DNA of 64,000 nucleotides, from positions 153,974 through 217,973 of IMG/VR virus record IMGVR_UViG_3300022745_000017; one strand, 5' to 3'. This document shows positions 1 to 64,000 of the stretch, piece by piece. Numbering within the stretch: position 1 is the stretch's first letter; each line of letters opens with the position of its first letter. The notes below the pieces were generated by a model. The model worked only from the letters and a program-made list of their open reading frames with translations, was not told the DNA's origin and did not search any database. A program made the position numbers and the translations under genes.

Positions 1-294
1 CACAAGGCCGCGCTAGAGCCGGCAGTAGCGTCTCATGAAGTTGGGAACAACGGGGCTATGGTCTTGAAGGGAGTTAAGTGCGTTACACCCGAGATGATCT
101 TAGCCTCTGTGTTCGAAGACGAAGCCGATCGTGAACCAATGCTGCCAGTGCGTATCTATTGGAAAGATCAAACACTGTATCTGCTGATGTACCGGCTTAA
201 CTCACAGACGTATTTGCGGGTGCCTGCGAGAAACTTGCATCAGCGCTGCCCCATCTCGCTGATGTGGTTGGGTCAACCTCGTCAACGGAAGTAA
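1..294 (+). CDS. 3' end of a hypothetical protein, truncated by the window edge
   Basis: Frame 1 is open from base 1 (HKAALEPAVASHEVGNNGAMVLKG...) to TAA at 292-294 and is followed by a hairpin. Confidence 0.6.
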   Translation, partial: HKAALEPAVASHEVGNNGAMVLKGVKCVTPEMILASVFEDEADREPMLPVRIYWKDQTLYLLMYRLNSQTYLRVPARNLHQRCPISLMWLGQPRQRK

Positions 295-300
295 GCACAC

Positions 301-336
301 GTCCTCACTGATGCTATTGTACGCATCAGTGAGGAC
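301..336 (+). terminator. Hairpin terminator
   Basis: GTCCTCACTGATGC / GCATCAGTGAGGAC 14-bp stem, 8-nt loop, followed by AACTCTTTT. Confidence 0.7.
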
Positions 337-368
337 AACTCTTTTCATCCAATTATTTATTTGACACT

Positions 369-842
369 ATGAAAATCGTAACAGACCAATCCCTTATGTC
401 GGTTAGAAAAGGCATCATCATTCACGGAGTCAATGGACAAGGTAAGATGAATAAAGGCCTAGCCAAACAAATCAGACAAGCTTACCCTGTCGTTTACGAA
501 GACTACATGAACCGACAAGCTACACACGGCTTGTTGCTCGGTAGTATCATTGTCAGTGAGATTACTCCAGACCTAATTGTCATCAGCGGTGTATCCCAGA
601 AGTACTACGGTAATGACCCGAATGTGACTTATGCCAGTTTAGGTGCTATTAAGAAGATTTTCAGACTCGTGACCAACTACAATCTGAAGTACCAGCAAGG
701 GCGCTTAGAGATTCACTACCCGAGGATTGGTGGACAATTAGGCAATCTCCCATGGCCACAAACACAACGAGAAATAGAGGCTGAATTCAGCGATCAACTA
801 ACCTACGTCTTACACGACTACCGGCAAGACAGTGTGCCTTAG
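369..842 (+). CDS. Macro domain (ADP-ribose binding/hydrolase) protein
   Basis: IIIHGVNGQGKMNKGLAKQIRQAYP and IHYPRIGGQLGNLPW match the two macro-domain loops (HGxNxxGxMGxGxA; PxIGxGxxGxxW), with substitutions. Confidence 0.8.
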   Translation: MKIVTDQSLMSVRKGIIIHGVNGQGKMNKGLAKQIRQAYPVVYEDYMNRQATHGLLLGSIIVSEITPDLIVISGVSQKYYGNDPNVTYASLGAIKKIFRLVTNYNLKYQQGRLEIHYPRIGGQLGNLPWPQTQREIEAEFSDQLTYVLHDYRQDSVP

Positions 843-887
843 AATTCTATGTTGCCTACCCTTTAAATTTTTACATAGAAACTTATC

Positions 888-2975
888 ATGTCTACTTTTG
901 CTCGAAGGATGTTTGGTTTTGTAAATGTCCGAGAGGAAGACGGTGTTGTTTATGTGGAGGGCGTTAATGCCCGAATCATGCATGACAACATCGACAACCT
1001 CTGGCGGACATCGCGTGTATGTGCAAATGCTTTTTTGCATAAAGACCTCTCTAGTTTTTCTTTTCCTTCCTTTTATGCTCTGGACATTTGCTACTCGTTT
1101 GAGCGAATGCTCGCACAGCCAGAAGCTTTCTCAGGGGTTCGAACGATCTCCAAAATCGTAGAGGGTTTGCTGCAAAACACTTGGTTGAAAAAGACCAGGC
1201 AACCTCACCACGACCGACTTGATTACTCACGTCTAAAGCTACTCAATGTAACTCTGCGAGACTACCAAAGCGACTTGCTGGTAAACTACGCCAAGAACAC
1301 AGACCTCTATGACCTCAAAGGCTACTTGTTTGGCGCAGCTCCGGGTACTGGCAAGACGATTACCTCTATTGCACTCCACCTCTGCTTGAAAAACGATTTA
1401 GCGATCGTCACAGTCCCACAGGTAGCCATTGAAGACGTATGGGTGCAAACGCTCACTGGTATCTTTAAAAGGCCTGTGAAGGTATGGACTTCACACATGA
1501 CTGAGGAGCCCAAGGGCGATGAGGATGTCATTGTCATCCACTATGAGTTCCTCAAGAAGCTCTTGGAGATGATCTATAAGTTTCGTCATCGCAAAGTGAC
1601 GAACATCTTAGATGAGTCGCACAACTTCAATACGATTGGCACACTGCGCAGCGACCTCTACGTTGACCTCACCAGCCAGTCTAATTGCAAGGATGTGCTT
1701 TGGCTCTCAGGAACACCCATCAAGGCACTCCCGATCGAAGCAGCACCACTCATCCGCTGCATCGATCCAAAGTTCACTGACGACTGCTATAACCGGTTTA
1801 AACGCATTTATGCAGGCGCTACTAACCAAGCCCTAGAGATCTTGCAACACCGCCTTGGCATCATCTCGATGTATGTCAAAAAGGATGTCTTGAACTTAGC
1901 CCCTCCAATTTTCCAAGATGTCAAAGTCGTCTTGAAAAATGCGAGGGACTACACCTTGCCAGCTATCCGGCAGGCGATGATAGAGTTTACGCAAAAGCAA
2001 GAGATCTACTACGCCTCACGTCGCAAAGAAGACGAGGAGTTTTTCTACGGGATCTTGAACACTTACGCAGCCACTCTTAAATCAGCTGCGCAAAAGAGCG
2101 AGTACCAAGCTTATCGCAGGTCTTTAGATATCGTGATTCGCTCCAGTGGCTCTGCGATTGCCAGCGATGAGATCAGGGCTTGTAATGAGTTTGAAACACG
2201 CTGCATCATGCCTATCCTCAATTATGAGGAGCGCAAGATGTTCAAAGATGTTCGCTCTGTCATCAAGTACGTTAAGCTCAAGATCCAGGGCGAGTGCTTG
2301 GGCCGTGTAGTGGGGGGCTTGCGTATTCAGTGCGCTGTTGACATGGCTAAGGTATTTGACTTCCAGTCGATCTGCGAGACCACTACTAAGAAAACAGTGG
2401 TGTTCACAAGCTACGTTCAGGTGTTGTTGGAAGGACTGCAAAACGTCAAAAACAATACTGACTACACTCCACTGAGCGCTTACGCAGAAAACTCAGGCAA
2501 ACTCCACGAAACTGTCAAAGAGTTCTACGACAATGAGAATGCAAACCCACTATTTGCTACTTACAAGACTCTCTCGACTGCTGTGCCACTTACAGCGGCA
2601 GACGTAGCTGTGATTTTTGATGCACCATTCAGAGACTACACTTTGCAACAAGCCATCGCCCGGATTCACCGCGATGACTCTCGCCCTGGGCACAAAATCA
2701 CCCAGGTGTACGTCTACCTCGTGAGCCTTGACACAGGTGAAGAGATTAACATCTCGTCGCGCTCCTTTGACATCCTCAAATGGAGTCAAGAGCAAGTCCA
2801 AGCCATCACAGGTGTGCAGTCCCCCTTCGATATCACGACGCTCCAGAGTCAAAATGACCCAGCTATGGAGTCTCTTGGTTGGTATCACGACTTCCAAAAC
2901 CACTGGGAAACCAGTAAAGAAGTGGAGCCGTTTACAGTCACGATGGGACAAACACCTAAGGCTTTGATGTGGTGA
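888..2975 (+). CDS. SNF2/SF2-like helicase of phiKZ-like phages
   Basis: Walker A AAPGTGKT, motif II DESH, motif III SGTP, motif VI QAIARIHR. Confidence 0.9.
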   Translation: MSTFARRMFGFVNVREEDGVVYVEGVNARIMHDNIDNLWRTSRVCANAFLHKDLSSFSFPSFYALDICYSFERMLAQPEAFSGVRTISKIVEGLLQNTWLKKTRQPHHDRLDYSRLKLLNVTLRDYQSDLLVNYAKNTDLYDLKGYLFGAAPGTGKTITSIALHLCLKNDLAIVTVPQVAIEDVWVQTLTGIFKRPVKVWTSHMTEEPKGDEDVIVIHYEFLKKLLEMIYKFRHRKVTNILDESHNFNTIGTLRSDLYVDLTSQSNCKDVLWLSGTPIKALPIEAAPLIRCIDPKFTDDCYNRFKRIYAGATNQALEILQHRLGIISMYVKKDVLNLAPPIFQDVKVVLKNARDYTLPAIRQAMIEFTQKQEIYYASRRKEDEEFFYGILNTYAATLKSAAQKSEYQAYRRSLDIVIRSSGSAIASDEIRACNEFETRCIMPILNYEERKMFKDVRSVIKYVKLKIQGECLGRVVGGLRIQCAVDMAKVFDFQSICETTTKKTVVFTSYVQVLLEGLQNVKNNTDYTPLSAYAENSGKLHETVKEFYDNENANPLFATYKTLSTAVPLTAADVAVIFDAPFRDYTLQQAIARIHRDDSRPGHKITQVYVYLVSLDTGEEINISSRSFDILKWSQEQVQAITGVQSPFDITTLQSQNDPAMESLGWYHDFQNHWETSKEVEPFTVTMGQTPKALMW

Positions 2976-2981
2976 TTAAAC

Positions 2982-3004
2982 TAAAATAACTCGGTCACAT
3001 ATAC
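2982..3004 (+). promoter_or_regulatory. Putative phage early promoter motif
   Basis: TAAAA-N9-CACATATAC; the same motif recurs at 7416, 11234, 13624, 18552, 55652 and 60047. Confidence 0.55.
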
Positions 3005-3056
3005 TGTTAGTGTACCAGGAATGGTTTTTGGTACACTACTTTGAAGGACTGAGAAA

Positions 3057-3518
3057 GTGAAAATAATCATCAAGAGCAACGCTCTGCTTCACGAGAAGCT
3101 GAGCTCCCTGCGACTCAGGGGCGTCTACTCGACGCCCGCTGAGATTACTTTGACCGGTGAGCGCCACGAGCTGCATGCCAGTGGGGTCATGAAACAGCTC
3201 ACTCAGCTGATCTTGTCTTCTTACGTGCACGGCGCGGATGAGAAGGCGTCGTGGCCATTGAACCTAGCTGACAAAGCTGTGCTCAACAGCCACACCGTGA
3301 CCGTCGTCGTAGACGATGGTTTGGCAGCGACCGTACCTTGGTACATGAGCGAGGAAGATTACCTCTGGCAAAGCACCAGCTTCGCCCGACGTGTCCAGGT
3401 GATGGCTAATATGCAACGCACTGGCCGACACCCTGCGAATGAAGCTTACCACGATCTCACGACCCAAGTAGTCGTAGGTGTGATGGCATCAAAAGCCAAA
3501 CAAAGGCTTGCAGCATGA
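3057..3518 (+). CDS. Hypothetical protein
   Basis: 153-aa ORF with GTG start after a purine-rich leader; its stop overlaps the next start (ATGA). Confidence 0.7.
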   Translation: MKIIIKSNALLHEKLSSLRLRGVYSTPAEITLTGERHELHASGVMKQLTQLILSSYVHGADEKASWPLNLADKAVLNSHTVTVVVDDGLAATVPWYMSEEDYLWQSTSFARRVQVMANMQRTGRHPANEAYHDLTTQVVVGVMASKAKQRLAA

Positions 3519-3784
3519 CCAGAGCCCTGTCTATCACCATAGATAAAATAATCAAAGGTGAGGAGACAATTCACTTCCTCCCCAACCAGGACCCTGACTT
3601 TCATAAAGTTTACGACTCCTATAGATTCATCACTAACAAAGGTGTTGAGTTTGAAATGGAGATGTACTACGGTGAGATTTTATCTATAAGCGATGCTGAC
3701 AGAACCCTTGAAGCAAAGCTTATAGACCCACAAGACTTGAACGCACTACTAGAGTGTGTCATTGCTAGTCAGATCAGTCCATAA
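3515..3784 (+). CDS. Hypothetical protein
   Basis: 89-aa ORF translationally coupled to the previous gene and ending just before a palindrome. Confidence 0.7.
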   Translation: MTRALSITIDKIIKGEETIHFLPNQDPDFHKVYDSYRFITNKGVEFEMEMYYGEILSISDADRTLEAKLIDPQDLNALLECVIASQISP

Positions 3785-3786
3785 CA

Positions 3787-3822
3787 GCATACTCCCCCAG
3801 GCCTAGGCCTGGGGGAGTATGC
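3787..3822. terminator. Perfect 36-bp palindrome, probable bidirectional terminator
   Basis: GCATACTCCCCCAGGCCT|AGGCCTGGGGGAGTATGC between convergent genes; T-tract on the + side. Confidence 0.8.
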
Positions 3823-3839
3823 ACCACCTTTTTTCTTGC

Positions 3840-5912
3840 TTAGCCTTGAGTGACCGTCAAAACAGCCGGGTCTAGTGGCATCTCCGGATTGAGCGGGAAG
3901 AGCGACTCTGACCAGTTAGACGATACCGTAGCGATGTTTGTCACATTAGGCACCGCGTTATGCAGATGTCGCACACTCAAGCCACTAGCAGTTTGCGAAG
4001 AAGCCAGTGTCAAGACGATACTACTGCCGCTCACGCGTGCACTATTGATCGTCACAAACGCGCCCGACTTCACCACCTCCCATCCTGTCAACTCAGCGCC
4101 AGCATCTGATAGACTCTTATAGTCCTGCATGTCAAGACCAACCGTAATCGTGAGACCATCGGCTGATAAGACTGCACTCGTTGGTGCCGCTGTGACAGAA
4201 TTAATACCGGATGCAAAACCAACAGCACGCAATGTAGCGCGAGCTAACATCACTGCAAACTTGTTTTGCGGTACTCCTGTAGCCACTGATATATTACTAA
4301 CTCGCGCAAGACCCACACTGTGCGCCCCACGGTAGCGGTTCGCAGCATCAGCAATTGCTGAAGGGTTTGTCTGCAAGCGCATTACTTGGTAAGCGTCGTC
4401 AGCCACTACTTGATTAGCGGTAGGTGCGGAGAAGATCGGACTGAGCACAGCAGGTGTAGTGCTTGGAATGCCGCAGTCCGCATACAGCCCTGACACCATC
4501 GCAGTGAGCTGCGCTCGGTAGGAGGTTGGATCGGTCGCTGCGTCAGCTGTGCTATCAAAGAAGTGCAGTGCTGTAAAGCCAGTGTTTCCAGTAACCGAAT
4601 TGATACGCCCAACAATGTAATTATAATTAGTGCTACCCGGAGCATAATTGGTGATGGCTAATCCACCTAGATAAGTATTTACTACATAGCACAGTGTGGG
4701 TGCACCACTAACGATCGTTAATGCATTACACATTGCTTGCAGAGAAGAATTAGCGAACTGCCCCGATACACTGTCGCCGATACAGATGATCGCTCCCGGC
4801 CATACGGTCGTTGATAAAGAAGTATTTACCGCTGCCGCGAAGGCGTAAGAAATATTCCCTCCGTACATAGCAATAACATTACCGACATAAGTCGGTACAC
4901 TCACTCCGCAGAGATCTTGTTCACCGACACGTCCCTTCCCCCGGAACTCCAAGATATAAGGACCACCGTCAGGAATGCGCTTGGTGAAACCACTCCAAGA
5001 GTTATCTGTAATGACGACCGAAGTCAAATCATCCCAATCTCGAAAGACTGTGCGATTTTTGCCAAGGACGCGGTACTCAATTCCTTGCGGCTTTAACCCT
5101 GTGAAGCTACCCTGAATTGGAGCTCGTACCCCACCTGCGGCATCTTTCTTCCAGAATTGCTGATGACCTTTTACAGTCACTGTTCGTGAGGTGTTCGCAT
5201 CCTCCGCTTGTACTTCTTCAAACCCACCAACCACACCAACCACACCGGTGTTAGTGCTACCTTGATCGGTGAGAAAAGCTACCTTGGTAGTCCGCACGGT
5301 GAGTTCTGGAACCGCAATACTCGTATAGACGAGGTAACCGTTCTTGTAAATCAACACTTTGGAGTTGGTATTGTCCCAAGTAAATTTAAAGATTTCACCT
5401 ACAGCCAAAGGTGTTACACGGAACGGCAAAGCAGTAAATACCGAGCCGACCAAGTTAATGATTTTGACAGTCACGCCATTGATAATAAAGTAAATAATAA
5501 AACGACTTGACTGCTCGCTATACCGGATCATCACGCCGTTGTTGACGATACTGCTACCCGAAGCGTCCAGAGCTGCCGATAAAACAATGCTAAAGGATGT
5601 CGTAAAGTTCAGTCGCACTGATACGGAGTGGCTCAGCGACTGGGTGTCATATGTCAGAGCCAGTGGCGTAGTGGTGTCAGAATAGACCATCCCTTTACCA
5701 CTGGCGGAAATCGTGACCTTGGTTTGTGCTGTGGCCAACGTACTAGCAGGAGCTACACACACCCAACCAGGCCGATCTGACACCTTGCTTCCAGGTGTGC
5801 CGACAAAGCGATCGTAGAGAACGCGACGCGCTGGCGCTGGTGGATCTTGTGTGAACAAGCTGTTAGACTTCTTGCGACCACCTGCGCAAGTGACGGAACT
5901 GGTTGAACGCAT
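3840..5912 (-). CDS. Putative virion-associated glycan-binding protein: ConA-like beta-sandwich + Ig-like + degenerate sialate O-acetylesterase (SGNH) domain
   Basis: SD AAGGAG before ATG. SWSGFTKRIPDGGPYILEFRG precedes VGNVIAMYGGNIS, the context of VGDVWLCSGQSN. C-terminal VRHLHNAVP...EMPLDP resembles the esterase C-domain (VRYAW...GLPA). Confidence 0.6.
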   Translation of the reverse strand: MRSTSSVTCAGGRKKSNSLFTQDPPAPARRVLYDRFVGTPGSKVSDRPGWVCVAPASTLATAQTKVTISASGKGMVYSDTTTPLALTYDTQSLSHSVSVRLNFTTSFSIVLSAALDASGSSIVNNGVMIRYSEQSSRFIIYFIINGVTVKIINLVGSVFTALPFRVTPLAVGEIFKFTWDNTNSKVLIYKNGYLVYTSIAVPELTVRTTKVAFLTDQGSTNTGVVGVVGGFEEVQAEDANTSRTVTVKGHQQFWKKDAAGGVRAPIQGSFTGLKPQGIEYRVLGKNRTVFRDWDDLTSVVITDNSWSGFTKRIPDGGPYILEFRGKGRVGEQDLCGVSVPTYVGNVIAMYGGNISYAFAAAVNTSLSTTVWPGAIICIGDSVSGQFANSSLQAMCNALTIVSGAPTLCYVVNTYLGGLAITNYAPGSTNYNYIVGRINSVTGNTGFTALHFFDSTADAATDPTSYRAQLTAMVSGLYADCGIPSTTPAVLSPIFSAPTANQVVADDAYQVMRLQTNPSAIADAANRYRGAHSVGLARVSNISVATGVPQNKFAVMLARATLRAVGFASGINSVTAAPTSAVLSADGLTITVGLDMQDYKSLSDAGAELTGWEVVKSGAFVTINSARVSGSSIVLTLASSQTASGLSVRHLHNAVPNVTNIATVSSNWSESLFPLNPEMPLDPAVLTVTQG

Positions 5913-5936
5913 GATAACTCCTTTTTAGTAGTTAGA

Positions 5937-6878
5937 TCAGATCAGTTCGATGATTTCCAGAACCACGGTAGCGGCATCTTCGTGTGCAGCCTTGATTGCA
6001 GAAATCGAAGAACCAGCAGCACAGGTGTAGTCACGCTCACCATTTTCCATCAACAGCGCTCCAGTGGAGCTGTTGGGGATGGTCGATCCCATGGCGATGC
6101 GGATATCGCCGCCGCGCGCCAAGACAGTAAAGCGTGTGCAGGTGCTAGTCAGGGTGACAGTATTGCCACCTGAGGAGACGTCGATTTGCCGACCAACTCC
6201 CAAGCGACCCAGAGGCTCGGTAGTGACCCGGTCACCTTGCTCTGCTGCATTGTGGTTTTTGATCTTGACATCAGCAGTACCAGTCACCACCAGCGCGTCA
6301 CCTTGTTGACTAGCGACGTGCCCCTTCAAAGCCACTGGTTGAGAGCCAACGGTAGCCACCACCAATGGGTCGCCTTGCTGCGCCGCCACATGCCCAGCCA
6401 CACGGGTCGTCTGCGCACCGGACACTTGCACAAGCAGTGCATCACCTTGCTCACTTTGAACATGGTTTTTGATCTTCACCGGCAGTGCGGTGTTGGCTGT
6501 CACAACGGTGGGTACGCTGGCACTCGAAGCCGGAGCAGCTGAGTCACTCACTGAGACATCCAGCCGGCCTTTACCACCAGTAATGATGAGTCGCCCATAC
6601 ACGAACGGTGTAGCGATGGTGGCTTGGTCTTCAGTCGACGTACTCGAAATCTCAGCCAAAGGCTCCCAGTTGGTATCCGAAGAGCGAGCCGGATCGTAGT
6701 TGTTGGTCACCATCAAAGTGGCATTGATGGTGTTTTGCTCCAACCCTACGAGCTTGAAAAACACGCTAGGCCCAGCCAATCGAAACACCTCAGTGATGAG
6801 TTGCTGATTGGGCTCACCTGCTGTGTCAAAGATACCTTGGTTTTGAGTGAAAGGCAAGAAGCTATTGACGGAAGACAT
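5937..6878 (-). CDS. Putative virion appendage protein with four internal ~22-aa repeats
   Basis: ATG at 6878 with GGAG SD (the track start at 6917 is likely too long); repeats KIKNHVQSEQGD, RVAGHVAAQQGD, ALKGHVASQQGD, KIKNHNAAEQGD. Confidence 0.65.
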   Translation of the reverse strand: MSSVNSFLPFTQNQGIFDTAGEPNQQLITEVFRLAGPSVFFKLVGLEQNTINATLMVTNNYDPARSSDTNWEPLAEISSTSTEDQATIATPFVYGRLIITGGKGRLDVSVSDSAAPASSASVPTVVTANTALPVKIKNHVQSEQGDALLVQVSGAQTTRVAGHVAAQQGDPLVVATVGSQPVALKGHVASQQGDALVVTGTADVKIKNHNAAEQGDRVTTEPLGRLGVGRQIDVSSGGNTVTLTSTCTRFTVLARGGDIRIAMGSTIPNSSTGALLMENGERDYTCAAGSSISAIKAAHEDAATVVLEIIELI

Positions 6879-6950
6879 GATAAATACTCCATAAGCGAAG
6901 GGAAGAACACATAGCATAAACCTGTAAAAAATTACTCATATGCCAATTAT

Positions 6951-7029
6951 GTGTCACGCGGCAGGTACGGCCATTAGCAGAAAATCCTTCACATCAGCAA
7001 CAATGCGATGTACCCAAGTCGCGTGACAC
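6951..7029. other. Long-range inverted repeat / candidate structured RNA in a divergent intergenic region
   Basis: GTGTCACGCG (6951-6960) pairs with CGCGTGACAC (7020-7029); nested GGTAC (6964-6968) / GTACC (7010-7014). Confidence 0.45.
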
Positions 7030-7057
7030 CCTTTAACCACTTTGAGAGGAGAGAGCT

Positions 7058-7342
7058 ATGCAACACCCTCCTTTCGGGGTGGTACACGTCCCGCTGATGG
7101 ATGTATCCCAGATCCCAAAAAGCCGGTATAAGGAAATCTACGACTTGATCGTTGAAAAGATTAAGTCGTTTATCAGAAACGCTTTACATTCATTTGCCGT
7201 TTTCCACACCTTCATAGAAGGATTGCGGCCGGCACCAGTGTTTGGGTGGGTGTGGTCGCAGGCCATGCGACCATTGTTGTGTGCCACTAACAAGGCGATG
7301 CTGCCAGAAATAAGAGCACCCCCGAGACGACAAACGCTTTGA
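7058..7342 (+). CDS. Hypothetical protein
   Basis: 94-aa ORF with strong SD (GAGAGGAGAG), followed by a hairpin. Confidence 0.65.
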   Translation: MQHPPFGVVHVPLMDVSQIPKSRYKEIYDLIVEKIKSFIRNALHSFAVFHTFIEGLRPAPVFGWVWSQAMRPLLCATNKAMLPEIRAPPRRQTL

Positions 7343-7357
7343 TTACCTGTGCTTGAG

Positions 7358-7406
7358 CATACCCCACACCACTACACCTTGAATGGATGTAGTGGTGTGG
7401 GGTATG
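7358..7406 (+). terminator. 19-bp stem hairpin
   Basis: CATACCCCACACCACTACA / TGTAGTGGTGTGGGGTATG; no U-tract, TATGTC at the base. Confidence 0.7.
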
Positions 7407-7415
7407 TCCGCCATG

Positions 7416-7439
7416 TAAAATATCTTAAACACATATAAC
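7416..7439 (+). promoter_or_regulatory. Putative phage early promoter motif
   Basis: TAAAA-N9-CACATATAAC(CCTTGTG). Confidence 0.55.
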
Positions 7440-7472
7440 CCTTGTGTCACCAACCTTACCTGTGAGATCATC

Positions 7473-8480
7473 ATGGCAAACCGTAACAAAAAGCCCCTGA
7501 CTAACTCTTTTGCGCGCCCACCCAAATATGCCATCAGTGGCACCGCCGCTGACATTCAGAAAGTAAATGGCCTCTTAGACACCAAAGAAATCGTTTACTT
7601 AGACGATACGCGAAGCATTCTCGACAATAACCGCAAGCGCCGAGAGATGGTGGATATGTCAGACCACCGAATCATCGTGGTCAACATGTCAGACCCTCTT
7701 AACTGCATTAGTGTACTCGAAGCTGACAATAGCCACTTGTCCCATAACCCGGCAGACATTGCTGTCATCATCGTTACACCGCCCGGCACTAAAGCGCCAA
7801 GTCTGGAATACCGCGCAACTTGGAAACTTGGTCGCCATCTCTATAACACGGTTGGTATGGTCATTGTTGTAAATGAACTAACCCAATCGGTTGTTCGGTG
7901 TGTTGTAGGTAACTTCTTGGACAATGAAAATAAGAAGGGTAAGTTCGTGTATGGTGATAAATCAGAGACCTACCACTCTATTAGCACACATCTGGCTTGT
8001 GATAACAGCCAATATATCAAGTTGGGTATTAAGTTGTTCGATGACTTAGATGAGATACCTGCCGACGGGATCAATTACTCTCTGGTGACGTGTGAAAGAC
8101 AGGACACCGAAGCTGAGGATCTCGTTGAACACATCGCCCATGTGCTACGCGACTGTTATGTAAACCGGCATACACCGCATAATCCAGAGGACTTATCGAC
8201 AGTTGGCTTCACGTTTACACTGACGGTGAACAAACAGTGGTTGACACAGCTCCAAGAAAAAGCAATCTATAGCGTAACAGATTTGAAGGACTTGCTCAGT
8301 CACGCATTGTTCACCCAGGAAAAGCCCGATCCCAGCAATGAGCTTTTCATGGCCTTCAATGCATTTGTCCAATCGCAAGAAACCCCAAAAGACATTCGTA
8401 TCGACATCTTGGATGACAGACCCTATATCGTCTGGAATGGAAAAGCTTGTCCCATCTCTGATACCCCTTCGTTTCTCTAA
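7473..8480 (+). CDS. Hypothetical protein
   Basis: 335-aa ORF directly downstream of the promoter motif; no recognised motif. Confidence 0.8.
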   Translation: MANRNKKPLTNSFARPPKYAISGTAADIQKVNGLLDTKEIVYLDDTRSILDNNRKRREMVDMSDHRIIVVNMSDPLNCISVLEADNSHLSHNPADIAVIIVTPPGTKAPSLEYRATWKLGRHLYNTVGMVIVVNELTQSVVRCVVGNFLDNENKKGKFVYGDKSETYHSISTHLACDNSQYIKLGIKLFDDLDEIPADGINYSLVTCERQDTEAEDLVEHIAHVLRDCYVNRHTPHNPEDLSTVGFTFTLTVNKQWLTQLQEKAIYSVTDLKDLLSHALFTQEKPDPSNELFMAFNAFVQSQETPKDIRIDILDDRPYIVWNGKACPISDTPSFL

Positions 8481-8497
8481 ACTCTAAAGGAGTTATA

Positions 8498-8959
8498 ATG
8501 GCTGACTTTGACGGCGATGATATGCCTGGGGCTATGTTCTCAGCTCCACCCCTCAATCCTGGGCGCATTTACTCGCCCAACGAATACTTCTTGGCCCTGG
8601 GAAAAGCTATTCTCCATGGCTGCACTCCCACTACAAAAGAGTGCTTTCAAAAGGCTATGTATCCTCGCACCCCGATGGAGGAACAAACCCCTCAACAACC
8701 ACTTGTCGAGTTCCGAGAAGACCGACTAGCGGTAGTCGCCATCAGTATCCTACACAGCTACATGGAAGCTAGTGCTGGGGGTACAAAAGACTGCACCATC
8801 AATTTCAAGATACCGGTGGCTGAGGAAGAAAAGATAAATCCTCACCATAGTGTGTTCAACAAAACCACACCCCCATGCAACAACACCATCTCACGCCATC
8901 TGAAGCCGTTAAAGCAGTCGTTGAAACGACTCTGCGGCAGTGGCAAAAAACAGACGTGA
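8498..8959 (+). CDS. Hypothetical protein
   Basis: 153-aa ORF with AAGGAG SD. Confidence 0.75.
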   Translation: MADFDGDDMPGAMFSAPPLNPGRIYSPNEYFLALGKAILHGCTPTTKECFQKAMYPRTPMEEQTPQQPLVEFREDRLAVVAISILHSYMEASAGGTKDCTINFKIPVAEEEKINPHHSVFNKTTPPCNNTISRHLKPLKQSLKRLCGSGKKQT

Positions 8960-8999
8960 TCGATCCACTACCCAAGCTTTTGGAGCTGGCCGATTAACG

Positions 9000-9031
9000 C
9001 CTCCCTAGGACGTGAAAGCGTCCTAGGGAGG
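9000..9031 (+). promoter_or_regulatory. Hairpin that includes the SD of the next gene
   Basis: CCTCCCTAGGACG-TGAAAG-CGTCCTAGGGAGG; the GGAGG lies 3 nt before ATG 9035. Confidence 0.55.
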
Positions 9032-9034
9032 TTT

Positions 9035-9295
9035 ATGCTGTTTTTATGTATGAACACACCGTATAGAGTAGATGGGCCTTGTACGCTGTTTACTTCAACT
9101 GTAGACGGCGCTCCGCCCGAAGCAGTGAGCTTTCGCCTCGATGTGCCTTGTATGTCGTTCATGATTGATCGCAGTGAGTATGACGCTCTCCAGCGCTGGG
9201 CCAAAAACAACAACCTGAAAGGGGTCGATGCACTCTCGAACATTGTTTTATTAGCCCTAGACCAATTCATCACCAAGCAAAAGGAAACACCATGA
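9035..9295 (+). CDS. Hypothetical protein
   Basis: 86-aa ORF, GGAGG SD, ATGA overlap with the next gene. Confidence 0.65.
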   Translation: MLFLCMNTPYRVDGPCTLFTSTVDGAPPEAVSFRLDVPCMSFMIDRSEYDALQRWAKNNNLKGVDALSNIVLLALDQFITKQKETP

Positions 9296-9810
9296 AACGC
9301 TTCTTCGTACTGGTAAAAAACCCAGATGGTAAAAATGACAAACGCCTGGCTAGCCTGGGTACAGCTAGTAAGGCCTTCATTCGCTCATTGACTGAAAAGG
9401 TCAAAGAAGAGCAGTCGCGCTTAGGCAAACAACTCACGGCTTTTGACTGGAACACGCACTTTGACTACTTCAAGAGTGTGCTGACCTCACCGGAAGCTTG
9501 GGGCGATGCCTACACACCGGCCAAGATGGTATCAGCCACGCTGTGCACACCCGCTTACCGGGCTGAGATCGTTGCGCACGAGTATCGCAAGGACATGCAC
9601 TTTGTCGCTCTGATCGACCGGACTACCGGCAATCCGATGCACTATGTGCCCTTGTCATGCAACTTCTTGCGCGGTTTGGTCAAGCGCTATCCCAGTACCG
9701 ATGATTGGGACGGTGACCCAGCGTACAACGAACGCCGTGGCAACGAGTTGATAGTAGAGCTCACCAAACTGGGCCTGCTGGTCTCCGAAGACTTTGTCGG
9801 AACTAACTGA
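9292..9810 (+). CDS. Hypothetical protein
   Basis: 172-aa ORF with AAGGAAA SD. Confidence 0.75.
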   Translation: MKRFFVLVKNPDGKNDKRLASLGTASKAFIRSLTEKVKEEQSRLGKQLTAFDWNTHFDYFKSVLTSPEAWGDAYTPAKMVSATLCTPAYRAEIVAHEYRKDMHFVALIDRTTGNPMHYVPLSCNFLRGLVKRYPSTDDWDGDPAYNERRGNELIVELTKLGLLVSEDFVGTN

Positions 9811-9862
9811 TTGCAAACCCCCAAGGGTCATAAACCACATGACCCTTTTCTAGGAGCCCCAC

Positions 9863-10219
9863 ATGTCAGACAAAAAGATCCTCAACATCTTCCGAGAAGA
9901 CTTGCCGGTGTATCAAACGACACCCAAGCGCAGCTCGGACTTACAAAAACTCTACGACATCACCCTGCCTAAAGGCATGTACTTGCGCAGAGGCCGACCC
10001 AACAGCAATGTGTCTTGCAACATTCACTTGGTTGTCAAACTCCCTACTCATGCAATACTGCCCAAAGGTTTAGCCCAAGAAGCGGTGTTTAACGTGGGCA
10101 CGACCAAGAGCTGCACCAAAGAAACCATCTCATCCAAAATCAGCGCCGCTCAACTAGCCATCGACGCTAGAGCTGCACACATCGCACGACTCATCAATTT
10201 CACAGGTACAGACAAATGA
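9863..10219 (+). CDS. Hypothetical basic protein, possibly nucleic-acid binding
   Basis: 118-aa ORF with AGGAG SD; basic segment LPKGMYLRRGRP. Confidence 0.65.
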   Translation: MSDKKILNIFREDLPVYQTTPKRSSDLQKLYDITLPKGMYLRRGRPNSNVSCNIHLVVKLPTHAILPKGLAQEAVFNVGTTKSCTKETISSKISAAQLAIDARAAHIARLINFTGTDK

Positions 10220-10797
10220 TCAAAGTAGACGTTTACTCAATGACGTATGATTTCAACACTCCACTCGATGAGATCGAGTGCTCGCCTTACGACATCGTTC
10301 GCAAGCATGTCCTCGATGCTTGTAAAGAGTTCACGAAGACTCTCGCAGGACTACCTGGCTTCGTGACAGCCCACCTTTATACAAAGGGTATTTCAGCCAA
10401 GCGGCAATTCGGTGTTCTGGACGCTATGAAGCTGGCCGCTTTTTTCAAAGCTCCGTACAATAGCACAGAGCGATGGATTGATTTGTTTGCTGAGCAGTTG
10501 AAGTTAGACGCAGCTGTAGGTAGTGACACCATGTTAGGACTCCTCTGGGATATCCGCCCGGCTCCTAACAACCCACGACCCTTTTACAACATACCTAAAA
10601 TCGAGTACAACCATGGCACGTACCTTTTCTATCCGCCTTATGCATACACATTCGAAACAGGCGACCGGATTGGTGATTGGTTCATAACCGATGATCATGG
10701 AAACTCTGTCGATTGCCTACACGTCTGTGATTATTGGGACCGAGTACGTCTTGGCCTAGAAGAAAATAACGAAGATGCCTTCTATGACAACGAATGA
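10216..10797 (+). CDS. Hypothetical protein
   Basis: 193-aa ORF coupled by an ATGA overlap. Confidence 0.75.
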   Translation: MIKVDVYSMTYDFNTPLDEIECSPYDIVRKHVLDACKEFTKTLAGLPGFVTAHLYTKGISAKRQFGVLDAMKLAAFFKAPYNSTERWIDLFAEQLKLDAAVGSDTMLGLLWDIRPAPNNPRPFYNIPKIEYNHGTYLFYPPYAYTFETGDRIGDWFITDDHGNSVDCLHVCDYWDRVRLGLEENNEDAFYDNE

Positions 10798-11236
10798 ATT
10801 GAGTAGGATCTGGTTACCACCGATATTGGCACAGGTTTTGTGTGCTATTGTACACAGTGTCTTTGATGCAACTTCACCACTTTGGAGTGATACCGTGAAA
10901 AGTCGAGTTAAGTCAACCAGCCTTACATTACTGGCTATCGCCTGTTTTGTAGCCTTGATGCTGGCCGTATTTGCCGCATCGATTTCGACGGATGGACAAG
11001 ACGCACGAATGCGTCGAGCTAATCACAACCTGATTGGCGCGATCCGCTACAGTGATCTTATCCCTAAGGAAGCGACGAACGCACAATGCTTCGCTCAGTT
11101 TGACCACGACGGTTACGCACTTTGCTCTTATCAGGTGCCACCCAGCAAGCAGGTCAACTACCTTCAGTGTCCAGCTAGCTACGATCTCGTGGTGTTATAC
11201 ACTGTGACCAAGTGTCGCCGAGCCCACATCCCATAA
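10775..11236 (+). CDS. Membrane-anchored protein with a Cys-containing exported domain
   Basis: Hydrophobic LTLLAIACFVALMLAVFAASI followed by a domain with 4 Cys (AQCFAQFDHDGYALCSY...); true start uncertain. Confidence 0.65.
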   Translation: MPSMTTNELSRIWLPPILAQVLCAIVHSVFDATSPLWSDTVKSRVKSTSLTLLAIACFVALMLAVFAASISTDGQDARMRRANHNLIGAIRYSDLIPKEATNAQCFAQFDHDGYALCSYQVPPSKQVNYLQCPASYDLVVLYTVTKCRRAHIP

Positions 11237-11255
11237 AAACACAAGCACATATAAC
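11234..11255 (+). promoter_or_regulatory. Putative phage early promoter motif
   Basis: TAAAAA-N6-CACATATAAC(AATTGTG). Confidence 0.55.
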
Positions 11256-11302
11256 AATTGTGATCCAGGGCATTCGTCCTGGACTTATCTAGGAGAGCCA
11301 AA

Positions 11303-11461
11303 ATGGCTAAGTCCCCACCTGTCATCGTCCCACCTAAGGCCAAGCCTGTGGTGGCCTTTTTGCTGGCTGTCATTGCAGTGATGTCCCAGTCAGGATGTGT
11401 CACACATGTCTACCGGGGTGAACCGACCACGGCCGTAACGCCTAGTGGCAAGACAGCCTGA
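11303..11461 (+). CDS. Small putative lipoprotein (52 aa; not in the ORF track)
   Basis: AGGAG SD; MAKSPPVIVPPKAKPVVAFLLAVIAVMSQSG-CVTHVYRGEPTTAVTPSGKTA has a basic n-region, a hydrophobic h-region and an SGC lipobox-like site. Confidence 0.6.
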   Translation: MAKSPPVIVPPKAKPVVAFLLAVIAVMSQSGCVTHVYRGEPTTAVTPSGKTA

Positions 11462-11528
11462 CCAATGCCTCCTGAGACCGAGTAAAGTCTCAGGAGGCAT
11501 TCCCACTAATCATTTTTTCATCACTCCC

Positions 11529-11798
11529 ATGACCCAAGTTCAAACTTATCTGGAATGCTTATACACGCTATCTGCCATTCCTTGGCTGTCCGCACTTTTC
11601 TTTCTCACCTCTCTCGGAGCTTTCAATCGCTTGATTGACGCACTGACCTATCGCAACTTCGTCAGCTTCCCGGCTAAGACAGCGCCCCTACTGAGCGCAG
11701 TCGCAACAGGCGCATATAGCTTCGTCATTAGCTTACCACACATGCCGCAAGACGTACAGCGCGTAGCGATCTACGTGACACAATCCATCCTCACTTAG
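11529..11798 (+). CDS. Small membrane protein
   Basis: 89 aa from ATG 11529 with two hydrophobic segments. Confidence 0.55.
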   Translation: MTQVQTYLECLYTLSAIPWLSALFFLTSLGAFNRLIDALTYRNFVSFPAKTAPLLSAVATGAYSFVISLPHMPQDVQRVAIYVTQSILT

Positions 11799-11854
11799 CA
11801 AGTTTTTAACAAGCCTGCGCATTTTCTGCTAACCCCTTCAATAAAGGAAATATC

Positions 11855-13543
11855 ATGACCTCCAAAATCACTGAGCTGAACTTTTACCGCAATGACATCA
11901 CATTGACGGCTTCGATGAGCGACACCATGGCACTCTATGCGATCATGCATCATCGCCCGGACCTCAAAGAAAGTCTGCACGCCAAGATTGAAGCAGCCAT
12001 ACGTGAAGTCTTGCGTGAGCAAGACAACTCATGGGGCGTCCCGATGACCACGTACTTTCCCCCGAACATGGTGGCTGTGCTTCAGAAGCGATCATTGGCG
12101 AAAGGAACGCCGATCAACAATGAGCTCATCGACAGCTTGCGCCTGGGTATGAGCCTCTGTGAAGATATGATCCCTCATCAAAGCGCCGACAGTGAAGACC
12201 CGGTTTGCAACCTGATCTCCTTGCGAGAAATCCCAGCAACGCAACCCATGAGCACTCCCACGGCTGCACAACCTGTCGCCACACCAGCACCTCAGCCTGA
12301 AGTCAAAGCCACTGCCAAGCCACCTGAGCCAATGATCCTAGGTGATTTGGACTACGCCGAAGAAGTAGCCAAGAACGTGGGTAAGCAAGAACTCCGCGAT
12401 GTCAAAGAAGCCATCGATGAAGCCGGTGCCAAGCTGCGCTACATTCCGACAGAAGGCGGCGGCAGTTTGGTGTGGCGCAAGCCGGGTGAAGATATGTCCG
12501 AGGGCTACCCCGTCCAGATCGCCATGACGGCTTTCGACGATGACCTGCGACTCTACATCTCACGCAGCACCACGATGTTCGTGTCTGATGACATCACATC
12601 ACGCGCCGGCACGTCGGAAAGCGGTTTCAGCGATGGTTACACGGCGGCCTGCATCACCAACGTCGCTATGGAGGTAGTGATGGAGAAGATGCGGTCGTCC
12701 ATGGGGATCGACCGCATCACTGCTTTCTCCAATGGTCTGACGGCCCGAATGTCTGACAGCCGTACTTACGGAATCGTCATGCATCATGACGTGGCCTACA
12801 TCCCCGTCATCTTCAATGCCAATGAAGGTGACTTTGTGAAGACTCATGCAAATCACTGGCTCCCTCCGTCAGTAGTTATTGAGCTGTGCATGCAGTTCCC
12901 AACAATGCTGCCCCGAATTCTCGTGCAGGTCATGGACTCACACACCGGAGGCTTCAATGAGCAAACCATGTACAAGCAAAATCATGCACTGATGCGCTCG
13001 TCTTTACCCACTCAATCGGTGGTCGATGAGGTCGAACCCGAGGTCGAAGAGCATGAGCTTGTGGTGGTGAGCTCCGAGGGAAAACGCACCTTGTCATGGG
13101 TCATCAGTGGCACTGTCAATGGTACACCGGGTGTGACGGTGCGCCGTGTAAAGGTCAACCCTGTCTTGAGCAAAGATGTGGACGGCATAGACTACAGTTG
13201 CAGTACTGATGACTGGAAGGATTGGAAGATCACCACGAAAGATCCCAAAGTCATCGATGGCACGATCGACCCTCTACGCATCATGACGGAAAAGGTGGCG
13301 ATTCACTACGCCACGTACCTCGGCTTGATCAACCCCTCGAAACACGTCGAGAAGATCTACGAAGAGCTGAAGGCCATGAATGCCATAATCTCAAGCGGTG
13401 ATTCGTTGATTTACGTGGTGAGCCTCATCATCCGAAACCCGGAAACCCAGCTCGATTGGCAAGAGGGCAGCGATCTGGCAAAGGGTCGCAAGTGGGTCAA
13501 GCGCCCCACCCTGTCTTGGAGCGACCAAAGTACCGCTGACTGA
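11855..13543 (+). CDS. Hypothetical multi-domain protein with a Pro/Ala/Thr linker
   Basis: 562 aa, AAGGAAA SD; linker PATQPMSTPTAAQPVATPAPQPEVKATAKPPEP. Confidence 0.85.
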   Translation: MTSKITELNFYRNDITLTASMSDTMALYAIMHHRPDLKESLHAKIEAAIREVLREQDNSWGVPMTTYFPPNMVAVLQKRSLAKGTPINNELIDSLRLGMSLCEDMIPHQSADSEDPVCNLISLREIPATQPMSTPTAAQPVATPAPQPEVKATAKPPEPMILGDLDYAEEVAKNVGKQELRDVKEAIDEAGAKLRYIPTEGGGSLVWRKPGEDMSEGYPVQIAMTAFDDDLRLYISRSTTMFVSDDITSRAGTSESGFSDGYTAACITNVAMEVVMEKMRSSMGIDRITAFSNGLTARMSDSRTYGIVMHHDVAYIPVIFNANEGDFVKTHANHWLPPSVVIELCMQFPTMLPRILVQVMDSHTGGFNEQTMYKQNHALMRSSLPTQSVVDEVEPEVEEHELVVVSSEGKRTLSWVISGTVNGTPGVTVRRVKVNPVLSKDVDGIDYSCSTDDWKDWKITTKDPKVIDGTIDPLRIMTEKVAIHYATYLGLINPSKHVEKIYEELKAMNAIISSGDSLIYVVSLIIRNPETQLDWQEGSDLAKGRKWVKRPTLSWSDQSTAD

Positions 13544-13559
13544 TGGCGTGAAGTTTGTG

Positions 13560-13595
13560 TAAGCAGACTGTGGGCCTAGGCCCACAGTCTGCTTA
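13560..13595 (+). terminator. Perfect 36-bp palindrome terminator
   Basis: TAAGCAGACTGTGGGCCT|AGGCCCACAGTCTGCTTA followed by CCTTTCTTTTTG. Confidence 0.8.
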
Positions 13596-13623
13596 CCTTT
13601 CTTTTTGTCTATTTAGATACGGA

Positions 13624-13633
13624 CACATATCAT
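13624..13633 (+). promoter_or_regulatory. Putative early promoter core
   Basis: CACATATCAT between the terminator and the NADAR gene. Confidence 0.45.
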
Positions 13634-13671
13634 CCCTATGGAACGCAGTTGTGTCTAAAGGAGATAAGCAA

Positions 13672-14109
13672 ATGATGGAGATATGGTTTTGTAAAACAAA
13701 AGACCCGCACGGCTATATGCAGAACTTCTACCGCAGGCCCATGGTAGACCAGGTGACTGGCTTGCTAATGTGTGCCAGTGAAGCCGTTTATCAGTCCAGA
13801 AAGTTTAACACCTTCAGTATCAAACAAGCAATCGCGCAGGCTGACAATCCTTTCATGGCTAAGCAGATCGCTTATCGCTACCCTATTGAAGTCCCAAATT
13901 GGGATAACGATAGATGCTTGGTTGAGATGTTCAGCGTCGTGTACGATAAGTACAAACAACACCCAGACTTAGCGGAGCTACTCAAACAAACCTACCCAGC
14001 CAGGATATTTGAGCTCAGCTACAAAGACCTCTATTGGGGAACTCCCCCTAATAAGTACGGTAAAAATCACTTAGGTCTCATCACCGAGACTGTTCGAGAA
14101 ATGCTTTAA
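13672..14109 (+). CDS. NADAR (YbiA-like) family protein
   Basis: ATG 13672 with AAGGAG SD; YMQNFY...ASEAVYQSRKF...KYKQHPDLAELLKQT...IFELSYKDLYWG...GKNHLG matches the NADAR signature. Confidence 0.9.
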   Translation: MMEIWFCKTKDPHGYMQNFYRRPMVDQVTGLLMCASEAVYQSRKFNTFSIKQAIAQADNPFMAKQIAYRYPIEVPNWDNDRCLVEMFSVVYDKYKQHPDLAELLKQTYPARIFELSYKDLYWGTPPNKYGKNHLGLITETVREML

Positions 14110-14120
14110 AGGAACTCCCC

Positions 14121-16256
14121 ATGGATAAGAACACTTACAGCAAGCTACTCCAAACAATCATTGCGCATAACTACGCTTATTACGTGCTCAATAAGCCTGT
14201 GATCAGCGACGATGCTTATAATGGCCTCTACAGTACTTTGCTGGCGATCGAGAAAGAGCACCCTGAGTACATCTTGCCCAACTCGCCTACGCAGTCCCCT
14301 GGGTCAGACTTGCATCAGATTCGCCAAGGTAAGTTCAACATCGTCAAGCACCTCACACCGATGTTGAGTCTGCGCACCGAAGTAGATACCTCCATCACCC
14401 CCATCCGTGACTTCTTTGACAGGATAGCAAAACAAAACATCTCTTACCCCCATGTCTTTAGTGAGTACAAGTATGACGGCGTCGCCCTCAGCTTGGTTTA
14501 CCATAGTGAAGACGGGTGTGAAGCAGTGTTGTCTAACAGCCTGACACGCGGCGACGGCCTCTACGGTGAAGACGTGATGGTCAATGCTGAGCGGATTATT
14601 GGGGTTGACAAGTTCATCAGCTTAGCTGAAGGCGTCACTGATGCTAAGCTACCTACACTCATGAGCATTCGCGGTGAGGTCGTCATGCTCAAGAAGTATT
14701 TTGAGCGAGTCAATGCGGAGCTAGCACTCCGTGGTGAGAAGCCTTACGCGAATTGTCGCAATGCAGCGGCCGGCATTTTACGCACATTCGACTGCCCGAC
14801 GGAATCGCTCGACATGTTGGTGTTCATCCCGTATGAAGTCTTGCTCCACAGCTCAACAGATCTAGAGACTCGTTTCGAGGACATTCATAGCTTTTATGAG
14901 TTAATCGCCCCAAAAAGCAAGACCCTGTCCTTGGCATTCGATCCTGTGGGCTTCCATGCCAGTGTCGAAGAGTGTCACACGGTTTATCAGATAATTAACG
15001 GTCAGCGTCAGCGACCATTACTGGATTTCGATATCGACGGCGTTGTCTTCAAACTCAGCTACCAACAGCGTCACCTGATGCCCCAAGCCAGTGGGCGTGA
15101 GCCGACATGGGCTTTTGCGCACAAGTTCGAACCCCAACAAGCCGTGACGACTTTGCTCAGCATTGACTTACAAGTAGGTCGCACAGGTCGTATCACACCC
15201 GTGGCTCGCATTGACCCCGTGAGTGTAGGTGGGGCCATCGTTGGCAGCGCAACGCTGCACAATGCTTCTGAGATCTCTCGACTACAGATCGGTGTTGGTG
15301 ATACGGTCATCGTTCACCGTGGTGGTGATGTGATTCCAGCCATCATCGGTGTGGCTGTCAAAGCAGTCAATCCAGTTACCTTCGAGATGCCTACAGCATG
15401 CCCAGAGTGTTCATCGACTGTGGTGGTCGACGGCGAGTCTCACTATTGCACGAACAAGAGCTGCCCGTCTCGGGTGCAAATGCGCTTTGAGCACTTCGTT
15501 AGTCGTAAAGCCATGAACATCGATGAAATTGGTGAGCACATCATCGACTCACTGCTGCAAACTGGTTTAGTGACAACGGTGGCTGATCTCTACAGCATCG
15601 GGCAAGATAGTAGTGAGTGCTTGACCATCGCACAGACCCAGCTTACCGCAATCACCACGCTTGTCACCAAAGGCATCTGCGGTAGCAAGACTGCTGTCAA
15701 GATTGTTCAGGCCTTGGAGAAATCCAAAAAAACGACCTTGCCAAAGTTCTTGTACGCGCTGGGCATTCGTTATGTCGGTGAAGGCACAGCCAAACGGCTA
15801 GCTAACCACTACGGCAATCTCGATGACATCATGAACGCCTCTCAAGCTGAGTTGGAGAAGATACCTGACATCGGCCAGACCACAGCTTCGAGTATCTTCC
15901 ACTTCTTCGAACAGCAAGAAAACATCAACCTTGTCAATGACTTGAGAGACGTTGGTGTGACCTGGTGGGAGCGATCTGGTAATTACTTAGCTAAACCATT
16001 GGCAGGTATGCGCTTTGTAATGACTGGCAGCTTTCCTAAGCCCAGGGAGTTAATGAAAGAGGTATTGGAAGAAAACGGAGCGCAGGTCAGCTCCTCGGTT
16101 GGCGCTAAGACTGATGCAGTGTTCGTTGGTGAAAAACCAACGACTGCTAAGGTAGATAAAGCTAAACATTTAAAACTTATGCTCTTGGGTTGGGATGATT
16201 TCCTAGCCATCGAAAAAGATCCTCAGAACTGGGCAATCACCCGCGAGAAAATATAG
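14121..16256 (+). CDS. ligA: NAD+-dependent DNA ligase
   Basis: HNYAYY...ISDDAYN N-domain, PMLSL, KYDG adenylation motif, TRGDG, DGVVFK, VGRTGRITPV OB-fold, CPEC...C...C zinc finger, HhH repeats, BRCT (FVMTGSF). Confidence 0.97.
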   Translation: MDKNTYSKLLQTIIAHNYAYYVLNKPVISDDAYNGLYSTLLAIEKEHPEYILPNSPTQSPGSDLHQIRQGKFNIVKHLTPMLSLRTEVDTSITPIRDFFDRIAKQNISYPHVFSEYKYDGVALSLVYHSEDGCEAVLSNSLTRGDGLYGEDVMVNAERIIGVDKFISLAEGVTDAKLPTLMSIRGEVVMLKKYFERVNAELALRGEKPYANCRNAAAGILRTFDCPTESLDMLVFIPYEVLLHSSTDLETRFEDIHSFYELIAPKSKTLSLAFDPVGFHASVEECHTVYQIINGQRQRPLLDFDIDGVVFKLSYQQRHLMPQASGREPTWAFAHKFEPQQAVTTLLSIDLQVGRTGRITPVARIDPVSVGGAIVGSATLHNASEISRLQIGVGDTVIVHRGGDVIPAIIGVAVKAVNPVTFEMPTACPECSSTVVVDGESHYCTNKSCPSRVQMRFEHFVSRKAMNIDEIGEHIIDSLLQTGLVTTVADLYSIGQDSSECLTIAQTQLTAITTLVTKGICGSKTAVKIVQALEKSKKTTLPKFLYALGIRYVGEGTAKRLANHYGNLDDIMNASQAELEKIPDIGQTTASSIFHFFEQQENINLVNDLRDVGVTWWERSGNYLAKPLAGMRFVMTGSFPKPRELMKEVLEENGAQVSSSVGAKTDAVFVGEKPTTAKVDKAKHLKLMLLGWDDFLAIEKDPQNWAITREKI

Positions 16257-16267
16257 GAAATGAAATC

Positions 16268-16738
16268 ATGTCTATCGATCTACTCGATTACTACGATAAG
16301 ATGCGAAAGCCCGAAAACATTACTTGCACCGCTGTTTATGACGGTGAGAGGGTGTTGGAAGTCTTTCCTGTCTTTCGTAATCGCAAAAACCTGATCAATC
16401 TGTTCGAAAGCTATGGGGTTCGCCCCGTAGATAGTCCAATGGTGTTTAAGGCTTATGTAGCTGCAACGAAAGAAGCTAGGACTGCTCAACAACTGCCGAC
16501 TGATGCGTGTATGTACATGCAGGCCCACATCAGCATCGTTAAGGTGCTTGGCAGGGGTAATGGCAGTCTTTACGCCAAGGCCGCTGTACAGCCCGATCAG
16601 GCATGCTGCTTAAACCTGTGGCAATCTGGCTGCTGGCAACAGCTCGCCAGAGATTTTACGATGGGCAACCACGACTGCCTGAAAGTCATTGTCAAGCATA
16701 TGCGCATGACTTATCTGAGGGATACCGCAAATGGATGA
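16268..16738 (+). CDS. Hypothetical protein
   Basis: 156-aa ORF in the operon, overlapping the next start. Confidence 0.7.
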   Translation: MSIDLLDYYDKMRKPENITCTAVYDGERVLEVFPVFRNRKNLINLFESYGVRPVDSPMVFKAYVAATKEARTAQQLPTDACMYMQAHISIVKVLGRGNGSLYAKAAVQPDQACCLNLWQSGCWQQLARDFTMGNHDCLKVIVKHMRMTYLRDTANG

Positions 16739-17693
16739 AAACCTTAACCAAGTTTTACAGTGGGCCATGGTCTACATCAATGGCAAAATACCCTACGCCA
16801 TTCCTGGGTGTGAGCTATCCGACGACCTCGATCAAGCAAAAGTCGAGTTCGTTTTGATGCCAGCCTCGTCGTCCCAAGCACAACCACTGCTGTGCTACTA
16901 CGACAAAGCTCAGCAAAAAGGCGTCGTCGAGTTTTTAGGTAAGACTTATTACTTGACTACAGATAAACTGCTCCAACAGTATGACACCCGGTCGCACGAC
17001 GCACTGGACAAATACGTCAGCTACTGGAAGGAGTGCCATAAGGAGCACATCCCTAGCAAGTCACACCACTTGCCAAAGAAGGTATCCCGCATTGTTCGCT
17101 CAATGATGCGAGATCATCAAATCGACATCCCTGAAATATATGCGGTAGATGACTTCCACATGACTTGCTTCACGACAGGTGAGCAGCGTGGCTACATCAG
17201 TATCTGCAAACTCGAAAACACGCTGGTGGTTAGAAAGCTGATTTCCAATCCAACTAAAGTCGAAGTTAAGCAGTTTGATCTGACAGGCATTGGCGATGAT
17301 CAGAAAAAGATCTCTGATTTAGCTACTACTGTGTTTGAAAGTCTGTGCTTCGAGGTGTTACAAGACATCCGCAAGCGCAAGCTGGTAGATGAGTTTAACA
17401 ATTCTCCAGAGCAAGCTGTCTCCAGATTAAAGGGCTTTCAAGCAAAACGTGTCGGTGTAGACTTGCATCCCGCCTACTATGACCAACCAACAACCGATGA
17501 AGACGACAGCAATGGTTACATCGGATTCTGGGAGTTGGAGAACGGTAAAGTCTACAAAGGTTTTTTGTACGGAGACATCGAAACCATCATCGAGTCCAAC
17601 GCCTCTAAGATCGATGTCACCTACATCGTCGTTAAAGAACAATCCACATTCCAGGTAGATAGACTCTACTCATCTAACACCCTCATCCATTAA
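16731..17693 (+). CDS. Hypothetical protein
   Basis: 320-aa ORF in the operon. Confidence 0.8.
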   Translation: MDENLNQVLQWAMVYINGKIPYAIPGCELSDDLDQAKVEFVLMPASSSQAQPLLCYYDKAQQKGVVEFLGKTYYLTTDKLLQQYDTRSHDALDKYVSYWKECHKEHIPSKSHHLPKKVSRIVRSMMRDHQIDIPEIYAVDDFHMTCFTTGEQRGYISICKLENTLVVRKLISNPTKVEVKQFDLTGIGDDQKKISDLATTVFESLCFEVLQDIRKRKLVDEFNNSPEQAVSRLKGFQAKRVGVDLHPAYYDQPTTDEDDSNGYIGFWELENGKVYKGFLYGDIETIIESNASKIDVTYIVVKEQSTFQVDRLYSSNTLIH

Positions 17694-17702
17694 GGAGCCA
17701 CC

Positions 17703-18527
17703 ATGACCATCCTCAGCGACCTCGAAATCGACGCCTTGTGCCAAGACAAAGAAGTTACCTTTTACACCATCACTCCCAGTGGGACTGGGTTGGGGCGACA
17801 AACTCATATCAACGAGATGAGCGCCTTCTCAGCACTCTTGTCCTTTGGTTTGGATAAAACACCCTACCAAGTAGCAGCAGTGCTGCGAGCAGCTACCAAG
17901 CACGCCGAGCAGACCCCTGGTGGTACATCCCTATACCTCTTCGACAGCTTACTCAACGAAGAGACGATCGAGCTGGAAGTGTGCCACCAACCCAACCGGC
18001 CCATGATCACACCGTTTCATAGCAAGCAGATCACCCGAGACGCTCATGACCAAAAGATCATCAGCCTGGGCCTGTCGAGCTATGGTTACGACTTGACATG
18101 TGGTGATCGCTTCAAGGTCTTCACCGAAGCATACGGTGGTCGTCTGGACGCCAAAGTCCCTAACGACAAAGCCTACGTTGAGTTTCAAGCAGGGTGCTGC
18201 GTCATCCCACCTCACGGCTTGGTGCTAGCCAATTCGGTGGAAGTGTTTGACATGCCTGCCGATGTCTTGGGTATCTGCCTGGGCAAGTCCACATATGCTC
18301 GTCTGGGTGTCGTTTGCAATACGACACCTGCTGAGCCCGGTTGGCGCGGACACCTCACCCTGGAATTCTCCAACACCTCACCCCTACCCGTCGTCTTGCA
18401 TGCTGGTGAAGGGTGCGCCCAGATGATCTTCCTTCGTGGCAGTGCTAACGCATCTGTCACTTATGGGGATCGCGCCGGAAAGTACCAAGGCCAGGGCAAT
18501 GAGCCCGTGACAGCTCGCATGAAGTAA
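17703..18527 (+). CDS. dcd: dCTP deaminase with an ~85-aa N-terminal insertion
   Basis: ILSD...PMITPF...ISLGLSSYGYD, GKSTYARLG, TPAEPGWRGHLTLEFSN, EGCAQMIF, YGDRAGKYQGQ; AAGGAG SD. Confidence 0.93.
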   Translation: MTILSDLEIDALCQDKEVTFYTITPSGTGLGRQTHINEMSAFSALLSFGLDKTPYQVAAVLRAATKHAEQTPGGTSLYLFDSLLNEETIELEVCHQPNRPMITPFHSKQITRDAHDQKIISLGLSSYGYDLTCGDRFKVFTEAYGGRLDAKVPNDKAYVEFQAGCCVIPPHGLVLANSVEVFDMPADVLGICLGKSTYARLGVVCNTTPAEPGWRGHLTLEFSNTSPLPVVLHAGEGCAQMIFLRGSANASVTYGDRAGKYQGQGNEPVTARMK

Positions 18528-18551
18528 GCCCACTCTTATAGGGCTATCGAA

Positions 18552-18573
18552 TAAAAAGATAGCTCTATATCAC
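18552..18573 (+). promoter_or_regulatory. Putative early promoter motif
   Basis: TAAAAA-N7-CTATATCAC(CC); matches 55652-55672. Confidence 0.5.
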
Positions 18574-18593
18574 CCCCGAAGAAAGGACATCTC

Positions 18594-18851
18594 ATGGCTA
18601 TTGACCTTGATCGATCTCAAGAGATACTTGAGTTATCTCAAGGTTTTGTAAGACGCTCCCAAGAGTGCTCACATCACTTGAAATTCATACGTGGGTTGAA
18701 ACAAACCAGTAGAGAAGAAATTGATGCATACAGGAGGAAGCGGTCTAAGTTCGACCGCATAGTAGCGGAGCTACGCCTTATGCATGGTGGGCATAAACCT
18801 GTCGACGAAAGCCGTGTTAACGAACTGCGTCAACTCTACCGGGACTCATGA
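18594..18851 (+). CDS. Hypothetical protein
   Basis: 85-aa ORF with AAAGGA SD. Confidence 0.7.
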   Translation: MAIDLDRSQEILELSQGFVRRSQECSHHLKFIRGLKQTSREEIDAYRRKRSKFDRIVAELRLMHGGHKPVDESRVNELRQLYRDS

Positions 18852-18860
18852 AAGGCAAAC

Positions 18861-19262
18861 ATGTCGTACACAGATAAGCAAGCAGCTTTGCTTGACCAGA
18901 CCAGCGAAGTCCTCGGCCCATTTGCCAGACCTTGGTTGGTGAAGATAGATCAGGCTTGGGATGGTCGAATCAATTCCAGTTTGCAAGAAGCCATATTGGA
19001 CGTGTTTGGCTTAAAGCGCAGCCAGATGCAAGACCGTGAGTTATTCGAGGTCACCAGCACTGCTGGCTTTGCTGTCAAGGCAGCCAAGTACATCCTCAAA
19101 AACACGCATGGTATCGACTGTTACAAAGGCTGGCTACCACCCATGCCTATACCCCTGGACAAGCCGTTGACGCTTTTCCAAGTCAATGTATTGTCTTACT
19201 GGATCATCAGTGTGGTTAAGACACCTCGCTGGAAATGGCCCAAACTCCCTAAAACCCCCTGA
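18861..19262 (+). CDS. Hypothetical protein
   Basis: 133-aa ORF followed by a hairpin. Confidence 0.7.
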   Translation: MSYTDKQAALLDQTSEVLGPFARPWLVKIDQAWDGRINSSLQEAILDVFGLKRSQMQDRELFEVTSTAGFAVKAAKYILKNTHGIDCYKGWLPPMPIPLDKPLTLFQVNVLSYWIISVVKTPRWKWPKLPKTP

Positions 19263-19263
19263 T

Positions 19264-19299
19264 CACTAGCTCTGGACGAATAAACGTCCAGAGCTAGTG
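19264..19299 (+). terminator. 15-bp stem hairpin
   Basis: CACTAGCTCTGGACG-AATAAA-CGTCCAGAGCTAGTG. Confidence 0.65.
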
Positions 19300-19330
19300 T
19301 ACCCCTTAACTCACCGAAAGAAAGACCATC

Positions 19331-20764
19331 ATGAAAGACAAACAAGGCTATAGCTTCTCCAAGGTTATTGCAGACATTCAAGACAGCCAAAGTCGTTACC
19401 CTCACGCTCAACTCTTCAAACAAGACGAGATTGACATTGCCTCACCTTTGCGAGATTATGTGCGCAATGGCCTTTTCAAGGACGGCTTCTTACATGTGCC
19501 CGGTTTGATGAAGCAGTTTCAAAGGTGCCCACCTACCATGCTAGTGGGACAAATCGCTCAGTTGTGCGAGCTGGAGGCTAATCGTGGAAAATATGGCCCT
19601 TTGCTCACGCTATGTGACCCAGACGCCAGTAAGACGATCATCGAGCACTTGAATTTTCTCTACGGTGTGTTTCCTAGCGCTATGGCGTTCATCGAAGCCA
19701 ACGCAGACCAGATCAAGTACGACTTCGTTGCAAAGGACTTTTTGGAATGGGCCTGGATGCATGCGCTCAGTGCGACATCTTCCCCTACTACTTATTTACA
19801 GTTCGTAAGGTGGGTCGAGGCTACCCTGGTGGCTGTTTTACAGTACCTGCGCGACATCACCCCAGAAGCAGATCAGTGCTTGCCAATCGTGCCCGCGCGT
19901 AGCGTGGCCGCAGATCGCACCAAAGCACCGTGGTATCCAGGCTATGTTAGACTGTCACGCAACGGCCAAATGTCGCGCGATCTCTATTACCATTGCTTAG
20001 CTGTCGTAGGCAAAAAGTGTGAGGAGGTCTATCACGAAGTGCATCGAATTGCCGAGGAAGTATCCAACGCTCATATTCGCAAACCAGCCCTTGCGACGTA
20101 CACTTTTGATCCGGCAGAAATCAGCACAGCGTCAGCGGAGATCGCCGGGTTTAATTGCCTGACGAACTACTTCCGCTCGTACTACACTGCACCCCTACCA
20201 AAAGGAGTCAGGATTGAGTCATTGATACAGTCTGGTAACTGGGTACTCCAATTTGCTCCAGATGAGTGCGTAGCCGTAACCGTTAAGAAGCCATTCACAG
20301 TCCAAGGACTTGTCTCCTATGAAGGCAATGTGATTGACTTGAGCAAAGACACGGAGATGCGCAACCAGTTCTGGGAACACTTTTTCGATTACAACGAAGG
20401 TACTGTTTGGCGCATGAGTGACCTCCTCAAACATTCTTTGGTTGCGTTCCCTACCTCTGTGGACATACACCAGTTCCGTGACTACATCAGCTTGTCCAGT
20501 ACTTCAGGCAAGTGTGTCATAGACAGCATCACCTCTGCTCAGACTGTGTTTAAATCCAGTGCCTTGGCAGCAGATCACGATGGAGATTTCTGCCGATCGA
20601 TGTCAAAGAAGGAGATCAAGGCCAAGACACCCCCACCTCGTGTTAAGGAGCGTTATCGTCAGCTGACCAAACAGCTCAACTGGATGAATGCTCACAACAT
20701 CCAACCACCAAGCAAAATGATTGATGAGATGGAGCGCATCTGTCACGCCTACTTGGTCGCCTGA
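19331..20764 (+). CDS. Hypothetical protein
   Basis: 477-aa ORF; no recognised motif. Confidence 0.85.
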   Translation: MKDKQGYSFSKVIADIQDSQSRYPHAQLFKQDEIDIASPLRDYVRNGLFKDGFLHVPGLMKQFQRCPPTMLVGQIAQLCELEANRGKYGPLLTLCDPDASKTIIEHLNFLYGVFPSAMAFIEANADQIKYDFVAKDFLEWAWMHALSATSSPTTYLQFVRWVEATLVAVLQYLRDITPEADQCLPIVPARSVAADRTKAPWYPGYVRLSRNGQMSRDLYYHCLAVVGKKCEEVYHEVHRIAEEVSNAHIRKPALATYTFDPAEISTASAEIAGFNCLTNYFRSYYTAPLPKGVRIESLIQSGNWVLQFAPDECVAVTVKKPFTVQGLVSYEGNVIDLSKDTEMRNQFWEHFFDYNEGTVWRMSDLLKHSLVAFPTSVDIHQFRDYISLSSTSGKCVIDSITSAQTVFKSSALAADHDGDFCRSMSKKEIKAKTPPPRVKERYRQLTKQLNWMNAHNIQPPSKMIDEMERICHAYLVA

Positions 20765-20807
20765 TTAACTATAGGTGGGCGTAACAGCCCACCCACTAGG
20801 AAACGCC

Positions 20808-21173
20808 ATGAACAAACAAATACCAGATCACACACCCTACACCACAATACCTTACTCGAAAGACAACTGGCGGCATGTGCGACTGTCTCAAGCATTTGCA
20901 AAGCCAACCATCCCAGAAGTCTTGAGTGAGATTAAGCAGCTGGTCGCTGTAGAAAACGATTTACCAGACGGTGAGTTAGACCAGCTCACTAAAACAGTGT
21001 TCGACATCGTTAGTCAAAATACCTTATTGCTCAACCTATTGGCCGCTTTACGACCAGCTACTGTGGCCTGGCCGACCATCGAACTGGCGCCAGATAAGAC
21101 TCGCTGGGAGCTGGTTAAACCACCTAAGCCTGAGTTTAAAATCACCATGCCTGATATAGGAGATAAGAAATGA
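20808..21173 (+). CDS. Hypothetical protein
   Basis: ATG 20808 with AGGAAA SD, in frame with track ORF 20775. Confidence 0.7.
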   Translation: MNKQIPDHTPYTTIPYSKDNWRHVRLSQAFAKPTIPEVLSEIKQLVAVENDLPDGELDQLTKTVFDIVSQNTLLLNLLAALRPATVAWPTIELAPDKTRWELVKPPKPEFKITMPDIGDKK

Positions 21174-21772
21174 CATCCTTGAAAGAAATCACCCTCAGTG
21201 TTGAACAAAACGGCATCAGTATCTCTTGCCAGCACAAGAAGTACTTGATCGATTGGCAGTCACTCGTCAGCATCTCACTATGCCTGATCACTACGGGCCT
21301 TGGGGACTTAGATGAACTGCCGAGTAAACTAAACGCTGATAGCGTCAACCTGATAAAAGACATTGAGCGCGGCATCCCGTCTGAAAGCGCTAAACTGGTC
21401 AAACAAACTACACCAGCTTTCTTTGAAAACGATAGCCAGATTGCATTTTTCTGGACTTACAACGGCTCGCTCATGAAGGTGCGCCTGCATCAGCAAGTCA
21501 TCGTTTACTTATCTGGCCTCGATGCTTATTGGCGCAATGTCGATCCGATTTGCTTCGATCGTTATGACCGTCAAGAGGTGTTTAAGCGCCTAGAGCGGAT
21601 CTTCAATGCCAAGACTGAATACCTTGGCTTATGTGGAAAAGAGACGGTCGAGGAGATAATTCAGCGCTTCTTGTACCACGCACAATCCTATCATCATAAA
21701 CGGAATGATCCTCTCACCATGGAGTCGCTGAAGAACCAAGCTTTCTTGGCTGCTTTCGCCTCACACTTCTAA
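21170..21772 (+). CDS. Hypothetical protein
   Basis: 200-aa ORF, ATGA overlap. Confidence 0.75.
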   Translation: MTSLKEITLSVEQNGISISCQHKKYLIDWQSLVSISLCLITTGLGDLDELPSKLNADSVNLIKDIERGIPSESAKLVKQTTPAFFENDSQIAFFWTYNGSLMKVRLHQQVIVYLSGLDAYWRNVDPICFDRYDRQEVFKRLERIFNAKTEYLGLCGKETVEEIIQRFLYHAQSYHHKRNDPLTMESLKNQAFLAAFASHF

Positions 21773-21796
21773 ACCAACACCTCTATTAACGGCATA

Positions 21797-21829
21797 CGCA
21801 GACTGGTGGGATTACCCCACCAGTCTGCG
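21797..21829. terminator. Bidirectional terminator
   Basis: CGCAGACTGGTGGG-ATTAC-CCCACCAGTCTGCG; long T-tract on the + side, TATGCC on the - side. Confidence 0.85.
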
Positions 21830-21853
21830 CAGTGTTTTCTTTTTTTTTCTTTC

Positions 21854-22621
21854 TCACCAATTCAAGGGAACGGGTGGCTTGCCAAGACTCAATAAAGAAG
21901 CTGTGAGACTCTTAAACTCATTGTACTCAGCCTCAGAGACTTCGGTGAATTCATAGATCTCCTTGTCCTTGGCATTACACCCAACCATGCTTGACACCCC
22001 GAGGTTATCAAACTTAGCCTTGATGCGGTAAAAGCCTTTGGGCTTAGCTTCACCTTCGTCGAGAAACGGCAAGCCCTCAGCGTAGTCGTGCTCCAGGTAA
22101 AACTCAGCAACCATCAGAGGATCACTCTTAGCGCGAGGAGCAATCTCTAAGGACGTACAAAACAGCTTACCGATGGCTGTAGACTTGTACGTCGCAGTCG
22201 CTTTGTTGTAAGCCACGAGCCACACTTCACCCGTAGCTTCAGACTCCCAGAGCAACTTCTTGTTGATGGTAATAGCGTAGTTGAACGGGATGGTCTGTAC
22301 GATGTAGCCGCCGTGGTAGCCAGTGACCTTGGTCGTACTTTTTCCCATGCTATTATAGATATCGTCTTTCCAGCGATTGTATCCAATTACACACCCCATC
22401 AGACTGCGTCCCATGCAGATGCGTGGCGTCGAAGCGTTTTCAATTACCTCATCTTTGGCGGCGGTGTAAGGCAGTCGCGGGATGTAGACCTTTTGCACTT
22501 CCTTGTCAATGCGAAACAAGTGCTTGATGCCAAGGTCTTCAGGTGTAACGATCTTGGCATTCTTTCTCACTAGAGGTGATTGCAATTGCATCCAGTGGTC
22601 GATCTCTTCTAACTCAGTCAT
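21854..22621 (-). CDS. Conserved phiKZ-like protein, often called virion structural; possible ADP-ribosyltransferase-like fold
   Basis: LFRID...YIPR...ENASTPRICMGRSLMGCVIGY...ATGEVWLV pattern. Confidence 0.6.
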   Translation of the reverse strand: MTELEEIDHWMQLQSPLVRKNAKIVTPEDLGIKHLFRIDKEVQKVYIPRLPYTAAKDEVIENASTPRICMGRSLMGCVIGYNRWKDDIYNSMGKSTTKVTGYHGGYIVQTIPFNYAITINKKLLWESEATGEVWLVAYNKATATYKSTAIGKLFCTSLEIAPRAKSDPLMVAEFYLEHDYAEGLPFLDEGEAKPKGFYRIKAKFDNLGVSSMVGCNAKDKEIYEFTEVSEAEYNEFKSLTASLLSLGKPPVPLNW

Positions 22622-22932
22622 TTCTTATCTCCTTTAGCCAAAGCCTTTTCTTTCCAATGCTTGCTTAGATTCACACAGGCCTTCTCACAGGTATCGAACT
22701 TCTTGCAACACGCGCTACAAGGCTCTAACAGCTCTACAGGCTGTATCCCTAGTGTCTTGGCAATCGTCACCATCTCCGGCAGTGTTACAGGCGCTAAGCG
22801 CCCTTTCTCGATCTCCACCAACCGAGTAACTGTCATGCGCGACTTAGCTCGAAAATCAAGTACCGACATGCGAGCAGCTTTTCGCACTTTGTTGACGTTC
22901 TCACCAAAGCCTTTTGCAGATAGAGAATCCAT
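22618..22932 (-). CDS. XRE-type helix-turn-helix regulator with a Cys-rich tail
   Basis: GENVNKVRKAARMS...RLVEIEKG...IAKTLGIQPVELL HTH pattern, then CSACCKKFDTCEKAC. Confidence 0.75.
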   Translation of the reverse strand: MDSLSAKGFGENVNKVRKAARMSVLDFRAKSRMTVTRLVEIEKGRLAPVTLPEMVTIAKTLGIQPVELLEPCSACCKKFDTCEKACVNLSKHWKEKALAKGDKK

Positions 22933-22938
22933 TTTGTT

Positions 22939-23220
22939 TTACTCCTTGATCAGTGAGTAACCACTATCGATGTTGGCCGCAGGACTAAAGGACTCGTAGT
23001 TGTCCTCATAGATCACGTAATACCCACCTGCAACAGGTTTGTGTTTTTCCAGGTAAGCTGAGGTCACCGTGATGATCACGGGCTCCTTATCGGGATCGAC
23101 ATTTTCCAGCGTCATGTAGTTAGACAGTGGCCCCATCTCAATAAAGAGAATCTTGGCAGCTTTGACCTTCTTGTGACACTGGTAGGTAGGCAACTCGGAG
23201 TTGGTAAAAGTGTTCTTCAT
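22939..23220 (-). CDS. Conserved small phage protein (GGYYVxYxDxYxSxSP family)
   Basis: YQCHKKVKAAKI...KHKPVAGGYYVIYEDNYESFSPA. Confidence 0.8.
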   Translation of the reverse strand: MKNTFTNSELPTYQCHKKVKAAKILFIEMGPLSNYMTLENVDPDKEPVIITVTSAYLEKHKPVAGGYYVIYEDNYESFSPAANIDSGYSLIKE

Positions 23221-23240
23221 GATGGAGGTATCCTTTTCAG

Positions 23241-24764
23241 TTATGCAAATTCATCTTCGAGGTCATCAGTGGTTTGACCAGCCATGAGACCCACGCGTGC
23301 TACATTTGAGCGCTCTTTGCCGTGATCGCTTGGAATTGGGCCTGTCGGTGGGAAAGGGTAAACAATGTATTTTTGATCTTCGGGGATCTCGTCATAGCCA
23401 CGGTGTTTGCCGCGCAGCAGAGTGAGCCAAGCTGACCCGCCTTTGCGCTCAATGTGGATGTACATCTCACCGTCGACCTCATTGTCCACTGCCTTACACA
23501 TCTGGTACATGCCCTTGCCTTCGACTTGTTTGACGAAGTCAGTGACCCCTTCACGAATGAGGTTTTTGGCATCACTACTCAATTGATGCGGCGTAAACAT
23601 GATGATGTCTTTAGAGGAGCAAAGGTTGCGAACCTTCTTGTAGAGCTCCTGGATGAACTTGCTGGTATTGGGCTCACCGTGAGGAATCGGTAGCATCGAG
23701 AGATAGTCTAGCGCCAAGACATGGACTTCATATCCATCAGCTTCATACTTAGCGATCTGATCAGCAATGTCTCGGTATGACCACCCCGACGGGTTGACCC
23801 GCATGAACTGTACATGGTAGCCTGTCGCCTTGAGATTTTTCTGTACATAGGCAGCCATCTGCTTGGCTGTGAAATTCTTCAAGTTGGCATTCTTGCCATA
23901 CTCGCACATCCAGAAGTACTTGAACAAAAAGCGAAAGTTATTGACCAAGCTATCTTCAAACGAGATACGCAGCATCAAGGGCTTTTTAGTCGGATCTTTG
24001 AGGACAGGTGTGTTGATCCGGCACATCTCAGCAAACACTGATAGACTAAAGCCAGTCTTATAGCGGTGCTGTAGCGCAGGGAACACCCAACTCTCGCCTT
24101 TGCGCATTCCGCCTTGCATAGCGTCATCTACAGCCTGAAAGCCAGTCTGCATGACAAAGCGAGAGCTACTGGAGTCTGTAACTGTTTCGTAAATCTCTTC
24201 AAACAGTTGTAGATCATCCAGACCAACCGAAGCGACGACATTGGGGTCGGCCTTATTGTCTTTGAGCAAATGCGGCTCTAGCTTGGACTCAATCTCGTTG
24301 GCGATGTATTTGCCGACATCGTCGATCGAATCGCGCTTAAACCGCAACTGATGGGCCATCTTCTGCACGATGTCAATCATCTCAGCATCATTGAACTGCG
24401 CACGAATGTAGTTCTTGATGCTGATAGCTGTCTTCTTGATTTGCTCCTGTGTCAAATCGGTATCGATGACTTGACAAAAGCTCTCATAGAGCCTGTCATC
24501 GTTACCACAGTTAACTTGTAGACGCTGGAGCAAATCGATCTTATCATGCTCAACACCGACAGGTGACTCAACCATGTACAGCGCGGTCTCTTTGAGCGCA
24601 ATCAACAACTCTTTCTCGTTGTCAATCGTCATCACTGTCTCAGGCAATTTGATCGAGTTGATTGCCTTGCGAACCATATCCGCAGAGTTATCAGTCGCTC
24701 CAGTGATATGACTCTCAAGATACAAAAGAGTAATGCTCTTAACCAGCAGAATGCGTGAGTCCAT
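23241..24764 (-). CDS. DnaB-like replicative helicase (phiKZ type)
   Basis: MQTGFQ...QGGMRKGE, variant Walker A ALQHRYKTGF, ISFED, ALDYL, TPHQLS, RGKHRG; lies divergent from the capsid operon. Confidence 0.9.
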   Translation of the reverse strand: MDSRILLVKSITLLYLESHITGATDNSADMVRKAINSIKLPETVMTIDNEKELLIALKETALYMVESPVGVEHDKIDLLQRLQVNCGNDDRLYESFCQVIDTDLTQEQIKKTAISIKNYIRAQFNDAEMIDIVQKMAHQLRFKRDSIDDVGKYIANEIESKLEPHLLKDNKADPNVVASVGLDDLQLFEEIYETVTDSSSSRFVMQTGFQAVDDAMQGGMRKGESWVFPALQHRYKTGFSLSVFAEMCRINTPVLKDPTKKPLMLRISFEDSLVNNFRFLFKYFWMCEYGKNANLKNFTAKQMAAYVQKNLKATGYHVQFMRVNPSGWSYRDIADQIAKYEADGYEVHVLALDYLSMLPIPHGEPNTSKFIQELYKKVRNLCSSKDIIMFTPHQLSSDAKNLIREGVTDFVKQVEGKGMYQMCKAVDNEVDGEMYIHIERKGGSAWLTLLRGKHRGYDEIPEDQKYIVYPFPPTGPIPSDHGKERSNVARVGLMAGQTTDDLEDEFA

Positions 24765-24916
24765 GGCGTTTGACTTGCTATGATTTTCAAAGGTTGGTAG
24801 GGATTGACTCAGGAGTCAGACATAGTATCAAAGAGCGTTTTCAAATGTAAAAGGTAGGTGTGTTATTTTTCTTTTGATATGTTATGTTTATTGCTTTTAG
24901 CCTAGGGGTGAGCCCT

Positions 24917-25462
24917 ATGTGCGAGCTAAATAGTCCCATTTACACACATGAGGGTTCCATGTACGCCCCTGAAAAAAGAGTGAGTTTGATTCCGTCTTGG
25001 GTTTGGCGAGCGGTGCAACGCAGTGGCCTGCCAGCTGAGAGCTTGCATGACTGGAATGCCATGAAGTCACGACTATCTCAAGAAGACCTCGCTAGCTTGG
25101 TCTCCATCATGGATCAGCAAAACCGAATCCTTGGCACACTCTACGCGACCGACTTGGCCATCGAGCCTTATGAGTATCTGAGAGAAGAGTTGTTCGATGC
25201 TGTTCGCTTGAACATGCCTTCTTTCTTGACACGTTTATTTGACGCCCCACCCGAAGGAGATATCCCTTATGAAATCAAAGACCTGGTCACCGAATATTGG
25301 ACAGTGATTATCTACCCTGGTCATTTCTCCCCAAACCTGAGCAAAACCAACACTTTCAACCTCTGCCGAGAGCTCTGCATCAAGGAGTATAACCGCAGTG
25401 ATTTTGAAAGTGCCGCAAAAAAAGATTTTTTCAACACATACCTGTACGGTTTAACTGTATAA
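24917..25462 (+). CDS. Hypothetical protein upstream of the capsid gene
   Basis: In frame with track ORF 24884; ATG 24917 has an AGGGGTG SD. Confidence 0.7.
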   Translation: MCELNSPIYTHEGSMYAPEKRVSLIPSWVWRAVQRSGLPAESLHDWNAMKSRLSQEDLASLVSIMDQQNRILGTLYATDLAIEPYEYLREELFDAVRLNMPSFLTRLFDAPPEGDIPYEIKDLVTEYWTVIIYPGHFSPNLSKTNTFNLCRELCIKEYNRSDFESAAKKDFFNTYLYGLTV

Positions 25463-25511
25463 ATGCTGTGACGACATTTGTGCACTCGCTGGCCCACCAG
25501 TTTGTTGTACA

Positions 25512-25577
25512 GAAGTCGTGTGAAAAAGCTTTTTCATCGGTTTGATCGACCACAACTTCGGCGTCTGCCTTTCACAC
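25512..25577 (+). promoter_or_regulatory. Structured leader of the capsid mRNA (three-way junction with an alternative pairing)
   Basis: GAAGTCGTG/CACAACTTC closes TGAAAAAG/CTTTTTCA and TCGGT/ATCGA; alternative pairing GTGTGAAA/TTTCACAC. Confidence 0.5.
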
Positions 25578-25599
25578 TTTTCTTTTTGAGGATACAAAA

Positions 25600-27777
25600 A
25601 TGTCCGTCTCTGACATCCTGTTTTCCGGCGCTTTGCCGGAAGCCAAGCAACTGCCCGTGCAGCAAATCATCGGCGCTGTCGCGCAGTTGAACTCTGGCCG
25701 TCCAGCCTATGGGCGTGAGCTCGCTGAAAAGACCTTCACCATGGAAGGTATGCGGGAATCCGACACCGCTGCGCTGAAGTCCGGCGTCGACAGCCTGCTG
25801 GTGCGCCTCAAGCGTGAGTTGCCCACCGCCTCGACTGCCTCGCTCAAGGCCGCTGCCTACGCCCATGCCCATAGCGAAGCCCCCACCGCTGCGGTGAAGA
25901 ACCAAGGCCGAACCCTGGCGCAAGTACGCTCGGTGTTTGCTGCTGATGAAAACACCTTGGTGGTTTCCGCTGAAGGCATGTCCGACACCCTGGACGCCCG
26001 CTCCAGCGAGTGGCAGCTCGAAGCCTTCCAAGAGACCGAAAACACCCGTGTGCAGCAATACTCGGTGGCCTACAACCTACTGGCCAGCCGTCAAGACCTG
26101 TTCGGCGAAACCCTCTACCCCACGGTGGTGGTGGCTCCCGAGCACTATGGCTACATGGTGTCGATCAACCTGGCGATCGTTCAAGACGACGTGCGCCGCC
26201 AAACCACTGGTGCACTGGCACTGTTCAACCGCAAAAACGTGGCATGGGCTTACACCGATGCCAACATCCTGCAAGATGAATCGACCCGCTGCGTGCCCGT
26301 GTACCGCGATGACACCGTGGACAACAGCGACAAGTTCCTGGACGCCATCGGTGTGCAGACCGTCAAGGTCGGCAACGAGATGGTGAACACCAAGCCGCTG
26401 CTGTGTGGCGTGGAACACGATCTGCTGGGCCTGAGCCAAACCAACGCCATGCTGGCGCTGGGTGAATCCGGCGTGGAAGACGATCTGGACTCATCGATCC
26501 GACTGAGCAAGATCTACGTGAAGCTGCACTCCGGCAACACCACAGAGTACTTCTCCTTCCCCACCGACAAGCTCCCGTTCAACGACTTCAGCGGCGCGAC
26601 GCAGGCCAACAGCCGCAAGATGACCCTGAACTTCGAAACCTCGGCTCTGAAGTTTGTGGCTGGTCAAAAGACCGTCGCCGGCACCACCAGTGCCCTGCTG
26701 TCCGCCCTGACCGACCGCGTCGTGCACATGAAGGTGGACATCTTCGGCAAGGTGACCCTGGACACCGCAACCACTGTGGTGAACCCCGCCAAGCTGACCG
26801 TCGCCTCCATCACCGCCACCGACAAGTCGCAAGTGGCTGACCCCAACATCGTGGCTGCTCTCGCCTCTGCTGAAGTGGTGGGTTACGATCTGTTGGCTTG
26901 GCGTACCAACGCGGCCCGTCGTCAACGCGGCAAGCTGCTGGACTCGCAAACCGTGAACATGCTCTACACGGTGCCTCTGCTGAGCCCGCTGTCGACCCTG
27001 CGCCCGGTTGGCAAGAACGATGCCGAAGACGCTGCCAAGGTGTCCGTGCTGATCAACGCCACCCACGTCAAGACCAGCAACGCTGCCGTGACTTCGGTGC
27101 TGGATCTGCGCGAAACCCTGGCCACCTACGCTTCGTCGGTGGACACCTTCGGCAACTCGCCGGTGGTGCTGGGCGCTGCCTCCTACGTGCTCAAGCCGTT
27201 CTACGACAACATCGGCGCGTTCAACGTCGCCACGAATGTTGACTCGCTGACTTCGTCGGCCCGCATCGCTGACTTGCAAACGCTGCTGATCAACAAGATC
27301 CGTGACTCGGCCGCTCGCATGGCCTACAACAGCGGTTACTTGAACGCGCTGCGTCTGCAATACAACGGCGTGCCGCCCAAGATCGTGGTGATCATCGCCA
27401 CCGACCCGATCATCGAGCGCTACCTCACCATCAACGGTGACCCGCGTCTGGCTGGTGATCAGTTCGACTACAAGATCGTCAGCTCGCTGGACAGCCGCAT
27501 GTTCGGCCGTGTGCTGATCACCTTGGGCCTGGAAGAAGCCATGACCAGCGGTGCGCCCAACTGGCTGCACTTCGGCAACATGGCCTGGAAGCCCGAGTTG
27601 ACTGTGGTGATGCCGATGGTGCGCAACAACGCCAACGTGGTGGAACTGACGGTGCAACCTTGCTTCCGTCACATCAACAACCTGCCCCTGATGGTCGAAA
27701 TGACCGTGACTGGCATCGAGTCCATCATCGGTGGCAAGGTGAGCATGAACGTCAACAACACGGTCATCACGCCGTAA
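25600..27777 (+). CDS. Major capsid protein (phiKZ gp120-like)
   Basis: 725 aa; SVAYNLLASRQDLFGETLYPTVVV, AARRQRGKLLD, IIATDP, NWLHFGNMAWKPE, VQPCFRHINNLP; strong codon bias; DnaB-MCP-RNAP synteny. Confidence 0.93.
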   Translation: MSVSDILFSGALPEAKQLPVQQIIGAVAQLNSGRPAYGRELAEKTFTMEGMRESDTAALKSGVDSLLVRLKRELPTASTASLKAAAYAHAHSEAPTAAVKNQGRTLAQVRSVFAADENTLVVSAEGMSDTLDARSSEWQLEAFQETENTRVQQYSVAYNLLASRQDLFGETLYPTVVVAPEHYGYMVSINLAIVQDDVRRQTTGALALFNRKNVAWAYTDANILQDESTRCVPVYRDDTVDNSDKFLDAIGVQTVKVGNEMVNTKPLLCGVEHDLLGLSQTNAMLALGESGVEDDLDSSIRLSKIYVKLHSGNTTEYFSFPTDKLPFNDFSGATQANSRKMTLNFETSALKFVAGQKTVAGTTSALLSALTDRVVHMKVDIFGKVTLDTATTVVNPAKLTVASITATDKSQVADPNIVAALASAEVVGYDLLAWRTNAARRQRGKLLDSQTVNMLYTVPLLSPLSTLRPVGKNDAEDAAKVSVLINATHVKTSNAAVTSVLDLRETLATYASSVDTFGNSPVVLGAASYVLKPFYDNIGAFNVATNVDSLTSSARIADLQTLLINKIRDSAARMAYNSGYLNALRLQYNGVPPKIVVIIATDPIIERYLTINGDPRLAGDQFDYKIVSSLDSRMFGRVLITLGLEEAMTSGAPNWLHFGNMAWKPELTVVMPMVRNNANVVELTVQPCFRHINNLPLMVEMTVTGIESIIGGKVSMNVNNTVITP

Positions 27778-27791
27778 GACAGTCTCAGACA

Positions 27792-28110
27792 AGTCTTGGT
27801 TGGTGTAGGGTGATTTGGTTAGCCACCAGTAACTCGAACCAACCAAGACTCTAGACAAATGTCATTACTCAGCAACTACCTACTTGGCGGTGAGGCCAGT
27901 AGGTAGTTGCTGAGTATGCCGCATGTTCGATTATTCTTCAGTCACTTATTATCTAACTGAGTCATGGACGGTAAGGGTTGTGGCAAAATGGGCAAGACGA
28001 TGCTCCATCACAACCCCTTGACTACTCGTAAGCTTACGGGTAACAAAACAACACCCTCAAAGGTTAACTAGGCATAGAACCCTTGAGTCTTAAGTTAGTT
28101 TGCTTAAGGC
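27792..28110. ncRNA. Six back-to-back hairpins after the capsid gene; terminator plus candidate structured RNA
   Basis: Stems at 27792-27850, 27866-27916, 27975-28016, 28023-28042, 28056-28087 and 28087-28110 in the longest intergenic gap of the window. Confidence 0.45.
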
Positions 28111-28116
28111 CTAGCA

Positions 28117-29583
28117 ATGATTATCAGCGAAATCCTGCCACCGTGTGTAAAAAATACGGCGGCTTTCATTGGGATCTTCAACAACGCGCGTGTTGGGATC
28201 AACAACCAGACTCGACTGAGCTTTGATGCGGCTGAACAAGAGCAGCACGCCCACGGCGAAGTCAGCGAAACTTGGACGTATGTAAATTACACAAACAAAG
28301 ACATCACCATCAAAGACCGCACTGGCATTGCTTTTAAGATTAAGAGCACGCCAAAGGTCACCAATCGCCATTTTGTATTGCGGCGATGTTTTAAGATGCG
28401 ATACACGGGATTTGAGTCACTGGTGAAACTGCTACAGAGCAAGGAAGTGTTTGATGAGCCTGAACTCAATGGACTGCGTCAGAATTTACACGCCGTTCGC
28501 AAGCTCAACGCCCACTACTTAGAGTTTACACTAGAGTACCTTATCCCGATAGAAGACCTCCAGAGAGCTGGTGGGTATATCTATCATTTTCAGACCGATA
28601 AGGTTTTGTCCATCGGCGATGTAGATGAGAGTCCCCTACATCCTTACGGACAAAGCAATAAAGATTTAACCGGCTTTGGCAGGCAAGAGTATTTCACCGT
28701 CCAGCGGGCTATCAACCACCGTGTTCGATATGTCAGCCACGAAGATAATCCTCGCCCCCGGTATATCAAGATACTCAATCATGTCTATACTCTTTACCCA
28801 GAGCGCTTAGCACCGGCTAGGACGATGGTTATGCGCACTACAGACGGCGTCTGGTGTGCAAAGCCAATGGGGGAGTATATCCAGCTCGTACACACGTCGA
28901 GCAAGGACAATGTTTCGGGTATTTTCTCAATCATCTACACCCTTGAAGAAGCGCAAAAGGAAATCGGGGTGTTCGACTCGTATGAGATGGCTAGGAGTCA
29001 CGGAGACATCGAGTCATCTCAAAAGCAAAAGCTCGCTCAAGCTCAATACGCGATCGAGCAGCTTAAACTAGAAACCCTCAGAGAAAAAGAGGCCGCTCAG
29101 CAGTCAGCAGACCTGCGCAGCAACGAGCTCGCCATGAAGAACCATGAGCTCGATCTCTTTAAGATCTCAGCAACCAGAGAAAAAGCAGCGTTAGAGCAAC
29201 ACGCTATCAAACTGCAATCCGATTTGCAAGAGTTAAAGACCGCGCAAATCAAGTCAGAGATTGAGCTCACCAATCTACTGGCCGAACAAAAGCGTATCGA
29301 CGCAGATAGAAAGTCCAAAGACGAGCAGTTGCAACGGGAAGCCCGCCAACAAGACGAGAGGTTAGCCAGAATGCGTGACGAACATGAAGCCACCCTCAAG
29401 AAGATACGCGACGAACACGCTGATCAACTCAAGCGTGAAGCGGCACAGCTTAAAGACAGCTACGAAGCCCGCTCACTAGCGCGTAAAGACGCATCGGAAT
29501 CTATTAAAATTATCCCCGCACTCATCATGACTATAGGTACTATCATTGCCTTTTTCTTCGGAAAGAGCACAAAGAGCGCCTGA
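28117..29583 (+). CDS. Conserved phiKZ-like protein with a long coiled coil and a C-terminal membrane anchor
   Basis: 488 aa; E/K/Q/L heptad-rich C-terminal third; hydrophobic end IIPALIMTIGTIIAFFFG. Confidence 0.8.
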   Translation: MIISEILPPCVKNTAAFIGIFNNARVGINNQTRLSFDAAEQEQHAHGEVSETWTYVNYTNKDITIKDRTGIAFKIKSTPKVTNRHFVLRRCFKMRYTGFESLVKLLQSKEVFDEPELNGLRQNLHAVRKLNAHYLEFTLEYLIPIEDLQRAGGYIYHFQTDKVLSIGDVDESPLHPYGQSNKDLTGFGRQEYFTVQRAINHRVRYVSHEDNPRPRYIKILNHVYTLYPERLAPARTMVMRTTDGVWCAKPMGEYIQLVHTSSKDNVSGIFSIIYTLEEAQKEIGVFDSYEMARSHGDIESSQKQKLAQAQYAIEQLKLETLREKEAAQQSADLRSNELAMKNHELDLFKISATREKAALEQHAIKLQSDLQELKTAQIKSEIELTNLLAEQKRIDADRKSKDEQLQREARQQDERLARMRDEHEATLKKIRDEHADQLKREAAQLKDSYEARSLARKDASESIKIIPALIMTIGTIIAFFFGKSTKSA

Positions 29584-29623
29584 GTTTAACACTGAGTGTT
29601 CAACCACCAACCTATCTTAACAT

Positions 29624-31243
29624 ATGTTCCCACAGGAAATCGAAGATGAAATCGACCGCATCACAACACCGTTCAATGAACGGATCGCTAGTGGGTTGGC
29701 TACCCACGAGCTAAAGAAGTCGGCCACCTACATCGACAAGGTGTTAAAGAGTGTGGCCCGAGGATTTCCTTCGAGTGTGCGCTATGCCGGCTATCGCCCA
29801 CTGACACCCGAAGAAGAGTTTGCCAAGCTCACGAGTATGCGCGCCCAAGCGCCTGCGACTCTGGACATCGCTAACTCGACACTGCGCATGTTTTTGTACA
29901 TGTTTGAATTCCATCAGAGCGACGGTCAGATCCACAAGATCGACAAACCACTTCAATTGCTGCACGGCAGCATTGGTGGCGCTGGACGGTTTGAGATCGC
30001 AGGATCAAAATTCCTGGCTTCTCCTGTCTTAGCAGACCAAGTCTTCTCGGTGATGGAAGACCACGTCTTCATTAAGCTGATGAAAGCCAAGCTCATTGTC
30101 AAGCAGCTCTCCTATCACTGGATGGCCGCTGGCATTCGGGACTCCGCTTATGTCGCCTGGGCTGACGTTTATAATGAACGCTCTACGCCTGGCGCTCCAC
30201 GCAACCCGATCACAGCTAAGACGTGCCTGGCCCATTACTTGTTTTGTAAGTTTGGGGTCACCAAAGCCTTCCGCAAATTCGCTCATGCGGAGATCAAGGT
30301 CGGTGGCATTGAGATCACGGAACAGATGTACCCGCCTGACAAGTGGTTGATCTGTACGTCGGTTCAAATCAAACCCAAGACTTACCGGCTCTTTTACGAA
30401 CCCTCTGACATTCGTGTAGCCGTGCGGATCGATCAGCTCAACACCATGACCCGGTGTTTGTTAGCTGGCTTGTTTTATGTGGTCGACCATTTCCCCCAGC
30501 GCATGTTAGCCCGAGAGATCGATAACATCGATACTTGGCGCGTGATGTTGGGCTTGCTCATCTGGAGTGGCACAGTCAACGAGGGCAAGCTCCTCTCGAA
30601 TGTGAACAACCATTTCAACAGCTTAGATGAGTATGTCGACAACATGGTCATTGACAAGTTGCGTGTGATTAACGTGCCTTGTCAGGATGTCTATGAGCTG
30701 TTTGGCTACGTGATCAGTAACATGATCAAGTGGCTGCAAGAAAGTAGCCGTACCAGTAACTCTATGTGGAATAAAGAGTTGGTGGTGTTGCCGTTCATCT
30801 ATTACAAGGTGATCGAAGCAATTCACTTGCTTTACTTCAAGCTCAATGCAAGCCAGCACAGAGAGCTCACCCTACAGCGCGTTGAGAAAGCACTCCAGCA
30901 CTTGACGCCGGGTGTGATCTACAAGGTGACAAGAAACGGTGAGGTATCGACCACCTCGTGTCCTGGTGACAATCCAGCTACACGCATGACATCCATCATT
31001 GTTCCGCAAGCCAAGAGTGCTTCTGGCACCAGTGCTGACCGGACATCGACCACTGATCCGTCACAACGGCTCCACCCGTCGACCATTGATACCGGATGCT
31101 ACCTGGCACTGCCAAAAGCAGATCCGTCAGGCCGTGGTAGAATTAACCTCGCTGTACAAACCACCGACACCGGCTTGATCGTGCGCGATCCACGCTATAT
31201 CGACATTTTGAATGAAGCTGAACAATACTTCAGCAGAAGGTAA
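29624..31243 (+). CDS. Non-virion RNA polymerase beta subunit, N-terminal part (phiKZ gp123-like)
   Basis: 539 aa; FLASPVLAD, HYLFCKFG, GDNP, LHPS...LPKADPSGRGRIN; position two genes after MCP. Confidence 0.85.
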   Translation: MFPQEIEDEIDRITTPFNERIASGLATHELKKSATYIDKVLKSVARGFPSSVRYAGYRPLTPEEEFAKLTSMRAQAPATLDIANSTLRMFLYMFEFHQSDGQIHKIDKPLQLLHGSIGGAGRFEIAGSKFLASPVLADQVFSVMEDHVFIKLMKAKLIVKQLSYHWMAAGIRDSAYVAWADVYNERSTPGAPRNPITAKTCLAHYLFCKFGVTKAFRKFAHAEIKVGGIEITEQMYPPDKWLICTSVQIKPKTYRLFYEPSDIRVAVRIDQLNTMTRCLLAGLFYVVDHFPQRMLAREIDNIDTWRVMLGLLIWSGTVNEGKLLSNVNNHFNSLDEYVDNMVIDKLRVINVPCQDVYELFGYVISNMIKWLQESSRTSNSMWNKELVVLPFIYYKVIEAIHLLYFKLNASQHRELTLQRVEKALQHLTPGVIYKVTRNGEVSTTSCPGDNPATRMTSIIVPQAKSASGTSADRTSTTDPSQRLHPSTIDTGCYLALPKADPSGRGRINLAVQTTDTGLIVRDPRYIDILNEAEQYFSRR

Positions 31244-31247
31244 TAAG

Positions 31248-33302
31248 ATGCAACCACAATTTAGTATGTCTCGCGCTCAGTCGCGGCCTGTCAACTATGC
31301 ACGGGGTTTTCCCTTTTCGATCCTGTGCCGGCCGACAGAAGCCACACGGGACTTGGTTGAAGAAGCGGCACTGGAGCTGGTTACGATCATCCAGCGTGAG
31401 GCAGCAAATAGCGGCCTGCGGATGTTCCTCTTCAACCAGATGAGTGATAACGGGTTCAATAACCGTGACTTCTTCGATCTGGTGCAGACAACCCTCGATT
31501 TGATCGACGCCGAGATCATGACTTATCGGCGAGTACCTGTCGGCCTGGTACAGGACTGCGCCAAGCTGGCTACGGACTGGGAAAACGTACTCAATGCAGA
31601 TCGTTTTAATCTGTTTGAGTTCATCTCGCGTGACCTTCATCAGGATGTGGTCAACGGCATTAACATGGCCAAAGAAGAGCGCCGCGTGCGTCTGCGCACC
31701 CCTGCGCGCGGCGCTGAGCGTGATCCTTATCACGACGCAACGCGTTCTCGGTATACTCCCACTTACGACGATCGCCGAGGCTACGATGATCGTGGTGGTT
31801 TGCCACGCTCTTATCAGTCTGTTGCTCGTGCGCCAGTATACGCACCAACGACTGTGTCAGCTGCACCGCCTCGTGTAAGCGTGGCTGGCAATCCGCGCGA
31901 ACAAGTGCCGCCGGTGCACACACCTGATCCAGCCTACGAGCAACGTATGCGCACGCCCACAGCCCGACTCGAAGTCATCCGCGCTGGAGCAGCGATTCCG
32001 CGCCAACAACCCGTGGTCGCTGACCTGCCTAGCTGCACGAATTTGCAGCTGTCAGAGAAAGACAAAGCAATGCGCCGCGAATTGGCGCTGGCCGTCTCCA
32101 AAAATGGAACAGTTGTCGTAGACGTTCAACGCTATGATGACCCAGGTGTGCAGTTTGTTGCGACTGACAAGTGGTGGTTCATCCCTGTATTCAACGCGAA
32201 GACCCACACTCTTTACTACATCATCAAAGACGATGGGGCCATGTGTCCTATCACCGTGAAAGCTTTTGAGGAATTCGACGTGGACGCAGAAAAACACTTG
32301 GGCAAACCCGCCAACTACGTTCAAGCGGTCATTCCTCAGCCAGCAAAAGTCAAACAGCAGCAAAAGCTGCTTGACTCTATCACCGAGAGCCTCGATGCTC
32401 AAGAAGCTTTGTTCACTGACATCGTCGTGATCGAAGCCAATGAGTACGCTGCTGCCGGTGTGCCGGCAGAGGAGATACCCATGAAAGACCGAGTCTACAG
32501 CGTATGCGACTTGTCGCAAGGCTGGTTGATCGCAGACCACACCGCAGGTGTGATGAAAGAGCAGCTGGATAAACCCAGCACCATCAGCGCAGTACGTGTC
32601 AAAGTCTCACTGACTGACACGGTGATTGATTCAGCCGACTCAGCCTGGCTCGATCATCTGGGGAATATGAAAGACTTCTCCCAACTGCGAACAGCCATCA
32701 CCACGCAGCTCGATAAGCTGCAATGCGGCATTCCCACCACACTCGTCAGCGAGAAAGTGATCTCCCGCATCGACAAGCGTTTAGCCAACGAGATCAGCCA
32801 CGTCCTCAAGAACGTGATCGGTGTGGACATCACGATCGACTCTTTCCTCGATCCCAACGGCGGCGGTGCGCTTATGGCGTATCTGTCAGAGAACATGCCC
32901 AGCATTGGTAGTCTGCTGCTGGATTACCAAGAAGAGATCATCTCGGCTGCACTCAGCCGGGTGCATGGGTCCGATGAGATCTCTGAGATTCTCTACAGCC
33001 TCTGCTGCGAAACACCCACCGATCAGAAACCACCGGTGGTGATGTTCACGTCGAGCTATGTCTTGGTGAAGATCGGGTTCGAATCGACGGTGTTCTTCAA
33101 CGGTATGGTCATGCCGCATGAAGTATGCCACATCAACGCCAACGAAATGCCGGTTTTGAACAAACTGTTTGCGACGTTGCGCAAAGACATGAAGACGCGT
33201 GAGCGTTTGATCATCCAGCTGGAAGACGGTGTCACAGTCCATGTCAACCGTGGCGTGTTGGAAGACTCTCCGTTTGCTATGCGTGTTGAGAAGGCTGCTT
33301 AA
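31248..33302 (+). CDS. Conserved phiKZ-like hypothetical protein
   Basis: ATG 31248 in frame with track ORF 31212; R/D/Y/P-rich low-complexity linker (YDDRRGYDDRGG). Confidence 0.8.
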   Translation: MQPQFSMSRAQSRPVNYARGFPFSILCRPTEATRDLVEEAALELVTIIQREAANSGLRMFLFNQMSDNGFNNRDFFDLVQTTLDLIDAEIMTYRRVPVGLVQDCAKLATDWENVLNADRFNLFEFISRDLHQDVVNGINMAKEERRVRLRTPARGAERDPYHDATRSRYTPTYDDRRGYDDRGGLPRSYQSVARAPVYAPTTVSAAPPRVSVAGNPREQVPPVHTPDPAYEQRMRTPTARLEVIRAGAAIPRQQPVVADLPSCTNLQLSEKDKAMRRELALAVSKNGTVVVDVQRYDDPGVQFVATDKWWFIPVFNAKTHTLYYIIKDDGAMCPITVKAFEEFDVDAEKHLGKPANYVQAVIPQPAKVKQQQKLLDSITESLDAQEALFTDIVVIEANEYAAAGVPAEEIPMKDRVYSVCDLSQGWLIADHTAGVMKEQLDKPSTISAVRVKVSLTDTVIDSADSAWLDHLGNMKDFSQLRTAITTQLDKLQCGIPTTLVSEKVISRIDKRLANEISHVLKNVIGVDITIDSFLDPNGGGALMAYLSENMPSIGSLLLDYQEEIISAALSRVHGSDEISEILYSLCCETPTDQKPPVVMFTSSYVLVKIGFESTVFFNGMVMPHEVCHINANEMPVLNKLFATLRKDMKTRERLIIQLEDGVTVHVNRGVLEDSPFAMRVEKAA

Positions 33303-33324
33303 ATTGCTCGGTTAAACGGCACAA

Positions 33325-33360
33325 CTCCAGGTGGGGACGCTTACGCGTCCCCACCTGGAG
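33325..33360. terminator. Bidirectional hairpin
   Basis: CTCCAGGTGGGGACGC-TTAC-GCGTCCCCACCTGGAG between convergent genes. Confidence 0.8.
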
Positions 33361-33380
33361 CTAACCTCTATTTATTTTTC

Positions 33381-36065
33381 TTATAAGAAGTCAGGTGGTG
33401 TATCCTCTTTTCCCGTGCCACCGTCTTCACCAGTCGGTGTTTCGCCCTCTGTGTCCGCTGGTGGTGTCTCACCATCACCGCTGCCCTCTTCACCTGTTGT
33501 CGACCCTTCGTCTCCACCACCGCTACTACCTGGCTCTGGTGAGCTAGCACCATCACCATCAATCTGGTTGTTATCCAAGTCTTTGTTTGAGGCAGCAATC
33601 ATAGGTTGGATCTCAACTGACAAAGCAGTACAGGTACGCACCAGTGCTTTCACATGGACCATTGTGTTTCTCATCAGATCCACTTGATCACTGTTGTCAT
33701 CACTCACAGCTGTTAGTGCTGAGAGTTCAGGCATGTACCCATGACTAGCCATCCAGTCACGCTGTAGCTGAGACAAAGCCAATGCTTTATAGGTTTCCAC
33801 CTTACTAGAGACGTTGCCAGCAGTATCAGCGTTGAAGAACGAGTCATTGATTTGTGCCTCAATGGCTTTCTTAGCCGCTTCGGAAAACTTATCAAACTCT
33901 TGGGCCTGTTGCTCCAAGTTCACACTCACAGGCTTAAGCAGTTCAGCAGAAAAGCCCGACAAGAACATGTGTAGTCCGATCGTGACTTTCAAACGCTGAA
34001 CTTGCTCATCGGTGATGTTAATCCCGTAGATGGACTCGACGTCTTCTTTGTCTAGGAGGATTTGATCCTTCCCATTTTCCAGCAATTCCGTCAAGATGGT
34101 TTTAAACACCTGAGAGTTGCGAGCACGCATGCGTAAGTAGTTCGTCAACTGTGGGTTGAACATGATCTGAAAGTTCAGCACGTTCTTAGCGAAGATGACG
34201 TTTTGACTCACCACAGAGGTCGCTAGCTCTGGCTGCTCTAGTGAGTTGATCAGCTCCGGTGTCATCCCAAATCGCATGATGCTCTGGCGCTGCAACTTAT
34301 CGGAGATGTCTTGGTCGGGCTTGTTGTAGCTGGTCTGTGTGTTTTGGAACTCCACGGTGGTATCGGGCATGTTAGGTGATTTGATGTTCACCTCAATGCC
34401 TGAGCGCTGCAACAAGTCCATCTGCTCAGCTGGATTGCCCATGGTCGTAGGAAAGCGAATCTGACGACTCTCGACCATTTCCTGCACCATACGCTCAGCT
34501 GTACGCATCGGAGTAGGATCGGTTTCATCTACGTTGACATTGAGCAGTGTGCGCCCAATCGAGTTCTTCATCGACCCTATCACATCTGCGTAAAGCAGTG
34601 TAGCGCGCATCACATTCGTTTGTGAGCCACTGTCAAGAATGCTTTTTCCTAAGCCATCGGGGGTGTAAGCGAAGGCAAAATACGTCAAGTATTCTTGTGG
34701 GATGAAGAGCAATTGTGTGTATTTCTTGGCTAACTGCCGACTCATCATGATCCGGTAGAAGTCATCGTTCTTAGCCAGTGTGGCGTCTGTAGCCATTGTT
34801 CCATTGCGAAGACGGGCTGTCAGGTCTTGCTCCATCATGTCCGCAGCGATGCGATAGATGAAGTCCATATGCGCTTTCACAGTCGGATCGACCTTGTTGA
34901 TCGAGCCCCCTAAGTTAGTAGCGATACGGTTAACGATGCCGGCAGAGATACTATTACTCAGAGAAGACGTACCCTGTGCGCCCAGCGCTGTCTCTTGAGG
35001 ACGACTCACCGGATTGCCATTCTCATCAATGGCAATGAAAGCACCAATCAAGTCTTTCATCGACCCAGGTAAAAACACCGTGATCACAGCTTCACTAGGG
35101 ATCTTGATCTCTGTGCCTTCACCGATTGATTTGCGCTTGAGCTGCGACTGCTTCTTGAGCTTGGCGATGTACTCCGTTTTTGGAGCACTACGCTGGTAGA
35201 GCAAATTGTCGATGGCTGCTTGACTGATATTGGCTGCCCCATTGCGGTTGTCATACTGCGTATACTTGTCAGCAGACTCCAGCGCAGCGCTAATGGCTGT
35301 TTTGCGGTAGATGTCTTTGATGCGAGGCACTTTCAGGGCATTGATGTTGTCCGTGACACTCACATACTCTAAAGACTCGACCCGAAACTCTTCGCCTTCT
35401 TGATTGAAGATAAGCTTGAGCTTAGGGTCGTAAGGCTCCATGCTATTAAAAGACTCCAGGCTGTACTTGCCCTTGTCTTTGGTGACAGGATTACCCAGTA
35501 GGCCCAGGGGCTTGACAGCCTCGCTCTGTATGTCGGTAAAGCTCTCTAAGCTGACCCGGCGATCCCCATTGATGAAATCATCAATGGTGTTTTCTGGCAG
35601 TACCACCAAGGTGTAAGACCCATAGGGCCCAAGTGTTTCTGTCAGGATTTCTGGCAACTTGGCCTTGACATCACACGTTTCATCAAAATACTCTTTGGTG
35701 ACTTTGATGAGCCCTGCTGAGAGTGCTGATGAAAAAACACCTTTGGGAGGTTTGTAGTTGATCTCACAAGTCGTCAAGTCTTTGGGAGACAAAATTGCCG
35801 ATACCAGCACATTCAGAGAGAAAGCCTGATCCGGCAAAATCTCCATGACTTGTTCATTACTGATATTTCGCTGCGCACGCCGATCCAGCGAGGGCTTAAA
35901 GCCATAAGTCGCATTACCTTCCAAGCTGCGCTCACCGTCATTAGCGTAGCCTGGTTGAATCACTGGTGAAACTGCCTTTGCAGCTACAGCCGCTAGATTG
36001 GGATCAAAGGCGCGACGGTGAATGGGTTTAGCACCAACACCGGACACTGAGCGTGAAGTAGCCAT
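33381..36065 (-). CDS. Portal protein (phiKZ-like)
   Basis: 894 aa; LVSAILSPKDL, GSYTLVVLPEN, IPSEAVITVFLPG, FIAIDENGNPV, LYADVIGSMKNSIGRT; acidic Gly-rich tail; several S/A-L-E sites. Confidence 0.8.
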   Translation of the reverse strand: MATSRSVSGVGAKPIHRRAFDPNLAAVAAKAVSPVIQPGYANDGERSLEGNATYGFKPSLDRRAQRNISNEQVMEILPDQAFSLNVLVSAILSPKDLTTCEINYKPPKGVFSSALSAGLIKVTKEYFDETCDVKAKLPEILTETLGPYGSYTLVVLPENTIDDFINGDRRVSLESFTDIQSEAVKPLGLLGNPVTKDKGKYSLESFNSMEPYDPKLKLIFNQEGEEFRVESLEYVSVTDNINALKVPRIKDIYRKTAISAALESADKYTQYDNRNGAANISQAAIDNLLYQRSAPKTEYIAKLKKQSQLKRKSIGEGTEIKIPSEAVITVFLPGSMKDLIGAFIAIDENGNPVSRPQETALGAQGTSSLSNSISAGIVNRIATNLGGSINKVDPTVKAHMDFIYRIAADMMEQDLTARLRNGTMATDATLAKNDDFYRIMMSRQLAKKYTQLLFIPQEYLTYFAFAYTPDGLGKSILDSGSQTNVMRATLLYADVIGSMKNSIGRTLLNVNVDETDPTPMRTAERMVQEMVESRQIRFPTTMGNPAEQMDLLQRSGIEVNIKSPNMPDTTVEFQNTQTSYNKPDQDISDKLQRQSIMRFGMTPELINSLEQPELATSVVSQNVIFAKNVLNFQIMFNPQLTNYLRMRARNSQVFKTILTELLENGKDQILLDKEDVESIYGINITDEQVQRLKVTIGLHMFLSGFSAELLKPVSVNLEQQAQEFDKFSEAAKKAIEAQINDSFFNADTAGNVSSKVETYKALALSQLQRDWMASHGYMPELSALTAVSDDNSDQVDLMRNTMVHVKALVRTCTALSVEIQPMIAASNKDLDNNQIDGDGASSPEPGSSGGGDEGSTTGEEGSGDGETPPADTEGETPTGEDGGTGKEDTPPDFL

Positions 36066-36116
36066 TTCTTTATTCCTTCTTTCAATGAACTAACCAATAC
36101 ATAGAATCGAATCATC

Positions 36117-39100
36117 ATGACCACAGAAATCATCACCAAGCCTTATCTGGACGCATGCATCAAGTTGGCTAAGAGCGTTGTGTTCAAAATGGATGGTATC
36201 GCTAAAGCGATCAATTCCGGATTAGTGACACAACATGGTCTCAGCGCCGTCGATGAGACAGATCCGGCATCCTGGAAGTATTACAAAAACATCGCAGGCA
36301 TACCACACATCACTGACCCCACAATCACGATCAAGTCGTTAGATATTGAGACTGATGTGACCTTTGATAAGTCGCTTTTTAGTGAGGCATCGACACACCC
36401 TTTGACAAAGCAGGCTTATGGTTTTGACAGTGAGTATTTCAACGCCCTATGCCTAGCTCATCCCGATCAGATAGAGCTGATTCGCGGCATTGTCATGCCT
36501 TGCGATATCTCGGTGGCTATCGCTAGTGAGGACATGACCATCTTGGCTTACGACGCGTCTTTAGTCGAGAGCAGTGAGCCAGGACTGATGGTCGAGTTGC
36601 AAAGCCGGCTGTTTGCCAATTACGAGCGCTGGGCTATGCCGTCATTTGCCATCTCCAATGACCTCTACATCACGGTACAGGTGGCCCGGATCTATAGCTG
36701 GATTGTCAAACAAATCTTAGCTATCCGCCAAGACCTCGCTGCCACTGCCCAAGTGCACAGCTTTCACATTCAGCAACGCCTAGCTAGCAACCGTGGGATT
36801 GATGAGTTTATCACCGATCTCACACGCCAGCAACAACTCTACTTGTACTCATGCCTACCACAGATCGCTGCCAACATTGGCAAGAACAAGACATTCAACG
36901 AAGTCGTTGAAGCCTTGGTAAGTGGTAGTGACTTTGATGTGTATGGACTCACCGCCAGACACTACACAGGAAATCAGTTAGCGACTACTCAGATCAGTGA
37001 TCTCCACCCCACGCCAACCTATACGAAACAAGCCATCGTAGGATCGACTCCTACGGGAACTTTGTTTACACAGGACTACGTGTTCTCACTGATCGCTAAC
37101 AGCGCGCAGTCGACTGCTGAGTTTCAGAGTACGAATGCGCAAGCAATCCGAGATGTGATTGTGCGCTCACCTTCGAGCGTCATCAAGACAAAAATCGTTA
37201 CCATTGAGCCCAAACGTATCAATGACGATGCGTCGTATCCCTTGGAGAGCATTTTATTGGCTCACTGGCTCCAGTGGGCACAGTCTGGCAAGTACACAGC
37301 TACGCTGTCGTTTACCCTACCTAATCGCAGTCGAAAGTTTGCCACAACGATTAAGAATGCAGCGGCGCTGTTTCTGTACTGCTCAGCGAAGATGCAGGGC
37401 ATTACCTTAGTTAATCGCCCGGCTACGACGATTAACAACATCTTCTCCGGCACGCCTCTGTCTTTAGCTGGGATTGAAGATAAGGTTTGTTTGCGCAGAC
37501 TGCCTCGCAGTCAGATCAACGCCATGCGCAACAACTACCCTTTCCTAGAAGCGGTCTACACCGATGTGGAAGGCTTCAAACAAGCCTGTGCAGCCATCCA
37601 CTTTGGACAAGTCAAAACAGAACGATTGATTAACTCCCAGGTTGAATACGACGTTCGGATGTACATGGAAACAGTAGCCATGTCGATCTTCAGTAGTCGG
37701 TATTTGGCAATAGACACGAGTATTGTCTACGCGAGTTTGTTGAGTACCCTCGGGATCGATGATTCCGCATGGGGGTTGACAGAATACTACCTCTTTGCCA
37801 ATGAGCTGTTTTTGACGTGTACCAATTTCAGAACAGAAACGGGTGGGGTAACGATCCAGGATAAAGCTTCCAGGATGATGCGACTGCTCTCTAAGCTGTG
37901 TTCCTACTCTGTTTTGATTACCACGGACATTGCCTTATCAAGCGCTCGTAAGGTCAGCAGCGTATATGCACAAGCTGCCCCGCCTCAACTGATGAGCTTA
38001 ACCCATAGTAAGAGCTTGCCCATGCGCTGGTCTGGTCGTCTTACAGGCAGTACTTTGATTACCGTTGTGGGTGGTTTTGTCAATGGGCATGTCTGGATTG
38101 ATCTCAACGACAACCAAACAGAAGACCCTGGTGAGCAAGGCGCTCAAGAGATCAACATCCTTTTCCTAACCGCAGACAATACCCACACTGCGACGACTGA
38201 TATAAACGGAAACTTCTCTATTTTTCTGCCGCCTAATATTTACACGATCAGCGTGACACCGGGACATGGTCAGCAAGTCTTTTATCAGTCTATTAACAGT
38301 GTTGAGATCATAGATGGTCAAACGACCACGTTCAGTGCATGCGTAGCCAGTAGCACTGTGGTAGTTATGAACATGGTTCCAAATGGGCCTAATGGCATTA
38401 CAGATACCTCTGGCTCAAATGCAATTTTCTCTAGTCAAGGCGGTTTCTATTGGAATGGTGAAACATATGCTGGTGCGCCAGTGATGAGTGCAGGTGGCGG
38501 CTTTGTATTTCTATCATCGCCCCAGCTATTTGACTTCAGCACAGGCCAACACACAGTAAGTACGGATTGGAACCCTGTTTATCGCCAAGGTAGTACGGTA
38601 TTTTTCGATAGTCGCTCAGATACTGGACGGCAAGAAGGCTTTATGGTTCAGTACATCTGGCAAACAGGTAAGATGGAGATACGCTCACGCACAGGCCTAA
38701 TAGCTGAAGCTACTATAAATCCTCTGTCGATCATCTCCTGGTGTAAACTAGAGGTGAATGTAAACGTAGTGGTCGGTGCTCAGACAGCTACTATTCGACT
38801 ATACCTGAACGGGGCTTTGATCATCGAAACCAGCGCTAGTATCACTAGCGTAAGCGCTTCTGATAGAACCACCTTGTTCACAAATCTAGATTGGACATGG
38901 GGGAATACGACCCAGGATAAATTTGCGAACTTCCAGATTGTAGCGACTAATGTACCCCCACCTAGTAATGGTCGTGTAGATGGTAAGGTTTGGCAAGACC
39001 TCAACGACAACCAAATACAAGATGTCTTAGAGGTAGGTGCTGAAAACATACAGGTTATCTTTACCTCAGCTGAGCACTCTATCGCAGCGACCACATCCGC

Positions 39101-39863
39101 TATAGGTGAGTTCTCCATTGTGATTCCTGTTGGGACGTACACAGTTGAAGTGACAAGTGTTGCGGGTTATCATGTCAGTTATCAGTCGGACACGAGCATC
39201 ACTGTAGCAGCACAGAGCGTTACTAGCTTTACTGCCGGGGTTACTCGCACATTGGCGACCGTATTCGCGCTAGCGCAAGGCTCAAGCACAACCTCCTTTG
39301 TAGACAGCTCAGGCGGTACTACTACCTTTGGTGCACATGGTGGTATTGTTTGGAATGGTGAAACGTATAATGGCCACCCAGTGATAGAGGGATTAGATGG
39401 CTGGTTAACGGTTCTACCCCAAACGGTGTTTGACTTCAGTACTGGTCAGCACACGATCACGATGGATTGGAAAGCCACCAATGCGCATTATGGGGCGAGT
39501 ATCTACTTTGACTCACGGACTGTAACAGGTAGTGGTAGTGGCGTCATTTGTTGGTATGATTGGGGTAGTGGTAACTTCTGTCTTTATGTGCGAGAAACTT
39601 ATGTCGGTCAGTACTATGTCAATCCGCAAGACTTGCTTGATCACTGGACTAACATCTCTGTTGAGATTGATGCGACAGGTAACCTTGGTGTGAGCCTTAA
39701 GTTGTTCGTCAATCACCAAGTTGTCATCAGTGGCCATTGTTCTCAGTATCAGGCTAGCGCGACGGATAGAGCATTGTTGTTTACAAACGTAGACAGTCCG
39801 AATCTACCATCACCCGATAAGTTTGCTAATGTGAGAGTATTGGCTTACTTGTTGCACGCTTAA
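36117..39863 (+). CDS. phiKZ-like virion structural protein fused to a tandem SdrD-B + lectin-like repeat
   Basis: N-terminal YLDACIKLAKSVVFK, WKYYKNIAG, HSFHIQQRLAS, IGKNKTF are typical of the gene divergent from the portal; the C-terminal 600 aa are duplicated. Confidence 0.8.
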   Translation: MTTEIITKPYLDACIKLAKSVVFKMDGIAKAINSGLVTQHGLSAVDETDPASWKYYKNIAGIPHITDPTITIKSLDIETDVTFDKSLFSEASTHPLTKQAYGFDSEYFNALCLAHPDQIELIRGIVMPCDISVAIASEDMTILAYDASLVESSEPGLMVELQSRLFANYERWAMPSFAISNDLYITVQVARIYSWIVKQILAIRQDLAATAQVHSFHIQQRLASNRGIDEFITDLTRQQQLYLYSCLPQIAANIGKNKTFNEVVEALVSGSDFDVYGLTARHYTGNQLATTQISDLHPTPTYTKQAIVGSTPTGTLFTQDYVFSLIANSAQSTAEFQSTNAQAIRDVIVRSPSSVIKTKIVTIEPKRINDDASYPLESILLAHWLQWAQSGKYTATLSFTLPNRSRKFATTIKNAAALFLYCSAKMQGITLVNRPATTINNIFSGTPLSLAGIEDKVCLRRLPRSQINAMRNNYPFLEAVYTDVEGFKQACAAIHFGQVKTERLINSQVEYDVRMYMETVAMSIFSSRYLAIDTSIVYASLLSTLGIDDSAWGLTEYYLFANELFLTCTNFRTETGGVTIQDKASRMMRLLSKLCSYSVLITTDIALSSARKVSSVYAQAAPPQLMSLTHSKSLPMRWSGRLTGSTLITVVGGFVNGHVWIDLNDNQTEDPGEQGAQEINILFLTADNTHTATTDINGNFSIFLPPNIYTISVTPGHGQQVFYQSINSVEIIDGQTTTFSACVASSTVVVMNMVPNGPNGITDTSGSNAIFSSQGGFYWNGETYAGAPVMSAGGGFVFLSSPQLFDFSTGQHTVSTDWNPVYRQGSTVFFDSRSDTGRQEGFMVQYIWQTGKMEIRSRTGLIAEATINPLSIISWCKLEVNVNVVVGAQTATIRLYLNGALIIETSASITSVSASDRTTLFTNLDWTWGNTTQDKFANFQIVATNVPPPSNGRVDGKVWQDLNDNQIQDVLEVGAENIQVIFTSAEHSIAATTSAIGEFSIVIPVGTYTVEVTSVAGYHVSYQSDTSITVAAQSVTSFTAGVTRTLATVFALAQGSSTTSFVDSSGGTTTFGAHGGIVWNGETYNGHPVIEGLDGWLTVLPQTVFDFSTGQHTITMDWKATNAHYGASIYFDSRTVTGSGSGVICWYDWGSGNFCLYVRETYVGQYYVNPQDLLDHWTNISVEIDATGNLGVSLKLFVNHQVVISGHCSQYQASATDRALLFTNVDSPNLPSPDKFANVRVLAYLLHA
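38070..39860 (+). repeat. Two tandem ~900-bp (300-aa) diverged repeat units
   Basis: GHVWIDLNDNQTEDPGE vs GKVWQDLNDNQIQDVLE; GGFYWNGETY vs GGIVWNGETY; FDFSTGQHT twice; DKFANFQI vs DKFANVRV; units start at 38070 and 38970. Confidence 0.9.
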
Positions 39864-39931
39864 GAATAGAAAACAAGAGGATGTATAAATATAGATGTAC
39901 ATCCTCTCCTTTAACAACCCGAGATCCTATC

Positions 39932-40774
39932 ATGACACGCCTTGTACCTACTGAAGAGCTGGCCTACATTACCATGCTCCAGCGCTTTGGTATTCCCTAC
40001 ACCCCTCGCGCCCACTCCACACTCAATCAGTTTCTGAACATCTTACCAACGGCAAACATCCCTGTTGGTAAGTATCCAGTCAGCCGCTACATCGTTTTTG
40101 GCAACGGTGGCCATGCCAACGGTAGTGGCCCTGGCCCGACGATATACGATCATGCGGCTAACTACAAAGGTCTCTACAATCTACTGCCGATTGTTCTACG
40201 CCCCCTTAACAACGATCTCACACCGATGGAGCGAGAAGGTGTTGCTTTGAGGGCTATTGTCAGCATTAACAATGTGGACTACGTCGCTTACTATGCATTG
40301 CGCATCGATGGCCTCGCCTTGACCCCTACACAAGAGATCCGTCAAATTGACCCAGATACCAATGAGTTGGTATTTAGCTCTAACTATGTACCTGTCTCCT
40401 CTGAGCAAACTCCACCTAAGCCATCAATCGGCGGTGAGGTCAGTACCACAAACAAGTACATCGGCACTTTCTTGACTTACGAGCTTCACCTCAACAGCTT
40501 CTTTATTGCAGAGTTTGCCAAAGCTTGTCAGATCATCTATGGTAGTACAGATAACGCTATCATCTCGGAAATTGGCTACGTCTCCGGGATCGACAAAATC
40601 ATTCAAATCACAGAGCATGATGGGGCGACTCAAAACGACTTTACAGAGGCGATAGCTTGCGTCATCACGGGCTATATGGCGTACTACAGTTTGGTCAAGC
40701 CACCTTCTACCGATCTGCGCATTACGACAGAAATCTCGGTGTCCATGCCCTTGATAAACCTCAACCCGGTTTGA
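39932..40774 (+). CDS. Conserved phiKZ-like virion structural protein (gp139-like)
   Basis: STLNQFLNI, YIVFGNGGH, LPIVLRPLNNDLTPMER, YVAYYALRI, AIISEIGYVSGID; ATG 39932 more likely than 39881. Confidence 0.75.
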   Translation: MTRLVPTEELAYITMLQRFGIPYTPRAHSTLNQFLNILPTANIPVGKYPVSRYIVFGNGGHANGSGPGPTIYDHAANYKGLYNLLPIVLRPLNNDLTPMEREGVALRAIVSINNVDYVAYYALRIDGLALTPTQEIRQIDPDTNELVFSSNYVPVSSEQTPPKPSIGGEVSTTNKYIGTFLTYELHLNSFFIAEFAKACQIIYGSTDNAIISEIGYVSGIDKIIQITEHDGATQNDFTEAIACVITGYMAYYSLVKPPSTDLRITTEISVSMPLINLNPV

Positions 40775-40777
40775 GAA

Positions 40778-41419
40778 ATGAGTCATGTGATCATGGATGA
40801 AAATCAATACCCAAAGCTCTTGAGTATTGACCCAGGATCAACTTATCTGGGGATCAGTGTTTTCGAATTCGATCCCCGCACAGTTGACATCGTCAGTATC
40901 CACAGCTTCACCCTCGATGCGACTAAACTCGATATCGACCCCGACCGTATCGAGGCTATTGGACTCAGGCCAGCTCGCATCGCAAGACTGATGCTAGCTC
41001 TAGAAGGCATCCTCTACATCTATAAGCCCAATGTGGTGGTGTGTGAAGATGCTTTCTGGAACCCTGGTCGGCCCAGTGCTTTTGAGCCACTGGTTGAGTG
41101 CATCTCAGGTGTGCGCATGACTTGTCAGCGCTACCGGCCTCTCATGACTGTTGGGATGATTCGGGCGAGTGTCGCTAAAAACGCAATCGGTGTCAGTGGT
41201 GGAGCTAGCAAGACACCGATCTTGCAAGGTCTCATGGCGATCAAAGAGATTGTGAAAACCACACAGGAGACTTTGAATACGCTCAGTGAGCACGCTCATG
41301 ACGCTATCGCCATTGGCTACTGTGCACTCATGAAGATCCGCAAAGGCGACAGCCTCAAACCACCACCTGTCGTTAAGAAAGTCAAGAAAACCACCCTTGT
41401 AAAAAGGAAGAAGAAATGA
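40778..41419 (+). CDS. ruvC: RuvC-like Holliday junction resolvase
   Basis: LLSIDPGSTYLG, VVVCEDAF, HAHDAIAIG catalytic acidic motifs. Confidence 0.9.
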   Translation: MSHVIMDENQYPKLLSIDPGSTYLGISVFEFDPRTVDIVSIHSFTLDATKLDIDPDRIEAIGLRPARIARLMLALEGILYIYKPNVVVCEDAFWNPGRPSAFEPLVECISGVRMTCQRYRPLMTVGMIRASVAKNAIGVSGGASKTPILQGLMAIKEIVKTTQETLNTLSEHAHDAIAIGYCALMKIRKGDSLKPPPVVKKVKKTTLVKRKKK

Positions 41420-41847
41420 AGCAAGTCACGAAGCGAGTCTTTGCATACATCGCCCACCTGATCGCCGAGCCGAGTAAAATGATGACACTGTTGAGACAAA
41501 TCGGTTTGACGGCTCTGTTCGGCTTACTCCTTATGACCGGATTGGTAATGGCCGTGCGATCAGAAAAGGATATTCGGCGCCTCCTCCAAGGCTCTGACGC
41601 ATATAAGGCAGAACAAGCCTATCAACTCCAACAAGCCGAAGATCTCGCCAAGATCAAACAAGTCATCGAAACGCAGCGCATTCAAGAGAGCTACATCGCT
41701 TTCTTGTTAGCTAAGCAGTCCATCGTGGCCAAGCAAGTCATCGAGCTCAGCCAGGCCAACGATGAGTTGTCCCTCAGCCGGGGTGCTAAGCACTGCAAAA
41801 CTTACGCAGATATCCAAAAAGGTGGTTGTTATGTCCCTGTCAAGTGA
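41416..41847 (+). CDS. Membrane-anchored coiled-coil protein
   Basis: TM segment IGLTALFGLLLMTGLVMAV followed by a Q/E/K-rich helix. Confidence 0.7.
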   Translation: MKQVTKRVFAYIAHLIAEPSKMMTLLRQIGLTALFGLLLMTGLVMAVRSEKDIRRLLQGSDAYKAEQAYQLQQAEDLAKIKQVIETQRIQESYIAFLLAKQSIVAKQVIELSQANDELSLSRGAKHCKTYADIQKGGCYVPVK

Positions 41848-42088
41848 AAACAAAGAAGACTCCGATACGATCGAAGTGTTCGAAAAGCGTGAGAAGATAC
41901 GCTTAAAGATTTGGCTACTCAAAGGCTGGTTCTCTGTCGTGGCATGCTGTTTGCTGCTGTGTGTGATCGGTATCATCGCAGCAATCGCTACAGGTAACGA
42001 TAAACAAGTCCTGGCCATTTACTACAACTTGGTTGGTGACTTTCTCAAGACCATGCAAGTGATCTTTAACACAGGGACTTCACCATGA
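41831..42088 (+). CDS. Small membrane protein (holin-like candidate)
   Basis: ATG 41831; charged N-terminus and TM segment WFSVVACCLLLCVIGIIAAIA. Confidence 0.55.
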   Translation: MSLSSENKEDSDTIEVFEKREKIRLKIWLLKGWFSVVACCLLLCVIGIIAAIATGNDKQVLAIYYNLVGDFLKTMQVIFNTGTSP

Positions 42089-42762
42089 GCCGTATCAAAC
42101 TCTTTGATGAGCGCTATGACATCAGCACAGAGGATCTCAATGACGGCGTAGCTAGGCCTGAACCTGAGAAAGTGTTTTACGCCAAAGCTTCAATTGATCT
42201 GTTGCGACTAGCTGACTCGCTCGAAGAGCAAGAGCAGTGGGAGTTGCGTATCATGAAAGGCGATGATCTAAGGGGTCGTCAGCGCGTCAGACGCACCCGA
42301 CCCGCTACGATCTCATCGCTTGGCGCAATCGCTTACAAAGAAGACCAAGAGATGTTTGTGCAAACAAACAAGTCACGCTGCTGGGGGATGAAAAGCATTG
42401 TGCCTCTAGAGTGTAACACACTCGTCACACCTGACTGTTTCAATCAGTACAAGTGGATGAGTGACCGAGGGATGTACAAGTTGCGCGCTTGCTTTGCCAT
42501 CCCTGAGTACCCTGGTCTTAAGTGGGAAATTGATTTCTTCTATAAAGACAGGGAAAACATTGGGGCCAGTAAGCCAGAGTTCCATGAGTGGGTAAAGATC
42601 GACTTGGAAGCCACACCTGAGCATCCATTCCCTTTGACTCCAATGCCCAAGATGCCTGTCGGCTTAACTGGCATCATCTACGCTCAGCGCGGTGAGCAAA
42701 CCCGCCAAGAGTCCAAGATCATCGAAGATCTCTACGACAACTGTTTCATTTGGTCTAAGTAA
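42085..42762 (+). CDS. CYTH-like (triphosphate tunnel metalloenzyme) protein
   Basis: N-terminal EPEKVFY (ExExK-like), RVRRT, WEIDFF, WVKIDLE. Confidence 0.65.
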   Translation: MSRIKLFDERYDISTEDLNDGVARPEPEKVFYAKASIDLLRLADSLEEQEQWELRIMKGDDLRGRQRVRRTRPATISSLGAIAYKEDQEMFVQTNKSRCWGMKSIVPLECNTLVTPDCFNQYKWMSDRGMYKLRACFAIPEYPGLKWEIDFFYKDRENIGASKPEFHEWVKIDLEATPEHPFPLTPMPKMPVGLTGIIYAQRGEQTRQESKIIEDLYDNCFIWSK

Positions 42763-42782
42763 CTTTTGAAGGATATTTCATC

Positions 42783-44276
42783 ATGGTTTACAAACTCGTG
42801 CAAGAAGAAATGGATGGACTGCTAGCGCCGGAGCAGCCTTACAAGGCGATTCCTATCCCTGATCACGATGCGGACTTGATTGCTACCAAGCGCATGATTG
42901 AGGAGCTAGCCGAGAACATCGACACAGCCAACATCCTATCGGAGACCGCTACTGTGTTTGATAAGCCCGACGGCACAGACACAACCATCTTGCTCACCGC
43001 AGTTGAGCACTTGGCTTCTAAGCTGGGCATTACTGTTTTGATGCCCAGCAAGGAGAGCTTCAAAGTCGGCAAGAATGCAGCAGCTGCAAATCGCTTTGTA
43101 GCCAGTAGCTTGGAGAGTGGGATCGGCAGTTTCGTCGGTTCGATTTTCTCCACGATCTGGGCGATCATCAAACGCATTGGTGAAGCTATCAGCAAGTTCT
43201 TTAGCTGGATTACCGGCTCTGGTAAAACAGGCTCTGCTCGGCAGGGTGATGATGAAGCCAAGGTCAAGAAAGCCGAAGAGCAAACCACCAAAAAGATCGG
43301 TAGTCTCAAGGAACGAGTGGAGAAGTCTACAAAAGAGGAGTTGAAAGATACCATCGATGGCATGAAGCAGCGTCATGCTAACTACCTGCAAGAGATCAAC
43401 GAGTTCATCGAGGTCAGACGCTCGCAGCACCATCAAAGCGGTGCCTGTGACGTGTTTGCTTGTGGGATGGGCCATAGTGGTTTTATACTCAGTATCGACC
43501 AGTTGTTTGATAAGAGCATCTTGAAAACTTTCAAGGATGGCTCACGCGGGGCTAGCCGGATCGGTGAAGTAACGGACGAATATAGTAAGGTATTTAACAA
43601 CACGGTGTCTCAAATTGTCAAGATCAGAGACAAGTCCTTGACTGATATCACGAACGATCACTACAATACGTTCACAAAAGACGAACTGATGCGACTGGAG
43701 ACTATCGACATCATGGCCTTTAATGGTGACGGCGATGAGACTTGGCACGGGTATGGTTACCACTGCGTCAAGCGCGAGTTCACTAAGGTGCATGGCGTCG
43801 ATTACCCCTCTTACAAGCTCGACTGGTTGTCCAACACCATCATGGCTGACGCAGTGAGCAAGTTCAAGATCCGTGACGAAAACATCACCCTTGACAATGC
43901 GGAAGCTTACACCAAGAAAATGGCAGACTCACTCAAAAGCTCTCTTGAAGAGTTGCGCCAATTCGAGGACTGGTACACCCAGGAATCCAAAGGAGTGAGA
44001 GAAGCTCAAAAGGCACTCAAAGGTATCGAGGGCGTCATCCAAAACAACGTCGTCTCTAAGCTAGGGGAAGTCGCTGGAGCCAAAGAAAAGGTCAACGCTC
44101 TGCTTGGTCTGTACGTCAAAGACCTGGGCAGTATCAACGCCTTTATCCAGATGTGGATGAAGATCTTCTTAGCAATGAAAGAGACGCGCCAGTGGATCGA
44201 TAAGGTCGGTTACTACTACCAGAACCTCATCGAGCTCAAAGCCTACGAAGACGCTTACAAGAAAGCGAAGGCCTGA
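42783..44276 (+). CDS. Inner-head protein (phiKZ paralogue family) with a predicted protease-cleaved propeptide
   Basis: Acidic N-terminus, SSLE|S, then the amphipathic IWAIIKRIGEAISKFFSWITG helix. Confidence 0.75.
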   Translation: MVYKLVQEEMDGLLAPEQPYKAIPIPDHDADLIATKRMIEELAENIDTANILSETATVFDKPDGTDTTILLTAVEHLASKLGITVLMPSKESFKVGKNAAAANRFVASSLESGIGSFVGSIFSTIWAIIKRIGEAISKFFSWITGSGKTGSARQGDDEAKVKKAEEQTTKKIGSLKERVEKSTKEELKDTIDGMKQRHANYLQEINEFIEVRRSQHHQSGACDVFACGMGHSGFILSIDQLFDKSILKTFKDGSRGASRIGEVTDEYSKVFNNTVSQIVKIRDKSLTDITNDHYNTFTKDELMRLETIDIMAFNGDGDETWHGYGYHCVKREFTKVHGVDYPSYKLDWLSNTIMADAVSKFKIRDENITLDNAEAYTKKMADSLKSSLEELRQFEDWYTQESKGVREAQKALKGIEGVIQNNVVSKLGEVAGAKEKVNALLGLYVKDLGSINAFIQMWMKIFLAMKETRQWIDKVGYYYQNLIELKAYEDAYKKAKA

Positions 44277-44277
44277 C

Positions 44278-45444
44278 ATGCCGGCAATCGTTTCCATGCG
44301 AGGGATTCGCAACGGACTGACCAAAGAGTGGGAGTACCTCGACCACATCAACTACCCGTGCGCAGTTTTGTGGCATATCTTTCGCGTCATTTACGCTTTC
44401 ACTAGCGATCAAAAGCTCATCGACCTATCTGTACTCAAAGCCGGTCACACTGGCTTTAGTGGGACAGCTCAACAGCTCATCGACGCTTTTCCAGCCGAGG
44501 TAGTGTTATCTCCCATCGTTGACACACCACCCCTGCGACGAGGGACATACATGCCAGCCAGTAGCCTAGGCTACTGCGCAGCAGCGTGTACACAAGCCGG
44601 TGAATACTCTGTCAATCAAGCACGTCCAGACTTTGATCACTTACGATTAGCTAGCTATGCTTTCGAGTCTATCTACGGACAAGAAGCAGCTAACCTAGCT
44701 TATCGCAAACAACTCTGTTTGGTCAATGGCTTGCTCCACCCAGTCTTTAGAGTAGAGAAAGACCTCGTGATTCTGGATGGCAATAAGACTGTTCTCAAAT
44801 CCAAACAAGAGCAGCTCGGGATCATTATTTTGCCAGACAAGTGTTACGCGAGTTATCACGCTTATCCGGCTGATATGGTCTTACCTCCTTACGCCGGAGT
44901 ACTCTTTAGCGTGGCAGGCTATCTCTTTTCTGCGGACAGCCCAGGGGTGAGTATCGCACAAAACGGCACGCTTCAGATGGACTTCCGGCGCATGGACATG
45001 GCCAAGAAGCTCTATGAAGCAAGTAGCATCATAGACCTCAGTAGCCTCAGCTTTGACCCACTAGCACTAGCCGATGCTTACACCTTCACCCAGCAAGACA
45101 TCGCTGAGGTATTGGCACTCAAGCAAAGCTTTGTGATCGCTCTCACTGACCGTGTGACAATCTTAGAGCAAGCAGTCAAGCTTGAAGGCAGAGATGGTTG
45201 TAGCTTTTCACTACCCATCTCAGACTACTACGGAACCCCTACGCTCAGGGCACTCCCCCTGAAGTGGGGCGCTGGTAGGCTTGTAGATTGGTTCAGTGAT
45301 CCTTATGCATATGCGGCTAGAGGCGCTGTTTCACCACAGTCTTTTCTCGATGAGCTGTACTTGCCTAAGCTAAACAAGCCGTCTAACCCTGTCAGGTATT
45401 ACGGGGCCAGCTTCATTGAGTTGGTCACAGGTTTCCCGACATAA
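44278..45444 (+). CDS. Putative virion structural protein (phiKZ-like)
   Basis: Repeated CLVNGLLHP / VLFSVAGYLF motifs; SFVIAL. Confidence 0.65.
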   Translation: MPAIVSMRGIRNGLTKEWEYLDHINYPCAVLWHIFRVIYAFTSDQKLIDLSVLKAGHTGFSGTAQQLIDAFPAEVVLSPIVDTPPLRRGTYMPASSLGYCAAACTQAGEYSVNQARPDFDHLRLASYAFESIYGQEAANLAYRKQLCLVNGLLHPVFRVEKDLVILDGNKTVLKSKQEQLGIIILPDKCYASYHAYPADMVLPPYAGVLFSVAGYLFSADSPGVSIAQNGTLQMDFRRMDMAKKLYEASSIIDLSSLSFDPLALADAYTFTQQDIAEVLALKQSFVIALTDRVTILEQAVKLEGRDGCSFSLPISDYYGTPTLRALPLKWGAGRLVDWFSDPYAYAARGAVSPQSFLDELYLPKLNKPSNPVRYYGASFIELVTGFPT

Positions 45445-45451
45445 GCACACG

Positions 45452-45485
45452 CCCTGTACTGTGGCCGCAAAGCCACAGTACAGGG
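45452..45485. terminator. Bidirectional hairpin
   Basis: CCCTGTACTGTGGC-CGCAAA-GCCACAGTACAGGG between convergent genes. Confidence 0.8.
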
Positions 45486-45486
45486 T

Positions 45487-47997
45487 TTATGCCGCTTGGT
45501 TTATCTTCACGAACTCATTGATGGGTCTATTCATCTTTGGCAATACCAGATTGCTATCGTCTAGTAGACAGATGCTTGCATTTTGCAAAGCACCATAAAC
45601 ACCCTCGTAGTGAGAAATCAAGATCGTCTGCGAAAACTCACCCGTGTTAATGAGCTCAGAGATATAATGCATCGCTCGGTTGCGATGAGAGTCATCGAAG
45701 TTGCGAGAGAACTCATCGAGCATGAGGGGCCAGTGACTGCACTTCATGATCTTTTGGGCTACTGAGCGAAACGCAAAGTTAACCATTTCAATCATAGCTT
45801 CAGAGCCTTCACTAACATCACTGCGTACAGGGGAGTCAGGCACCTTCAGGGGGAAACAGTAGTCTAGCTCTACGCTCTCGCCACTATAGCGACACGGCAG
45901 CACCCGCAGGTCATATGTCCAAACCTTTGCAATCACGTCATTGACTTCATTGACAAAGCCTTCCATGAAAGCGTAGATACCCTGCGCAATCAATCCATCT
46001 GTCGGAGACAAAGCCCTACAGATTTCTGTCAATCCATTCTCATTGTCCTCGTAAGACTTGATCTGAGCTTTAATGGCTGCAATCAGTTGGTTTTGTGAAT
46101 TGATTGACTTGATCTGAGCCTCGATACTACCTAACTCGGAGGAGAGTTCATTGATGAGATTGTTGTAAGCTAGGCGGCGCTTGACTTCTAGCTCATTGAT
46201 ACAAGCTTGCTTATACTCCTCGTAGACCTTGACCATCTCAGTCCTGCGCTGCTGAAGCGCAGCTTTAGCGACTCTGGCTTGATTGACCTTCTTGACAAAC
46301 CGATCGATTTGGTCGATCTCTTGCATGACTATTTTCAAGTCATGCTCAGCTTGCTCACAGATCTTCTTAGAGTCGTCAAGTGACTGCTGCGCTCCACTGA
46401 CTAAGACTTGCATTTGCTTAGTGAGCTCTGCTGCTTTTATACTCAGGGCCTTTAGCCGCGTCTCTATTTGAATATGCTCGTCAAAAGCGTTGATGACATC
46501 AGAGATACTCAGGGACTTTTCTGTGATGACTTTGTTAGATTTCAGGTAACTCCACAAAGACTCAAGCACAGGGTTTGCTGCCATCAGATCAGAAATTCTC
46601 TTGACCGTTGCCCGGCACTCTTTAATTTGCTCTAGAATGCCTCTAGAACTCTCTATAACGGCCTCAGTCGCGTTTATTTCTATCGCTAGTAAACTTATGC
46701 TAACTCGCAGTTTCTCAGCCTCTGAAGGGCTATAAATGGATGAGAACTTGTGATCGCATTTGGGACAGGTAACGTCTAAATCATGCTTGTGAGACTCTAG
46801 GGCTGCTAGCTTTTGCTGGTCATGGACTTGCTTGGCTGATAGCGCTTGGTGCTTTGTAAATGCAGCTGTATACTTCTCAGAGGTTTCTTGGTAGTAGATC
46901 GGGTTGAGCTGCTTGCGAATGTCATCAGGGATAGCGTTAGCTAACTCCATCAGAGTGACTTTGCAGTGATCAAAGCTCAGAGAGACCGCTTGCAAATCGT
47001 GCTCGATGGATTTGAACCTGCGCTGACCATCCAGCGTGTCGATCTCGCTGCGCACCCTCTCTAAGCTCGCTGTGAGCTCCGAGGTGTTTTCTACATTAGC
47101 GATCTGTAGTGCGCGAATGATCTCGCCGTGTTGCTGATGCACTCGGGATAGCGTGTCAGCCCGGCTCAGCAAGGTTGCTTTGTCCGCCGTGTATTTATGC
47201 AAGAGCAAATCAGCTTCTTGATCACCGAGATAGTCATCAGCAGTCAGTCCGTTGGCATCGATCTGTGACAACACCCTGTCAAGAGCACTAGACAACTGAG
47301 CAGCTTTTACTTCTACTGAGCGCTTTTTCTCCCCGGCTTGTGCCAAGGACTGCACAATCGGCATCTTGTGTTCCAGCAAGATCTGAATGACTTCTTGGAG
47401 CTCTTGAGACTTTGCTTGGAGTCTCTTTTGCTCCTCGTCTAAAATCACCTTCTCAGTCTCTATCAGCAACTGCTTCTTTGCCAGCTTGAGAGCGCCTTTG
47501 GTATCTCTGAGCTGGCCTGACAAATCCTTATAGAGCTTCATAGCGAAGGTGTAGTCTGCGTCGCAGATACGCAAGAACCACTCTTTACGCTTGCCAGTAT
47601 CCATGTTAGTAAAAAGCTCTTTACCAGAGATGAGTCGGCTGAGCTCAGGAGTGAGGCCTAGGTGCATGCGAACGAGTTCTCGCTGCATGGTAATGCCTCT
47701 ACTCTCATTGAGACCTACACCGTCTTTATAGAACTGATACTTGGGACTGGGGGATTTCGTCATCTCCGCTGCCCAAACGCTGCCATTGAACTCTCGCTCG
47801 ACATACTTGTAGCCACCCTCCAAATAGTCACCTGCATCAGGAGGCAACATATTGAACTCTGACTGTAGACTAGACTTACCACAACCGTTCGTACCCAGTA
47901 TCAGTAAGGTAGGGTCATTAAACTCGATTTCGATGTCATTGATACCCGATAAAGCTAACCGGTGATAGCCTTTAAGAATGAGCTTGCGATAGGTCAT
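45487..47997 (-). CDS. SbcC/Rad50-like SMC-family ATPase
   Basis: Walker A GTNGCGKSS, long coiled coils, zinc hook CPKC, SEGSEAM signature variant, MLDEF, ILISH. Confidence 0.92.
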   Translation of the reverse strand: MTYRKLILKGYHRLALSGINDIEIEFNDPTLLILGTNGCGKSSLQSEFNMLPPDAGDYLEGGYKYVEREFNGSVWAAEMTKSPSPKYQFYKDGVGLNESRGITMQRELVRMHLGLTPELSRLISGKELFTNMDTGKRKEWFLRICDADYTFAMKLYKDLSGQLRDTKGALKLAKKQLLIETEKVILDEEQKRLQAKSQELQEVIQILLEHKMPIVQSLAQAGEKKRSVEVKAAQLSSALDRVLSQIDANGLTADDYLGDQEADLLLHKYTADKATLLSRADTLSRVHQQHGEIIRALQIANVENTSELTASLERVRSEIDTLDGQRRFKSIEHDLQAVSLSFDHCKVTLMELANAIPDDIRKQLNPIYYQETSEKYTAAFTKHQALSAKQVHDQQKLAALESHKHDLDVTCPKCDHKFSSIYSPSEAEKLRVSISLLAIEINATEAVIESSRGILEQIKECRATVKRISDLMAANPVLESLWSYLKSNKVITEKSLSISDVINAFDEHIQIETRLKALSIKAAELTKQMQVLVSGAQQSLDDSKKICEQAEHDLKIVMQEIDQIDRFVKKVNQARVAKAALQQRRTEMVKVYEEYKQACINELEVKRRLAYNNLINELSSELGSIEAQIKSINSQNQLIAAIKAQIKSYEDNENGLTEICRALSPTDGLIAQGIYAFMEGFVNEVNDVIAKVWTYDLRVLPCRYSGESVELDYCFPLKVPDSPVRSDVSEGSEAMIEMVNFAFRSVAQKIMKCSHWPLMLDEFSRNFDDSHRNRAMHYISELINTGEFSQTILISHYEGVYGALQNASICLLDDSNLVLPKMNRPINEFVKINQAA

Positions 47998-48068
47998 ATG
48001 ACCCTCCAGGTGGTTACTATAAGCTGTATAGAATATCTGTATTTAAACCCTTTCACCCACACCCAATC

Positions 48069-49046
48069 ATGCTGCACCCTAACGAAGACTTTGACCATAA
48101 ATCTCTTCCAGTATCCAAGCTGCGCTGGTACTCAAGAGCAGTAGCTGCGAACAATAAACCGATCAACTCAAATCTCCTAGAGGTCATCCCCTATGAAGAC
48201 ATGTCAGAGTTTGACGGACAAGCTACTGATAACTACGACGAGGTGACGACTGTTGCTAAAGATGTAGAGGGACGAGTCAAGTCAGTGACTTCCAAAGTCA
48301 CCTCTACCATCACAGCCGCTTGGCTGCCCATCAACAACGGCAACCGACTGACACCGCCTAATATCCAGCGCGGTGAGCGACTCATGATTTACCAGCTCGG
48401 TGACTCATCTCGGTACTTTTGGACAACACTCTACCAAGACAACCACTTGAGGCGCTTAGAGACTGTGATCTATGGGTTTAGTGCTACAGCCGATCACAAC
48501 GCTACACTCTCCGCAGACAACATGTACTTGTTTGAGATCAGCACGCACACAGGCGTCGTTGGTCTCTACACCAGTAAGGCCAATGGCGAAGCGTTTGCCT
48601 ATACACTCCAGCTCAATACCAAAGAAGGCTATTTCACCATCAAAGACGATGTAGGTAACTTCATCCATCTCAATAGTGCGGAGCAGCGTATTGAGTTCGG
48701 AAATGCTTCAAAGTCTTTGTTTGACATGATTGGCAAAAGCGCGAGCTTGACGACCTTGGATTCGATCAGCTTAAAGACGGGTGCTTACGACCTGGAATGC
48801 AAGAGCTACAACGTCACCTGTGCTGGTAGCTCGACACACAAGTCAGGCTCCTTTACGATAGACTCTACTTTGGTAGTGACAAAGCTCTTGACAGCCTCTG
48901 GTGGATTAGGAGTGACTCAGGGGCAGCCTTGCAGCCTACCTGGTGGAACCAGTGTCGGTGGTAGCATGAGTGTGAGCGGTGAGATACAGTGTACTGTGAG
49001 TAGAGCGACTGGAAACATGTACGCTAGCACTTTCATACGGACATAA
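48069..49046 (+). CDS. Baseplate central spike / Gp5-like protein (phiKZ gp164-like)
   Basis: AAWLP...NRLTPPNIQRGERLMIYQLGDSSRYFW, RRLETVIYGFS, beta-repeat C-terminus. Confidence 0.8.
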   Translation: MLHPNEDFDHKSLPVSKLRWYSRAVAANNKPINSNLLEVIPYEDMSEFDGQATDNYDEVTTVAKDVEGRVKSVTSKVTSTITAAWLPINNGNRLTPPNIQRGERLMIYQLGDSSRYFWTTLYQDNHLRRLETVIYGFSATADHNATLSADNMYLFEISTHTGVVGLYTSKANGEAFAYTLQLNTKEGYFTIKDDVGNFIHLNSAEQRIEFGNASKSLFDMIGKSASLTTLDSISLKTGAYDLECKSYNVTCAGSSTHKSGSFTIDSTLVVTKLLTASGGLGVTQGQPCSLPGGTSVGGSMSVSGEIQCTVSRATGNMYASTFIRT

Positions 49047-49052
49047 ACCGCT

Positions 49053-49090
49053 TATGCACTGGAGGGAGCTTTGGCTCCCTCCAGTGCATA
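49053..49090. terminator. Bidirectional hairpin
   Basis: TATGCACTGGAGGGAGC-TTTG-GCTCCCTCCAGTGCATA. Confidence 0.8.
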
Positions 49091-49092
49091 GA

Positions 49093-49737
49093 TTACGGTG
49101 TGACGTTTGCTGCGATATAAGCCGCCAGCACTGCGTTTTGCTGCTGGAGGTTAAGGACTTCTTGCTGTAAAGCTTGGATCTGTCCAACCATTGGTTTGGC
49201 AGCAGTGATCCGGGCTAAGCGAGCTGCTTCTAGTAAGGTGTGTTTGGCTTGACTCACCAGGTGAGGGGCTGAGTGGTTAGCGATCTTGACTTCGTTTTTG
49301 ATCCCTGTGCGAGAGAGTACGAGATCGGCGATATCAGCTTTCAAGCTGGTGAGGTTCATCGATTCGGGGATCGGTGAGAGCGCAATGCTCAAGATCAGAC
49401 ACGAGTAGACGACGGCATTGGCATTAGGAAAGCCAAGCAAGTAACTCGAAGGAAAGCTCACTGTCTTACCTGTAATCGCCTGAATACCGATGATGCAGTG
49501 ATTCAAAGCGACATCAGCTTGGTACTCTGTCTCACCTAAACCGTATGGGGTGTAGTAGAGCGCTTTGACATCCACGCCTTCTGCGATGAGGGAGTTGATC
49601 GTCTTGACAGATGTACAGCTGTACTCGACATTCGGGTTGACACTGGTGGTATAAGGTACTGCCAGTAACCACGAACCAGTCATTCCTGGGCGTGGCAAGA
49701 CTTCTGCTGGATCGGTCGCTAAAGAGTTCGTAGCCAT
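49093..49737 (-). CDS. Conserved phiKZ-like protein, putatively virion-associated
   Basis: PRPGMTG...YSC...YYTPYGL...YQAD...FPSSYLLGFP...ILSIALSPIP pattern; C-terminal coiled coil. Confidence 0.7.
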   Translation of the reverse strand: MATNSLATDPAEVLPRPGMTGSWLLAVPYTTSVNPNVEYSCTSVKTINSLIAEGVDVKALYYTPYGLGETEYQADVALNHCIIGIQAITGKTVSFPSSYLLGFPNANAVVYSCLILSIALSPIPESMNLTSLKADIADLVLSRTGIKNEVKIANHSAPHLVSQAKHTLLEAARLARITAAKPMVGQIQALQQEVLNLQQQNAVLAAYIAANVTP

Positions 49738-49777
49738 TTCTTATTTCCTGGTAAATGTGAGGGTAGTGGTCAAATAA

Positions 49778-49807
49778 TTGACAAAACGCTCGCGTCGGTG
49801 ATATAAT
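49778..49807 (+). promoter_or_regulatory. Consensus host sigma70 promoter with extended -10
   Basis: TTGACA (49778-49783), 18-nt spacer, TGa-TATAAT (49802-49807); extra TTGACA at 49820 and 49855. Confidence 0.7.
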
Positions 49808-49895
49808 AGAATTCATTCTTTGACACAGGGTATGTTTATCTATGTCGTTTGGGATTGACAACTTTATTTTTCTTCCTTAAAGAGGAGTGTTTTTC

Positions 49896-50360
49896 ATGGA
49901 GCTTATTAAGACGCTTGTGTTCTTGTTGTACTTTTTCTTTGAGTCCATCTTTGGTAAGGGCCCACAAGAGGAAAATAAGACACCATTTATCAAGCGGGTA
50001 CTGGCAACCAAGTGGATGCGTTTGGTGTTGATTGCGATCATCGTGTCTTCGCTCATCGTTAACTACGTTTTGATGCAAAAGACTTATCAACTCGCCAAGC
50101 AGCAAGTAGCGCTTAACAAAAAGCTCACTGAGCTCTCGCAGCGCCCGATTCTCCCACCCGATCCCCCAGCACAACCCCCTACATGTGTCCCAGCACCACA
50201 ACCACCCAACAGACCTACTCAGAGCCAAAAGACCAAACCCAAAACCAGCCATCAGCAAAGGCCTTTGACAGCCGACGAAGTCAACCGAGCCTTACAAGAA
50301 CTCGCTAAACCAATCCCTATTCAACCCGAAGGATCAAAATCATGGTCAAACGAATGGTAG
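49896..50360 (+). CDS. Inner-membrane spanin (Rz-like)
   Basis: GAGGAG SD; TM segment LVLIAIIVSSLIVNYVLM, coiled coil, Pro-rich stretch; overlaps a downstream lipoprotein gene. Confidence 0.7.
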   Translation: MELIKTLVFLLYFFFESIFGKGPQEENKTPFIKRVLATKWMRLVLIAIIVSSLIVNYVLMQKTYQLAKQQVALNKKLTELSQRPILPPDPPAQPPTCVPAPQPPNRPTQSQKTKPKTSHQQRPLTADEVNRALQELAKPIPIQPEGSKSWSNEW

Positions 50361-50572
50361 CCATTGCCCTTGCCTGCACTTTGTTTAACGGCTGCGCTAT
50401 CCACGCGCAGTTTGTTGACAACCATAAGGGCTGTGCCGGCATGCCCGTGGAGGACATCCCTAACCCTCCGACGATTACCACTAAAGAGCCGATCGAAAAG
50501 CAGTTGACGGACTACATCAAGGTACTGCGAGCTTACGTGGTTCGTATCCGACAAGCCGCTGAGTGCAATTAA
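50342..50572 (+). CDS. Outer-membrane spanin lipoprotein (Rz1-like)
   Basis: MVKRMVAIALACTLFNG-C signal with lipobox; Pro-rich mature part; overlaps the i-spanin 3' end. Confidence 0.75.
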   Translation: MVKRMVAIALACTLFNGCAIHAQFVDNHKGCAGMPVEDIPNPPTITTKEPIEKQLTDYIKVLRAYVVRIRQAAECN

Positions 50573-50649
50573 GAAAACAAGTTTGTGCCAGATCTATGAG
50601 TCGCCTCACAAACTGGCACAAACTTCTGTTTTTAACTACCAGGTAACTT

Positions 50650-52245
50650 ATGTCAAAGAAATCTACCAAGACCGTCAAGGTCGCTGAAATCAAAGTCCCA
50701 CACGGGATGGTTGTCTATACAGACGGCGGTGCACGCCCTAATCCAGGTTACTGCGGTTGGGGAGCCCATGGCTACATCTACACCAAAGAAGAGCCCAAGA
50801 AGGGTAATGGCCATACCACCCAGAAGTTAACGAAGACGGGCTATAAGCCTAAGGCCAAACCCAAGGGCACGGAAGAAGATCAAACAGCAGATCAGGATGA
50901 TACACCTGAAGTCAAAGAAGATCCCAAGATCAAAGAAGTTGAAGTCATCAACTATTGGGACGTGACAGGCGGTTTGACTTATCCTGCAACTAACAATGTC
51001 GCAGAGATCATTGCTGCACATCGCTCGCTCATGAAGGCTAAAGAGCTGGGCGTCAAAGAAGTCATTGTGATCGCTGACTCACAGCTGATTGTGAGCTGCA
51101 TCACAGGCTGGCTTGACAACTGGGAGCGAGCAGGATGGAAGAAGTCCAATGGTCAGCCGGTTTCCAATCCAGAATACCTCAAAGACTTCAAGCAAACCAT
51201 CGATGAGCTCAAAGCCAGTGGATGTAAGGTCAAGGCTGACAAGATCGAAGCCCACCAAGGCCTACCTGGTAACACCCAGGCAGATCAGTACGCAACCATC
51301 GGTGTCAAAGAGATCGCCAAGCGCTACCCCAGCCTGAGTGATTTCATGAAGACCACCCGACCCGCTACAGAAGAAGTCGCTCACTTTAGCATGGCGACGC
51401 TCTCTCCTACTCAAGGGTATTGGAATCCTGTCAGTGACCGACACGCTCTTTTGAGTCTGCCGGGGATGGTGTTTTGGACAAACCCCGCGAAAGTTACACG
51501 CGGAGAGTACTACATGTGCAACCAGTTGAAAGACGAGCACATGTATGGCAGCAAAAACGCTGATGCAGCAGGTGGGTACGTCCAGCTCAACACACCCATC
51601 GAAGAGCTTGAGGAGTTGCGAGAATGGCATATCGATCGCTGCTATGGCAATGACTCCGTTGTGGTCGCCTACGTGCATAAGCTCTATGAGCCAGCTTACT
51701 TGAGAGCCCAGGGTTTGTTTGGTGACAAGTGCATTGAGAAAGACCCAGACAGTGTCTCACAGGTCTTTATTGACGGCACCACCACAGGAACGCGTATCAG
51801 CTCTGAGTGCAAGCCATGGCGACAAAGTGTTCGACTCATTGAGCATGTCAATGAACTCAAGGGCTTGCTCTTATCTCAGCAAGAAGGCAACACCAATGCG
51901 GTGACCGTGACTGACATCACTTCAACTGTTTTTGATACAGGTGAGAAAGGCTTGGTTCTCAAGCCCTTCATTGTTGTCGGCTTGTCTACAATCGAGTGTG
52001 TAGGTAAGTACCGAGTGAGCAACGACAGCCAAGAGCTGCGCGACATCAAAGTGAGTTTGTGCATGGGTGTTGACATGGTCATGCGACCCACACTCAAGAA
52101 AATGGAAGCGACAAACTCCCAGATTTTCTTACTGACTTGGAAAGAGAGTGAGAAGATGGTTCGCTGGGCTACGGTGATTCGACTGGCTGACGAAGGCTGG
52201 GGCATTTGGTCAGCAGCCCACTCAAATGTCATGTTCGTGGAATAA
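50650..52245 (+). CDS. RNase H (phiKZ gp155-like, with a long C-terminal extension)
   Basis: YTDGGARPNPG, NNVAEI, IADSQL, AHQGLPGNTQAD. Confidence 0.92.
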   Translation: MSKKSTKTVKVAEIKVPHGMVVYTDGGARPNPGYCGWGAHGYIYTKEEPKKGNGHTTQKLTKTGYKPKAKPKGTEEDQTADQDDTPEVKEDPKIKEVEVINYWDVTGGLTYPATNNVAEIIAAHRSLMKAKELGVKEVIVIADSQLIVSCITGWLDNWERAGWKKSNGQPVSNPEYLKDFKQTIDELKASGCKVKADKIEAHQGLPGNTQADQYATIGVKEIAKRYPSLSDFMKTTRPATEEVAHFSMATLSPTQGYWNPVSDRHALLSLPGMVFWTNPAKVTRGEYYMCNQLKDEHMYGSKNADAAGGYVQLNTPIEELEELREWHIDRCYGNDSVVVAYVHKLYEPAYLRAQGLFGDKCIEKDPDSVSQVFIDGTTTGTRISSECKPWRQSVRLIEHVNELKGLLLSQQEGNTNAVTVTDITSTVFDTGEKGLVLKPFIVVGLSTIECVGKYRVSNDSQELRDIKVSLCMGVDMVMRPTLKKMEATNSQIFLLTWKESEKMVRWATVIRLADEGWGIWSAAHSNVMFVE

Positions 52246-52313
52246 AACCACTCTTATGAGCGCTGGACTTGCGCGACGAATTTCTCACCCCTCACCCTAC
52301 AGCGGAGTCAAAC

Positions 52314-52712
52314 ATGTTGGCCCTTTCTTTCATTCACACACTGTCTCAAGCAGCTTTGTCTAAGTTGTTCAATGAGCGCTTGAAAAAGACCATTTTCCTA
52401 GCTTCCCTAGCTGGAGTCATCGCCAAGCAACCAGCCGATGAAGTCACGACAGTTGGACGGATCTCTGAGATCTTTGACATTGGCATGCGCCCTTATAGCC
52501 TCAGAGGGCCGTACCGCATCCACACGGTGATTTGGGGAGATAATACCCGAACCATACGGGCGAGTTGTCAAGATCCACAGTCAGCAAGCGATGCTTCACT
52601 CAAGCTCATCGCTGACAAGATTTTGCAAGTCACACCCGGTTGGTTGCGATACGCTTCGCAACCTGTCATGCACGCCGATGTCGTTCGCTTGATTAGCTTC
52701 AAAGCTCGCTAA
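52314..52712 (+). CDS. Hypothetical protein
   Basis: ATG 52314 with GGAG SD, in frame with track ORF 52269. Confidence 0.65.
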   Translation: MLALSFIHTLSQAALSKLFNERLKKTIFLASLAGVIAKQPADEVTTVGRISEIFDIGMRPYSLRGPYRIHTVIWGDNTRTIRASCQDPQSASDASLKLIADKILQVTPGWLRYASQPVMHADVVRLISFKAR

Positions 52713-52713
52713 A

Positions 52714-52751
52714 GGTACACTGGGGACTGGCTAGCCAGTCCCCAGTGTACC
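52714..52751. terminator. Perfect 38-bp palindrome, bidirectional
   Basis: GGTACACTGGGGACTGGCT|AGCCAGTCCCCAGTGTACC. Confidence 0.8.
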
Positions 52752-52759
52752 CAAGTGTT

Positions 52760-53605
52760 TTACTTGTGGATTTTCATGAGCGTTTTACCCAGCTCTTCGA
52801 CACAGTTGACCAAGGCCAAGACTCGGTAATGTGTCAGGCTATAGAGCTCGATTTCTTTGGCCACTTGCTGAGCGCCTTCGGAGAGATAGAGCGCAAACTC
52901 GTGACTGGCTTTCTTGTCATCACTGGTTGCTAAGTTCTCCATCAGCACATCCAAGTAATCGGCAGCTTGGCGAACGAGCTGCTTGACTTGCTGTGGCGTA
53001 ATAGAGTTGATCCCATCAGAGCACTCCTTGGCCAAGCGGTAGATCTCAGGCAGCTCAGCGTTACGGGAGATCACATCACCCAGACGTGTATAAGCCTGAT
53101 TGGTTTTGCCAAAGCAGTCAGTTACTTGCTTGATGATGGCTTCTCGGTTTTCTTCGAGTTGTGCGTACTTCTTGGTGTCAAAGCTCGACGCCAGACGAGA
53201 GCCGTCATGTCCGGCCACTTGAGCCAAAAAGCTAACGTAAGGCTGAAGTACATCATGATAAGCTCCTTGAACGTGTTTGACCATAGCTAGCTGGGCTTGT
53301 AGGGCTTGCAGCAGCGTTTTCTCCAAGCCTTGCGGGACTTGAATTTTGATGTGGCGAATCTCCATGTAGGTATTTCGCTCAGCGATGTCGATGACCTTGG
53401 ACTGATCGGCCAAGAGTCCTGCACTGGCCACAGGCTTTTCATCCTGGATGAAACCAAACATCTTCGAGAAAGCTCCTCGGATGTTGGGCAGGGCTTCCAT
53501 CAACTTAGCAGCGATGGGTTTTAGGTTGAAAGACTCCAGCGCCAAAAAGTCGCGTGTCAGGGCGGTCGTCGTAACGAAATCAGCGGGCATTTTAAGCTCC
53601 TTCAA
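52760..53605 (-). CDS. Head-associated protein (phiKZ gp153-like)
   Basis: N-terminal LALE|S site; YMEIRHIKIQVPQGL; divergent from UvsX. Confidence 0.65.
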   Translation of the reverse strand: MKELKMPADFVTTTALTRDFLALESFNLKPIAAKLMEALPNIRGAFSKMFGFIQDEKPVASAGLLADQSKVIDIAERNTYMEIRHIKIQVPQGLEKTLLQALQAQLAMVKHVQGAYHDVLQPYVSFLAQVAGHDGSRLASSFDTKKYAQLEENREAIIKQVTDCFGKTNQAYTRLGDVISRNAELPEIYRLAKECSDGINSITPQQVKQLVRQAADYLDVLMENLATSDDKKASHEFALYLSEGAQQVAKEIELYSLTHYRVLALVNCVEELGKTLMKIHK

Positions 53606-53755
53606 GAAGTGGGTTTACAAACGCCTATTTTTACACTAGGCATCTATAGAAATTGATATGTGATTGCTTTATTATTCTCCGTAGAGATAGATATGTAGGC
53701 CTTGTGCAGTGGCCTGGTCTATCTCTTTTAATCTCTAACATCCAGGAAAAGCCAA

Positions 53756-55270
53756 ATGGCCCACCAAATGCGCCCCAATTTCGAAGCGATCCCAGCCATC
53801 AAGGCAGCGACGAACGTAGGGGCTCTATTCGACATCCCCACAGGCAAGTATTACCTAGGACGCCACGGTGAGTCCTTGCTCAATGCAGGTGTCGGCTTGA
53901 TCACAGGGATCGTTGGTAAGGGAAACCGGTTTAAGTCGACCGTGATGAACTACCTCATCATTCGTATCTTAGACACCTTCCCCGAAGCACTGGCTAACAC
54001 ATATGACACCGAGATGAACATCCAGGAGCAAGAACTCCTGCGACTCATTGTGCGACAAGGACTCAACCCAGAAGACTTCTTCAACCCTGATGGTCTTGAT
54101 CGCTGGCTGATTACCGACAAGACTCGCTACTGGGGCGATCAGTGGTTTGCTCTGCTCAAAGAGTTCTTTGAGGACAAGGAAAAGAATCTCAAGCAATGGC
54201 TGCGCCAATCTCCGTTTCTTGACCGAGACCGCAAAACCCTTTTGATGCTGCCCGTGCCAACCGTCTCAGCAGCCGATAGCTTTTCTGAGATGATGACCTC
54301 TGATGTGGTCAAGATGATCGATGAAAATGATCTTGGCGAGAAAGGCGGCAACACCCTTTACATGCGCCAAGGATTGAGCAAGAAGCGCTTCTTGAGCGAG
54401 ATCCCTGTGTGGGCTGCACGCATCAACAATCCGATCTTCTTGACCTCGCACATTGGCAAGATGTCAACGATCGATCAGCCCATGCACGCAGCGCCCGAAA
54501 AGCGCTTGCAGTACATGACTGCCGGCGATGACCTCAAGGGCGTCACAGGTAGCTTCTCTTACCTCACCACATTTTGCATCCAGTGTGTTGAAGCTTCACC
54601 GATGTATGACACAGCAGCTAAGACCTGCACCTATCCGCGCAGCACCGATGACACGATGGTCAAAGATACTGACCTCAACGAGCTCTCGATCATCTATCTG
54701 CGCAACAAGTTCGGTCGCTCAGGAGTGACAGCCAAACTGATCGTGAGCCAAACAGAAGGCGTGCTGCCTAGCTTAACAGAGTTTGTCTACACCAAGACCA
54801 ACGATAAGGACTATCGCTGGGCATTTGTTGGTAATGACAAGTCCTACCAGCTTTGCTTCTTGCCCAAGGTCAATCTGCAACGCACATCGGTGCGCACCAA
54901 GCTCGACACCAATAGCCGCCTGCGCCGTGCTATGCTTTTGGCCAGTGAGATCACCCAGATTCGCTGGCTCTGGCAAGGTATCGATGCCAAGTACAAAGTA
55001 TCGCCTCAGCAGCTCTACACTGATTTGGTAGCTATGGGTTATCAGATGGATGAGCTGCTTGACACCCGCTCACACTGGACGTTTGATAACGATACCACTG
55101 GCTTGCCGTATCTCTCAACCATGGACCTGCTGCGCATGCGCACCAAAGAGTACCACCCCTTCTGGATGAAGCGCAAACCTGACGATGCTTTTGTATCGAT
55201 GGACGGTTTGTCTATTCCGTTGAAGAGCGCCATCATCACCGCTGACACCAAAGAACTGATCGCAGCTTAA
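53756..55270 (+). CDS. uvsX: UvsX/RecA-like recombinase (phiKZ gp152-like)
   Basis: NVGALFDIPTG, variant Walker A GKGNRFKST, YDTE, DSFSE, TSHIG, RNKFGRSG, IVSQTEGV. Confidence 0.88.
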   Translation: MAHQMRPNFEAIPAIKAATNVGALFDIPTGKYYLGRHGESLLNAGVGLITGIVGKGNRFKSTVMNYLIIRILDTFPEALANTYDTEMNIQEQELLRLIVRQGLNPEDFFNPDGLDRWLITDKTRYWGDQWFALLKEFFEDKEKNLKQWLRQSPFLDRDRKTLLMLPVPTVSAADSFSEMMTSDVVKMIDENDLGEKGGNTLYMRQGLSKKRFLSEIPVWAARINNPIFLTSHIGKMSTIDQPMHAAPEKRLQYMTAGDDLKGVTGSFSYLTTFCIQCVEASPMYDTAAKTCTYPRSTDDTMVKDTDLNELSIIYLRNKFGRSGVTAKLIVSQTEGVLPSLTEFVYTKTNDKDYRWAFVGNDKSYQLCFLPKVNLQRTSVRTKLDTNSRLRRAMLLASEITQIRWLWQGIDAKYKVSPQQLYTDLVAMGYQMDELLDTRSHWTFDNDTTGLPYLSTMDLLRMRTKEYHPFWMKRKPDDAFVSMDGLSIPLKSAIITADTKELIAA

Positions 55271-55287
55271 CACTGGAGAAAACCACC

Positions 55288-55650
55288 ATGAAACCCTTTC
55301 AAATCAAAGACAGCAATAATCCCTTGGCCAAAATGCCCAACGTGTTCTACGGTGAGCGCAAAGAAGGTGAAGACAACTTGATTGCCAACATCCGTGATTT
55401 GCTGGATAGTGAAAACGTGCAGGCCACCGTCATCGAGGGCTTTTTGAATGACCCAGAAATCGTCCAGGCTGAAAACGATCCGGCGCGCTTGCAGCGCAGT
55501 GTGATCAACAGCTATTGGCGACGTAAAATCGGTGCTCGTAAAGGCGTCATAGATGCCATGAAAGCACTCTCGGAGTTTACCGCTGTCTCCGATGCAGTGT
55601 GGCGACTGGAGTTCCAGCGCTATGTCATTCCAGTCATCAAACAAATCTGA
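55288..55650 (+). CDS. Conserved hypothetical protein
   Basis: 120-aa ORF with GGAG SD, downstream of UvsX. Confidence 0.75.
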   Translation: MKPFQIKDSNNPLAKMPNVFYGERKEGEDNLIANIRDLLDSENVQATVIEGFLNDPEIVQAENDPARLQRSVINSYWRRKIGARKGVIDAMKALSEFTAVSDAVWRLEFQRYVIPVIKQI

Positions 55651-55651
55651 G

Positions 55652-55672
55652 TAAAACTCAGTCCTATATCAC
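55652..55672 (+). promoter_or_regulatory. Putative early promoter motif
   Basis: TAAAA-N7-CTATATCAC(CC). Confidence 0.5.
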
Positions 55673-55681
55673 CCTCTTGGA

Positions 55682-55719
55682 CTACAGCAGCAGACAGCCA
55701 ACACTGTCTGCTGCTGTAG
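55682..55719 (+). terminator. 16-bp stem hairpin
   Basis: CTACAGCAGCAGACAG-CCAACA-CTGTCTGCTGCTGTAG. Confidence 0.55.
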
Positions 55720-55751
55720 CATCTATGGCCCCTCTATCCAAGGAGTTCCAA

Positions 55752-55946
55752 ATGAAACAACTACCCTGTGACATGGCTGATCAGATGTTAGAGATCGTGG
55801 TAGCGGCAATCGCCTGTAGCCGAAAGTCGGTTTACGAACAACGCACTGTCCACAATGCTTCAACCAATGACACGCTCCTCACCGATGAACAGGCAGAAGC
55901 GTGGTTGCAAGCTGAATGGGCTCGACAGCAAGCACCGAAAGACTGA
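55752..55946 (+). CDS. Small hypothetical protein
   Basis: ATG 55752 with AAGGAG SD (MKQLPCDMADQ...). Confidence 0.65.
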   Translation: MKQLPCDMADQMLEIVVAAIACSRKSVYEQRTVHNASTNDTLLTDEQAEAWLQAEWARQQAPKD

Positions 55947-56018
55947 TGTCATTTTGTGTCACAGGTACTCACTGGGCTAGTCCCAATAGTGAGTACCTAT
56001 TTTTCTTTTGGGGTCATC

Positions 56019-56300
56019 ATGTCTTTATTTTTTAACTTCCCTGGCGCAGGCTACTACGCCTTCAAAACCCAGAACATGACAGCCGAGGAATCCTGGGCAA
56101 TCGTTCCGATTGATTATTGGATGAATAACAGGCATTTGAAAGATGGTCATGCTAACGTCGAAATCAATGGCATGGAAGAAGTGATGGATCATGTGTATCA
56201 AAAGACGCAAATCGCTAAAAGCTTAGATGCAGCAGCCCTGCTCACCCAGGCAGGATTTACCATCATTGACAATCCCTTCATTACACACAAGGCAGAATGA
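56019..56300 (+). CDS. Small hypothetical protein (virion-protein-like)
   Basis: ATG 56019 (MSLFFNFPGAGYY...); ATGA overlap with the RNAP gene. Confidence 0.65.
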   Translation: MSLFFNFPGAGYYAFKTQNMTAEESWAIVPIDYWMNNRHLKDGHANVEINGMEEVMDHVYQKTQIAKSLDAAALLTQAGFTIIDNPFITHKAE

Positions 56301-56998
56301 CCATGGTCACCGGTGATAGAAAAGCAGCAGAAAAAGAACTCATCTACGTCATCAACAAAATCTGTAACGACGGAGGCAAAAATGCCGAAATCTATAACCA
56401 GATGTTTGCTAATCTGGATGACGAGGAGTTTGAAGAGTACATGAAGTCGATCGACGGGGATAATCGGTACTTGGTAGTTTACGAGCCCAATATGAGTGGG
56501 GCTCCGATTGACCCGGTGCGCAACGTCGAGACTGCACGGGAGTGGGGGTATGAGTTTTACCAAAACATCCATGTCCCGGCTATCGGTGGTATGCCAGCTT
56601 ACGTGACACCTATCAAGTACCTCGTGGGGGACTCACCTCTGCGCCGTCAAGCACAGCTACTGGCCAAGAAGATCTCTGTGCCAACGCATAACCGAAGTGT
56701 CGATGACATGACGGGACAGCCTACAGGTGATTCTAAGGGCAGTAAGGTCAGCAATACGGAAGCAGGTATCTTGGGAGCTCGTGAGGACGATGACGCGCTC
56801 CTAGAGCTGTTTAAGTACCGTGGTGGAGATACTAAGGGCTTTAGAGCGATGAATATGCAAGCTGAGCGCTCGGGTCGGGTAAGTTTAAAGAGTATCGCCC
56901 CATTTGCTGGTGGTGTTAAGTCAACACACACTGTGTATGTCTATTTGTCTGGCATGCACTTGCAAAACACTCTCAAACAATCGGCAACAGATGCGTAA
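56297..56998 (+). CDS. Virion RNA polymerase beta subunit, C-terminal fragment (phiKZ gp149-like)
   Basis: PLRRQAQLLAKKISVP...RSVDDMTGQPTGDSKGSKVSNTE aligns with beta-subunit RSTGPY...TQQP...GQRFGEME; ELFKYRGGD. Confidence 0.88.
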   Translation: MTMVTGDRKAAEKELIYVINKICNDGGKNAEIYNQMFANLDDEEFEEYMKSIDGDNRYLVVYEPNMSGAPIDPVRNVETAREWGYEFYQNIHVPAIGGMPAYVTPIKYLVGDSPLRRQAQLLAKKISVPTHNRSVDDMTGQPTGDSKGSKVSNTEAGILGAREDDDALLELFKYRGGDTKGFRAMNMQAERSGRVSLKSIAPFAGGVKSTHTVYVYLSGMHLQNTLKQSATDA

Positions 56999-57530
56999 TC
57001 TCAGGAAACCCCCAGAGGCCACCGCGACCAGCCTCAACCCAAAAGACTATCCAGATCACCGCATTTGCGTAGCTGGGTCCCGCTCATGGAAGCCTACTCT
57101 TGAAAACAAGCTCCGCTTTCACGATGAGATTTGTGACCTACTAGAAGACATCAAGTCTTACGATCCGCAAGGTGGGGTCTTGTTCGTCAGTGGTGCAGCG
57201 CCTGATGGAGCTGATCGCATGATCATTGAGTGGTGTCATCGCTGGGGGTATCCTTGCATCGAGATGCCAGCGATGTGGAATGATTACCGCGAGTTCGCTG
57301 AGCGCACCGGTAAGAAAAACCCCGCAGGTATGCTCAGAAACCGACAGATGCGAGATGTCATCACGTACTTGTTGGCGTTCTATGACGGAGTGTCAAGGGG
57401 TACAAAAGACATGATTGACATCTGTAGCGAGTCAGGACAAACGATCCAAGTCAAAACAATCGCTGTGCAACCCACGCCCAGTGACGCAGTGATCTGTCCG
57501 GGACGTGTACGCATTATAGAGAAAGCTTAA
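56991..57530 (+). CDS. SLOG-superfamily (YspA/DUF2493-like) protein
   Basis: RICVAGSR, VSGAAPDGAD, AGMLRNRQM, LAFYDGVSRGTKDMI; ATG 56991. Confidence 0.88.
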   Translation: MRNLRKPPEATATSLNPKDYPDHRICVAGSRSWKPTLENKLRFHDEICDLLEDIKSYDPQGGVLFVSGAAPDGADRMIIEWCHRWGYPCIEMPAMWNDYREFAERTGKKNPAGMLRNRQMRDVITYLLAFYDGVSRGTKDMIDICSESGQTIQVKTIAVQPTPSDAVICPGRVRIIEKA

Positions 57531-57531
57531 C

Positions 57532-58281
57532 ATGGCAAGAGAGACCAAAAAGATCATTGTCGATATTGAGGCACTGTTTGATATGCGCTTAGGGGTGTTG
57601 ATTACGCTCCTGGGAGCTGAGGCAGCGTTTGAAGCGACCAAAGACGCCAGCTACTACACCCGCACTTATCAAGATATCACGACTCCAGCAGGCCCCTTGA
57701 CAAAGGAGATTTACCGCAAAGTCCTTAACAAAGACCCAGCGGCAATCTGGCAGGTCTCAATGCGCACAAAGATATACGAGTTCATCGTGAGTCGCTGTGC
57801 GAAGGTGCGAGAAGGCTCTTTTCGATCGCCTATTCATGCTGATCCAGAAATCTGTATCAATATCCACGGGTATTCGCTCACTGAGAAAGAGGAGAGTAGC
57901 CTCATCGCAGGTATGCGTGATTTGACGGGAGCTCTCTACGATGTCAGTACCTTGGACATGGGAGATTCTGAGCTCTCCCCGGCGTGGCTAAAGGCACATG
58001 CTAGAGCTTTGATCATGTACGATCCGGTGAACTGGGTCAATACAAATTCTTCAGCTCTGATCAAGAGTGCTCCAAACATCGATTTCACAGTGTTTGCTCC
58101 CAGACTTTTGGAAAACAATGACCACCTCGAAGAGGTTAAGAAAGCCAAAGCGACCTACAGTGGCGATGTGTTTAACTTGTTCGAGCTGACATGCAGCCAG
58201 TGCTTCCAACTCAGTCTATTGCCTGTGAGTGCTTTTTGTGCAGACACTCCGGCTAACACAGATAGCTTTTTGGAGGCATAA
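57532..58281 (+). CDS. Conserved phiKZ-like protein with a degenerate HAD-like N-terminus
   Basis: IIVDIEALFDMRLG; ICINIHGYSLT; LIMYDPVNW. Confidence 0.7.
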   Translation: MARETKKIIVDIEALFDMRLGVLITLLGAEAAFEATKDASYYTRTYQDITTPAGPLTKEIYRKVLNKDPAAIWQVSMRTKIYEFIVSRCAKVREGSFRSPIHADPEICINIHGYSLTEKEESSLIAGMRDLTGALYDVSTLDMGDSELSPAWLKAHARALIMYDPVNWVNTNSSALIKSAPNIDFTVFAPRLLENNDHLEEVKKAKATYSGDVFNLFELTCSQCFQLSLLPVSAFCADTPANTDSFLEA

Positions 58282-58282
58282 G

Positions 58283-58316
58283 CCCTACTACCGGTGGTTT
58301 GCCACCGGTAGTAGGG
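58283..58316. terminator. Bidirectional hairpin
   Basis: CCCTACTACCGGTGG-TTTG-CCACCGGTAGTAGGG. Confidence 0.8.
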
Positions 58317-58354
58317 ATGTGTGCCAATTTAAATCGAAGCCGCACCACTGCTAC

Positions 58355-59611
58355 TCAGATGTGCTGGAGAGCGTAGTAAAATTCGACAGACTTCATGGCT
58401 TGCGACAACAGTGCCACCGAGGTGTGTCCAGCGATAGCGTCTTCATCCATAGCGTGAATGAAAAACTGATAAAGACCGATGACTTGGCGCACATACCCTA
58501 AGGTGTCAGCGCTCCAGCCAGCGGGGTCTTTTGCATTCTCGATCTTTGTGATCAAGCCTTGCAGTGTCGTGGTAATGGGCTTGCGCTCTTCGACCACCTT
58601 TTCAGCCCAGCTCTTAAAGCTTTTGGCAAACTCTGCGAACTTGACTAACTCGTCGATGGTCATCAGCCTGACTTCAATATCAGCCAGGCCGTTATTAGCA
58701 GCAGCCAAATCTTTAACCATGTCCGCATAGTCTTGTCCGTGTGGCCCTTTGCGAACAACGAGCTTGCTCGAAGAGACCTCGAAAATAAGGCAGTGCAAAC
58801 CAGTAGGAGGGCTGTAGACATAAACAGTCGAGGTGCCTTTTTTCTCCGGCTTGAAGTCCTTTGCCAGATCGACGATGTGGCTAGCGAGCGTGCCATTCTC
58901 ATCAGTGTCGTTTTTGATCGAGCCTAACGCTTGCCAATACTCTTGGTCGCGGCGACTAAAGTCGAGCGAATTGATTGTTGGTGAGAGCTTTTTGATGGTC
59001 TCGGTGATTTGCCCACTCACGCGCTGGCTGACTTCGATGCTGCGCTTAGCCTCTTCCCATGGCGTGAGGTTTTTGTGCAACTTACCCCACAGATAGCCAG
59101 CGTCATGCTTGCTGATCTCGACTTGCCGGGACTGGGAAATCTTGTACATCTGAATGGCGTGCGCATCATCGGACTCTGGCTTATGCCGGGTTGACAAAGA
59201 CGCCATCTTGTCGATAATGGCCTTCTTGTTTTTATCCACCACAGCGAGCTTTTTCTCAAAGAAAGCCAAGTGATCGAGCATCTTGTTGCCGCCAGGGCCA
59301 ACACCGATCGGCAAACCCAGTACCCGACTTGCTAACCACACACCAATTCGCTTGACCAAGTTGACAATCGATTTCCACAGTGAAGCAATGTAGCTGCCAA
59401 CACCCTCTCTTGCCACATAGATCCGGTCTTCTTGGCTCAACCCAATGGACTCCAAGCACGGATTGTAAAGACGATGTGACGCAGTGTACATTACTTTCGG
59501 AATGTGCTGTGTTTTGCCTTGAGCAAAGTCCAAGCACTCGCGCAAGCTCTCTACCTGAAGCGTCAAGCAAGCAGCAAATTCTTCGTGATCAAAACTAGCT
59601 TGCATGATCAT
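58355..59611 (-). CDS. Inner-head protein (phiKZ paralogue family)
   Basis: VARE|G followed by amphipathic IASLWKSIVNLVKRIGVWLA, similar to 42783-44276. Confidence 0.7.
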   Translation of the reverse strand: MIMQASFDHEEFAACLTLQVESLRECLDFAQGKTQHIPKVMYTASHRLYNPCLESIGLSQEDRIYVAREGVGSYIASLWKSIVNLVKRIGVWLASRVLGLPIGVGPGGNKMLDHLAFFEKKLAVVDKNKKAIIDKMASLSTRHKPESDDAHAIQMYKISQSRQVEISKHDAGYLWGKLHKNLTPWEEAKRSIEVSQRVSGQITETIKKLSPTINSLDFSRRDQEYWQALGSIKNDTDENGTLASHIVDLAKDFKPEKKGTSTVYVYSPPTGLHCLIFEVSSSKLVVRKGPHGQDYADMVKDLAAANNGLADIEVRLMTIDELVKFAEFAKSFKSWAEKVVEERKPITTTLQGLITKIENAKDPAGWSADTLGYVRQVIGLYQFFIHAMDEDAIAGHTSVALLSQAMKSVEFYYALQHI

Positions 59612-60009
59612 TTCCCAGTGAATGTTTTGTAATCGAGCATAGAGCCATTGGTGTCGAGCTCACCAGGCACGATCTCTGGCAGTGGCAAGTCATCGGGCAA
59701 CTTAGGCACGTAGTCCCCAGGGTTGTCTGTCGGCTTGATACCCCGGATGTTTGGATCGTTGAGCATTTGCGCAATGAGCACAGCGGCGTTAGCAGCCTTA
59801 TTGCCATTGTCGGCATCGACCTTGATCTTCTTGCGCGTCAGGTGCTGGCGGTCAGAGTCATTGATCAAGCTAGCTGCTACCTTGATACTGTCGAGATCAT
59901 CAGGCGCTTTACCGCCTTTCATGATCGCCCCTAACAACAGTGCGCGCGTTTGCTCATTTGTCCTTAGCGCGACCTCATGTTCATCACTGGGTTTGTTTTC
60001 TTCAGACAT
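59608..60009 (-). CDS. Conserved phiKZ-like hypothetical protein
   Basis: LINDSDRQHLTRKKIKVD; PEIVPGE. Confidence 0.75.
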   Translation of the reverse strand: MSEENKPSDEHEVALRTNEQTRALLLGAIMKGGKAPDDLDSIKVAASLINDSDRQHLTRKKIKVDADNGNKAANAAVLIAQMLNDPNIRGIKPTDNPGDYVPKLPDDLPLPEIVPGELDTNGSMLDYKTFTGK

Positions 60010-60046
60010 ATGGTTTTCCTTTAAAAAGTCTCATATTTTTTACGCT

Positions 60047-60056
60047 CACATATCAT
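60047..60056 (+). promoter_or_regulatory. Putative promoter core
   Basis: CACATATCAT in an AT-rich divergent gap. Confidence 0.4.
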
Positions 60057-60102
60057 CAATATAGTACATGCGGACATCCGCGCTTATTTAGGAAAAGATG
60101 CA

Positions 60103-60606
60103 ATGCTTTACTGGAAAAATCTCCTATGGTTTAAGCTCAAATGGATGGTGTTATCAGACACTACCAAGCAGTGCTTACTCAAAGATAAGCGCCATGAAAC
60201 CTTGGTTAAAAGTCTTTTTGATCCTGCTTTGATCTTAAAGACCCCACTGTCTGCAATGGAGACCGAGACCTTTCAAACCAAAGAGTTTGAGACGTTAGCA
60301 GCGCTGAATTATTGTTTATCAGCGACACTGGATGTTGTGGCATCCTGGCGACACCATAAAGATAACATGACCCTGACGGTGCCTATGGAGATCAATAGCA
60401 TCTCTCTGGAACAAAACCTCAAAGACTTCACGACTGTGACAGCGCTAGCTAGCTTCATCCCGCTTTATCTGCGCTGCCACAGCGTCTATCTGGAGTTGCA
60501 TCAGCACAGCGACTCCAGGGTCAGGTTATTTACTATCAGGCTTGGCAATGTTTTAGCCTTTTGCTACCAACTGATGGAGGCTTACCATGTAGCGATTACC
60601 AAATAA
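60103..60606 (+). CDS. Hypothetical protein
   Basis: 167-aa ORF with AGGAAA SD. Confidence 0.65.
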   Translation: MLYWKNLLWFKLKWMVLSDTTKQCLLKDKRHETLVKSLFDPALILKTPLSAMETETFQTKEFETLAALNYCLSATLDVVASWRHHKDNMTLTVPMEINSISLEQNLKDFTTVTALASFIPLYLRCHSVYLELHQHSDSRVRLFTIRLGNVLAFCYQLMEAYHVAITK

Positions 60607-60647
60607 ACGAGCACTATAGTCTATTTAAGTCAGCAAGAGAGTTTAAG

Positions 60648-61118
60648 ATGAACAAAAAGAAAGACTTTGTCCACTTACTCAGCAGTCCTAGCAAAGGGGT
60701 TGGTGAGTGCCGTGGCGTCAGAGGTTTTCTAGCCAACACCTGGCGGCAGCTGTTATTCCAGGCCAATGTAACGCCGACGAAGTTTACTTCGCTGCTGAGC
60801 GTGTGGCTTAGAAAAGACTCGGCTAAGCGTAAAAACGCTGGTGTGGTCGGTGATAGCTCGGCGCGCAATAACCGCCTTAGAGCGATGGTGGCGAACTCGA
60901 TGACGTGGAAGGTGTTATGCTCCAGTGCAAGCATCCTCGGTGTCGTCAAGATCAAATGTACTTTTGAGTGGGTGTGGGCCAATGGTCGCTCTCACATCAC
61001 TTACGGGGAGCTCGATCTCTCCGACGTGGATAATAGTCCCGATGATCCGGATGATGATTTCGTAAAGGTAGTCAGTGATGAATCACCACCCTGGGTTGAC
61101 GACCCAAAAAATGAATGA
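60648..61118 (+). CDS. Hypothetical protein
   Basis: ATG 60648; basic core and acidic tail. Confidence 0.7.
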   Translation: MNKKKDFVHLLSSPSKGVGECRGVRGFLANTWRQLLFQANVTPTKFTSLLSVWLRKDSAKRKNAGVVGDSSARNNRLRAMVANSMTWKVLCSSASILGVVKIKCTFEWVWANGRSHITYGELDLSDVDNSPDDPDDDFVKVVSDESPPWVDDPKNE

Positions 61119-61623
61119 GGTTTGTCACCTCTTCAACACGCTTTTACAGATGTCTTACAGACAGATCCCTAGCACAGATCTAGCCCACAAGACACGCGTG
61201 TTTTTCAGCAGATACAGTGCCTCTCCGGTCTCAGTTTGGTTTACCAGACAAGCCATTGAGGACATCTTCCGGGAAATCTTAGCAGAAGAGAAGATCCATG
61301 AATTCCTCATGACGTTGACCACCCATTTCTTTGCCAGGCTGGGGGATGACGACACCATCTACAATTTGGCAAAGACACTGGCCACTGCTGCTTGTATCGA
61401 CGGGCCGTACCCCGAGCAGTCGTACTTGCCCCAATCTCTGAAAAAATACCTGCCTTCGACATTGTTTGGAGAGTACAACCTCCAAGGACTACCCACGCGA
61501 AAGCATTGGTATTCTTGGAAAAAGACTGACTCCATTCAAGAGTTGAAAGACCTTCTAGTGAGCAACAAGCCACTGATGGTTCTGATGATGATCAACATTA
61601 CTGGAGCTCAAAATGAGCAATGA
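61111..61623 (+). CDS. Hypothetical protein
   Basis: ATG 61111 in frame with track ORF 61075; overlaps both neighbours. Confidence 0.7.
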   Translation: MNEVCHLFNTLLQMSYRQIPSTDLAHKTRVFFSRYSASPVSVWFTRQAIEDIFREILAEEKIHEFLMTLTTHFFARLGDDDTIYNLAKTLATAACIDGPYPEQSYLPQSLKKYLPSTLFGEYNLQGLPTRKHWYSWKKTDSIQELKDLLVSNKPLMVLMMINITGAQNEQ

Positions 61624-62596
61624 CAACGATTTCATTCCCGTCTCTCAAATCTTGCTGGTGACTGAAGATCAGTCTGGTGATTCCCAAGCCGAGCCGGGCG
61701 AGGCTGTGGAATTGACTCTGGCCCAAGGTCAGCCTGAAGATGGCCTGCGTCTGCCGAGCGTTGAAGAGCAGCGCGAAGTCGTCCAAGCAGCATTGGCTGA
61801 AAATCCGCAAACCCCCACCGATTGGCCAAAGCTCCCGACAGCAAAGCCAGCCCCTTTGCCCAGCTACAAGATCCCACCTCCAGTTCAACAGCGTTTCAGT
61901 GGCGACATCCGTGAAAAGGCCCGCCGGCTGGCACAGGGCTGGGGCGCTCGCACACCGAGCCCCACGATCGGCAACACCATCGGCGGCAGTGATTTGATGT
62001 CCGCTTGCGCAGACATCATCAACGAGACGGTTCGCCCTGTTTACAACGACGGTGAGACCGAGATCAACGTCAGCGAAGACGCTATCACCGAGCTGGGCAA
62101 GCAGCTCTCCATGGGCTACTCCTACGCTTTCGAGTTCGACAACCTCGGGCGGTTTGCCTGCGTGGGTGGGCTCTACAGTTGGCTGTCCTATGGTCAAGCT
62201 GACTACTACCGCACTGCCGTTGGCCAAGATTGCTCCCGCTCGCGCTACGGCTCTTCCAACACTGGTCGCCCCGACCCCCGCTGGCGCATCTTGGTGGCAG
62301 CCGCTACCTACAGCAAGATCGTGACACTGCCTGGTTTGGCCGAGCGGCTGGCCAACTCATGGCTGCCCTTCCGCCACTACGTGCAAAGCGAAACCAGCCA
62401 ACTCGATGTGCGCACCGTGTCAGCCGAAATCTGGTACGTGCCGATGCTCTACGAGTGCCAGCGGGTTGTGCGACACAACCTGGCCAATCCGGAAAACCAA
62501 ATCGAGCCCGATTTTGGTTTTCTGGCAGCAATCACCTGGCACAACTATCGGCACCGGTTGGATAGCCGGTTTGTTGCGCACGGTGGCAAAGCTTAA
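61613..62596 (+). CDS. NADAR-like protein, apparently degenerate, with an acidic/Pro-rich N-terminal extension
   Basis: DGETEINVSEDAITELGKQLSMGYSYAFEFDNLGRFACVGGLYSWL resembles the phage motif DGxxHINxxSxxxTxLGxxLSNF...GxFxSxEGxWxW. Confidence 0.55.
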   Translation: MSNDNDFIPVSQILLVTEDQSGDSQAEPGEAVELTLAQGQPEDGLRLPSVEEQREVVQAALAENPQTPTDWPKLPTAKPAPLPSYKIPPPVQQRFSGDIREKARRLAQGWGARTPSPTIGNTIGGSDLMSACADIINETVRPVYNDGETEINVSEDAITELGKQLSMGYSYAFEFDNLGRFACVGGLYSWLSYGQADYYRTAVGQDCSRSRYGSSNTGRPDPRWRILVAAATYSKIVTLPGLAERLANSWLPFRHYVQSETSQLDVRTVSAEIWYVPMLYECQRVVRHNLANPENQIEPDFGFLAAITWHNYRHRLDSRFVAHGGKA

Positions 62597-62613
62597 ACCT
62601 TAAGCACTTGTGC

Positions 62614-62650
62614 TACACTACCTGGATGCTCATCGCATCCAGGTAGTGTA
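62614..62650 (+). terminator. 16-bp stem hairpin
   Basis: TACACTACCTGGATGC-TCATC-GCATCCAGGTAGTGTA. Confidence 0.7.
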
Positions 62651-62696
62651 TGTGCATTCTTATGACTGTTTTTCTTTTTTTCTTTGGAGAGCTACC

Positions 62697-63785
62697 ATGC
62701 CAGCTATTTCTACTTCCCCGTTATTCATCGTTGGTCCAGAAGAAAACCTGGCAGCTGTAGATGTTTACAAAGATGACCCGACCAAGGTCAAAGCTATCTC
62801 TACAGTACAAAAGATCGATGACTACTTGATTTCTGTAGACTCAGGGATTGGCAATAAGTGGGATGCTCCGCCAGCGGTCACCCCAGCCCAAGAAGTGCCC
62901 CCAGATAACTGGGGACAAACCAAGACAATTGAGTTAACGGGCGACGCCATTAAGAAAGCAGTGTTGACAGACTCAGGTGCAGCTGCTGCTTTTTCACAGT
63001 TAGATAAAGGGCTCAAGTCGGTTATTACGGGTGAGTACAGCATCAAGAAGAATGTATCAAACGTACAGCAAATCGTTAACGGCAAGATCAAGTATATCAA
63101 TAGCTTGGCTGCACCGACGATCGATGCAATGCAGAAGATGGTCAACAGTCTTTACGGGACGATGTGCTCACCTTTGCTCAAAGACAAGGCTGCTACCATT
63201 ACGTTCACGACGAACTTCTTAAAGCTAGCGCAGTTGCACAAGATCGCAGGGATGTTGGCATGTATCATGTCGTCACCTCTACTGCATCCTGATACATTGC
63301 TGCAAGTCGTCAAAAACATGATCCCCCACATCAAGTTAGCGGGAGATATCGACGGCTTGAAAGCACTGTGCTTTTCGGAGCACGCTAAGCTCATCAACCG
63401 AACTGACCCAGATTTCTTTCGTGTGTTCTTGCATAACTACAAGATCCCCACCAATGAAGACAGTATCGACTACATCGATTTATACGAAGAAGTCGTGAGC
63501 TCGTTCTTAGAAGGCCATCCTACCTGGGGTTTGTTTACTCGCAACGGTGAGCCTGGCTGGAGTGATTGCGCCGATATCGCTTACGCCAGTGATGACTTCA
63601 AGAAGCTACTCAAAGCCAAAGCCACTAACATCTTCTACGACATTGACGGCGCTGACCCAGAGACTTTTGACTTGGCTAGCAATACTGCCAAAGAGAAGTA
63701 TTGGTACGCGGTCGCTAAGGACTTCCCATTCGTGAATACCAAAGATGAGATCGCTCGTTTATACCTGATGGTAAAAGCGCCATAA
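62697..63785 (+). CDS. Putative virion structural protein (phiKZ-like)
   Basis: ATG 62697 with GGAG SD; GPEENLAAVDVY; AYASDDFKKLL. Confidence 0.7.
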   Translation: MPAISTSPLFIVGPEENLAAVDVYKDDPTKVKAISTVQKIDDYLISVDSGIGNKWDAPPAVTPAQEVPPDNWGQTKTIELTGDAIKKAVLTDSGAAAAFSQLDKGLKSVITGEYSIKKNVSNVQQIVNGKIKYINSLAAPTIDAMQKMVNSLYGTMCSPLLKDKAATITFTTNFLKLAQLHKIAGMLACIMSSPLLHPDTLLQVVKNMIPHIKLAGDIDGLKALCFSEHAKLINRTDPDFFRVFLHNYKIPTNEDSIDYIDLYEEVVSSFLEGHPTWGLFTRNGEPGWSDCADIAYASDDFKKLLKAKATNIFYDIDGADPETFDLASNTAKEKYWYAVAKDFPFVNTKDEIARLYLMVKAP

Positions 63786-63786
63786 G

Positions 63787-63824
63787 CCCTCTGTACGCTG
63801 GGATTACTCCCAGCGTACAGAGGG
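63787..63824. terminator. Bidirectional hairpin
   Basis: CCCTCTGTACGCTGGGA-TTAC-TCCCAGCGTACAGAGGG. Confidence 0.8.
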
Positions 63825-63830
63825 TATGTC

Positions 63831-64000
63831 TTACTCTTTGTCTGTCCCGCGCATGACGGCACGGATAAGGCCAGCATCTGGGAAGTTAACCAGTTTAGAT
63901 GCCCAGTATGACGCAGTCGTCAGCTTGCTGAGCTCAGCGCGCTTGGTAGCTAGCTGGTACTTCATGATCTGCCAGCGACTATCTACGTCTTTGAGCTGCA
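63831..64000 (-). CDS. 3' end of a minus-strand gene, truncated by the window edge
   Basis: ...QLKDVDSRWQIMKYQLATKRAELSKLTTASYWASKLVNFPDAGLIRAVMRGTDKE*. Confidence 0.65.
   Translation of the reverse strand, partial: QLKDVDSRWQIMKYQLATKRAELSKLTTASYWASKLVNFPDAGLIRAVMRGTDKE

What the first reader, a model, noticed from the sequence alone, without database searches (positions are those of the whole stretch)
295..63830. Long hairpins followed by TRTGY(C) rather than a U-tract: candidate non-canonical terminator of the phage-encoded RNAP
Seen: every convergent gene junction has a 14-19 bp GC-rich hairpin, and many lack a U-run. At or near the 3' base of the stem there is a recurring TATGC/TGTGC/TATGTC. 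Plus-strand sites are 3818, 7403, 9034, 27915, 45488, 58320, 62651 and 63825. Minus-strand sites are the reverse complements at 295-299, 3787-3791, 21791-21796, 33318-33323, 45445-45449 and 58275-58280. Classical T-tracts occur mainly on the side facing early-type operons (301, 3787, 13560, 21797 on +). The motif mostly follows virion or replication genes (MCP, portal, head proteins, SbcC). Known: phiKZ-like phages use two RNAPs, and TATG is the phiKZ late-promoter consensus. Inference: either the non-virion RNAP terminates at hairpin+URUGC, or the motifs are TATG-type starts firing antisense RNAs into convergent genes, or they mark RNA processing sites.
Basis: partly seen in the sequence, partly recalled or inferred. 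Interest (0 to 1): 0.72.

Follow-up and report, generated by a model that had tools for sequence, protein, structure and literature searches.

The report
Hairpin-plus-TATGCC terminators of a phiKZ-like phage
The long hairpins followed by TATGCC are real and far beyond chance. They are this uncultured jumbo phage's version of the conserved "hairpin + TTATG.." transcription-stop signal already mapped in phage phiKZ, so the finding is sound but mostly a new example of a known element.

Summary
All 14 listed sites exist.

**Enrichment in the 218-kb genome**
- T[AG]TG[CT]C lies at the 3' base of 22 of 86 hairpin flanks that follow a gene end. Background is 2% (P ~5e-18).
- It occurs in 1 of 140 same-strand 5' flanks and 3 of 54 flanks with no gene behind them.

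**Conservation**
- The tail (consensus TATGCCGt) is single-stranded and the stems are unrelated in sequence.
- It recurs after hairpins in 21 distant relatives (GC 32-59%; 39/142 flanks, P ~4e-46) and in phiKZ.
- The published phiKZ terminator motif is hairpin + TTATKYYGT (Putzeys 2024).

**What it marks**
- In phiKZ the mapped RNA 3' ends fall 2-8 nt after the stem, within or just past TATG.
- None of 32 such sites carries a mapped start site. The antisense-promoter reading is therefore disfavoured.
- In a freshwater metatranscriptome, capsid-gene RNA contigs stop inside the 27866-27916 hairpin.

**Link to the non-virion polymerase: suggestive only**
- 0 of 9 early-type units here end in the motif.
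- In phiKZ the figures are early 1/8 and late 15/25.

**What is new**
- At 50% GC the tail is not U-rich, so the signal is sequence-specific.
- Its core equals the TATG word that the phiKZ nvRNAP beta-like subunit binds on the non-template strand. The homologue here is window 29624-31243.

Verdict: new member of a known kind.

The parts
301..336 (.). Hairpin (14 bp stem) after a + gene. It has an adjacent T-run on + (T-tract class). The TGTGC on - (295-299) is not behind a minus-strand gene.
3787..3822 (.). Bidirectional hairpin (16 bp, loop CTAG) at the convergent junction 3784/3840. GCATA and TATGC form the outer stem pairs (TATG 3818-3821 on +, 3788-3791 on -). A T-run follows on +.
7358..7408 (+). 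Hairpin (21 bp) after ORF 7058-7342, with TATGTC at 7403-7408. A CACATAT promoter-like site lies at 7430.
9000..9039 (+). Hairpin (13 bp) followed by TTTATGCTG (TATG 9034-9037), then a T-run.
13559..13606 (+). Hairpin (17 bp, loop CTAG) with an adjacent T-tract. This is a canonical-type terminator without the motif.
21791..21850 (.). Bidirectional hairpin 21795-21831 at the convergent junction. TATGCC lies on - (21791-21796), behind the DnaB-helicase gene block. A T-tract lies on +.
27866..27920 (+). Terminator of the major capsid gene: 21-bp stem with TATGCC at 27915-27920. Metatranscriptome contigs end at 27889.
33318..33362 (.). Bidirectional hairpin 33323-33362. TGTGCCGTTTAAC lies on - (33318-33323), behind the virion structural gene 33381-36065. 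The + side is T-rich.
45438..45493 (.). Bidirectional hairpin 45452-45485. TATGCC lies on + (45488-45493). TGTGC (45445-45449) and TATGTC (45438-45443) lie on -, behind the SbcC-like gene.
49040..49090 (.). Hairpin 49053-49090 at a convergent junction. TATGTC lies on - (49040-49045), 7 nt from the stem.
52714..52751 (.). Hairpin (17 bp, loop CTAG) at a convergent junction. It is T-rich on + and has no motif on either side.
58275..58325 (.). Bidirectional hairpin 58281-58318. TGTGCC lies on + (58320-58325) and TATGCC on - (58275-58280).
62614..62655 (+). Hairpin (16 bp) with the TATGTGC tail (62649-62655). This is a weak variant.
63781..63830 (.). Hairpin 63787-63824. TATGTC lies on + (63825-63830) and a loose TATGGC on -.
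29624..31243 (+). Gene for the homologue of phiKZ gp123, the nvRNAP beta-like subunit that binds non-template TATG. It is the inferred reader of the motif.
   Evidence: The structure is described in PMC12809450.
25600..27777 (+). Major capsid protein gene. Its 3' end is followed by hairpin + TATG.. in this phage, in phiKZ and in most relatives.

Best explanation
The hairpin + T(A/G)TG(C/T)C(G) elements are the transcription-stop (RNA 3'-end-forming) signals of a phiKZ-like, nucleus-forming-type jumbo phage. They are the same kind of element as the conserved phiKZ/201phi2-1 terminator motif 'GC-rich stem-loop + TTATKYYGT'.

**Shown**
- The motif is a single-stranded tail directly 3' of stems that have unrelated sequences.
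- It sits only on the strand or strands on which a gene ends.
- It is conserved across relatives from 32 to 59% GC.
- In phiKZ, mapped RNA 3' ends fall inside or just after it, and no 5' ends do.

**Inferred**
- The polymerase transcribes the stem, the RNA hairpin forms, and the transcript is released about 6-8 nt later, within UAUGCC.
- At 50% GC this tail is not U-rich. It therefore acts as a sequence-specific pause/release element that takes the place of the U-tract.

**Inferred with less support**
Its gp123-like beta subunit (window 29624-31243) binds non-template-strand TATG in phiKZ.
- Early units made by the virion RNAP use ordinary hairpin + T-tract terminators.
For: **Enrichment and strand logic**
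- 22/86 flanks behind a gene end carry the motif, against 3/54, 1/140 and a 2% background (P ~5e-18).
- Motif starts cluster from -3 to +2 relative to the first base after the stem.
- The tail is not complementary to the 5' flank: 1.2 of 6 pairs in register.
- The stems are all different in sequence.

**Conservation**
- The consensus here is TATGCC(g/t).tTtt. In 21 IMG/VR relatives it is ttTATGcCgtta.
- In the relatives 39/142 flanks carry it, against 0.9% background (P ~4e-46).
- phiKZ hairpins carry TTATG(Y)(Y)GTTA on one or both strands.
- The published motif is BCCYCCCCHWWDGGGRRGGBYTTATKYYGT, defined on 61 mapped terminators (PMC10914365).
- 201phi2-1 motif A is stated there to resemble it (PMC11512511).

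**RNA ends**
- phiKZ TTS coordinates (bioRxiv supplement) laid on the genome fall 2-8 nt after the stem (mode 8), at -1, +1 or +2 relative to the G of TATG. The MCP terminator T057 is one of them.
- 0/32 of these sites have a TSS within 3 nt.
- In this phage, RNA contigs of run X6 cover the MCP gene at depth 7-11 and end at 27889, inside the hairpin. Nothing follows up to 28695, while a DNA contig of X2 crosses the hairpin.

**Synteny**
- The order DnaB, gp119-like, MCP, gp123, gp124 is the same as in phiKZ, with terminators at the same junctions.

**Link to the nvRNAP**
- 0/9 units starting at the TTCAGTCACATATATC promoter family end in the motif.
- The region 112-146 kb has these promoters and only T-tract hairpins.
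- phiKZ units end at TATG-type TTS in 1/8 (early), 4/12 (middle) and 15/25 (late) cases.
- gp123 binds non-template TATG (PMC12809450).
- 7 of 14 pocket residues are identical here, against 30% identity overall.
Against: - No 3'-end mapping exists for this phage. The only RNA data are assembled contigs of one metatranscriptome at one site, and contigs lose depth near ends anyway.
- ONT 3' ends in phiKZ cannot tell termination from processing followed by hairpin protection.
- The polymerase assignment rests on small numbers (p = 0.06) and, in this phage, on an untested promoter family called 'early' by analogy.
- The gp123 pocket is reported as incomplete in the transcribing complex, and half of its residues differ here.
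- If the 3' end lies 6-8 nt after the stem, TATG is not in the -3..+1 register used at promoters.
- 25 of 86 gene-end hairpins have neither the motif nor a T-tract, so the motif is not obligatory.
- Gene calls are my own crude ones.
Confidence: 0.72

Rival explanations
1. The element is an RNA processing, stability or export tag. Transcripts are cut, or trimmed back to the hairpin. The retained hairpin + UAUGCC 3' tail is then recognised by a phage RNA-binding protein or nuclease (for example for export from the phage nucleus or protection from exonucleases), rather than by the polymerase.
For: - The mapped 3' ends in phiKZ keep part of the motif on the RNA.
- Long perfect stems of 13-21 bp are more than termination needs and would block 3' exonucleases.
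- Chimalliviruses separate transcription from translation and have an mRNA-binding protein thought to act in export (PMC13648698).
- ONT 3' ends do not distinguish termination from processing.
Against: - The distance of 2-8 nt from the stem, with a mode at 8, is the geometry of intrinsic termination.
- ARNold classed the phiKZ sites as intrinsic terminators.
- Terminators of 201phi2-1 stopped transcription in a reporter trap in uninfected cells. Which motifs those carried was not checked.
- RNA depth after the MCP hairpin here is zero rather than reduced.
Confidence: 0.13
2. The TATG is a late-type promoter of the non-virion RNAP (G = +1). It restarts transcription after each hairpin and fires antisense RNA into convergent genes.
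For: - TATG with G = +1 is the phiKZ late promoter and is necessary for nvRNAP initiation (PMC4666361).
- Some phiKZ late start sites lie just after terminators: P049 at 6 nt, P054 at 21 nt and P016 at 25 nt downstream.
Against: - 0/32 hairpin-adjacent TATG sites in phiKZ have a TSS within 3 nt.
- The conserved positions downstream of the G (YYGT) are absent from late promoters.
- The validated late promoter P119L has no upstream hairpin.
- In the window alone about 13 motif instances face convergent genes.
- Separate CACATAT promoters follow the motif in tandem junctions.
- No RNA was found downstream of 27915.
Confidence: 0.07
3. The element acts at the DNA level or is a spreading repeat. 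The palindromes would be cruciform, recombination or replication signals, or copies of a small mobile palindromic element, and the flank would be its conserved end.
For: - The perfect palindromes are long.
- The phage encodes an SbcC-like palindrome nuclease subunit.
- CTAG and GTAC words recur in loops and stems (seen by eye).
Against: - Stem sequences are unrelated between sites, so the hairpins are not copies of one element.
- The motif follows the direction of transcription: 22/86 against 3/54.
- The elements sit at gene ends only, and in phiKZ they coincide with RNA 3' ends.
Confidence: 0.03
4. The pattern is chance or a composition artefact, for example from stop-codon overlap or ATG start codons.
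For: - TRTGY is short.
- Some instances overlap the stem end, or a start codon (9035).
Against: - P ~5e-18 in this genome and ~4e-46 in relatives.
- The 5'-side and shuffle controls are negative.
- The motif is conserved from 32 to 59% GC.
Confidence: 0.01

Closest known systems
Conserved terminator motif of Pseudomonas phage phiKZ (Putzeys et al. 2024, Microlife; PMC10914365) and motif A of 201phi2-1 (PMC11512511)
   Same: - A GC-rich stem-loop at gene ends is followed by TTAT(G/T)YYGT.
- It is often bidirectional between convergent genes.
- It sits at the same syntenic junctions, for example after the capsid gene.
- The tail consensus here is TATGCCGt and in relatives TTTATGCCGTTA.
   Different: - Stems here are 13-21 bp, against 7-9 bp in phiKZ.
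- Loops here are CTAG, GTAA or TTAC, against UUCG in phiKZ.
- At 50% GC the tail is G/C-rich (UAUGCCG) and not U-rich, so it would not pass as a canonical intrinsic terminator.
- There is no 3'-end mapping here.
Canonical bacterial intrinsic (Rho-independent) terminator
   Same: - A stable GC-rich hairpin lies directly after a gene.
- In phiKZ the RNA 3' end is about 6-8 nt after the stem.
- A second class of hairpins in this genome (22 flanks) does carry an adjacent T-tract.
   Different: The motif class has no U-tract next to the stem. The 8 nt after the stem typically hold 2-3 U and a GCC core.
phiKZ late promoter TATG, bound on the non-template strand by nvRNAP subunit gp123 (PMC4666361; PMC12809450)
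   Same: - It is the same four-letter word.
- The same polymerase family is encoded here (gp123 homologue at window 29624-31243; 7/14 pocket residues identical).
   Different: - Late promoters have no conserved hairpin upstream and no conserved YYGT downstream.
- At the hairpin sites, RNA ends rather than starts.
Sequence-specific pause and termination signals read by the polymerase itself: T7 RNAP class II signal, the sigma70-dependent promoter-proximal pause, the core recognition element. This comparison is from my own knowledge and was not tested.
   Same: A short DNA or RNA word, rather than U-richness alone, halts the enzyme. In the sigma70-dependent pause, a promoter-like non-template word is re-read during elongation.
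   Different: - The polymerases and the words are different.
- The T7 class II signal works without a hairpin.
- No biochemical evidence of this kind exists for jumbo-phage RNAPs.

Membership tests
phiKZ-type conserved terminator (hairpin + TTATKYYGT) | Stable GC-rich stem-loop in the intergenic space directly after a gene end | tested here: met
   70 intergenic hairpins with at least 11 pairs in the genome. Window stems are 12-21 bp, dG -10 to -39 kcal/mol.
phiKZ-type conserved terminator (hairpin + TTATKYYGT) | Conserved single-stranded tail TTAT(G/T)YYGT starting 0-3 nt after the stem | tested here: met
   - The consensus is TATGCC(g/t).t, with starts from -3 to +2.
- The same script on phiKZ gives TTATGYYGTTA.
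- The leading T of TTAT is weak here (37%).
phiKZ-type conserved terminator (hairpin + TTATKYYGT) | RNA 3' ends map a few nucleotides after the stem | tested here: inconclusive
   - At one site only, RNA contigs end at 27889 inside the hairpin and no RNA follows.
- In phiKZ itself the 3' ends lie 2-8 nt after the stem.
phiKZ-type conserved terminator (hairpin + TTATKYYGT) | Host genome is a phiKZ-like phage with split multisubunit RNAP genes | tested here: met
   - The gp123 homologue hits phrog_2943 at E 4e-135 and is 30% identical to phiKZ gp123.
- MCP hits phrog_3231.
- Gene order is as in phiKZ.
- Chimallin and the other RNAP subunits were not looked for.
Canonical intrinsic terminator | Run of U (5 or more in about 8 nt) directly after the stem | tested here: not met
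   Of the 30 gene-end flanks with a motif (22 strict, 8 loose), one loose flank has an adjacent T-run. A separate class of 22 flanks does have one.
phiKZ late promoter (TATG, G = +1) | Lies upstream of, and points into, a gene that it drives | tested here: not met
   - About 13 motif instances in the window face the 3' end of a convergent gene.
- In tandem junctions a separate promoter-like site follows.
phiKZ late promoter (TATG, G = +1) | Triphosphate 5' end at the G | not testable with these tools
   There are no 5'-end data for this phage. In phiKZ, 0/32 hairpin-adjacent TATG sites have a mapped TSS within 3 nt.
Rfam RNA families | Match to any curated family at gathering score | tested here: not met
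   0 matches in the window.

The most novel reading that the evidence does not exclude
One four-letter word, TATG on the non-template strand, would serve the jumbo-phage non-virion RNAP as both start and stop signal. Bare, it positions initiation. Directly behind a nascent RNA hairpin, it is caught by the same beta-lobe pocket of the gp123-like core subunit and pauses or destabilises the elongation complex. Termination inside the phage nucleus would then need neither a U-tract nor any host factor. A consequence is that early (virion RNAP) and middle/late (non-virion RNAP) units would be insulated by polymerase-specific terminators.
Probability: 0.25. Interest if true: 0.8.

Novelty: new member of a known kind. 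Interest (0 to 1): 0.5.

Why it matters
How the non-canonical RNA polymerases of nucleus-forming jumbo phages stop transcription is not known. Host termination factors are thought to be shut out of the phage nucleus (my inference, not checked here).

In AT-rich phiKZ the conserved tail looks like an imperfect U-tract, and it has been filed under intrinsic terminators. This phage and its high-GC relatives keep TATGCC(G) while losing U-richness. That shows the conserved feature is a specific word, not a weak RNA-DNA hybrid.

The word is the one the nvRNAP core binds at promoters. That gives a concrete, testable mechanism. It also offers a simple sequence rule, hairpin + TATGYC, for annotating transcription-unit ends in uncultured jumbo phages.

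Tried and rejected
1. **Stem extension.** The idea was that GGCATA...TATGCC merely lengthens the helix. It was rejected: in-register complementarity is 1.2 of 6 pairs, which is chance level. It holds only at a few two-sided sites such as 3787.
2. **Repeat family.** The stems share no sequence.
3. **TATG as the promoter of the next gene.** Tandem junctions carry a separate CACATAT site, and phiKZ shows no TSS at such TATGs.
4. **Search for this phage's late promoter.** I looked at k-mers in upstream regions, TTCTAT and the divergent junctions. Only CACATAT-type sites stood out, and no clear TATG-type late promoter class was defined.
5. **Gene-class test by function.** PHROGs named too few of the 30 proteins scanned to contrast motif-terminated with T-terminated genes.
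6. **Nucleotide search against GenBank phages.** There was no match. Protein matches were only to Ralstonia RSL2/RsoM3USA and Burkholderia FLC9, at about 24% identity.
7. **Supplements of the PMC versions of both ONT-cappable-seq papers.** They are not held. The bioRxiv supplement was used instead. Only terminators T001-T076 and start sites P001 and P008-P066 were read.
8. **Perfect-stem script for the hairpin after MCP in relatives (second part).** It was too strict and missed hairpins that one search lists. The one search list is the one to use.
9. **Read laying.** It could be used once and on contigs only, so only the MCP junction was examined.

Full report
**What the window is.**
- The window is bases 153,974-217,973 of a 217,973-bp virus record with direct terminal repeats. 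GC is 0.50.
- It has no nucleotide match among GenBank phages. Protein matches are weak and only to Ralstonia and Burkholderia jumbo phages.
- PHROGs identify these genes:
  - a phiKZ-type major capsid protein (25600-27777)
  - a virion structural protein (33381-36065, -)
  - an SbcC-like protein (45487-47997, -)
  - a DnaB-like helicase (23241-24764, -)
  - an NAD ligase
  - an RNase H-like protein
  - a UvsX-like recombinase
  - a 'polymerase' (29624-31243)
- The 'polymerase' is the homologue of phiKZ gp123, the beta-like subunit of the non-virion RNAP, at 30% identity.
- Gene order around the capsid gene is that of phiKZ gp117-gp124.
- The phage occurs in several freshwater metagenomes and in one metatranscriptome.

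**The observation.**
- A scan for inverted repeats (at least 11 pairs, at most 1 mismatch, loop 3-10) finds 83 hairpins in the genome. Of these, 70 are intergenic by my own gene calls.
- All eight convergent junctions of the window have a hairpin.
- Window stems are 12-21 bp, with dG down to -39 kcal/mol.

**Is it more than chance?** Yes.
- Strict T[AG]TG[CT]C within -6..+8 nt of the 3' stem base occurs in 22 of 86 flanks that lie behind a gene end.
- It occurs in 3 of 54 flanks that do not, and in 1 of 140 same-strand 5' flanks.
- Background is 2.1% of 20-nt intergenic windows. The binomial P is about 5e-18, and 2000 shuffles never exceed 8.
- Thirteen of the 68 TATGCC in the genome sit at hairpin bases.
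- Motif starts cluster between -3 and +2.
- The tail is not complementary to the opposite flank. It is a single-stranded 3' tail, not more stem.
- The stems themselves share no sequence, so this is not a repeat family.
- Among the 86 gene-end flanks, 22 have the strict motif, 8 a loose one, 22 an adjacent T-tract, 9 a T-run further on, and 25 neither.

**Relatives.**
- A search with the capsid protein gave 29 IMG/VR loci with 36-47% identity and GC from 0.32 to 0.59.
- Their long hairpins are followed by the same tail (TTTATGCCG, TATGCTGT, TATGTCGT, TTATGCCCTTA). In at least nine loci the hairpin directly after the capsid gene carries it.
- In 21 non-redundant loci that have such hairpins, 39 of 142 flanks carry TATG[CT][CT], against 0.9% background (P ~4e-46). 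Only 3 of 142 5' controls carry it.
- Aligned on TATG, the consensus is TATGCC(g/t).tTtt in this genome and ttTATGcCgtta in the relatives.

**What is already known.**
- Putzeys et al. (2024) mapped 133 termination regions in phiKZ by ONT-cappable-seq. For 61 of them they reported a conserved motif: a stem-loop followed by a 'TTAT region', written BCCYCCCCHWWDGGGRRGGBYTTATKYYGT.
- The 201phi2-1 study found a motif that 'strongly resembles' it.
- I fetched the phiKZ genome and ran the same script. GCCCTCCC-type hairpins are followed by TTATG(Y)(Y)GTTA on one or both strands.
- After the phiKZ capsid gene the sequence reads stem, then TTTATGTTGT.
- The element in the window is therefore the same kind of thing.

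**Ends or starts?**
- I took phiKZ TTS coordinates T001-T076 from the bioRxiv supplement and laid them on the genome.
- For TATG-class hairpins the RNA 3' end is 2-8 nt after the stem (mode 8). That is at -1, +1 or +2 relative to the G. The capsid terminator T057 ends two bases after that G.
- I took TSS coordinates P008-P066 from the same supplement. None of 32 hairpin-adjacent TATG sites between 19.8 and 118 kb has a TSS within 3 nt. Eight have a separate TSS 6-49 nt further on.
- The validated late promoter P119L has no hairpin in front of it.
- In this phage, tandem junctions carry a separate promoter-like site 20-60 nt after the motif.
- The only RNA evidence for this phage comes from contigs of metatranscriptome X6.
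  - They cover the capsid gene at depth 7-11 and stop at 27889, inside the 27866-27916 hairpin. There is nothing up to 28695.
  - A DNA contig of X2 runs across the hairpin.
  - This is weak evidence, from contigs at one site, but it points the same way.
Processing cannot be told apart from termination with these data.

**Which polymerase?**
- The genome has a strongly conserved promoter-like family, TTTTCTTCAGTCACATATATC, with a conserved leader of about 60 nt (about 13 copies). It also has a looser class, aaaCACATATCAC.
- By analogy with the highly conserved early promoters of phiKZ, I take the first family as early. This is inference.
- None of 9 units that start at these sites ends in the motif. 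The region 112-146 kb, which is full of them, has only T-tract hairpins.
- In phiKZ, units from early promoters end at a TATG-type TTS in 1 of 8 cases, middle 4 of 12, late 15 of 25. Fisher's test for early against the rest gives p = 0.059.

**Mechanism (inferred).**
- At 50% GC the tail UAUGCCG is not U-rich, so the weak-hybrid logic of canonical terminators does not apply.
- The conserved word is TATG plus YC(G).
- Of the 14 pocket residues named there, 7 are identical in the window's homologue and 2 are conservative changes.
- A polymerase that carries its promoter-reading pocket along could re-read TATG during elongation and pause, letting the hairpin release the transcript.
- Against this:
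  - The pocket is described as incomplete in the transcribing complex.
  - The register does not fit if release is 6-8 nt after the stem.
  - No biochemistry exists.
- I give this reading about one chance in four.

**Verdict.**
- The finding is real and robust, and the terminator reading is the best one.
- The element is a new member of a kind already described in phiKZ and 201phi2-1.
- The value added here is threefold: the tail survives without U-richness, it is conserved across a very wide clade, and it coincides with the nvRNAP's own recognition word.

Noticed in passing
genome-wide; window 2996-3002, 7430-7436, 11246-11252, 13624-13630, 27930-27950 (variant), 53656-53662 (-), 60047-60053: CACATAT is the most enriched upstream word (23 of 141 upstream regions). 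One family, TTTTCTTCAGTCACATATATC plus a conserved leader of about 60 nt, occurs about 13 times, mostly at 112-146 kb outside the window. It drives single small genes. A second class reads aaaCACATATCAC. These are probably the phage's early and another promoter class.
   Followed up: partly
window 21854-33302: Gene order is DnaB-like helicase block (-), small gene, major capsid, 488-aa gene, gp123-like RNAP subunit, 696-aa gene. This is the same as phiKZ gp117.x-gp124, with terminator hairpins at the same junctions.
   Followed up: partly
genome coordinates 21064, 38614, 68324, 127001 (outside the window): Four hairpins that lack both the motif and a T-tract are followed directly by (G)AAAACC. 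This may be a third tail type or chance.
   Followed up: no
window hairpins 3787, 13559, 52714 and others genome-wide: The self-complementary loop CTAG recurs (about 9 of 83 hairpins), as do GTAA/TTAC loops. Many stems contain GTACAG/CTGTAC. This was seen by eye and not tested statistically.
   Followed up: no
window 9034-9037 and ORF 9035-9295: The ATG inside the TATGCT tail is the start codon of the mechanically listed ORF 9035-9295, which overlaps the next gene's start (9292). Whether that ORF is real, and whether its mRNA is leaderless, is open.
   Followed up: no
window 295-299 (-): The TGTGC on the minus strand next to hairpin 301-336 is not behind any minus-strand gene. It is probably not a functional instance.
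   Followed up: yes
window 24700-30690 (runs X1-X10): The phage is near-identical in several freshwater metagenomes from 2018-2025. In metatranscriptome X6 the capsid gene is covered while its neighbours are nearly silent, which argues for real RNA rather than DNA carry-over.
   Followed up: partly
window 45487-47997 (-) and about 70 palindromes genome-wide: The phage encodes an SbcC-like subunit of a palindrome-specific nuclease, while its own genome carries about 70 perfect or near-perfect palindromes with arms up to 21 bp.
   Followed up: no

Follow-up and report, generated by a model that had tools for sequence, protein, structure and literature searches.

Gene content of the window and identity of the phage

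The window analysed here is the final 64 kb of the 218-kb genome of a phiKZ-like phage. As the genome encodes a chimallin (Pfam, 43.5 bits), together with PicA, the major capsid protein and RNA polymerase subunits, the phage is by sequence a chimallivirus, i.e. a nucleus-forming jumbo phage that builds a chimallin shell, in agreement with the shell-building phage assumed in an initial annotation of this DNA. That annotation also described a dispersed set of genes for NAD+ and ADP-ribose chemistry, and all six genes that it named (6/6) are open frames at the positions given in Table 1. The macro, SLOG and degenerate NADAR-like proteins are each encoded on their own, 0.4, 57 and 62 kb into the window.

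Table 1. Features of the 64-kb window discussed in the text (positions in the window; aa, amino acids)
Position	Strand	Feature	Basis
369–842	+	Macro-domain protein, 157 aa, DarG/TARG1/Poa1p class, AdfM-like	Profile and PDB matches
13559–13596	+	Intrinsic terminator hairpin, 17 pairs then T-run; ends upstream unit	
13672–14109	+	Intact YbiA-subfamily NADAR, 145 aa	Pfam, PDB
14121–16256	+	NAD-dependent DNA ligase LigA, 711 aa	Complete domain set
21854–22621	-	Jumbo-phage family protein, 255 aa, ART-like core	AF2, structural neighbours
22618–22932	-	Xre-type HTH protein, 104 aa, Cys-rich tail	Pfam HTH_26
56297–56998	+	Small virion-RNA-polymerase beta-subunit piece, context marker	RAY gp154 homologue
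56991–57530	+	SLOG protein, 179 aa, YAcAr/YspA-related	Pfam, phrog, RAY/SA002 matches
61613–61984	+	N-terminal acidic, Pro-rich region of 327-aa protein, probably disordered	
61985–62596	+	NADAR-fold domain of same protein, phage His-type family, catalytic/ligand-binding positions substituted	AF2 fold

Macro, SLOG and NADAR-like proteins

The macro protein scores under the gathering score of Pfam Macro (18.3 bits against 22), but its annotation is supported by phrog_335 (3.5e-22), by its only PDB relatives, Poa1p (2e-7) and the Thermus DarG macrodomain (1.7e-5), and by its sole NCBIfam match, to the macro part of antitoxin_DarG (3e-7). It is about as near to yeast Poa1p as to DarG. Identity to gp152 of Erwinia phage RAY is 28%, and 121Q-like jumbo phages of E. 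coli have macro proteins nearer to it (41%). The gene adjoins one for an SNF2-type helicase, not the SLOG module. A published counterpart is AdfM (phiKZ gp104), a chimallivirus macro protein that takes off the marks set by DarT2 and is protective even though the phage has a shell (PMC13309987). Like AdfM, the protein is stand-alone (both about 150–160 aa), of the DarG-like macro class and from a chimallivirus, is homologous to RAY gp152, the gene of which lies in the conserved macro/NADAR-like/SLOG neighbourhood. The V-N-x-x-G motif retains its Asn (Asn22), which aligns with AdfM Asn23, mutation of which lowers activity (PMC13309987), and the Gly-rich loop with the (L/V)-x-W after it is kept as well. 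Unlike AdfM, it has VSQK in place of FPTK, with the Lys one residue off the catalytic position in both alignments, and its identity to gp104 is 23% over the first 61 residues only. The sequence places it in the same clade as this anti-DarT2 factor.

The SLOG assignment also stands, with Pfam YAcAr scores that straddle the cut-off of 28.2 (25.5 to 28.4 bits), a phrog_289 match (2.8e-20) and resemblance to the SLOG halves of RAY gp153 (2e-11) and SA002 gp143 (2.5e-15). The polymerase piece matches phrog_3233 (1.5e-68) and is 38% identical to RAY gp154. Gene order in RAY runs from the macro gene (gp152) through a NADAR-like+SLOG fusion (gp153) to vRNAP beta2 (gp154), and in SA002 gp142 is a macro+NADAR-like and gp143 a NADAR-like+SLOG protein. 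Among 80 IMG/VR loci, macro+NADAR-like+SLOG triple fusions occur at five, a macro gene beside a NADAR-like+SLOG fusion at four, such fusions at six further loci, and a neighbouring SLOG gene at three. That Macro, NADAR and SLOG domains co-occur and fuse in large phages was described by Iyer et al. 2022 (PMC9503650). The window has the same three domain types, with homology to RAY gp152/gp153 and the triple fusions of IMG/VR, but as three separate genes and with the NADAR-like part degenerate. Such fusion or adjacency in relatives of the phage shows that the grouping is not due to chance.

In the NADAR-like protein, the N-terminal region has no family match and a low-confidence Atlas model, and residues 125–327 fold as a NADAR (AF2 pLDDT 81.5). 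No Pfam family, Phage_30_3 included, matches the protein. The VIA Z scores of the domain are 10.7 (8bau), 10.5 (2b3w) and 9.3 (8bat), with the next match at 5.0; these are the three solved NADARs, and also the Foldseek top three. Comparison with 58 relatives bears out the label of degenerate, as seven family-conserved positions are changed: the catalytic Glu (to Gly185) and six others (His to Glu150, Asn to Met167, Ala to Cys207, Lys/Arg to Ser208, Gly to Arg211, Arg to Gln283). Because Glu and His were part of the search patterns, their conservation in this alignment partly reflects how the relatives were collected; of seven relatives from a tblastn search free of those patterns, six keep Glu. 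With AdfN (T4 gp30.3) the protein shares the NADAR fold and, as His255, the family His that replaces Glu125 in phage NADARs (PMC11257639). Unlike AdfN, it has Gly185 where T4 has Glu36, has also lost the His, Asn and Lys/Arg positions, and carries about 125 extra N-terminal residues. Because the catalytic Glu is lost, the protein probably has no hydrolase activity and serves as a binder or adaptor.

YbiA-type NADAR with ligA, and the ART-like protein

The intact NADAR, correctly placed by the initial annotation directly upstream of ligA, scores 61.1 bits against Pfam NADAR (cut-off 35.1), and its PDB matches are YbiA (2b3w, 1e-12, the best) and PnNADAR (8bau, 3e-3). By alignment, the equivalents of Glu43, Lys50, Glu125, Asp130 and Trp133 are all kept (catalytic roles from PMC11543638). 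It thus shares with E. coli YbiA the Glu/Lys pair, the Asp and Trp, and the subfamily-typical Glu at the PnNADAR Glu125 position (2b3w; PMC11543638, PMC11125620); unlike YbiA, it is phage-encoded and predicted to be co-transcribed with ligA. Just one phage NADAR was found near the YbiA group by Johannesman et al. (PMC11257639), and our IMG/VR search gave no close relatives of this one. The start at 13672 is preferred to a longer TTG start at 13555, since the TTG frame would cross the terminator hairpin and the ATG has a Shine-Dalgarno sequence (aaggaga) before it. The NADAR–ligA pair starts after this strong terminator, ligA begins 11 nt past the NADAR stop, and the two are probably co-transcribed; the adjacency was not found in Goslar or Yaphecito. 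All LigA domains are there (Ia, adenylation, OB, Zn, HhH and BRCT; Pfam), and the NCBIfam score is 573.9 bits against a cut-off of 369. LigA is an ordinary NAD-consuming ligase, a member of the kit only by its cofactor and its NADAR neighbour.

The ART-like protein belongs to a family of 402 representative clusters that is confined to large phages. Its AF2 model (pLDDT 91.3) has a core at about residues 20–182 and a C-terminal beta-beta-beta-beta-alpha unit at about 150–244. ADP-ribosyltransferases are at least 24 of the top 50 VIA neighbours, with Z of 5.3 or less, which VIA itself rates as possibly just a common arrangement; in a second look they were 25 of the top 25. The fold is backed by such low-Z structural neighbours only, matching the hedge with which the gene was first annotated. 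R-S-E-clade ARTs (Scabin, pierisin-1, the pertussis and cholera toxin A subunits) and ART toxins of TA systems (NatT, ParT, RES) are the only consistent neighbours of the core. In the family, position 37 is His (80%) or Arg (19%), and Glu61, Glu132 and Trp134 are invariant. As in R-S-E-clade ARTs, the His/Arg lies on the first core strand and is combined with an invariant Glu, a pattern compatible with an active site; unlike them, the protein reaches Z of just 4–5.3 with no sequence-profile link, has no assignable S-T-S or Y motif, and has an extra C-terminal PUR-like sheet. Resembling ART toxins of TA systems, the gene has an Xre-type gene upstream (HTH_26, 27.2 bits, cut-off 22), the stop of which overlaps the ART-like start by 4 nt. 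The closest relative (L021) has the same pairing and overlap, with an HTH protein 56% identical. More distant relatives lack the pairing; their ART-like gene lies among virion-block genes or after DnaB.

Possible roles of the gene set

The current study computed which domains the proteins contain, their folds and residue patterns, and the fusions and order of the genes. What the proteins act on, any part in countering DarT, ligand binding by the degenerate NADAR and activity of the ART-like protein are inferred from these. The reading given somewhat better than an even chance is that the phage carries proteins that remove or bind ADP-ribose, with macro, NADAR-like and SLOG as a split form of the module of related phages. 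Host DarT2 would reach the phage DNA in spite of the shell, making the substrate of the AdfM/DarG-like macro protein, which would most likely strip ADP-ribose from thymidine. The intact NADAR would share a transcript with a NAD-dependent replication/repair ligase, and its most likely task within DNA repair is to free guanine of ADP-ribose or to act on a related N-glycosidic adduct. The NADAR-like protein most likely binds ADP-ribose-derived small molecules or released ADP-ribose, and the SLOG protein would most likely act on, or simply bind, the same compounds. Fusion of the three domains elsewhere fits the processing or binding of ADP-ribose derivatives, as Iyer et al. 2022 had suggested (PMC9503650).

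Cover of both DarTG classes, as initially suggested, is retained in part. For DarT2 it is plausible by analogy with AdfM (same clade, 23–28% identity across these relatives, Lys shifted). For DarT1 it is doubtful, because YbiA failed in cell rescue and the NADAR-like protein lacks the catalytic Glu. Every NADAR subtype tested cleaves ADPr-guanine in vitro, and so does E. coli YbiA, yet it gave no rescue of cells from DarT1; T4 gp30.3 likewise gave none in that study (PMC11125620). T4 AdfN protects against DarTG1 (PMC11257639).

That the set mainly targets small-molecule immune signals, not DNA ADP-ribosylation, is considered rather unlikely. Under this reading, the TIR, RES or sirtuin defences of a host (Thoeris-like systems) would make cyclic ADP-ribose isomers, ADPr-1''-phosphate and the like, and SLOG, macro and the NADARs would bind these products or break them down. 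For phage Macro/NADAR/SLOG combinations such a role has been predicted (PMC9503650), and the best PDB match of the macro protein is Poa1p, an ADPr-1''-phosphate phosphatase; three domains in one protein suit sequential handling of one small molecule, and a catalytically dead NADAR could serve as a sponge. Against it, a chimallivirus macro protein of the AdfM clade acts on DNA and localises to the phage nucleus (PMC13309987), and ADPr-guanine DNA is a substrate of all tested NADAR subtypes (PMC11125620). It is quite improbable that the genes are unrelated housekeeping functions merely resembling a kit, with the macro protein clearing ADPr-1''-phosphate from RNA repair, the YbiA-type NADAR a metabolite-damage N-glycosidase, LigA the replication ligase, SLOG a nucleotide-processing enzyme and the degenerate gene decaying. 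The spacing of up to 60 kb, the absence of close relatives of the degenerate gene anywhere and the match of the intact NADAR to TIGR02464 (riboflavin-intermediate N-glycosidase, 58.9 bits) would suit such a view; but no riboflavin pathway context is evident, the frame of the degenerate gene is open throughout, its product has a confident fold and keeps many of the structural residues of the family, and triple fusions and conserved neighbourhoods tie macro, NADAR-like and SLOG functionally.

An active ADP-ribosyltransferase or other NAD-consuming enzyme at 21854–22621, paired with phage proteins in a writer/eraser or toxin/antitoxin-like manner, is also doubtful, whether as the circuit first proposed or as an Xre-controlled ART. 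It would account for the ART-only neighbours, the His/Arg at position 37, which falls where the alignment ranges of Scabin and of the cholera and pertussis toxins put the first-strand Arg, the invariant Glu132 before a strand, and an overlapping upstream Xre gene as in Xre-RES, ParST and NatRT, kept in the nearest relative. The low Z scores, the lack of matches in Pfam, NCBIfam and PDB profile searches, the missing HTH partner in distant relatives and catalytic residues that are not placeable residue by residue speak against it. The writer/eraser circuit is without direct support, as the whole genome has no DarT or RES family match and the ART-like protein is a candidate enzyme only. Nothing ties it to the erasers; it is a separate, widely conserved jumbo-phage protein that may be a NAD-using enzyme.

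The initial interpretation is thus partly supported. The concept of an eraser kit is already in print (Iyer 2022, AdfM, AdfN), and the gene set is for the most part an anti-defence kit of a known kind, in which two members are unusual, a YbiA-type NADAR predicted to be transcribed with ligA and a protein with an ADP-ribosyltransferase-like fold.

Genome context and the separated macro, NADAR-like and SLOG genes

The window forms bases 153,974–217,973 of a 217,973-bp IMG/VR virus record with direct terminal repeats of 127 bp. By its gene content the phage genome is phiKZ-like, as tblastn against it recovered homologues for all of phiKZ PicA (gp69), the major capsid protein, gp68, gp70 and five RNA-polymerase subunits. 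No near-identical phage DNA was present in the reference phage collection. The initial annotation had presumed a DNA-shielding shell, and this premise holds, since the gene immediately preceding the gp55 homologue encodes 646 aa and scores 43.5 bits with Pfam Chimallin_Phikzvirus (cut-off 27). Two Nudix-family matches lie outside the window, at genome positions 75062–75397 (57 bits) and 136432–136803 (45 bits), the latter with an in-frame TAG within the matched stretch, and the genome gave no match to a NadV-type enzyme or NAPRTase.

Features of the NAD+/ADP-ribose gene set and their surroundings (window coordinates)
Feature	Position	Strand	Basis or character
Macro domain, DarG/AdfM-like class	369–842	+	PHROG, NCBIfam and PDB sequence matches
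Terminator hairpin, 17 pairs, G+C-rich, then T-run	13559–13596	+	between a 562-aa gene ending at 13543 and NADAR-ligA
Intact NADAR, YbiA subfamily	13672–14109	+	Pfam NADAR, YbiA match
NAD-dependent LigA	14121–16256	+	full domain set, NCBIfam equivalog
320-aa protein downstream of ligA	16731–17693	+	weak, sub-threshold match to PoNe immunity protein C-terminal domain (E 0.0015)
ART-like candidate	21854–22621	-	predicted structure neighbours, low Z
Xre-type HTH protein, 104 aa	22618–22932	-	Pfam HTH_26, 27.2 bits (cut-off 22)
93-aa protein between DnaB-like helicase and HTH genes	22939–23220	-	phrog_11049 (6e-21); weak match to a MazG-like pyrophosphatase PHROG (7e-5)
SLOG, YAcAr/YspA-related	56991–57530	+	Pfam YAcAr at cut-off, phrog_289, SLOG halves of fusion proteins
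Degenerate NADAR-like protein	61613–62596	+	NADAR fold in predicted structure
N-terminal ~125 residues of the same protein	61613–61984	+	acidic, Pro/Gln-rich, low model confidence

The macro assignment is one on which independent sequence libraries agree. The protein matches phrog_335 (3.5e-22), its sole NCBIfam match is the macro part of the antitoxin DarG (3e-7), and Pfam Macro alone stays under its cut-off (18.3 bits against 22). The only solved relatives found were yeast Poa1p (2e-7) and the DarG macrodomains of Thermus (1.7e-5) and Mycobacterium (7e-3). Asn22, within the motif G-V-N-G-Q-G, aligns with DarG and with Asn23 of AdfM, the anti-DarT2 macro protein of phiKZ (gp104), mutation of which lowers activity (PMC13309987). 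The Gly-rich diphosphate loop is also kept, I-G-G-Q-L-G-N-L-P-W aligning with the DarG and AdfM loops. The F-P-T-K lysine (Lys80 of Thermus DarG) is less certain: both HMMER and MAFFT place Gln77 in its column, and Lys78 adjoins it. With a shift by one, the distance between Lys and the next Pro would be the one seen in DarG and AdfM. Identity is 28% to gp152 of Erwinia phage RAY and 41% to macro proteins of 121Q-like E. coli jumbo phages. AdfM strips DarT2 marks from DNA, resides in the phage nucleus and is needed on DarTG2 hosts (PMC13309987). With this precedent the macro part of the finding represents another case of a known kind, and by analogy a role as DarT2 eraser is plausible. The macro gene is followed after 45 nt by that of a 695-aa SNF2/ResIII-type helicase (Pfam ResIII 1.4e-11, SNF2-rel 8.4e-10). 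The pair (369–2975, plus strand) is reminiscent of eukaryotic ALC1, which combines SNF2 and macro domains.

The SLOG protein lies at the margin of Pfam YAcAr (cut-off 28.2): the long frame scores 25.5 bits, the protein by itself 26.8, and the protein together with adjacent segments 28.4. It also matches phrog_289 (2.8e-20). More telling than either are its matches to the C-terminal SLOG halves of two fusion proteins, RAY gp153 (2e-11) and SA002 gp143 (2.5e-15). A single-sequence search of the PDB returned chance-level rows only, both for this protein and for the degenerate NADAR-like protein. Directly before the SLOG gene stands the counterpart of RAY gp154, a small part of the virion RNA polymerase; in RAY itself gp154 comes after the macro and NADAR-like/SLOG genes.

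Related phages carry the same domains in joined form. RAY has a macro protein (gp152) followed by a NADAR-like+SLOG fusion (gp153), and SA002 has two fusions in a row, macro+NADAR-like and then NADAR-like+SLOG. When 80 IMG/VR loci were searched for the three domains with small HMMs, built from few seeds so that all counts are lower bounds, a triple fusion of macro, NADAR-like and SLOG domains (425–431 aa) was found at no fewer than five loci, a macro gene adjoining a NADAR-like+SLOG fusion at four or more, further NADAR-like+SLOG fusions at six at least, and a SLOG gene next door at a minimum of three. At the remaining loci the NADAR-like genes stand alone or in tandem. Two tandem NADAR-like genes were seen at L072, L075, L076, L079, L084, L086, L092 and L094, and at L055 and L056 copies of 392 and 202 aa lie side by side. 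The fusions and adjacencies in relatives indicate that the macro, NADAR-like and SLOG genes of the window are one module taken apart. The same pattern of co-occurrence and fusion was described by Iyer et al. (2022), who proposed action on soluble ADP-ribose derivatives (PMC9503650). A naturally split module provides small separate genes, in which the role of each domain can be tested by itself.

An intact and a degenerate NADAR

An intact NADAR directly upstream of ligA, as the initial annotation had described, was confirmed. A mechanical ORF list gave the gene a TTG start at 13555, which was rejected as an artefact because this codon lies inside the terminator hairpin; together with the Shine-Dalgarno sequence upstream of the ATG at 13672, this shows the originally proposed gene coordinates to be right. 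The NADAR gene starts a unit, ligA follows after a gap of 11 nt, and from this arrangement the two probably share a transcript. Pfam NADAR scores 61.1 bits (cut-off 35.1; 62 bits in the genome scan), and the closest match is E. coli YbiA (1e-12). The protein keeps the catalytic Glu and, seven positions further, the Lys, a Glu at the position of Glu125 in PnNADAR (8bau), and the equivalents of Asp130 and Trp133, its motifs S-E-A-V-Y-Q-S-R-K and E-L-S-Y-K-D-L-Y-W aligning with those of 8bau and YbiA (2b3w). A Glu at the Glu125 position defines the YbiA subfamily, while phage NADARs usually have His there and DarT1-linked ones Asp (PMC11543638, also for the residue roles). The ligase has all LigA domains (Ia, adenylation, OB, Zn, HhH and BRCT, the Zn finger being weak at 15.7 bits) and scores 573.9 bits with the NCBIfam equivalog (cut-off 369).

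Close relatives of the intact NADAR were not found in the IMG/VR scan, and no NADAR gene accompanies the ligases of Goslar and Yaphecito. YbiA-type enzymes cleave ADPr-guanine in vitro, and cells were not rescued by them from DarT1 (PMC11125620); the T4 NADAR protects phages (PMC11257639). By analogy, anti-DarT1 action of the intact NADAR is possible but is not the safe reading. YbiA-type NADARs are rare in phages, and the predicted shared transcript with an NAD-dependent ligase suggests that the removal of ADP-ribose from bases and the sealing of nicks may be connected.

The second NADAR-like protein had no match to any Pfam family, NADAR and Phage_30_3 included, nor to NADAR-DarT1, leaving phrog_652 and phrog_11222 as the only family matches. 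Word-index protein searches with the whole sequence or its C-terminal half gave no relatives, nor did IMG/VR when searched with its domain alone; a family profile run against the PDB ranked PnNADAR first, but with an E-value of 0.49. By tblastn, domains of about 30% identity were detected in 121Q-like phages, Vi1-like phages and many chimalliviruses. Its N-terminal region had no family match, and a matching extension was not seen in the relatives examined. Residues 125–327 were modelled from an alignment of 58 IMG/VR relatives (pLDDT 81.5). In VIA, a structure-neighbour search independent of Foldseek, the top three neighbours were the solved NADARs 8bau, 2b3w and 8bat (Z 10.7, 10.5 and 9.3 over 136–163 aligned residues), the next scoring 5.0. 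The same three led the Foldseek search at probabilities of 1.00, 0.98 and 0.54, and no other entry exceeded 0.05. In the predicted structure, then, the C-terminal domain is a NADAR fold.

Its family is the His-type group of phage NADARs: His255 is kept and T4 AdfN (gp30.3, anti-DarT1) aligns. Seven family-conserved residues have been lost (His to Glu150, Asn to Met167, Glu to Gly185, Ala to Cys207, Lys/Arg to Ser208, Gly to Arg211 and Arg to Gln283). Cys207-Ser208 stand at the A-K motif, which in relatives reads Ala-Lys/Arg, and Gly185 occupies the position of the catalytic Glu (Glu36 of AdfN, Glu43 of PnNADAR). This residue is Glu in 58 of 58 relatives, a count that is inflated, as is that of one His, because both belonged to the patterns by which the 58 were retrieved, whereas the Asn and Lys/Arg columns did not; among relatives found by plain tblastn, free of any pattern, Glu is present in six of seven. 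The description 'degenerate' was thus well chosen. Loss of the catalytic Glu makes a DarT1 eraser role unlikely, and the intact frame and confident fold point to a probable non-catalytic binder rather than a dying gene. A NADAR fold that lacks its catalytic Glu and retains its shape is probably a pseudo-enzyme, and a candidate ADP-ribose binder or sponge.

The ART-like protein and its neighbourhood

The possible ADP-ribosyltransferase (ART) of the initial annotation gave no match, to an ART or any other family, in Pfam, NCBIfam or a PDB family-profile search, and chance-level rows only in a single-sequence PDB search. The protein falls in an unnamed PHROG family (5e-24). Word-index search found two relatives, and an exhaustive search 402 representative clusters at E ≤ 1e-3, almost all viral (Atlas); the longer members have no informative fused domains. 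The model is confident (pLDDT 91.3, pTM 0.88, 100-sequence alignment). With it Foldseek returned nothing at E ≤ 1e-3, and the Atlas and BFVD structure libraries only unnamed phage proteins. VIA compared the model with 48,161 chains, and among its first 50 neighbours at least 24 are ART-fold proteins, aligned from residues 20/33 to 153/182. They include HopF, Scabin, Tpt1, NatT, pertussis S1, pierisin, TreX, CARDS, Arr, ParT, diphtheria toxin, MTX, RES toxins, PltA, HopU1, TreTu, LT, DarT1 and SAIP. In a second structure look the top 25 rows were all ARTs. Over both rounds the ART matches span about residues 2/33 to 153/182 with Z 3.4–5.3, a level which according to the tool notes may reflect a mere common arrangement. 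The neighbours make an ART fold likely for the predicted structure and, at these Z values, no more than likely.

The family shows no variation at Glu61, Glu132 and Trp134 and very little at Arg67; Glu132 would be the candidate for the catalytic Glu ahead of strand 5. Most members (80%) have His at position 37, in the first core strand, and 19% have Arg, as does this phage; judging by alignment ranges, the strand-1 Arg of cholera toxin, pertussis toxin and Scabin falls at model residues 36–37. A short stand-alone form of the family exists, as phiKZ gp283 (154 aa; L012:3586–4050, the phiKZ locus) is related to the N-terminal half and matches the first core motifs only (2.4e-11 to the family HMM). 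Residues 150–244 make up a unit of beta-beta-beta-beta-alpha type, for which PUR repeats were the best matches (Z 3.3–3.8 over 45–51 residues), a weak lead from the model towards nucleic-acid binding.

The ART-like gene follows those of a DnaB-like helicase, a small MazG-like protein and the HTH protein, and its start overlaps the HTH stop by 4 nt. At its C-terminus the HTH protein carries a cluster of cysteines (C-x2-C-C ... C-x3-C), present also in the homologue from L021, the phage locus with the closest relative of the ART-like gene, and from its sequence this cluster may serve in metal binding or redox sensing. L021 carries the same gene pair with the identical 4-nt overlap (66% identity for the ART-like protein, 56% for the HTH protein). 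The pairing is absent from L022, L116–L122, RAY, PCH45 and FLC9; in L022 and L121 the ART-like gene follows DnaB without an HTH gene. In RAY and PCH45 it lies between homologues of g012 and g013, two genes of the present genome that are adjacent here without it. At genome positions 17050–20046 the homologues of RAY gp167, gp168 and gp170 are adjacent and that of gp169 is missing; the gp169 homologue is the ART-like gene itself, which has moved to a site next to the DnaB operon at a distance of 156 kb. These differing locations indicate that the ART-like gene changes place and that its pairing with the Xre protein is recent. The likeness of the pair to Xre-RES, ParST and NatRT is confined to layout, and a complex prediction for the two proteins (score 0.00, run without controls) counts neither for nor against binding.

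Proposed erasers and a putative writer

Overall the observation is sound, and the domain calls of the initial annotation, which had only the sequence to go on, proved accurate. The proposal that both DarTG classes are covered is partly supported: precedent makes a DarT2 eraser plausible, and a DarT1 eraser is possible in the intact NADAR and unlikely in its degenerate counterpart. The concept of an eraser kit is already published and in part proven, with AdfM against DarT2, AdfN against DarT1, and large-phage networks of Macro, NADAR and SLOG domains. What is new are the split module, a NADAR that seems inactive and carries a long disordered N-terminal region, the unit of YbiA-type NADAR and ligase, and a widespread unnamed ART-like family.

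A phage-borne DarT or RES was rejected, since the genome holds no match. The ART-like protein was also rejected as a paralogue of ChmC (phiKZ gp67), to which no similarity was found. The boldest reading of its family is that of an unrecognised ART clade conserved in nucleus-forming jumbo phages, an own writer aimed at single-stranded nucleic acid by a PUR/Whirly-like sheet, which we regard as improbable. Nothing was seen that links the ART-like protein to the erasers, and a writer/eraser circuit is speculation. If the reading were true, these phages would ADP-ribosylate nucleic acids themselves, and the macro and NADAR erasers would in part control the phage's own writer. Large, conserved and without a name, the ART-like family bears on whether chimalliviruses carry an NAD-using writer of their own.
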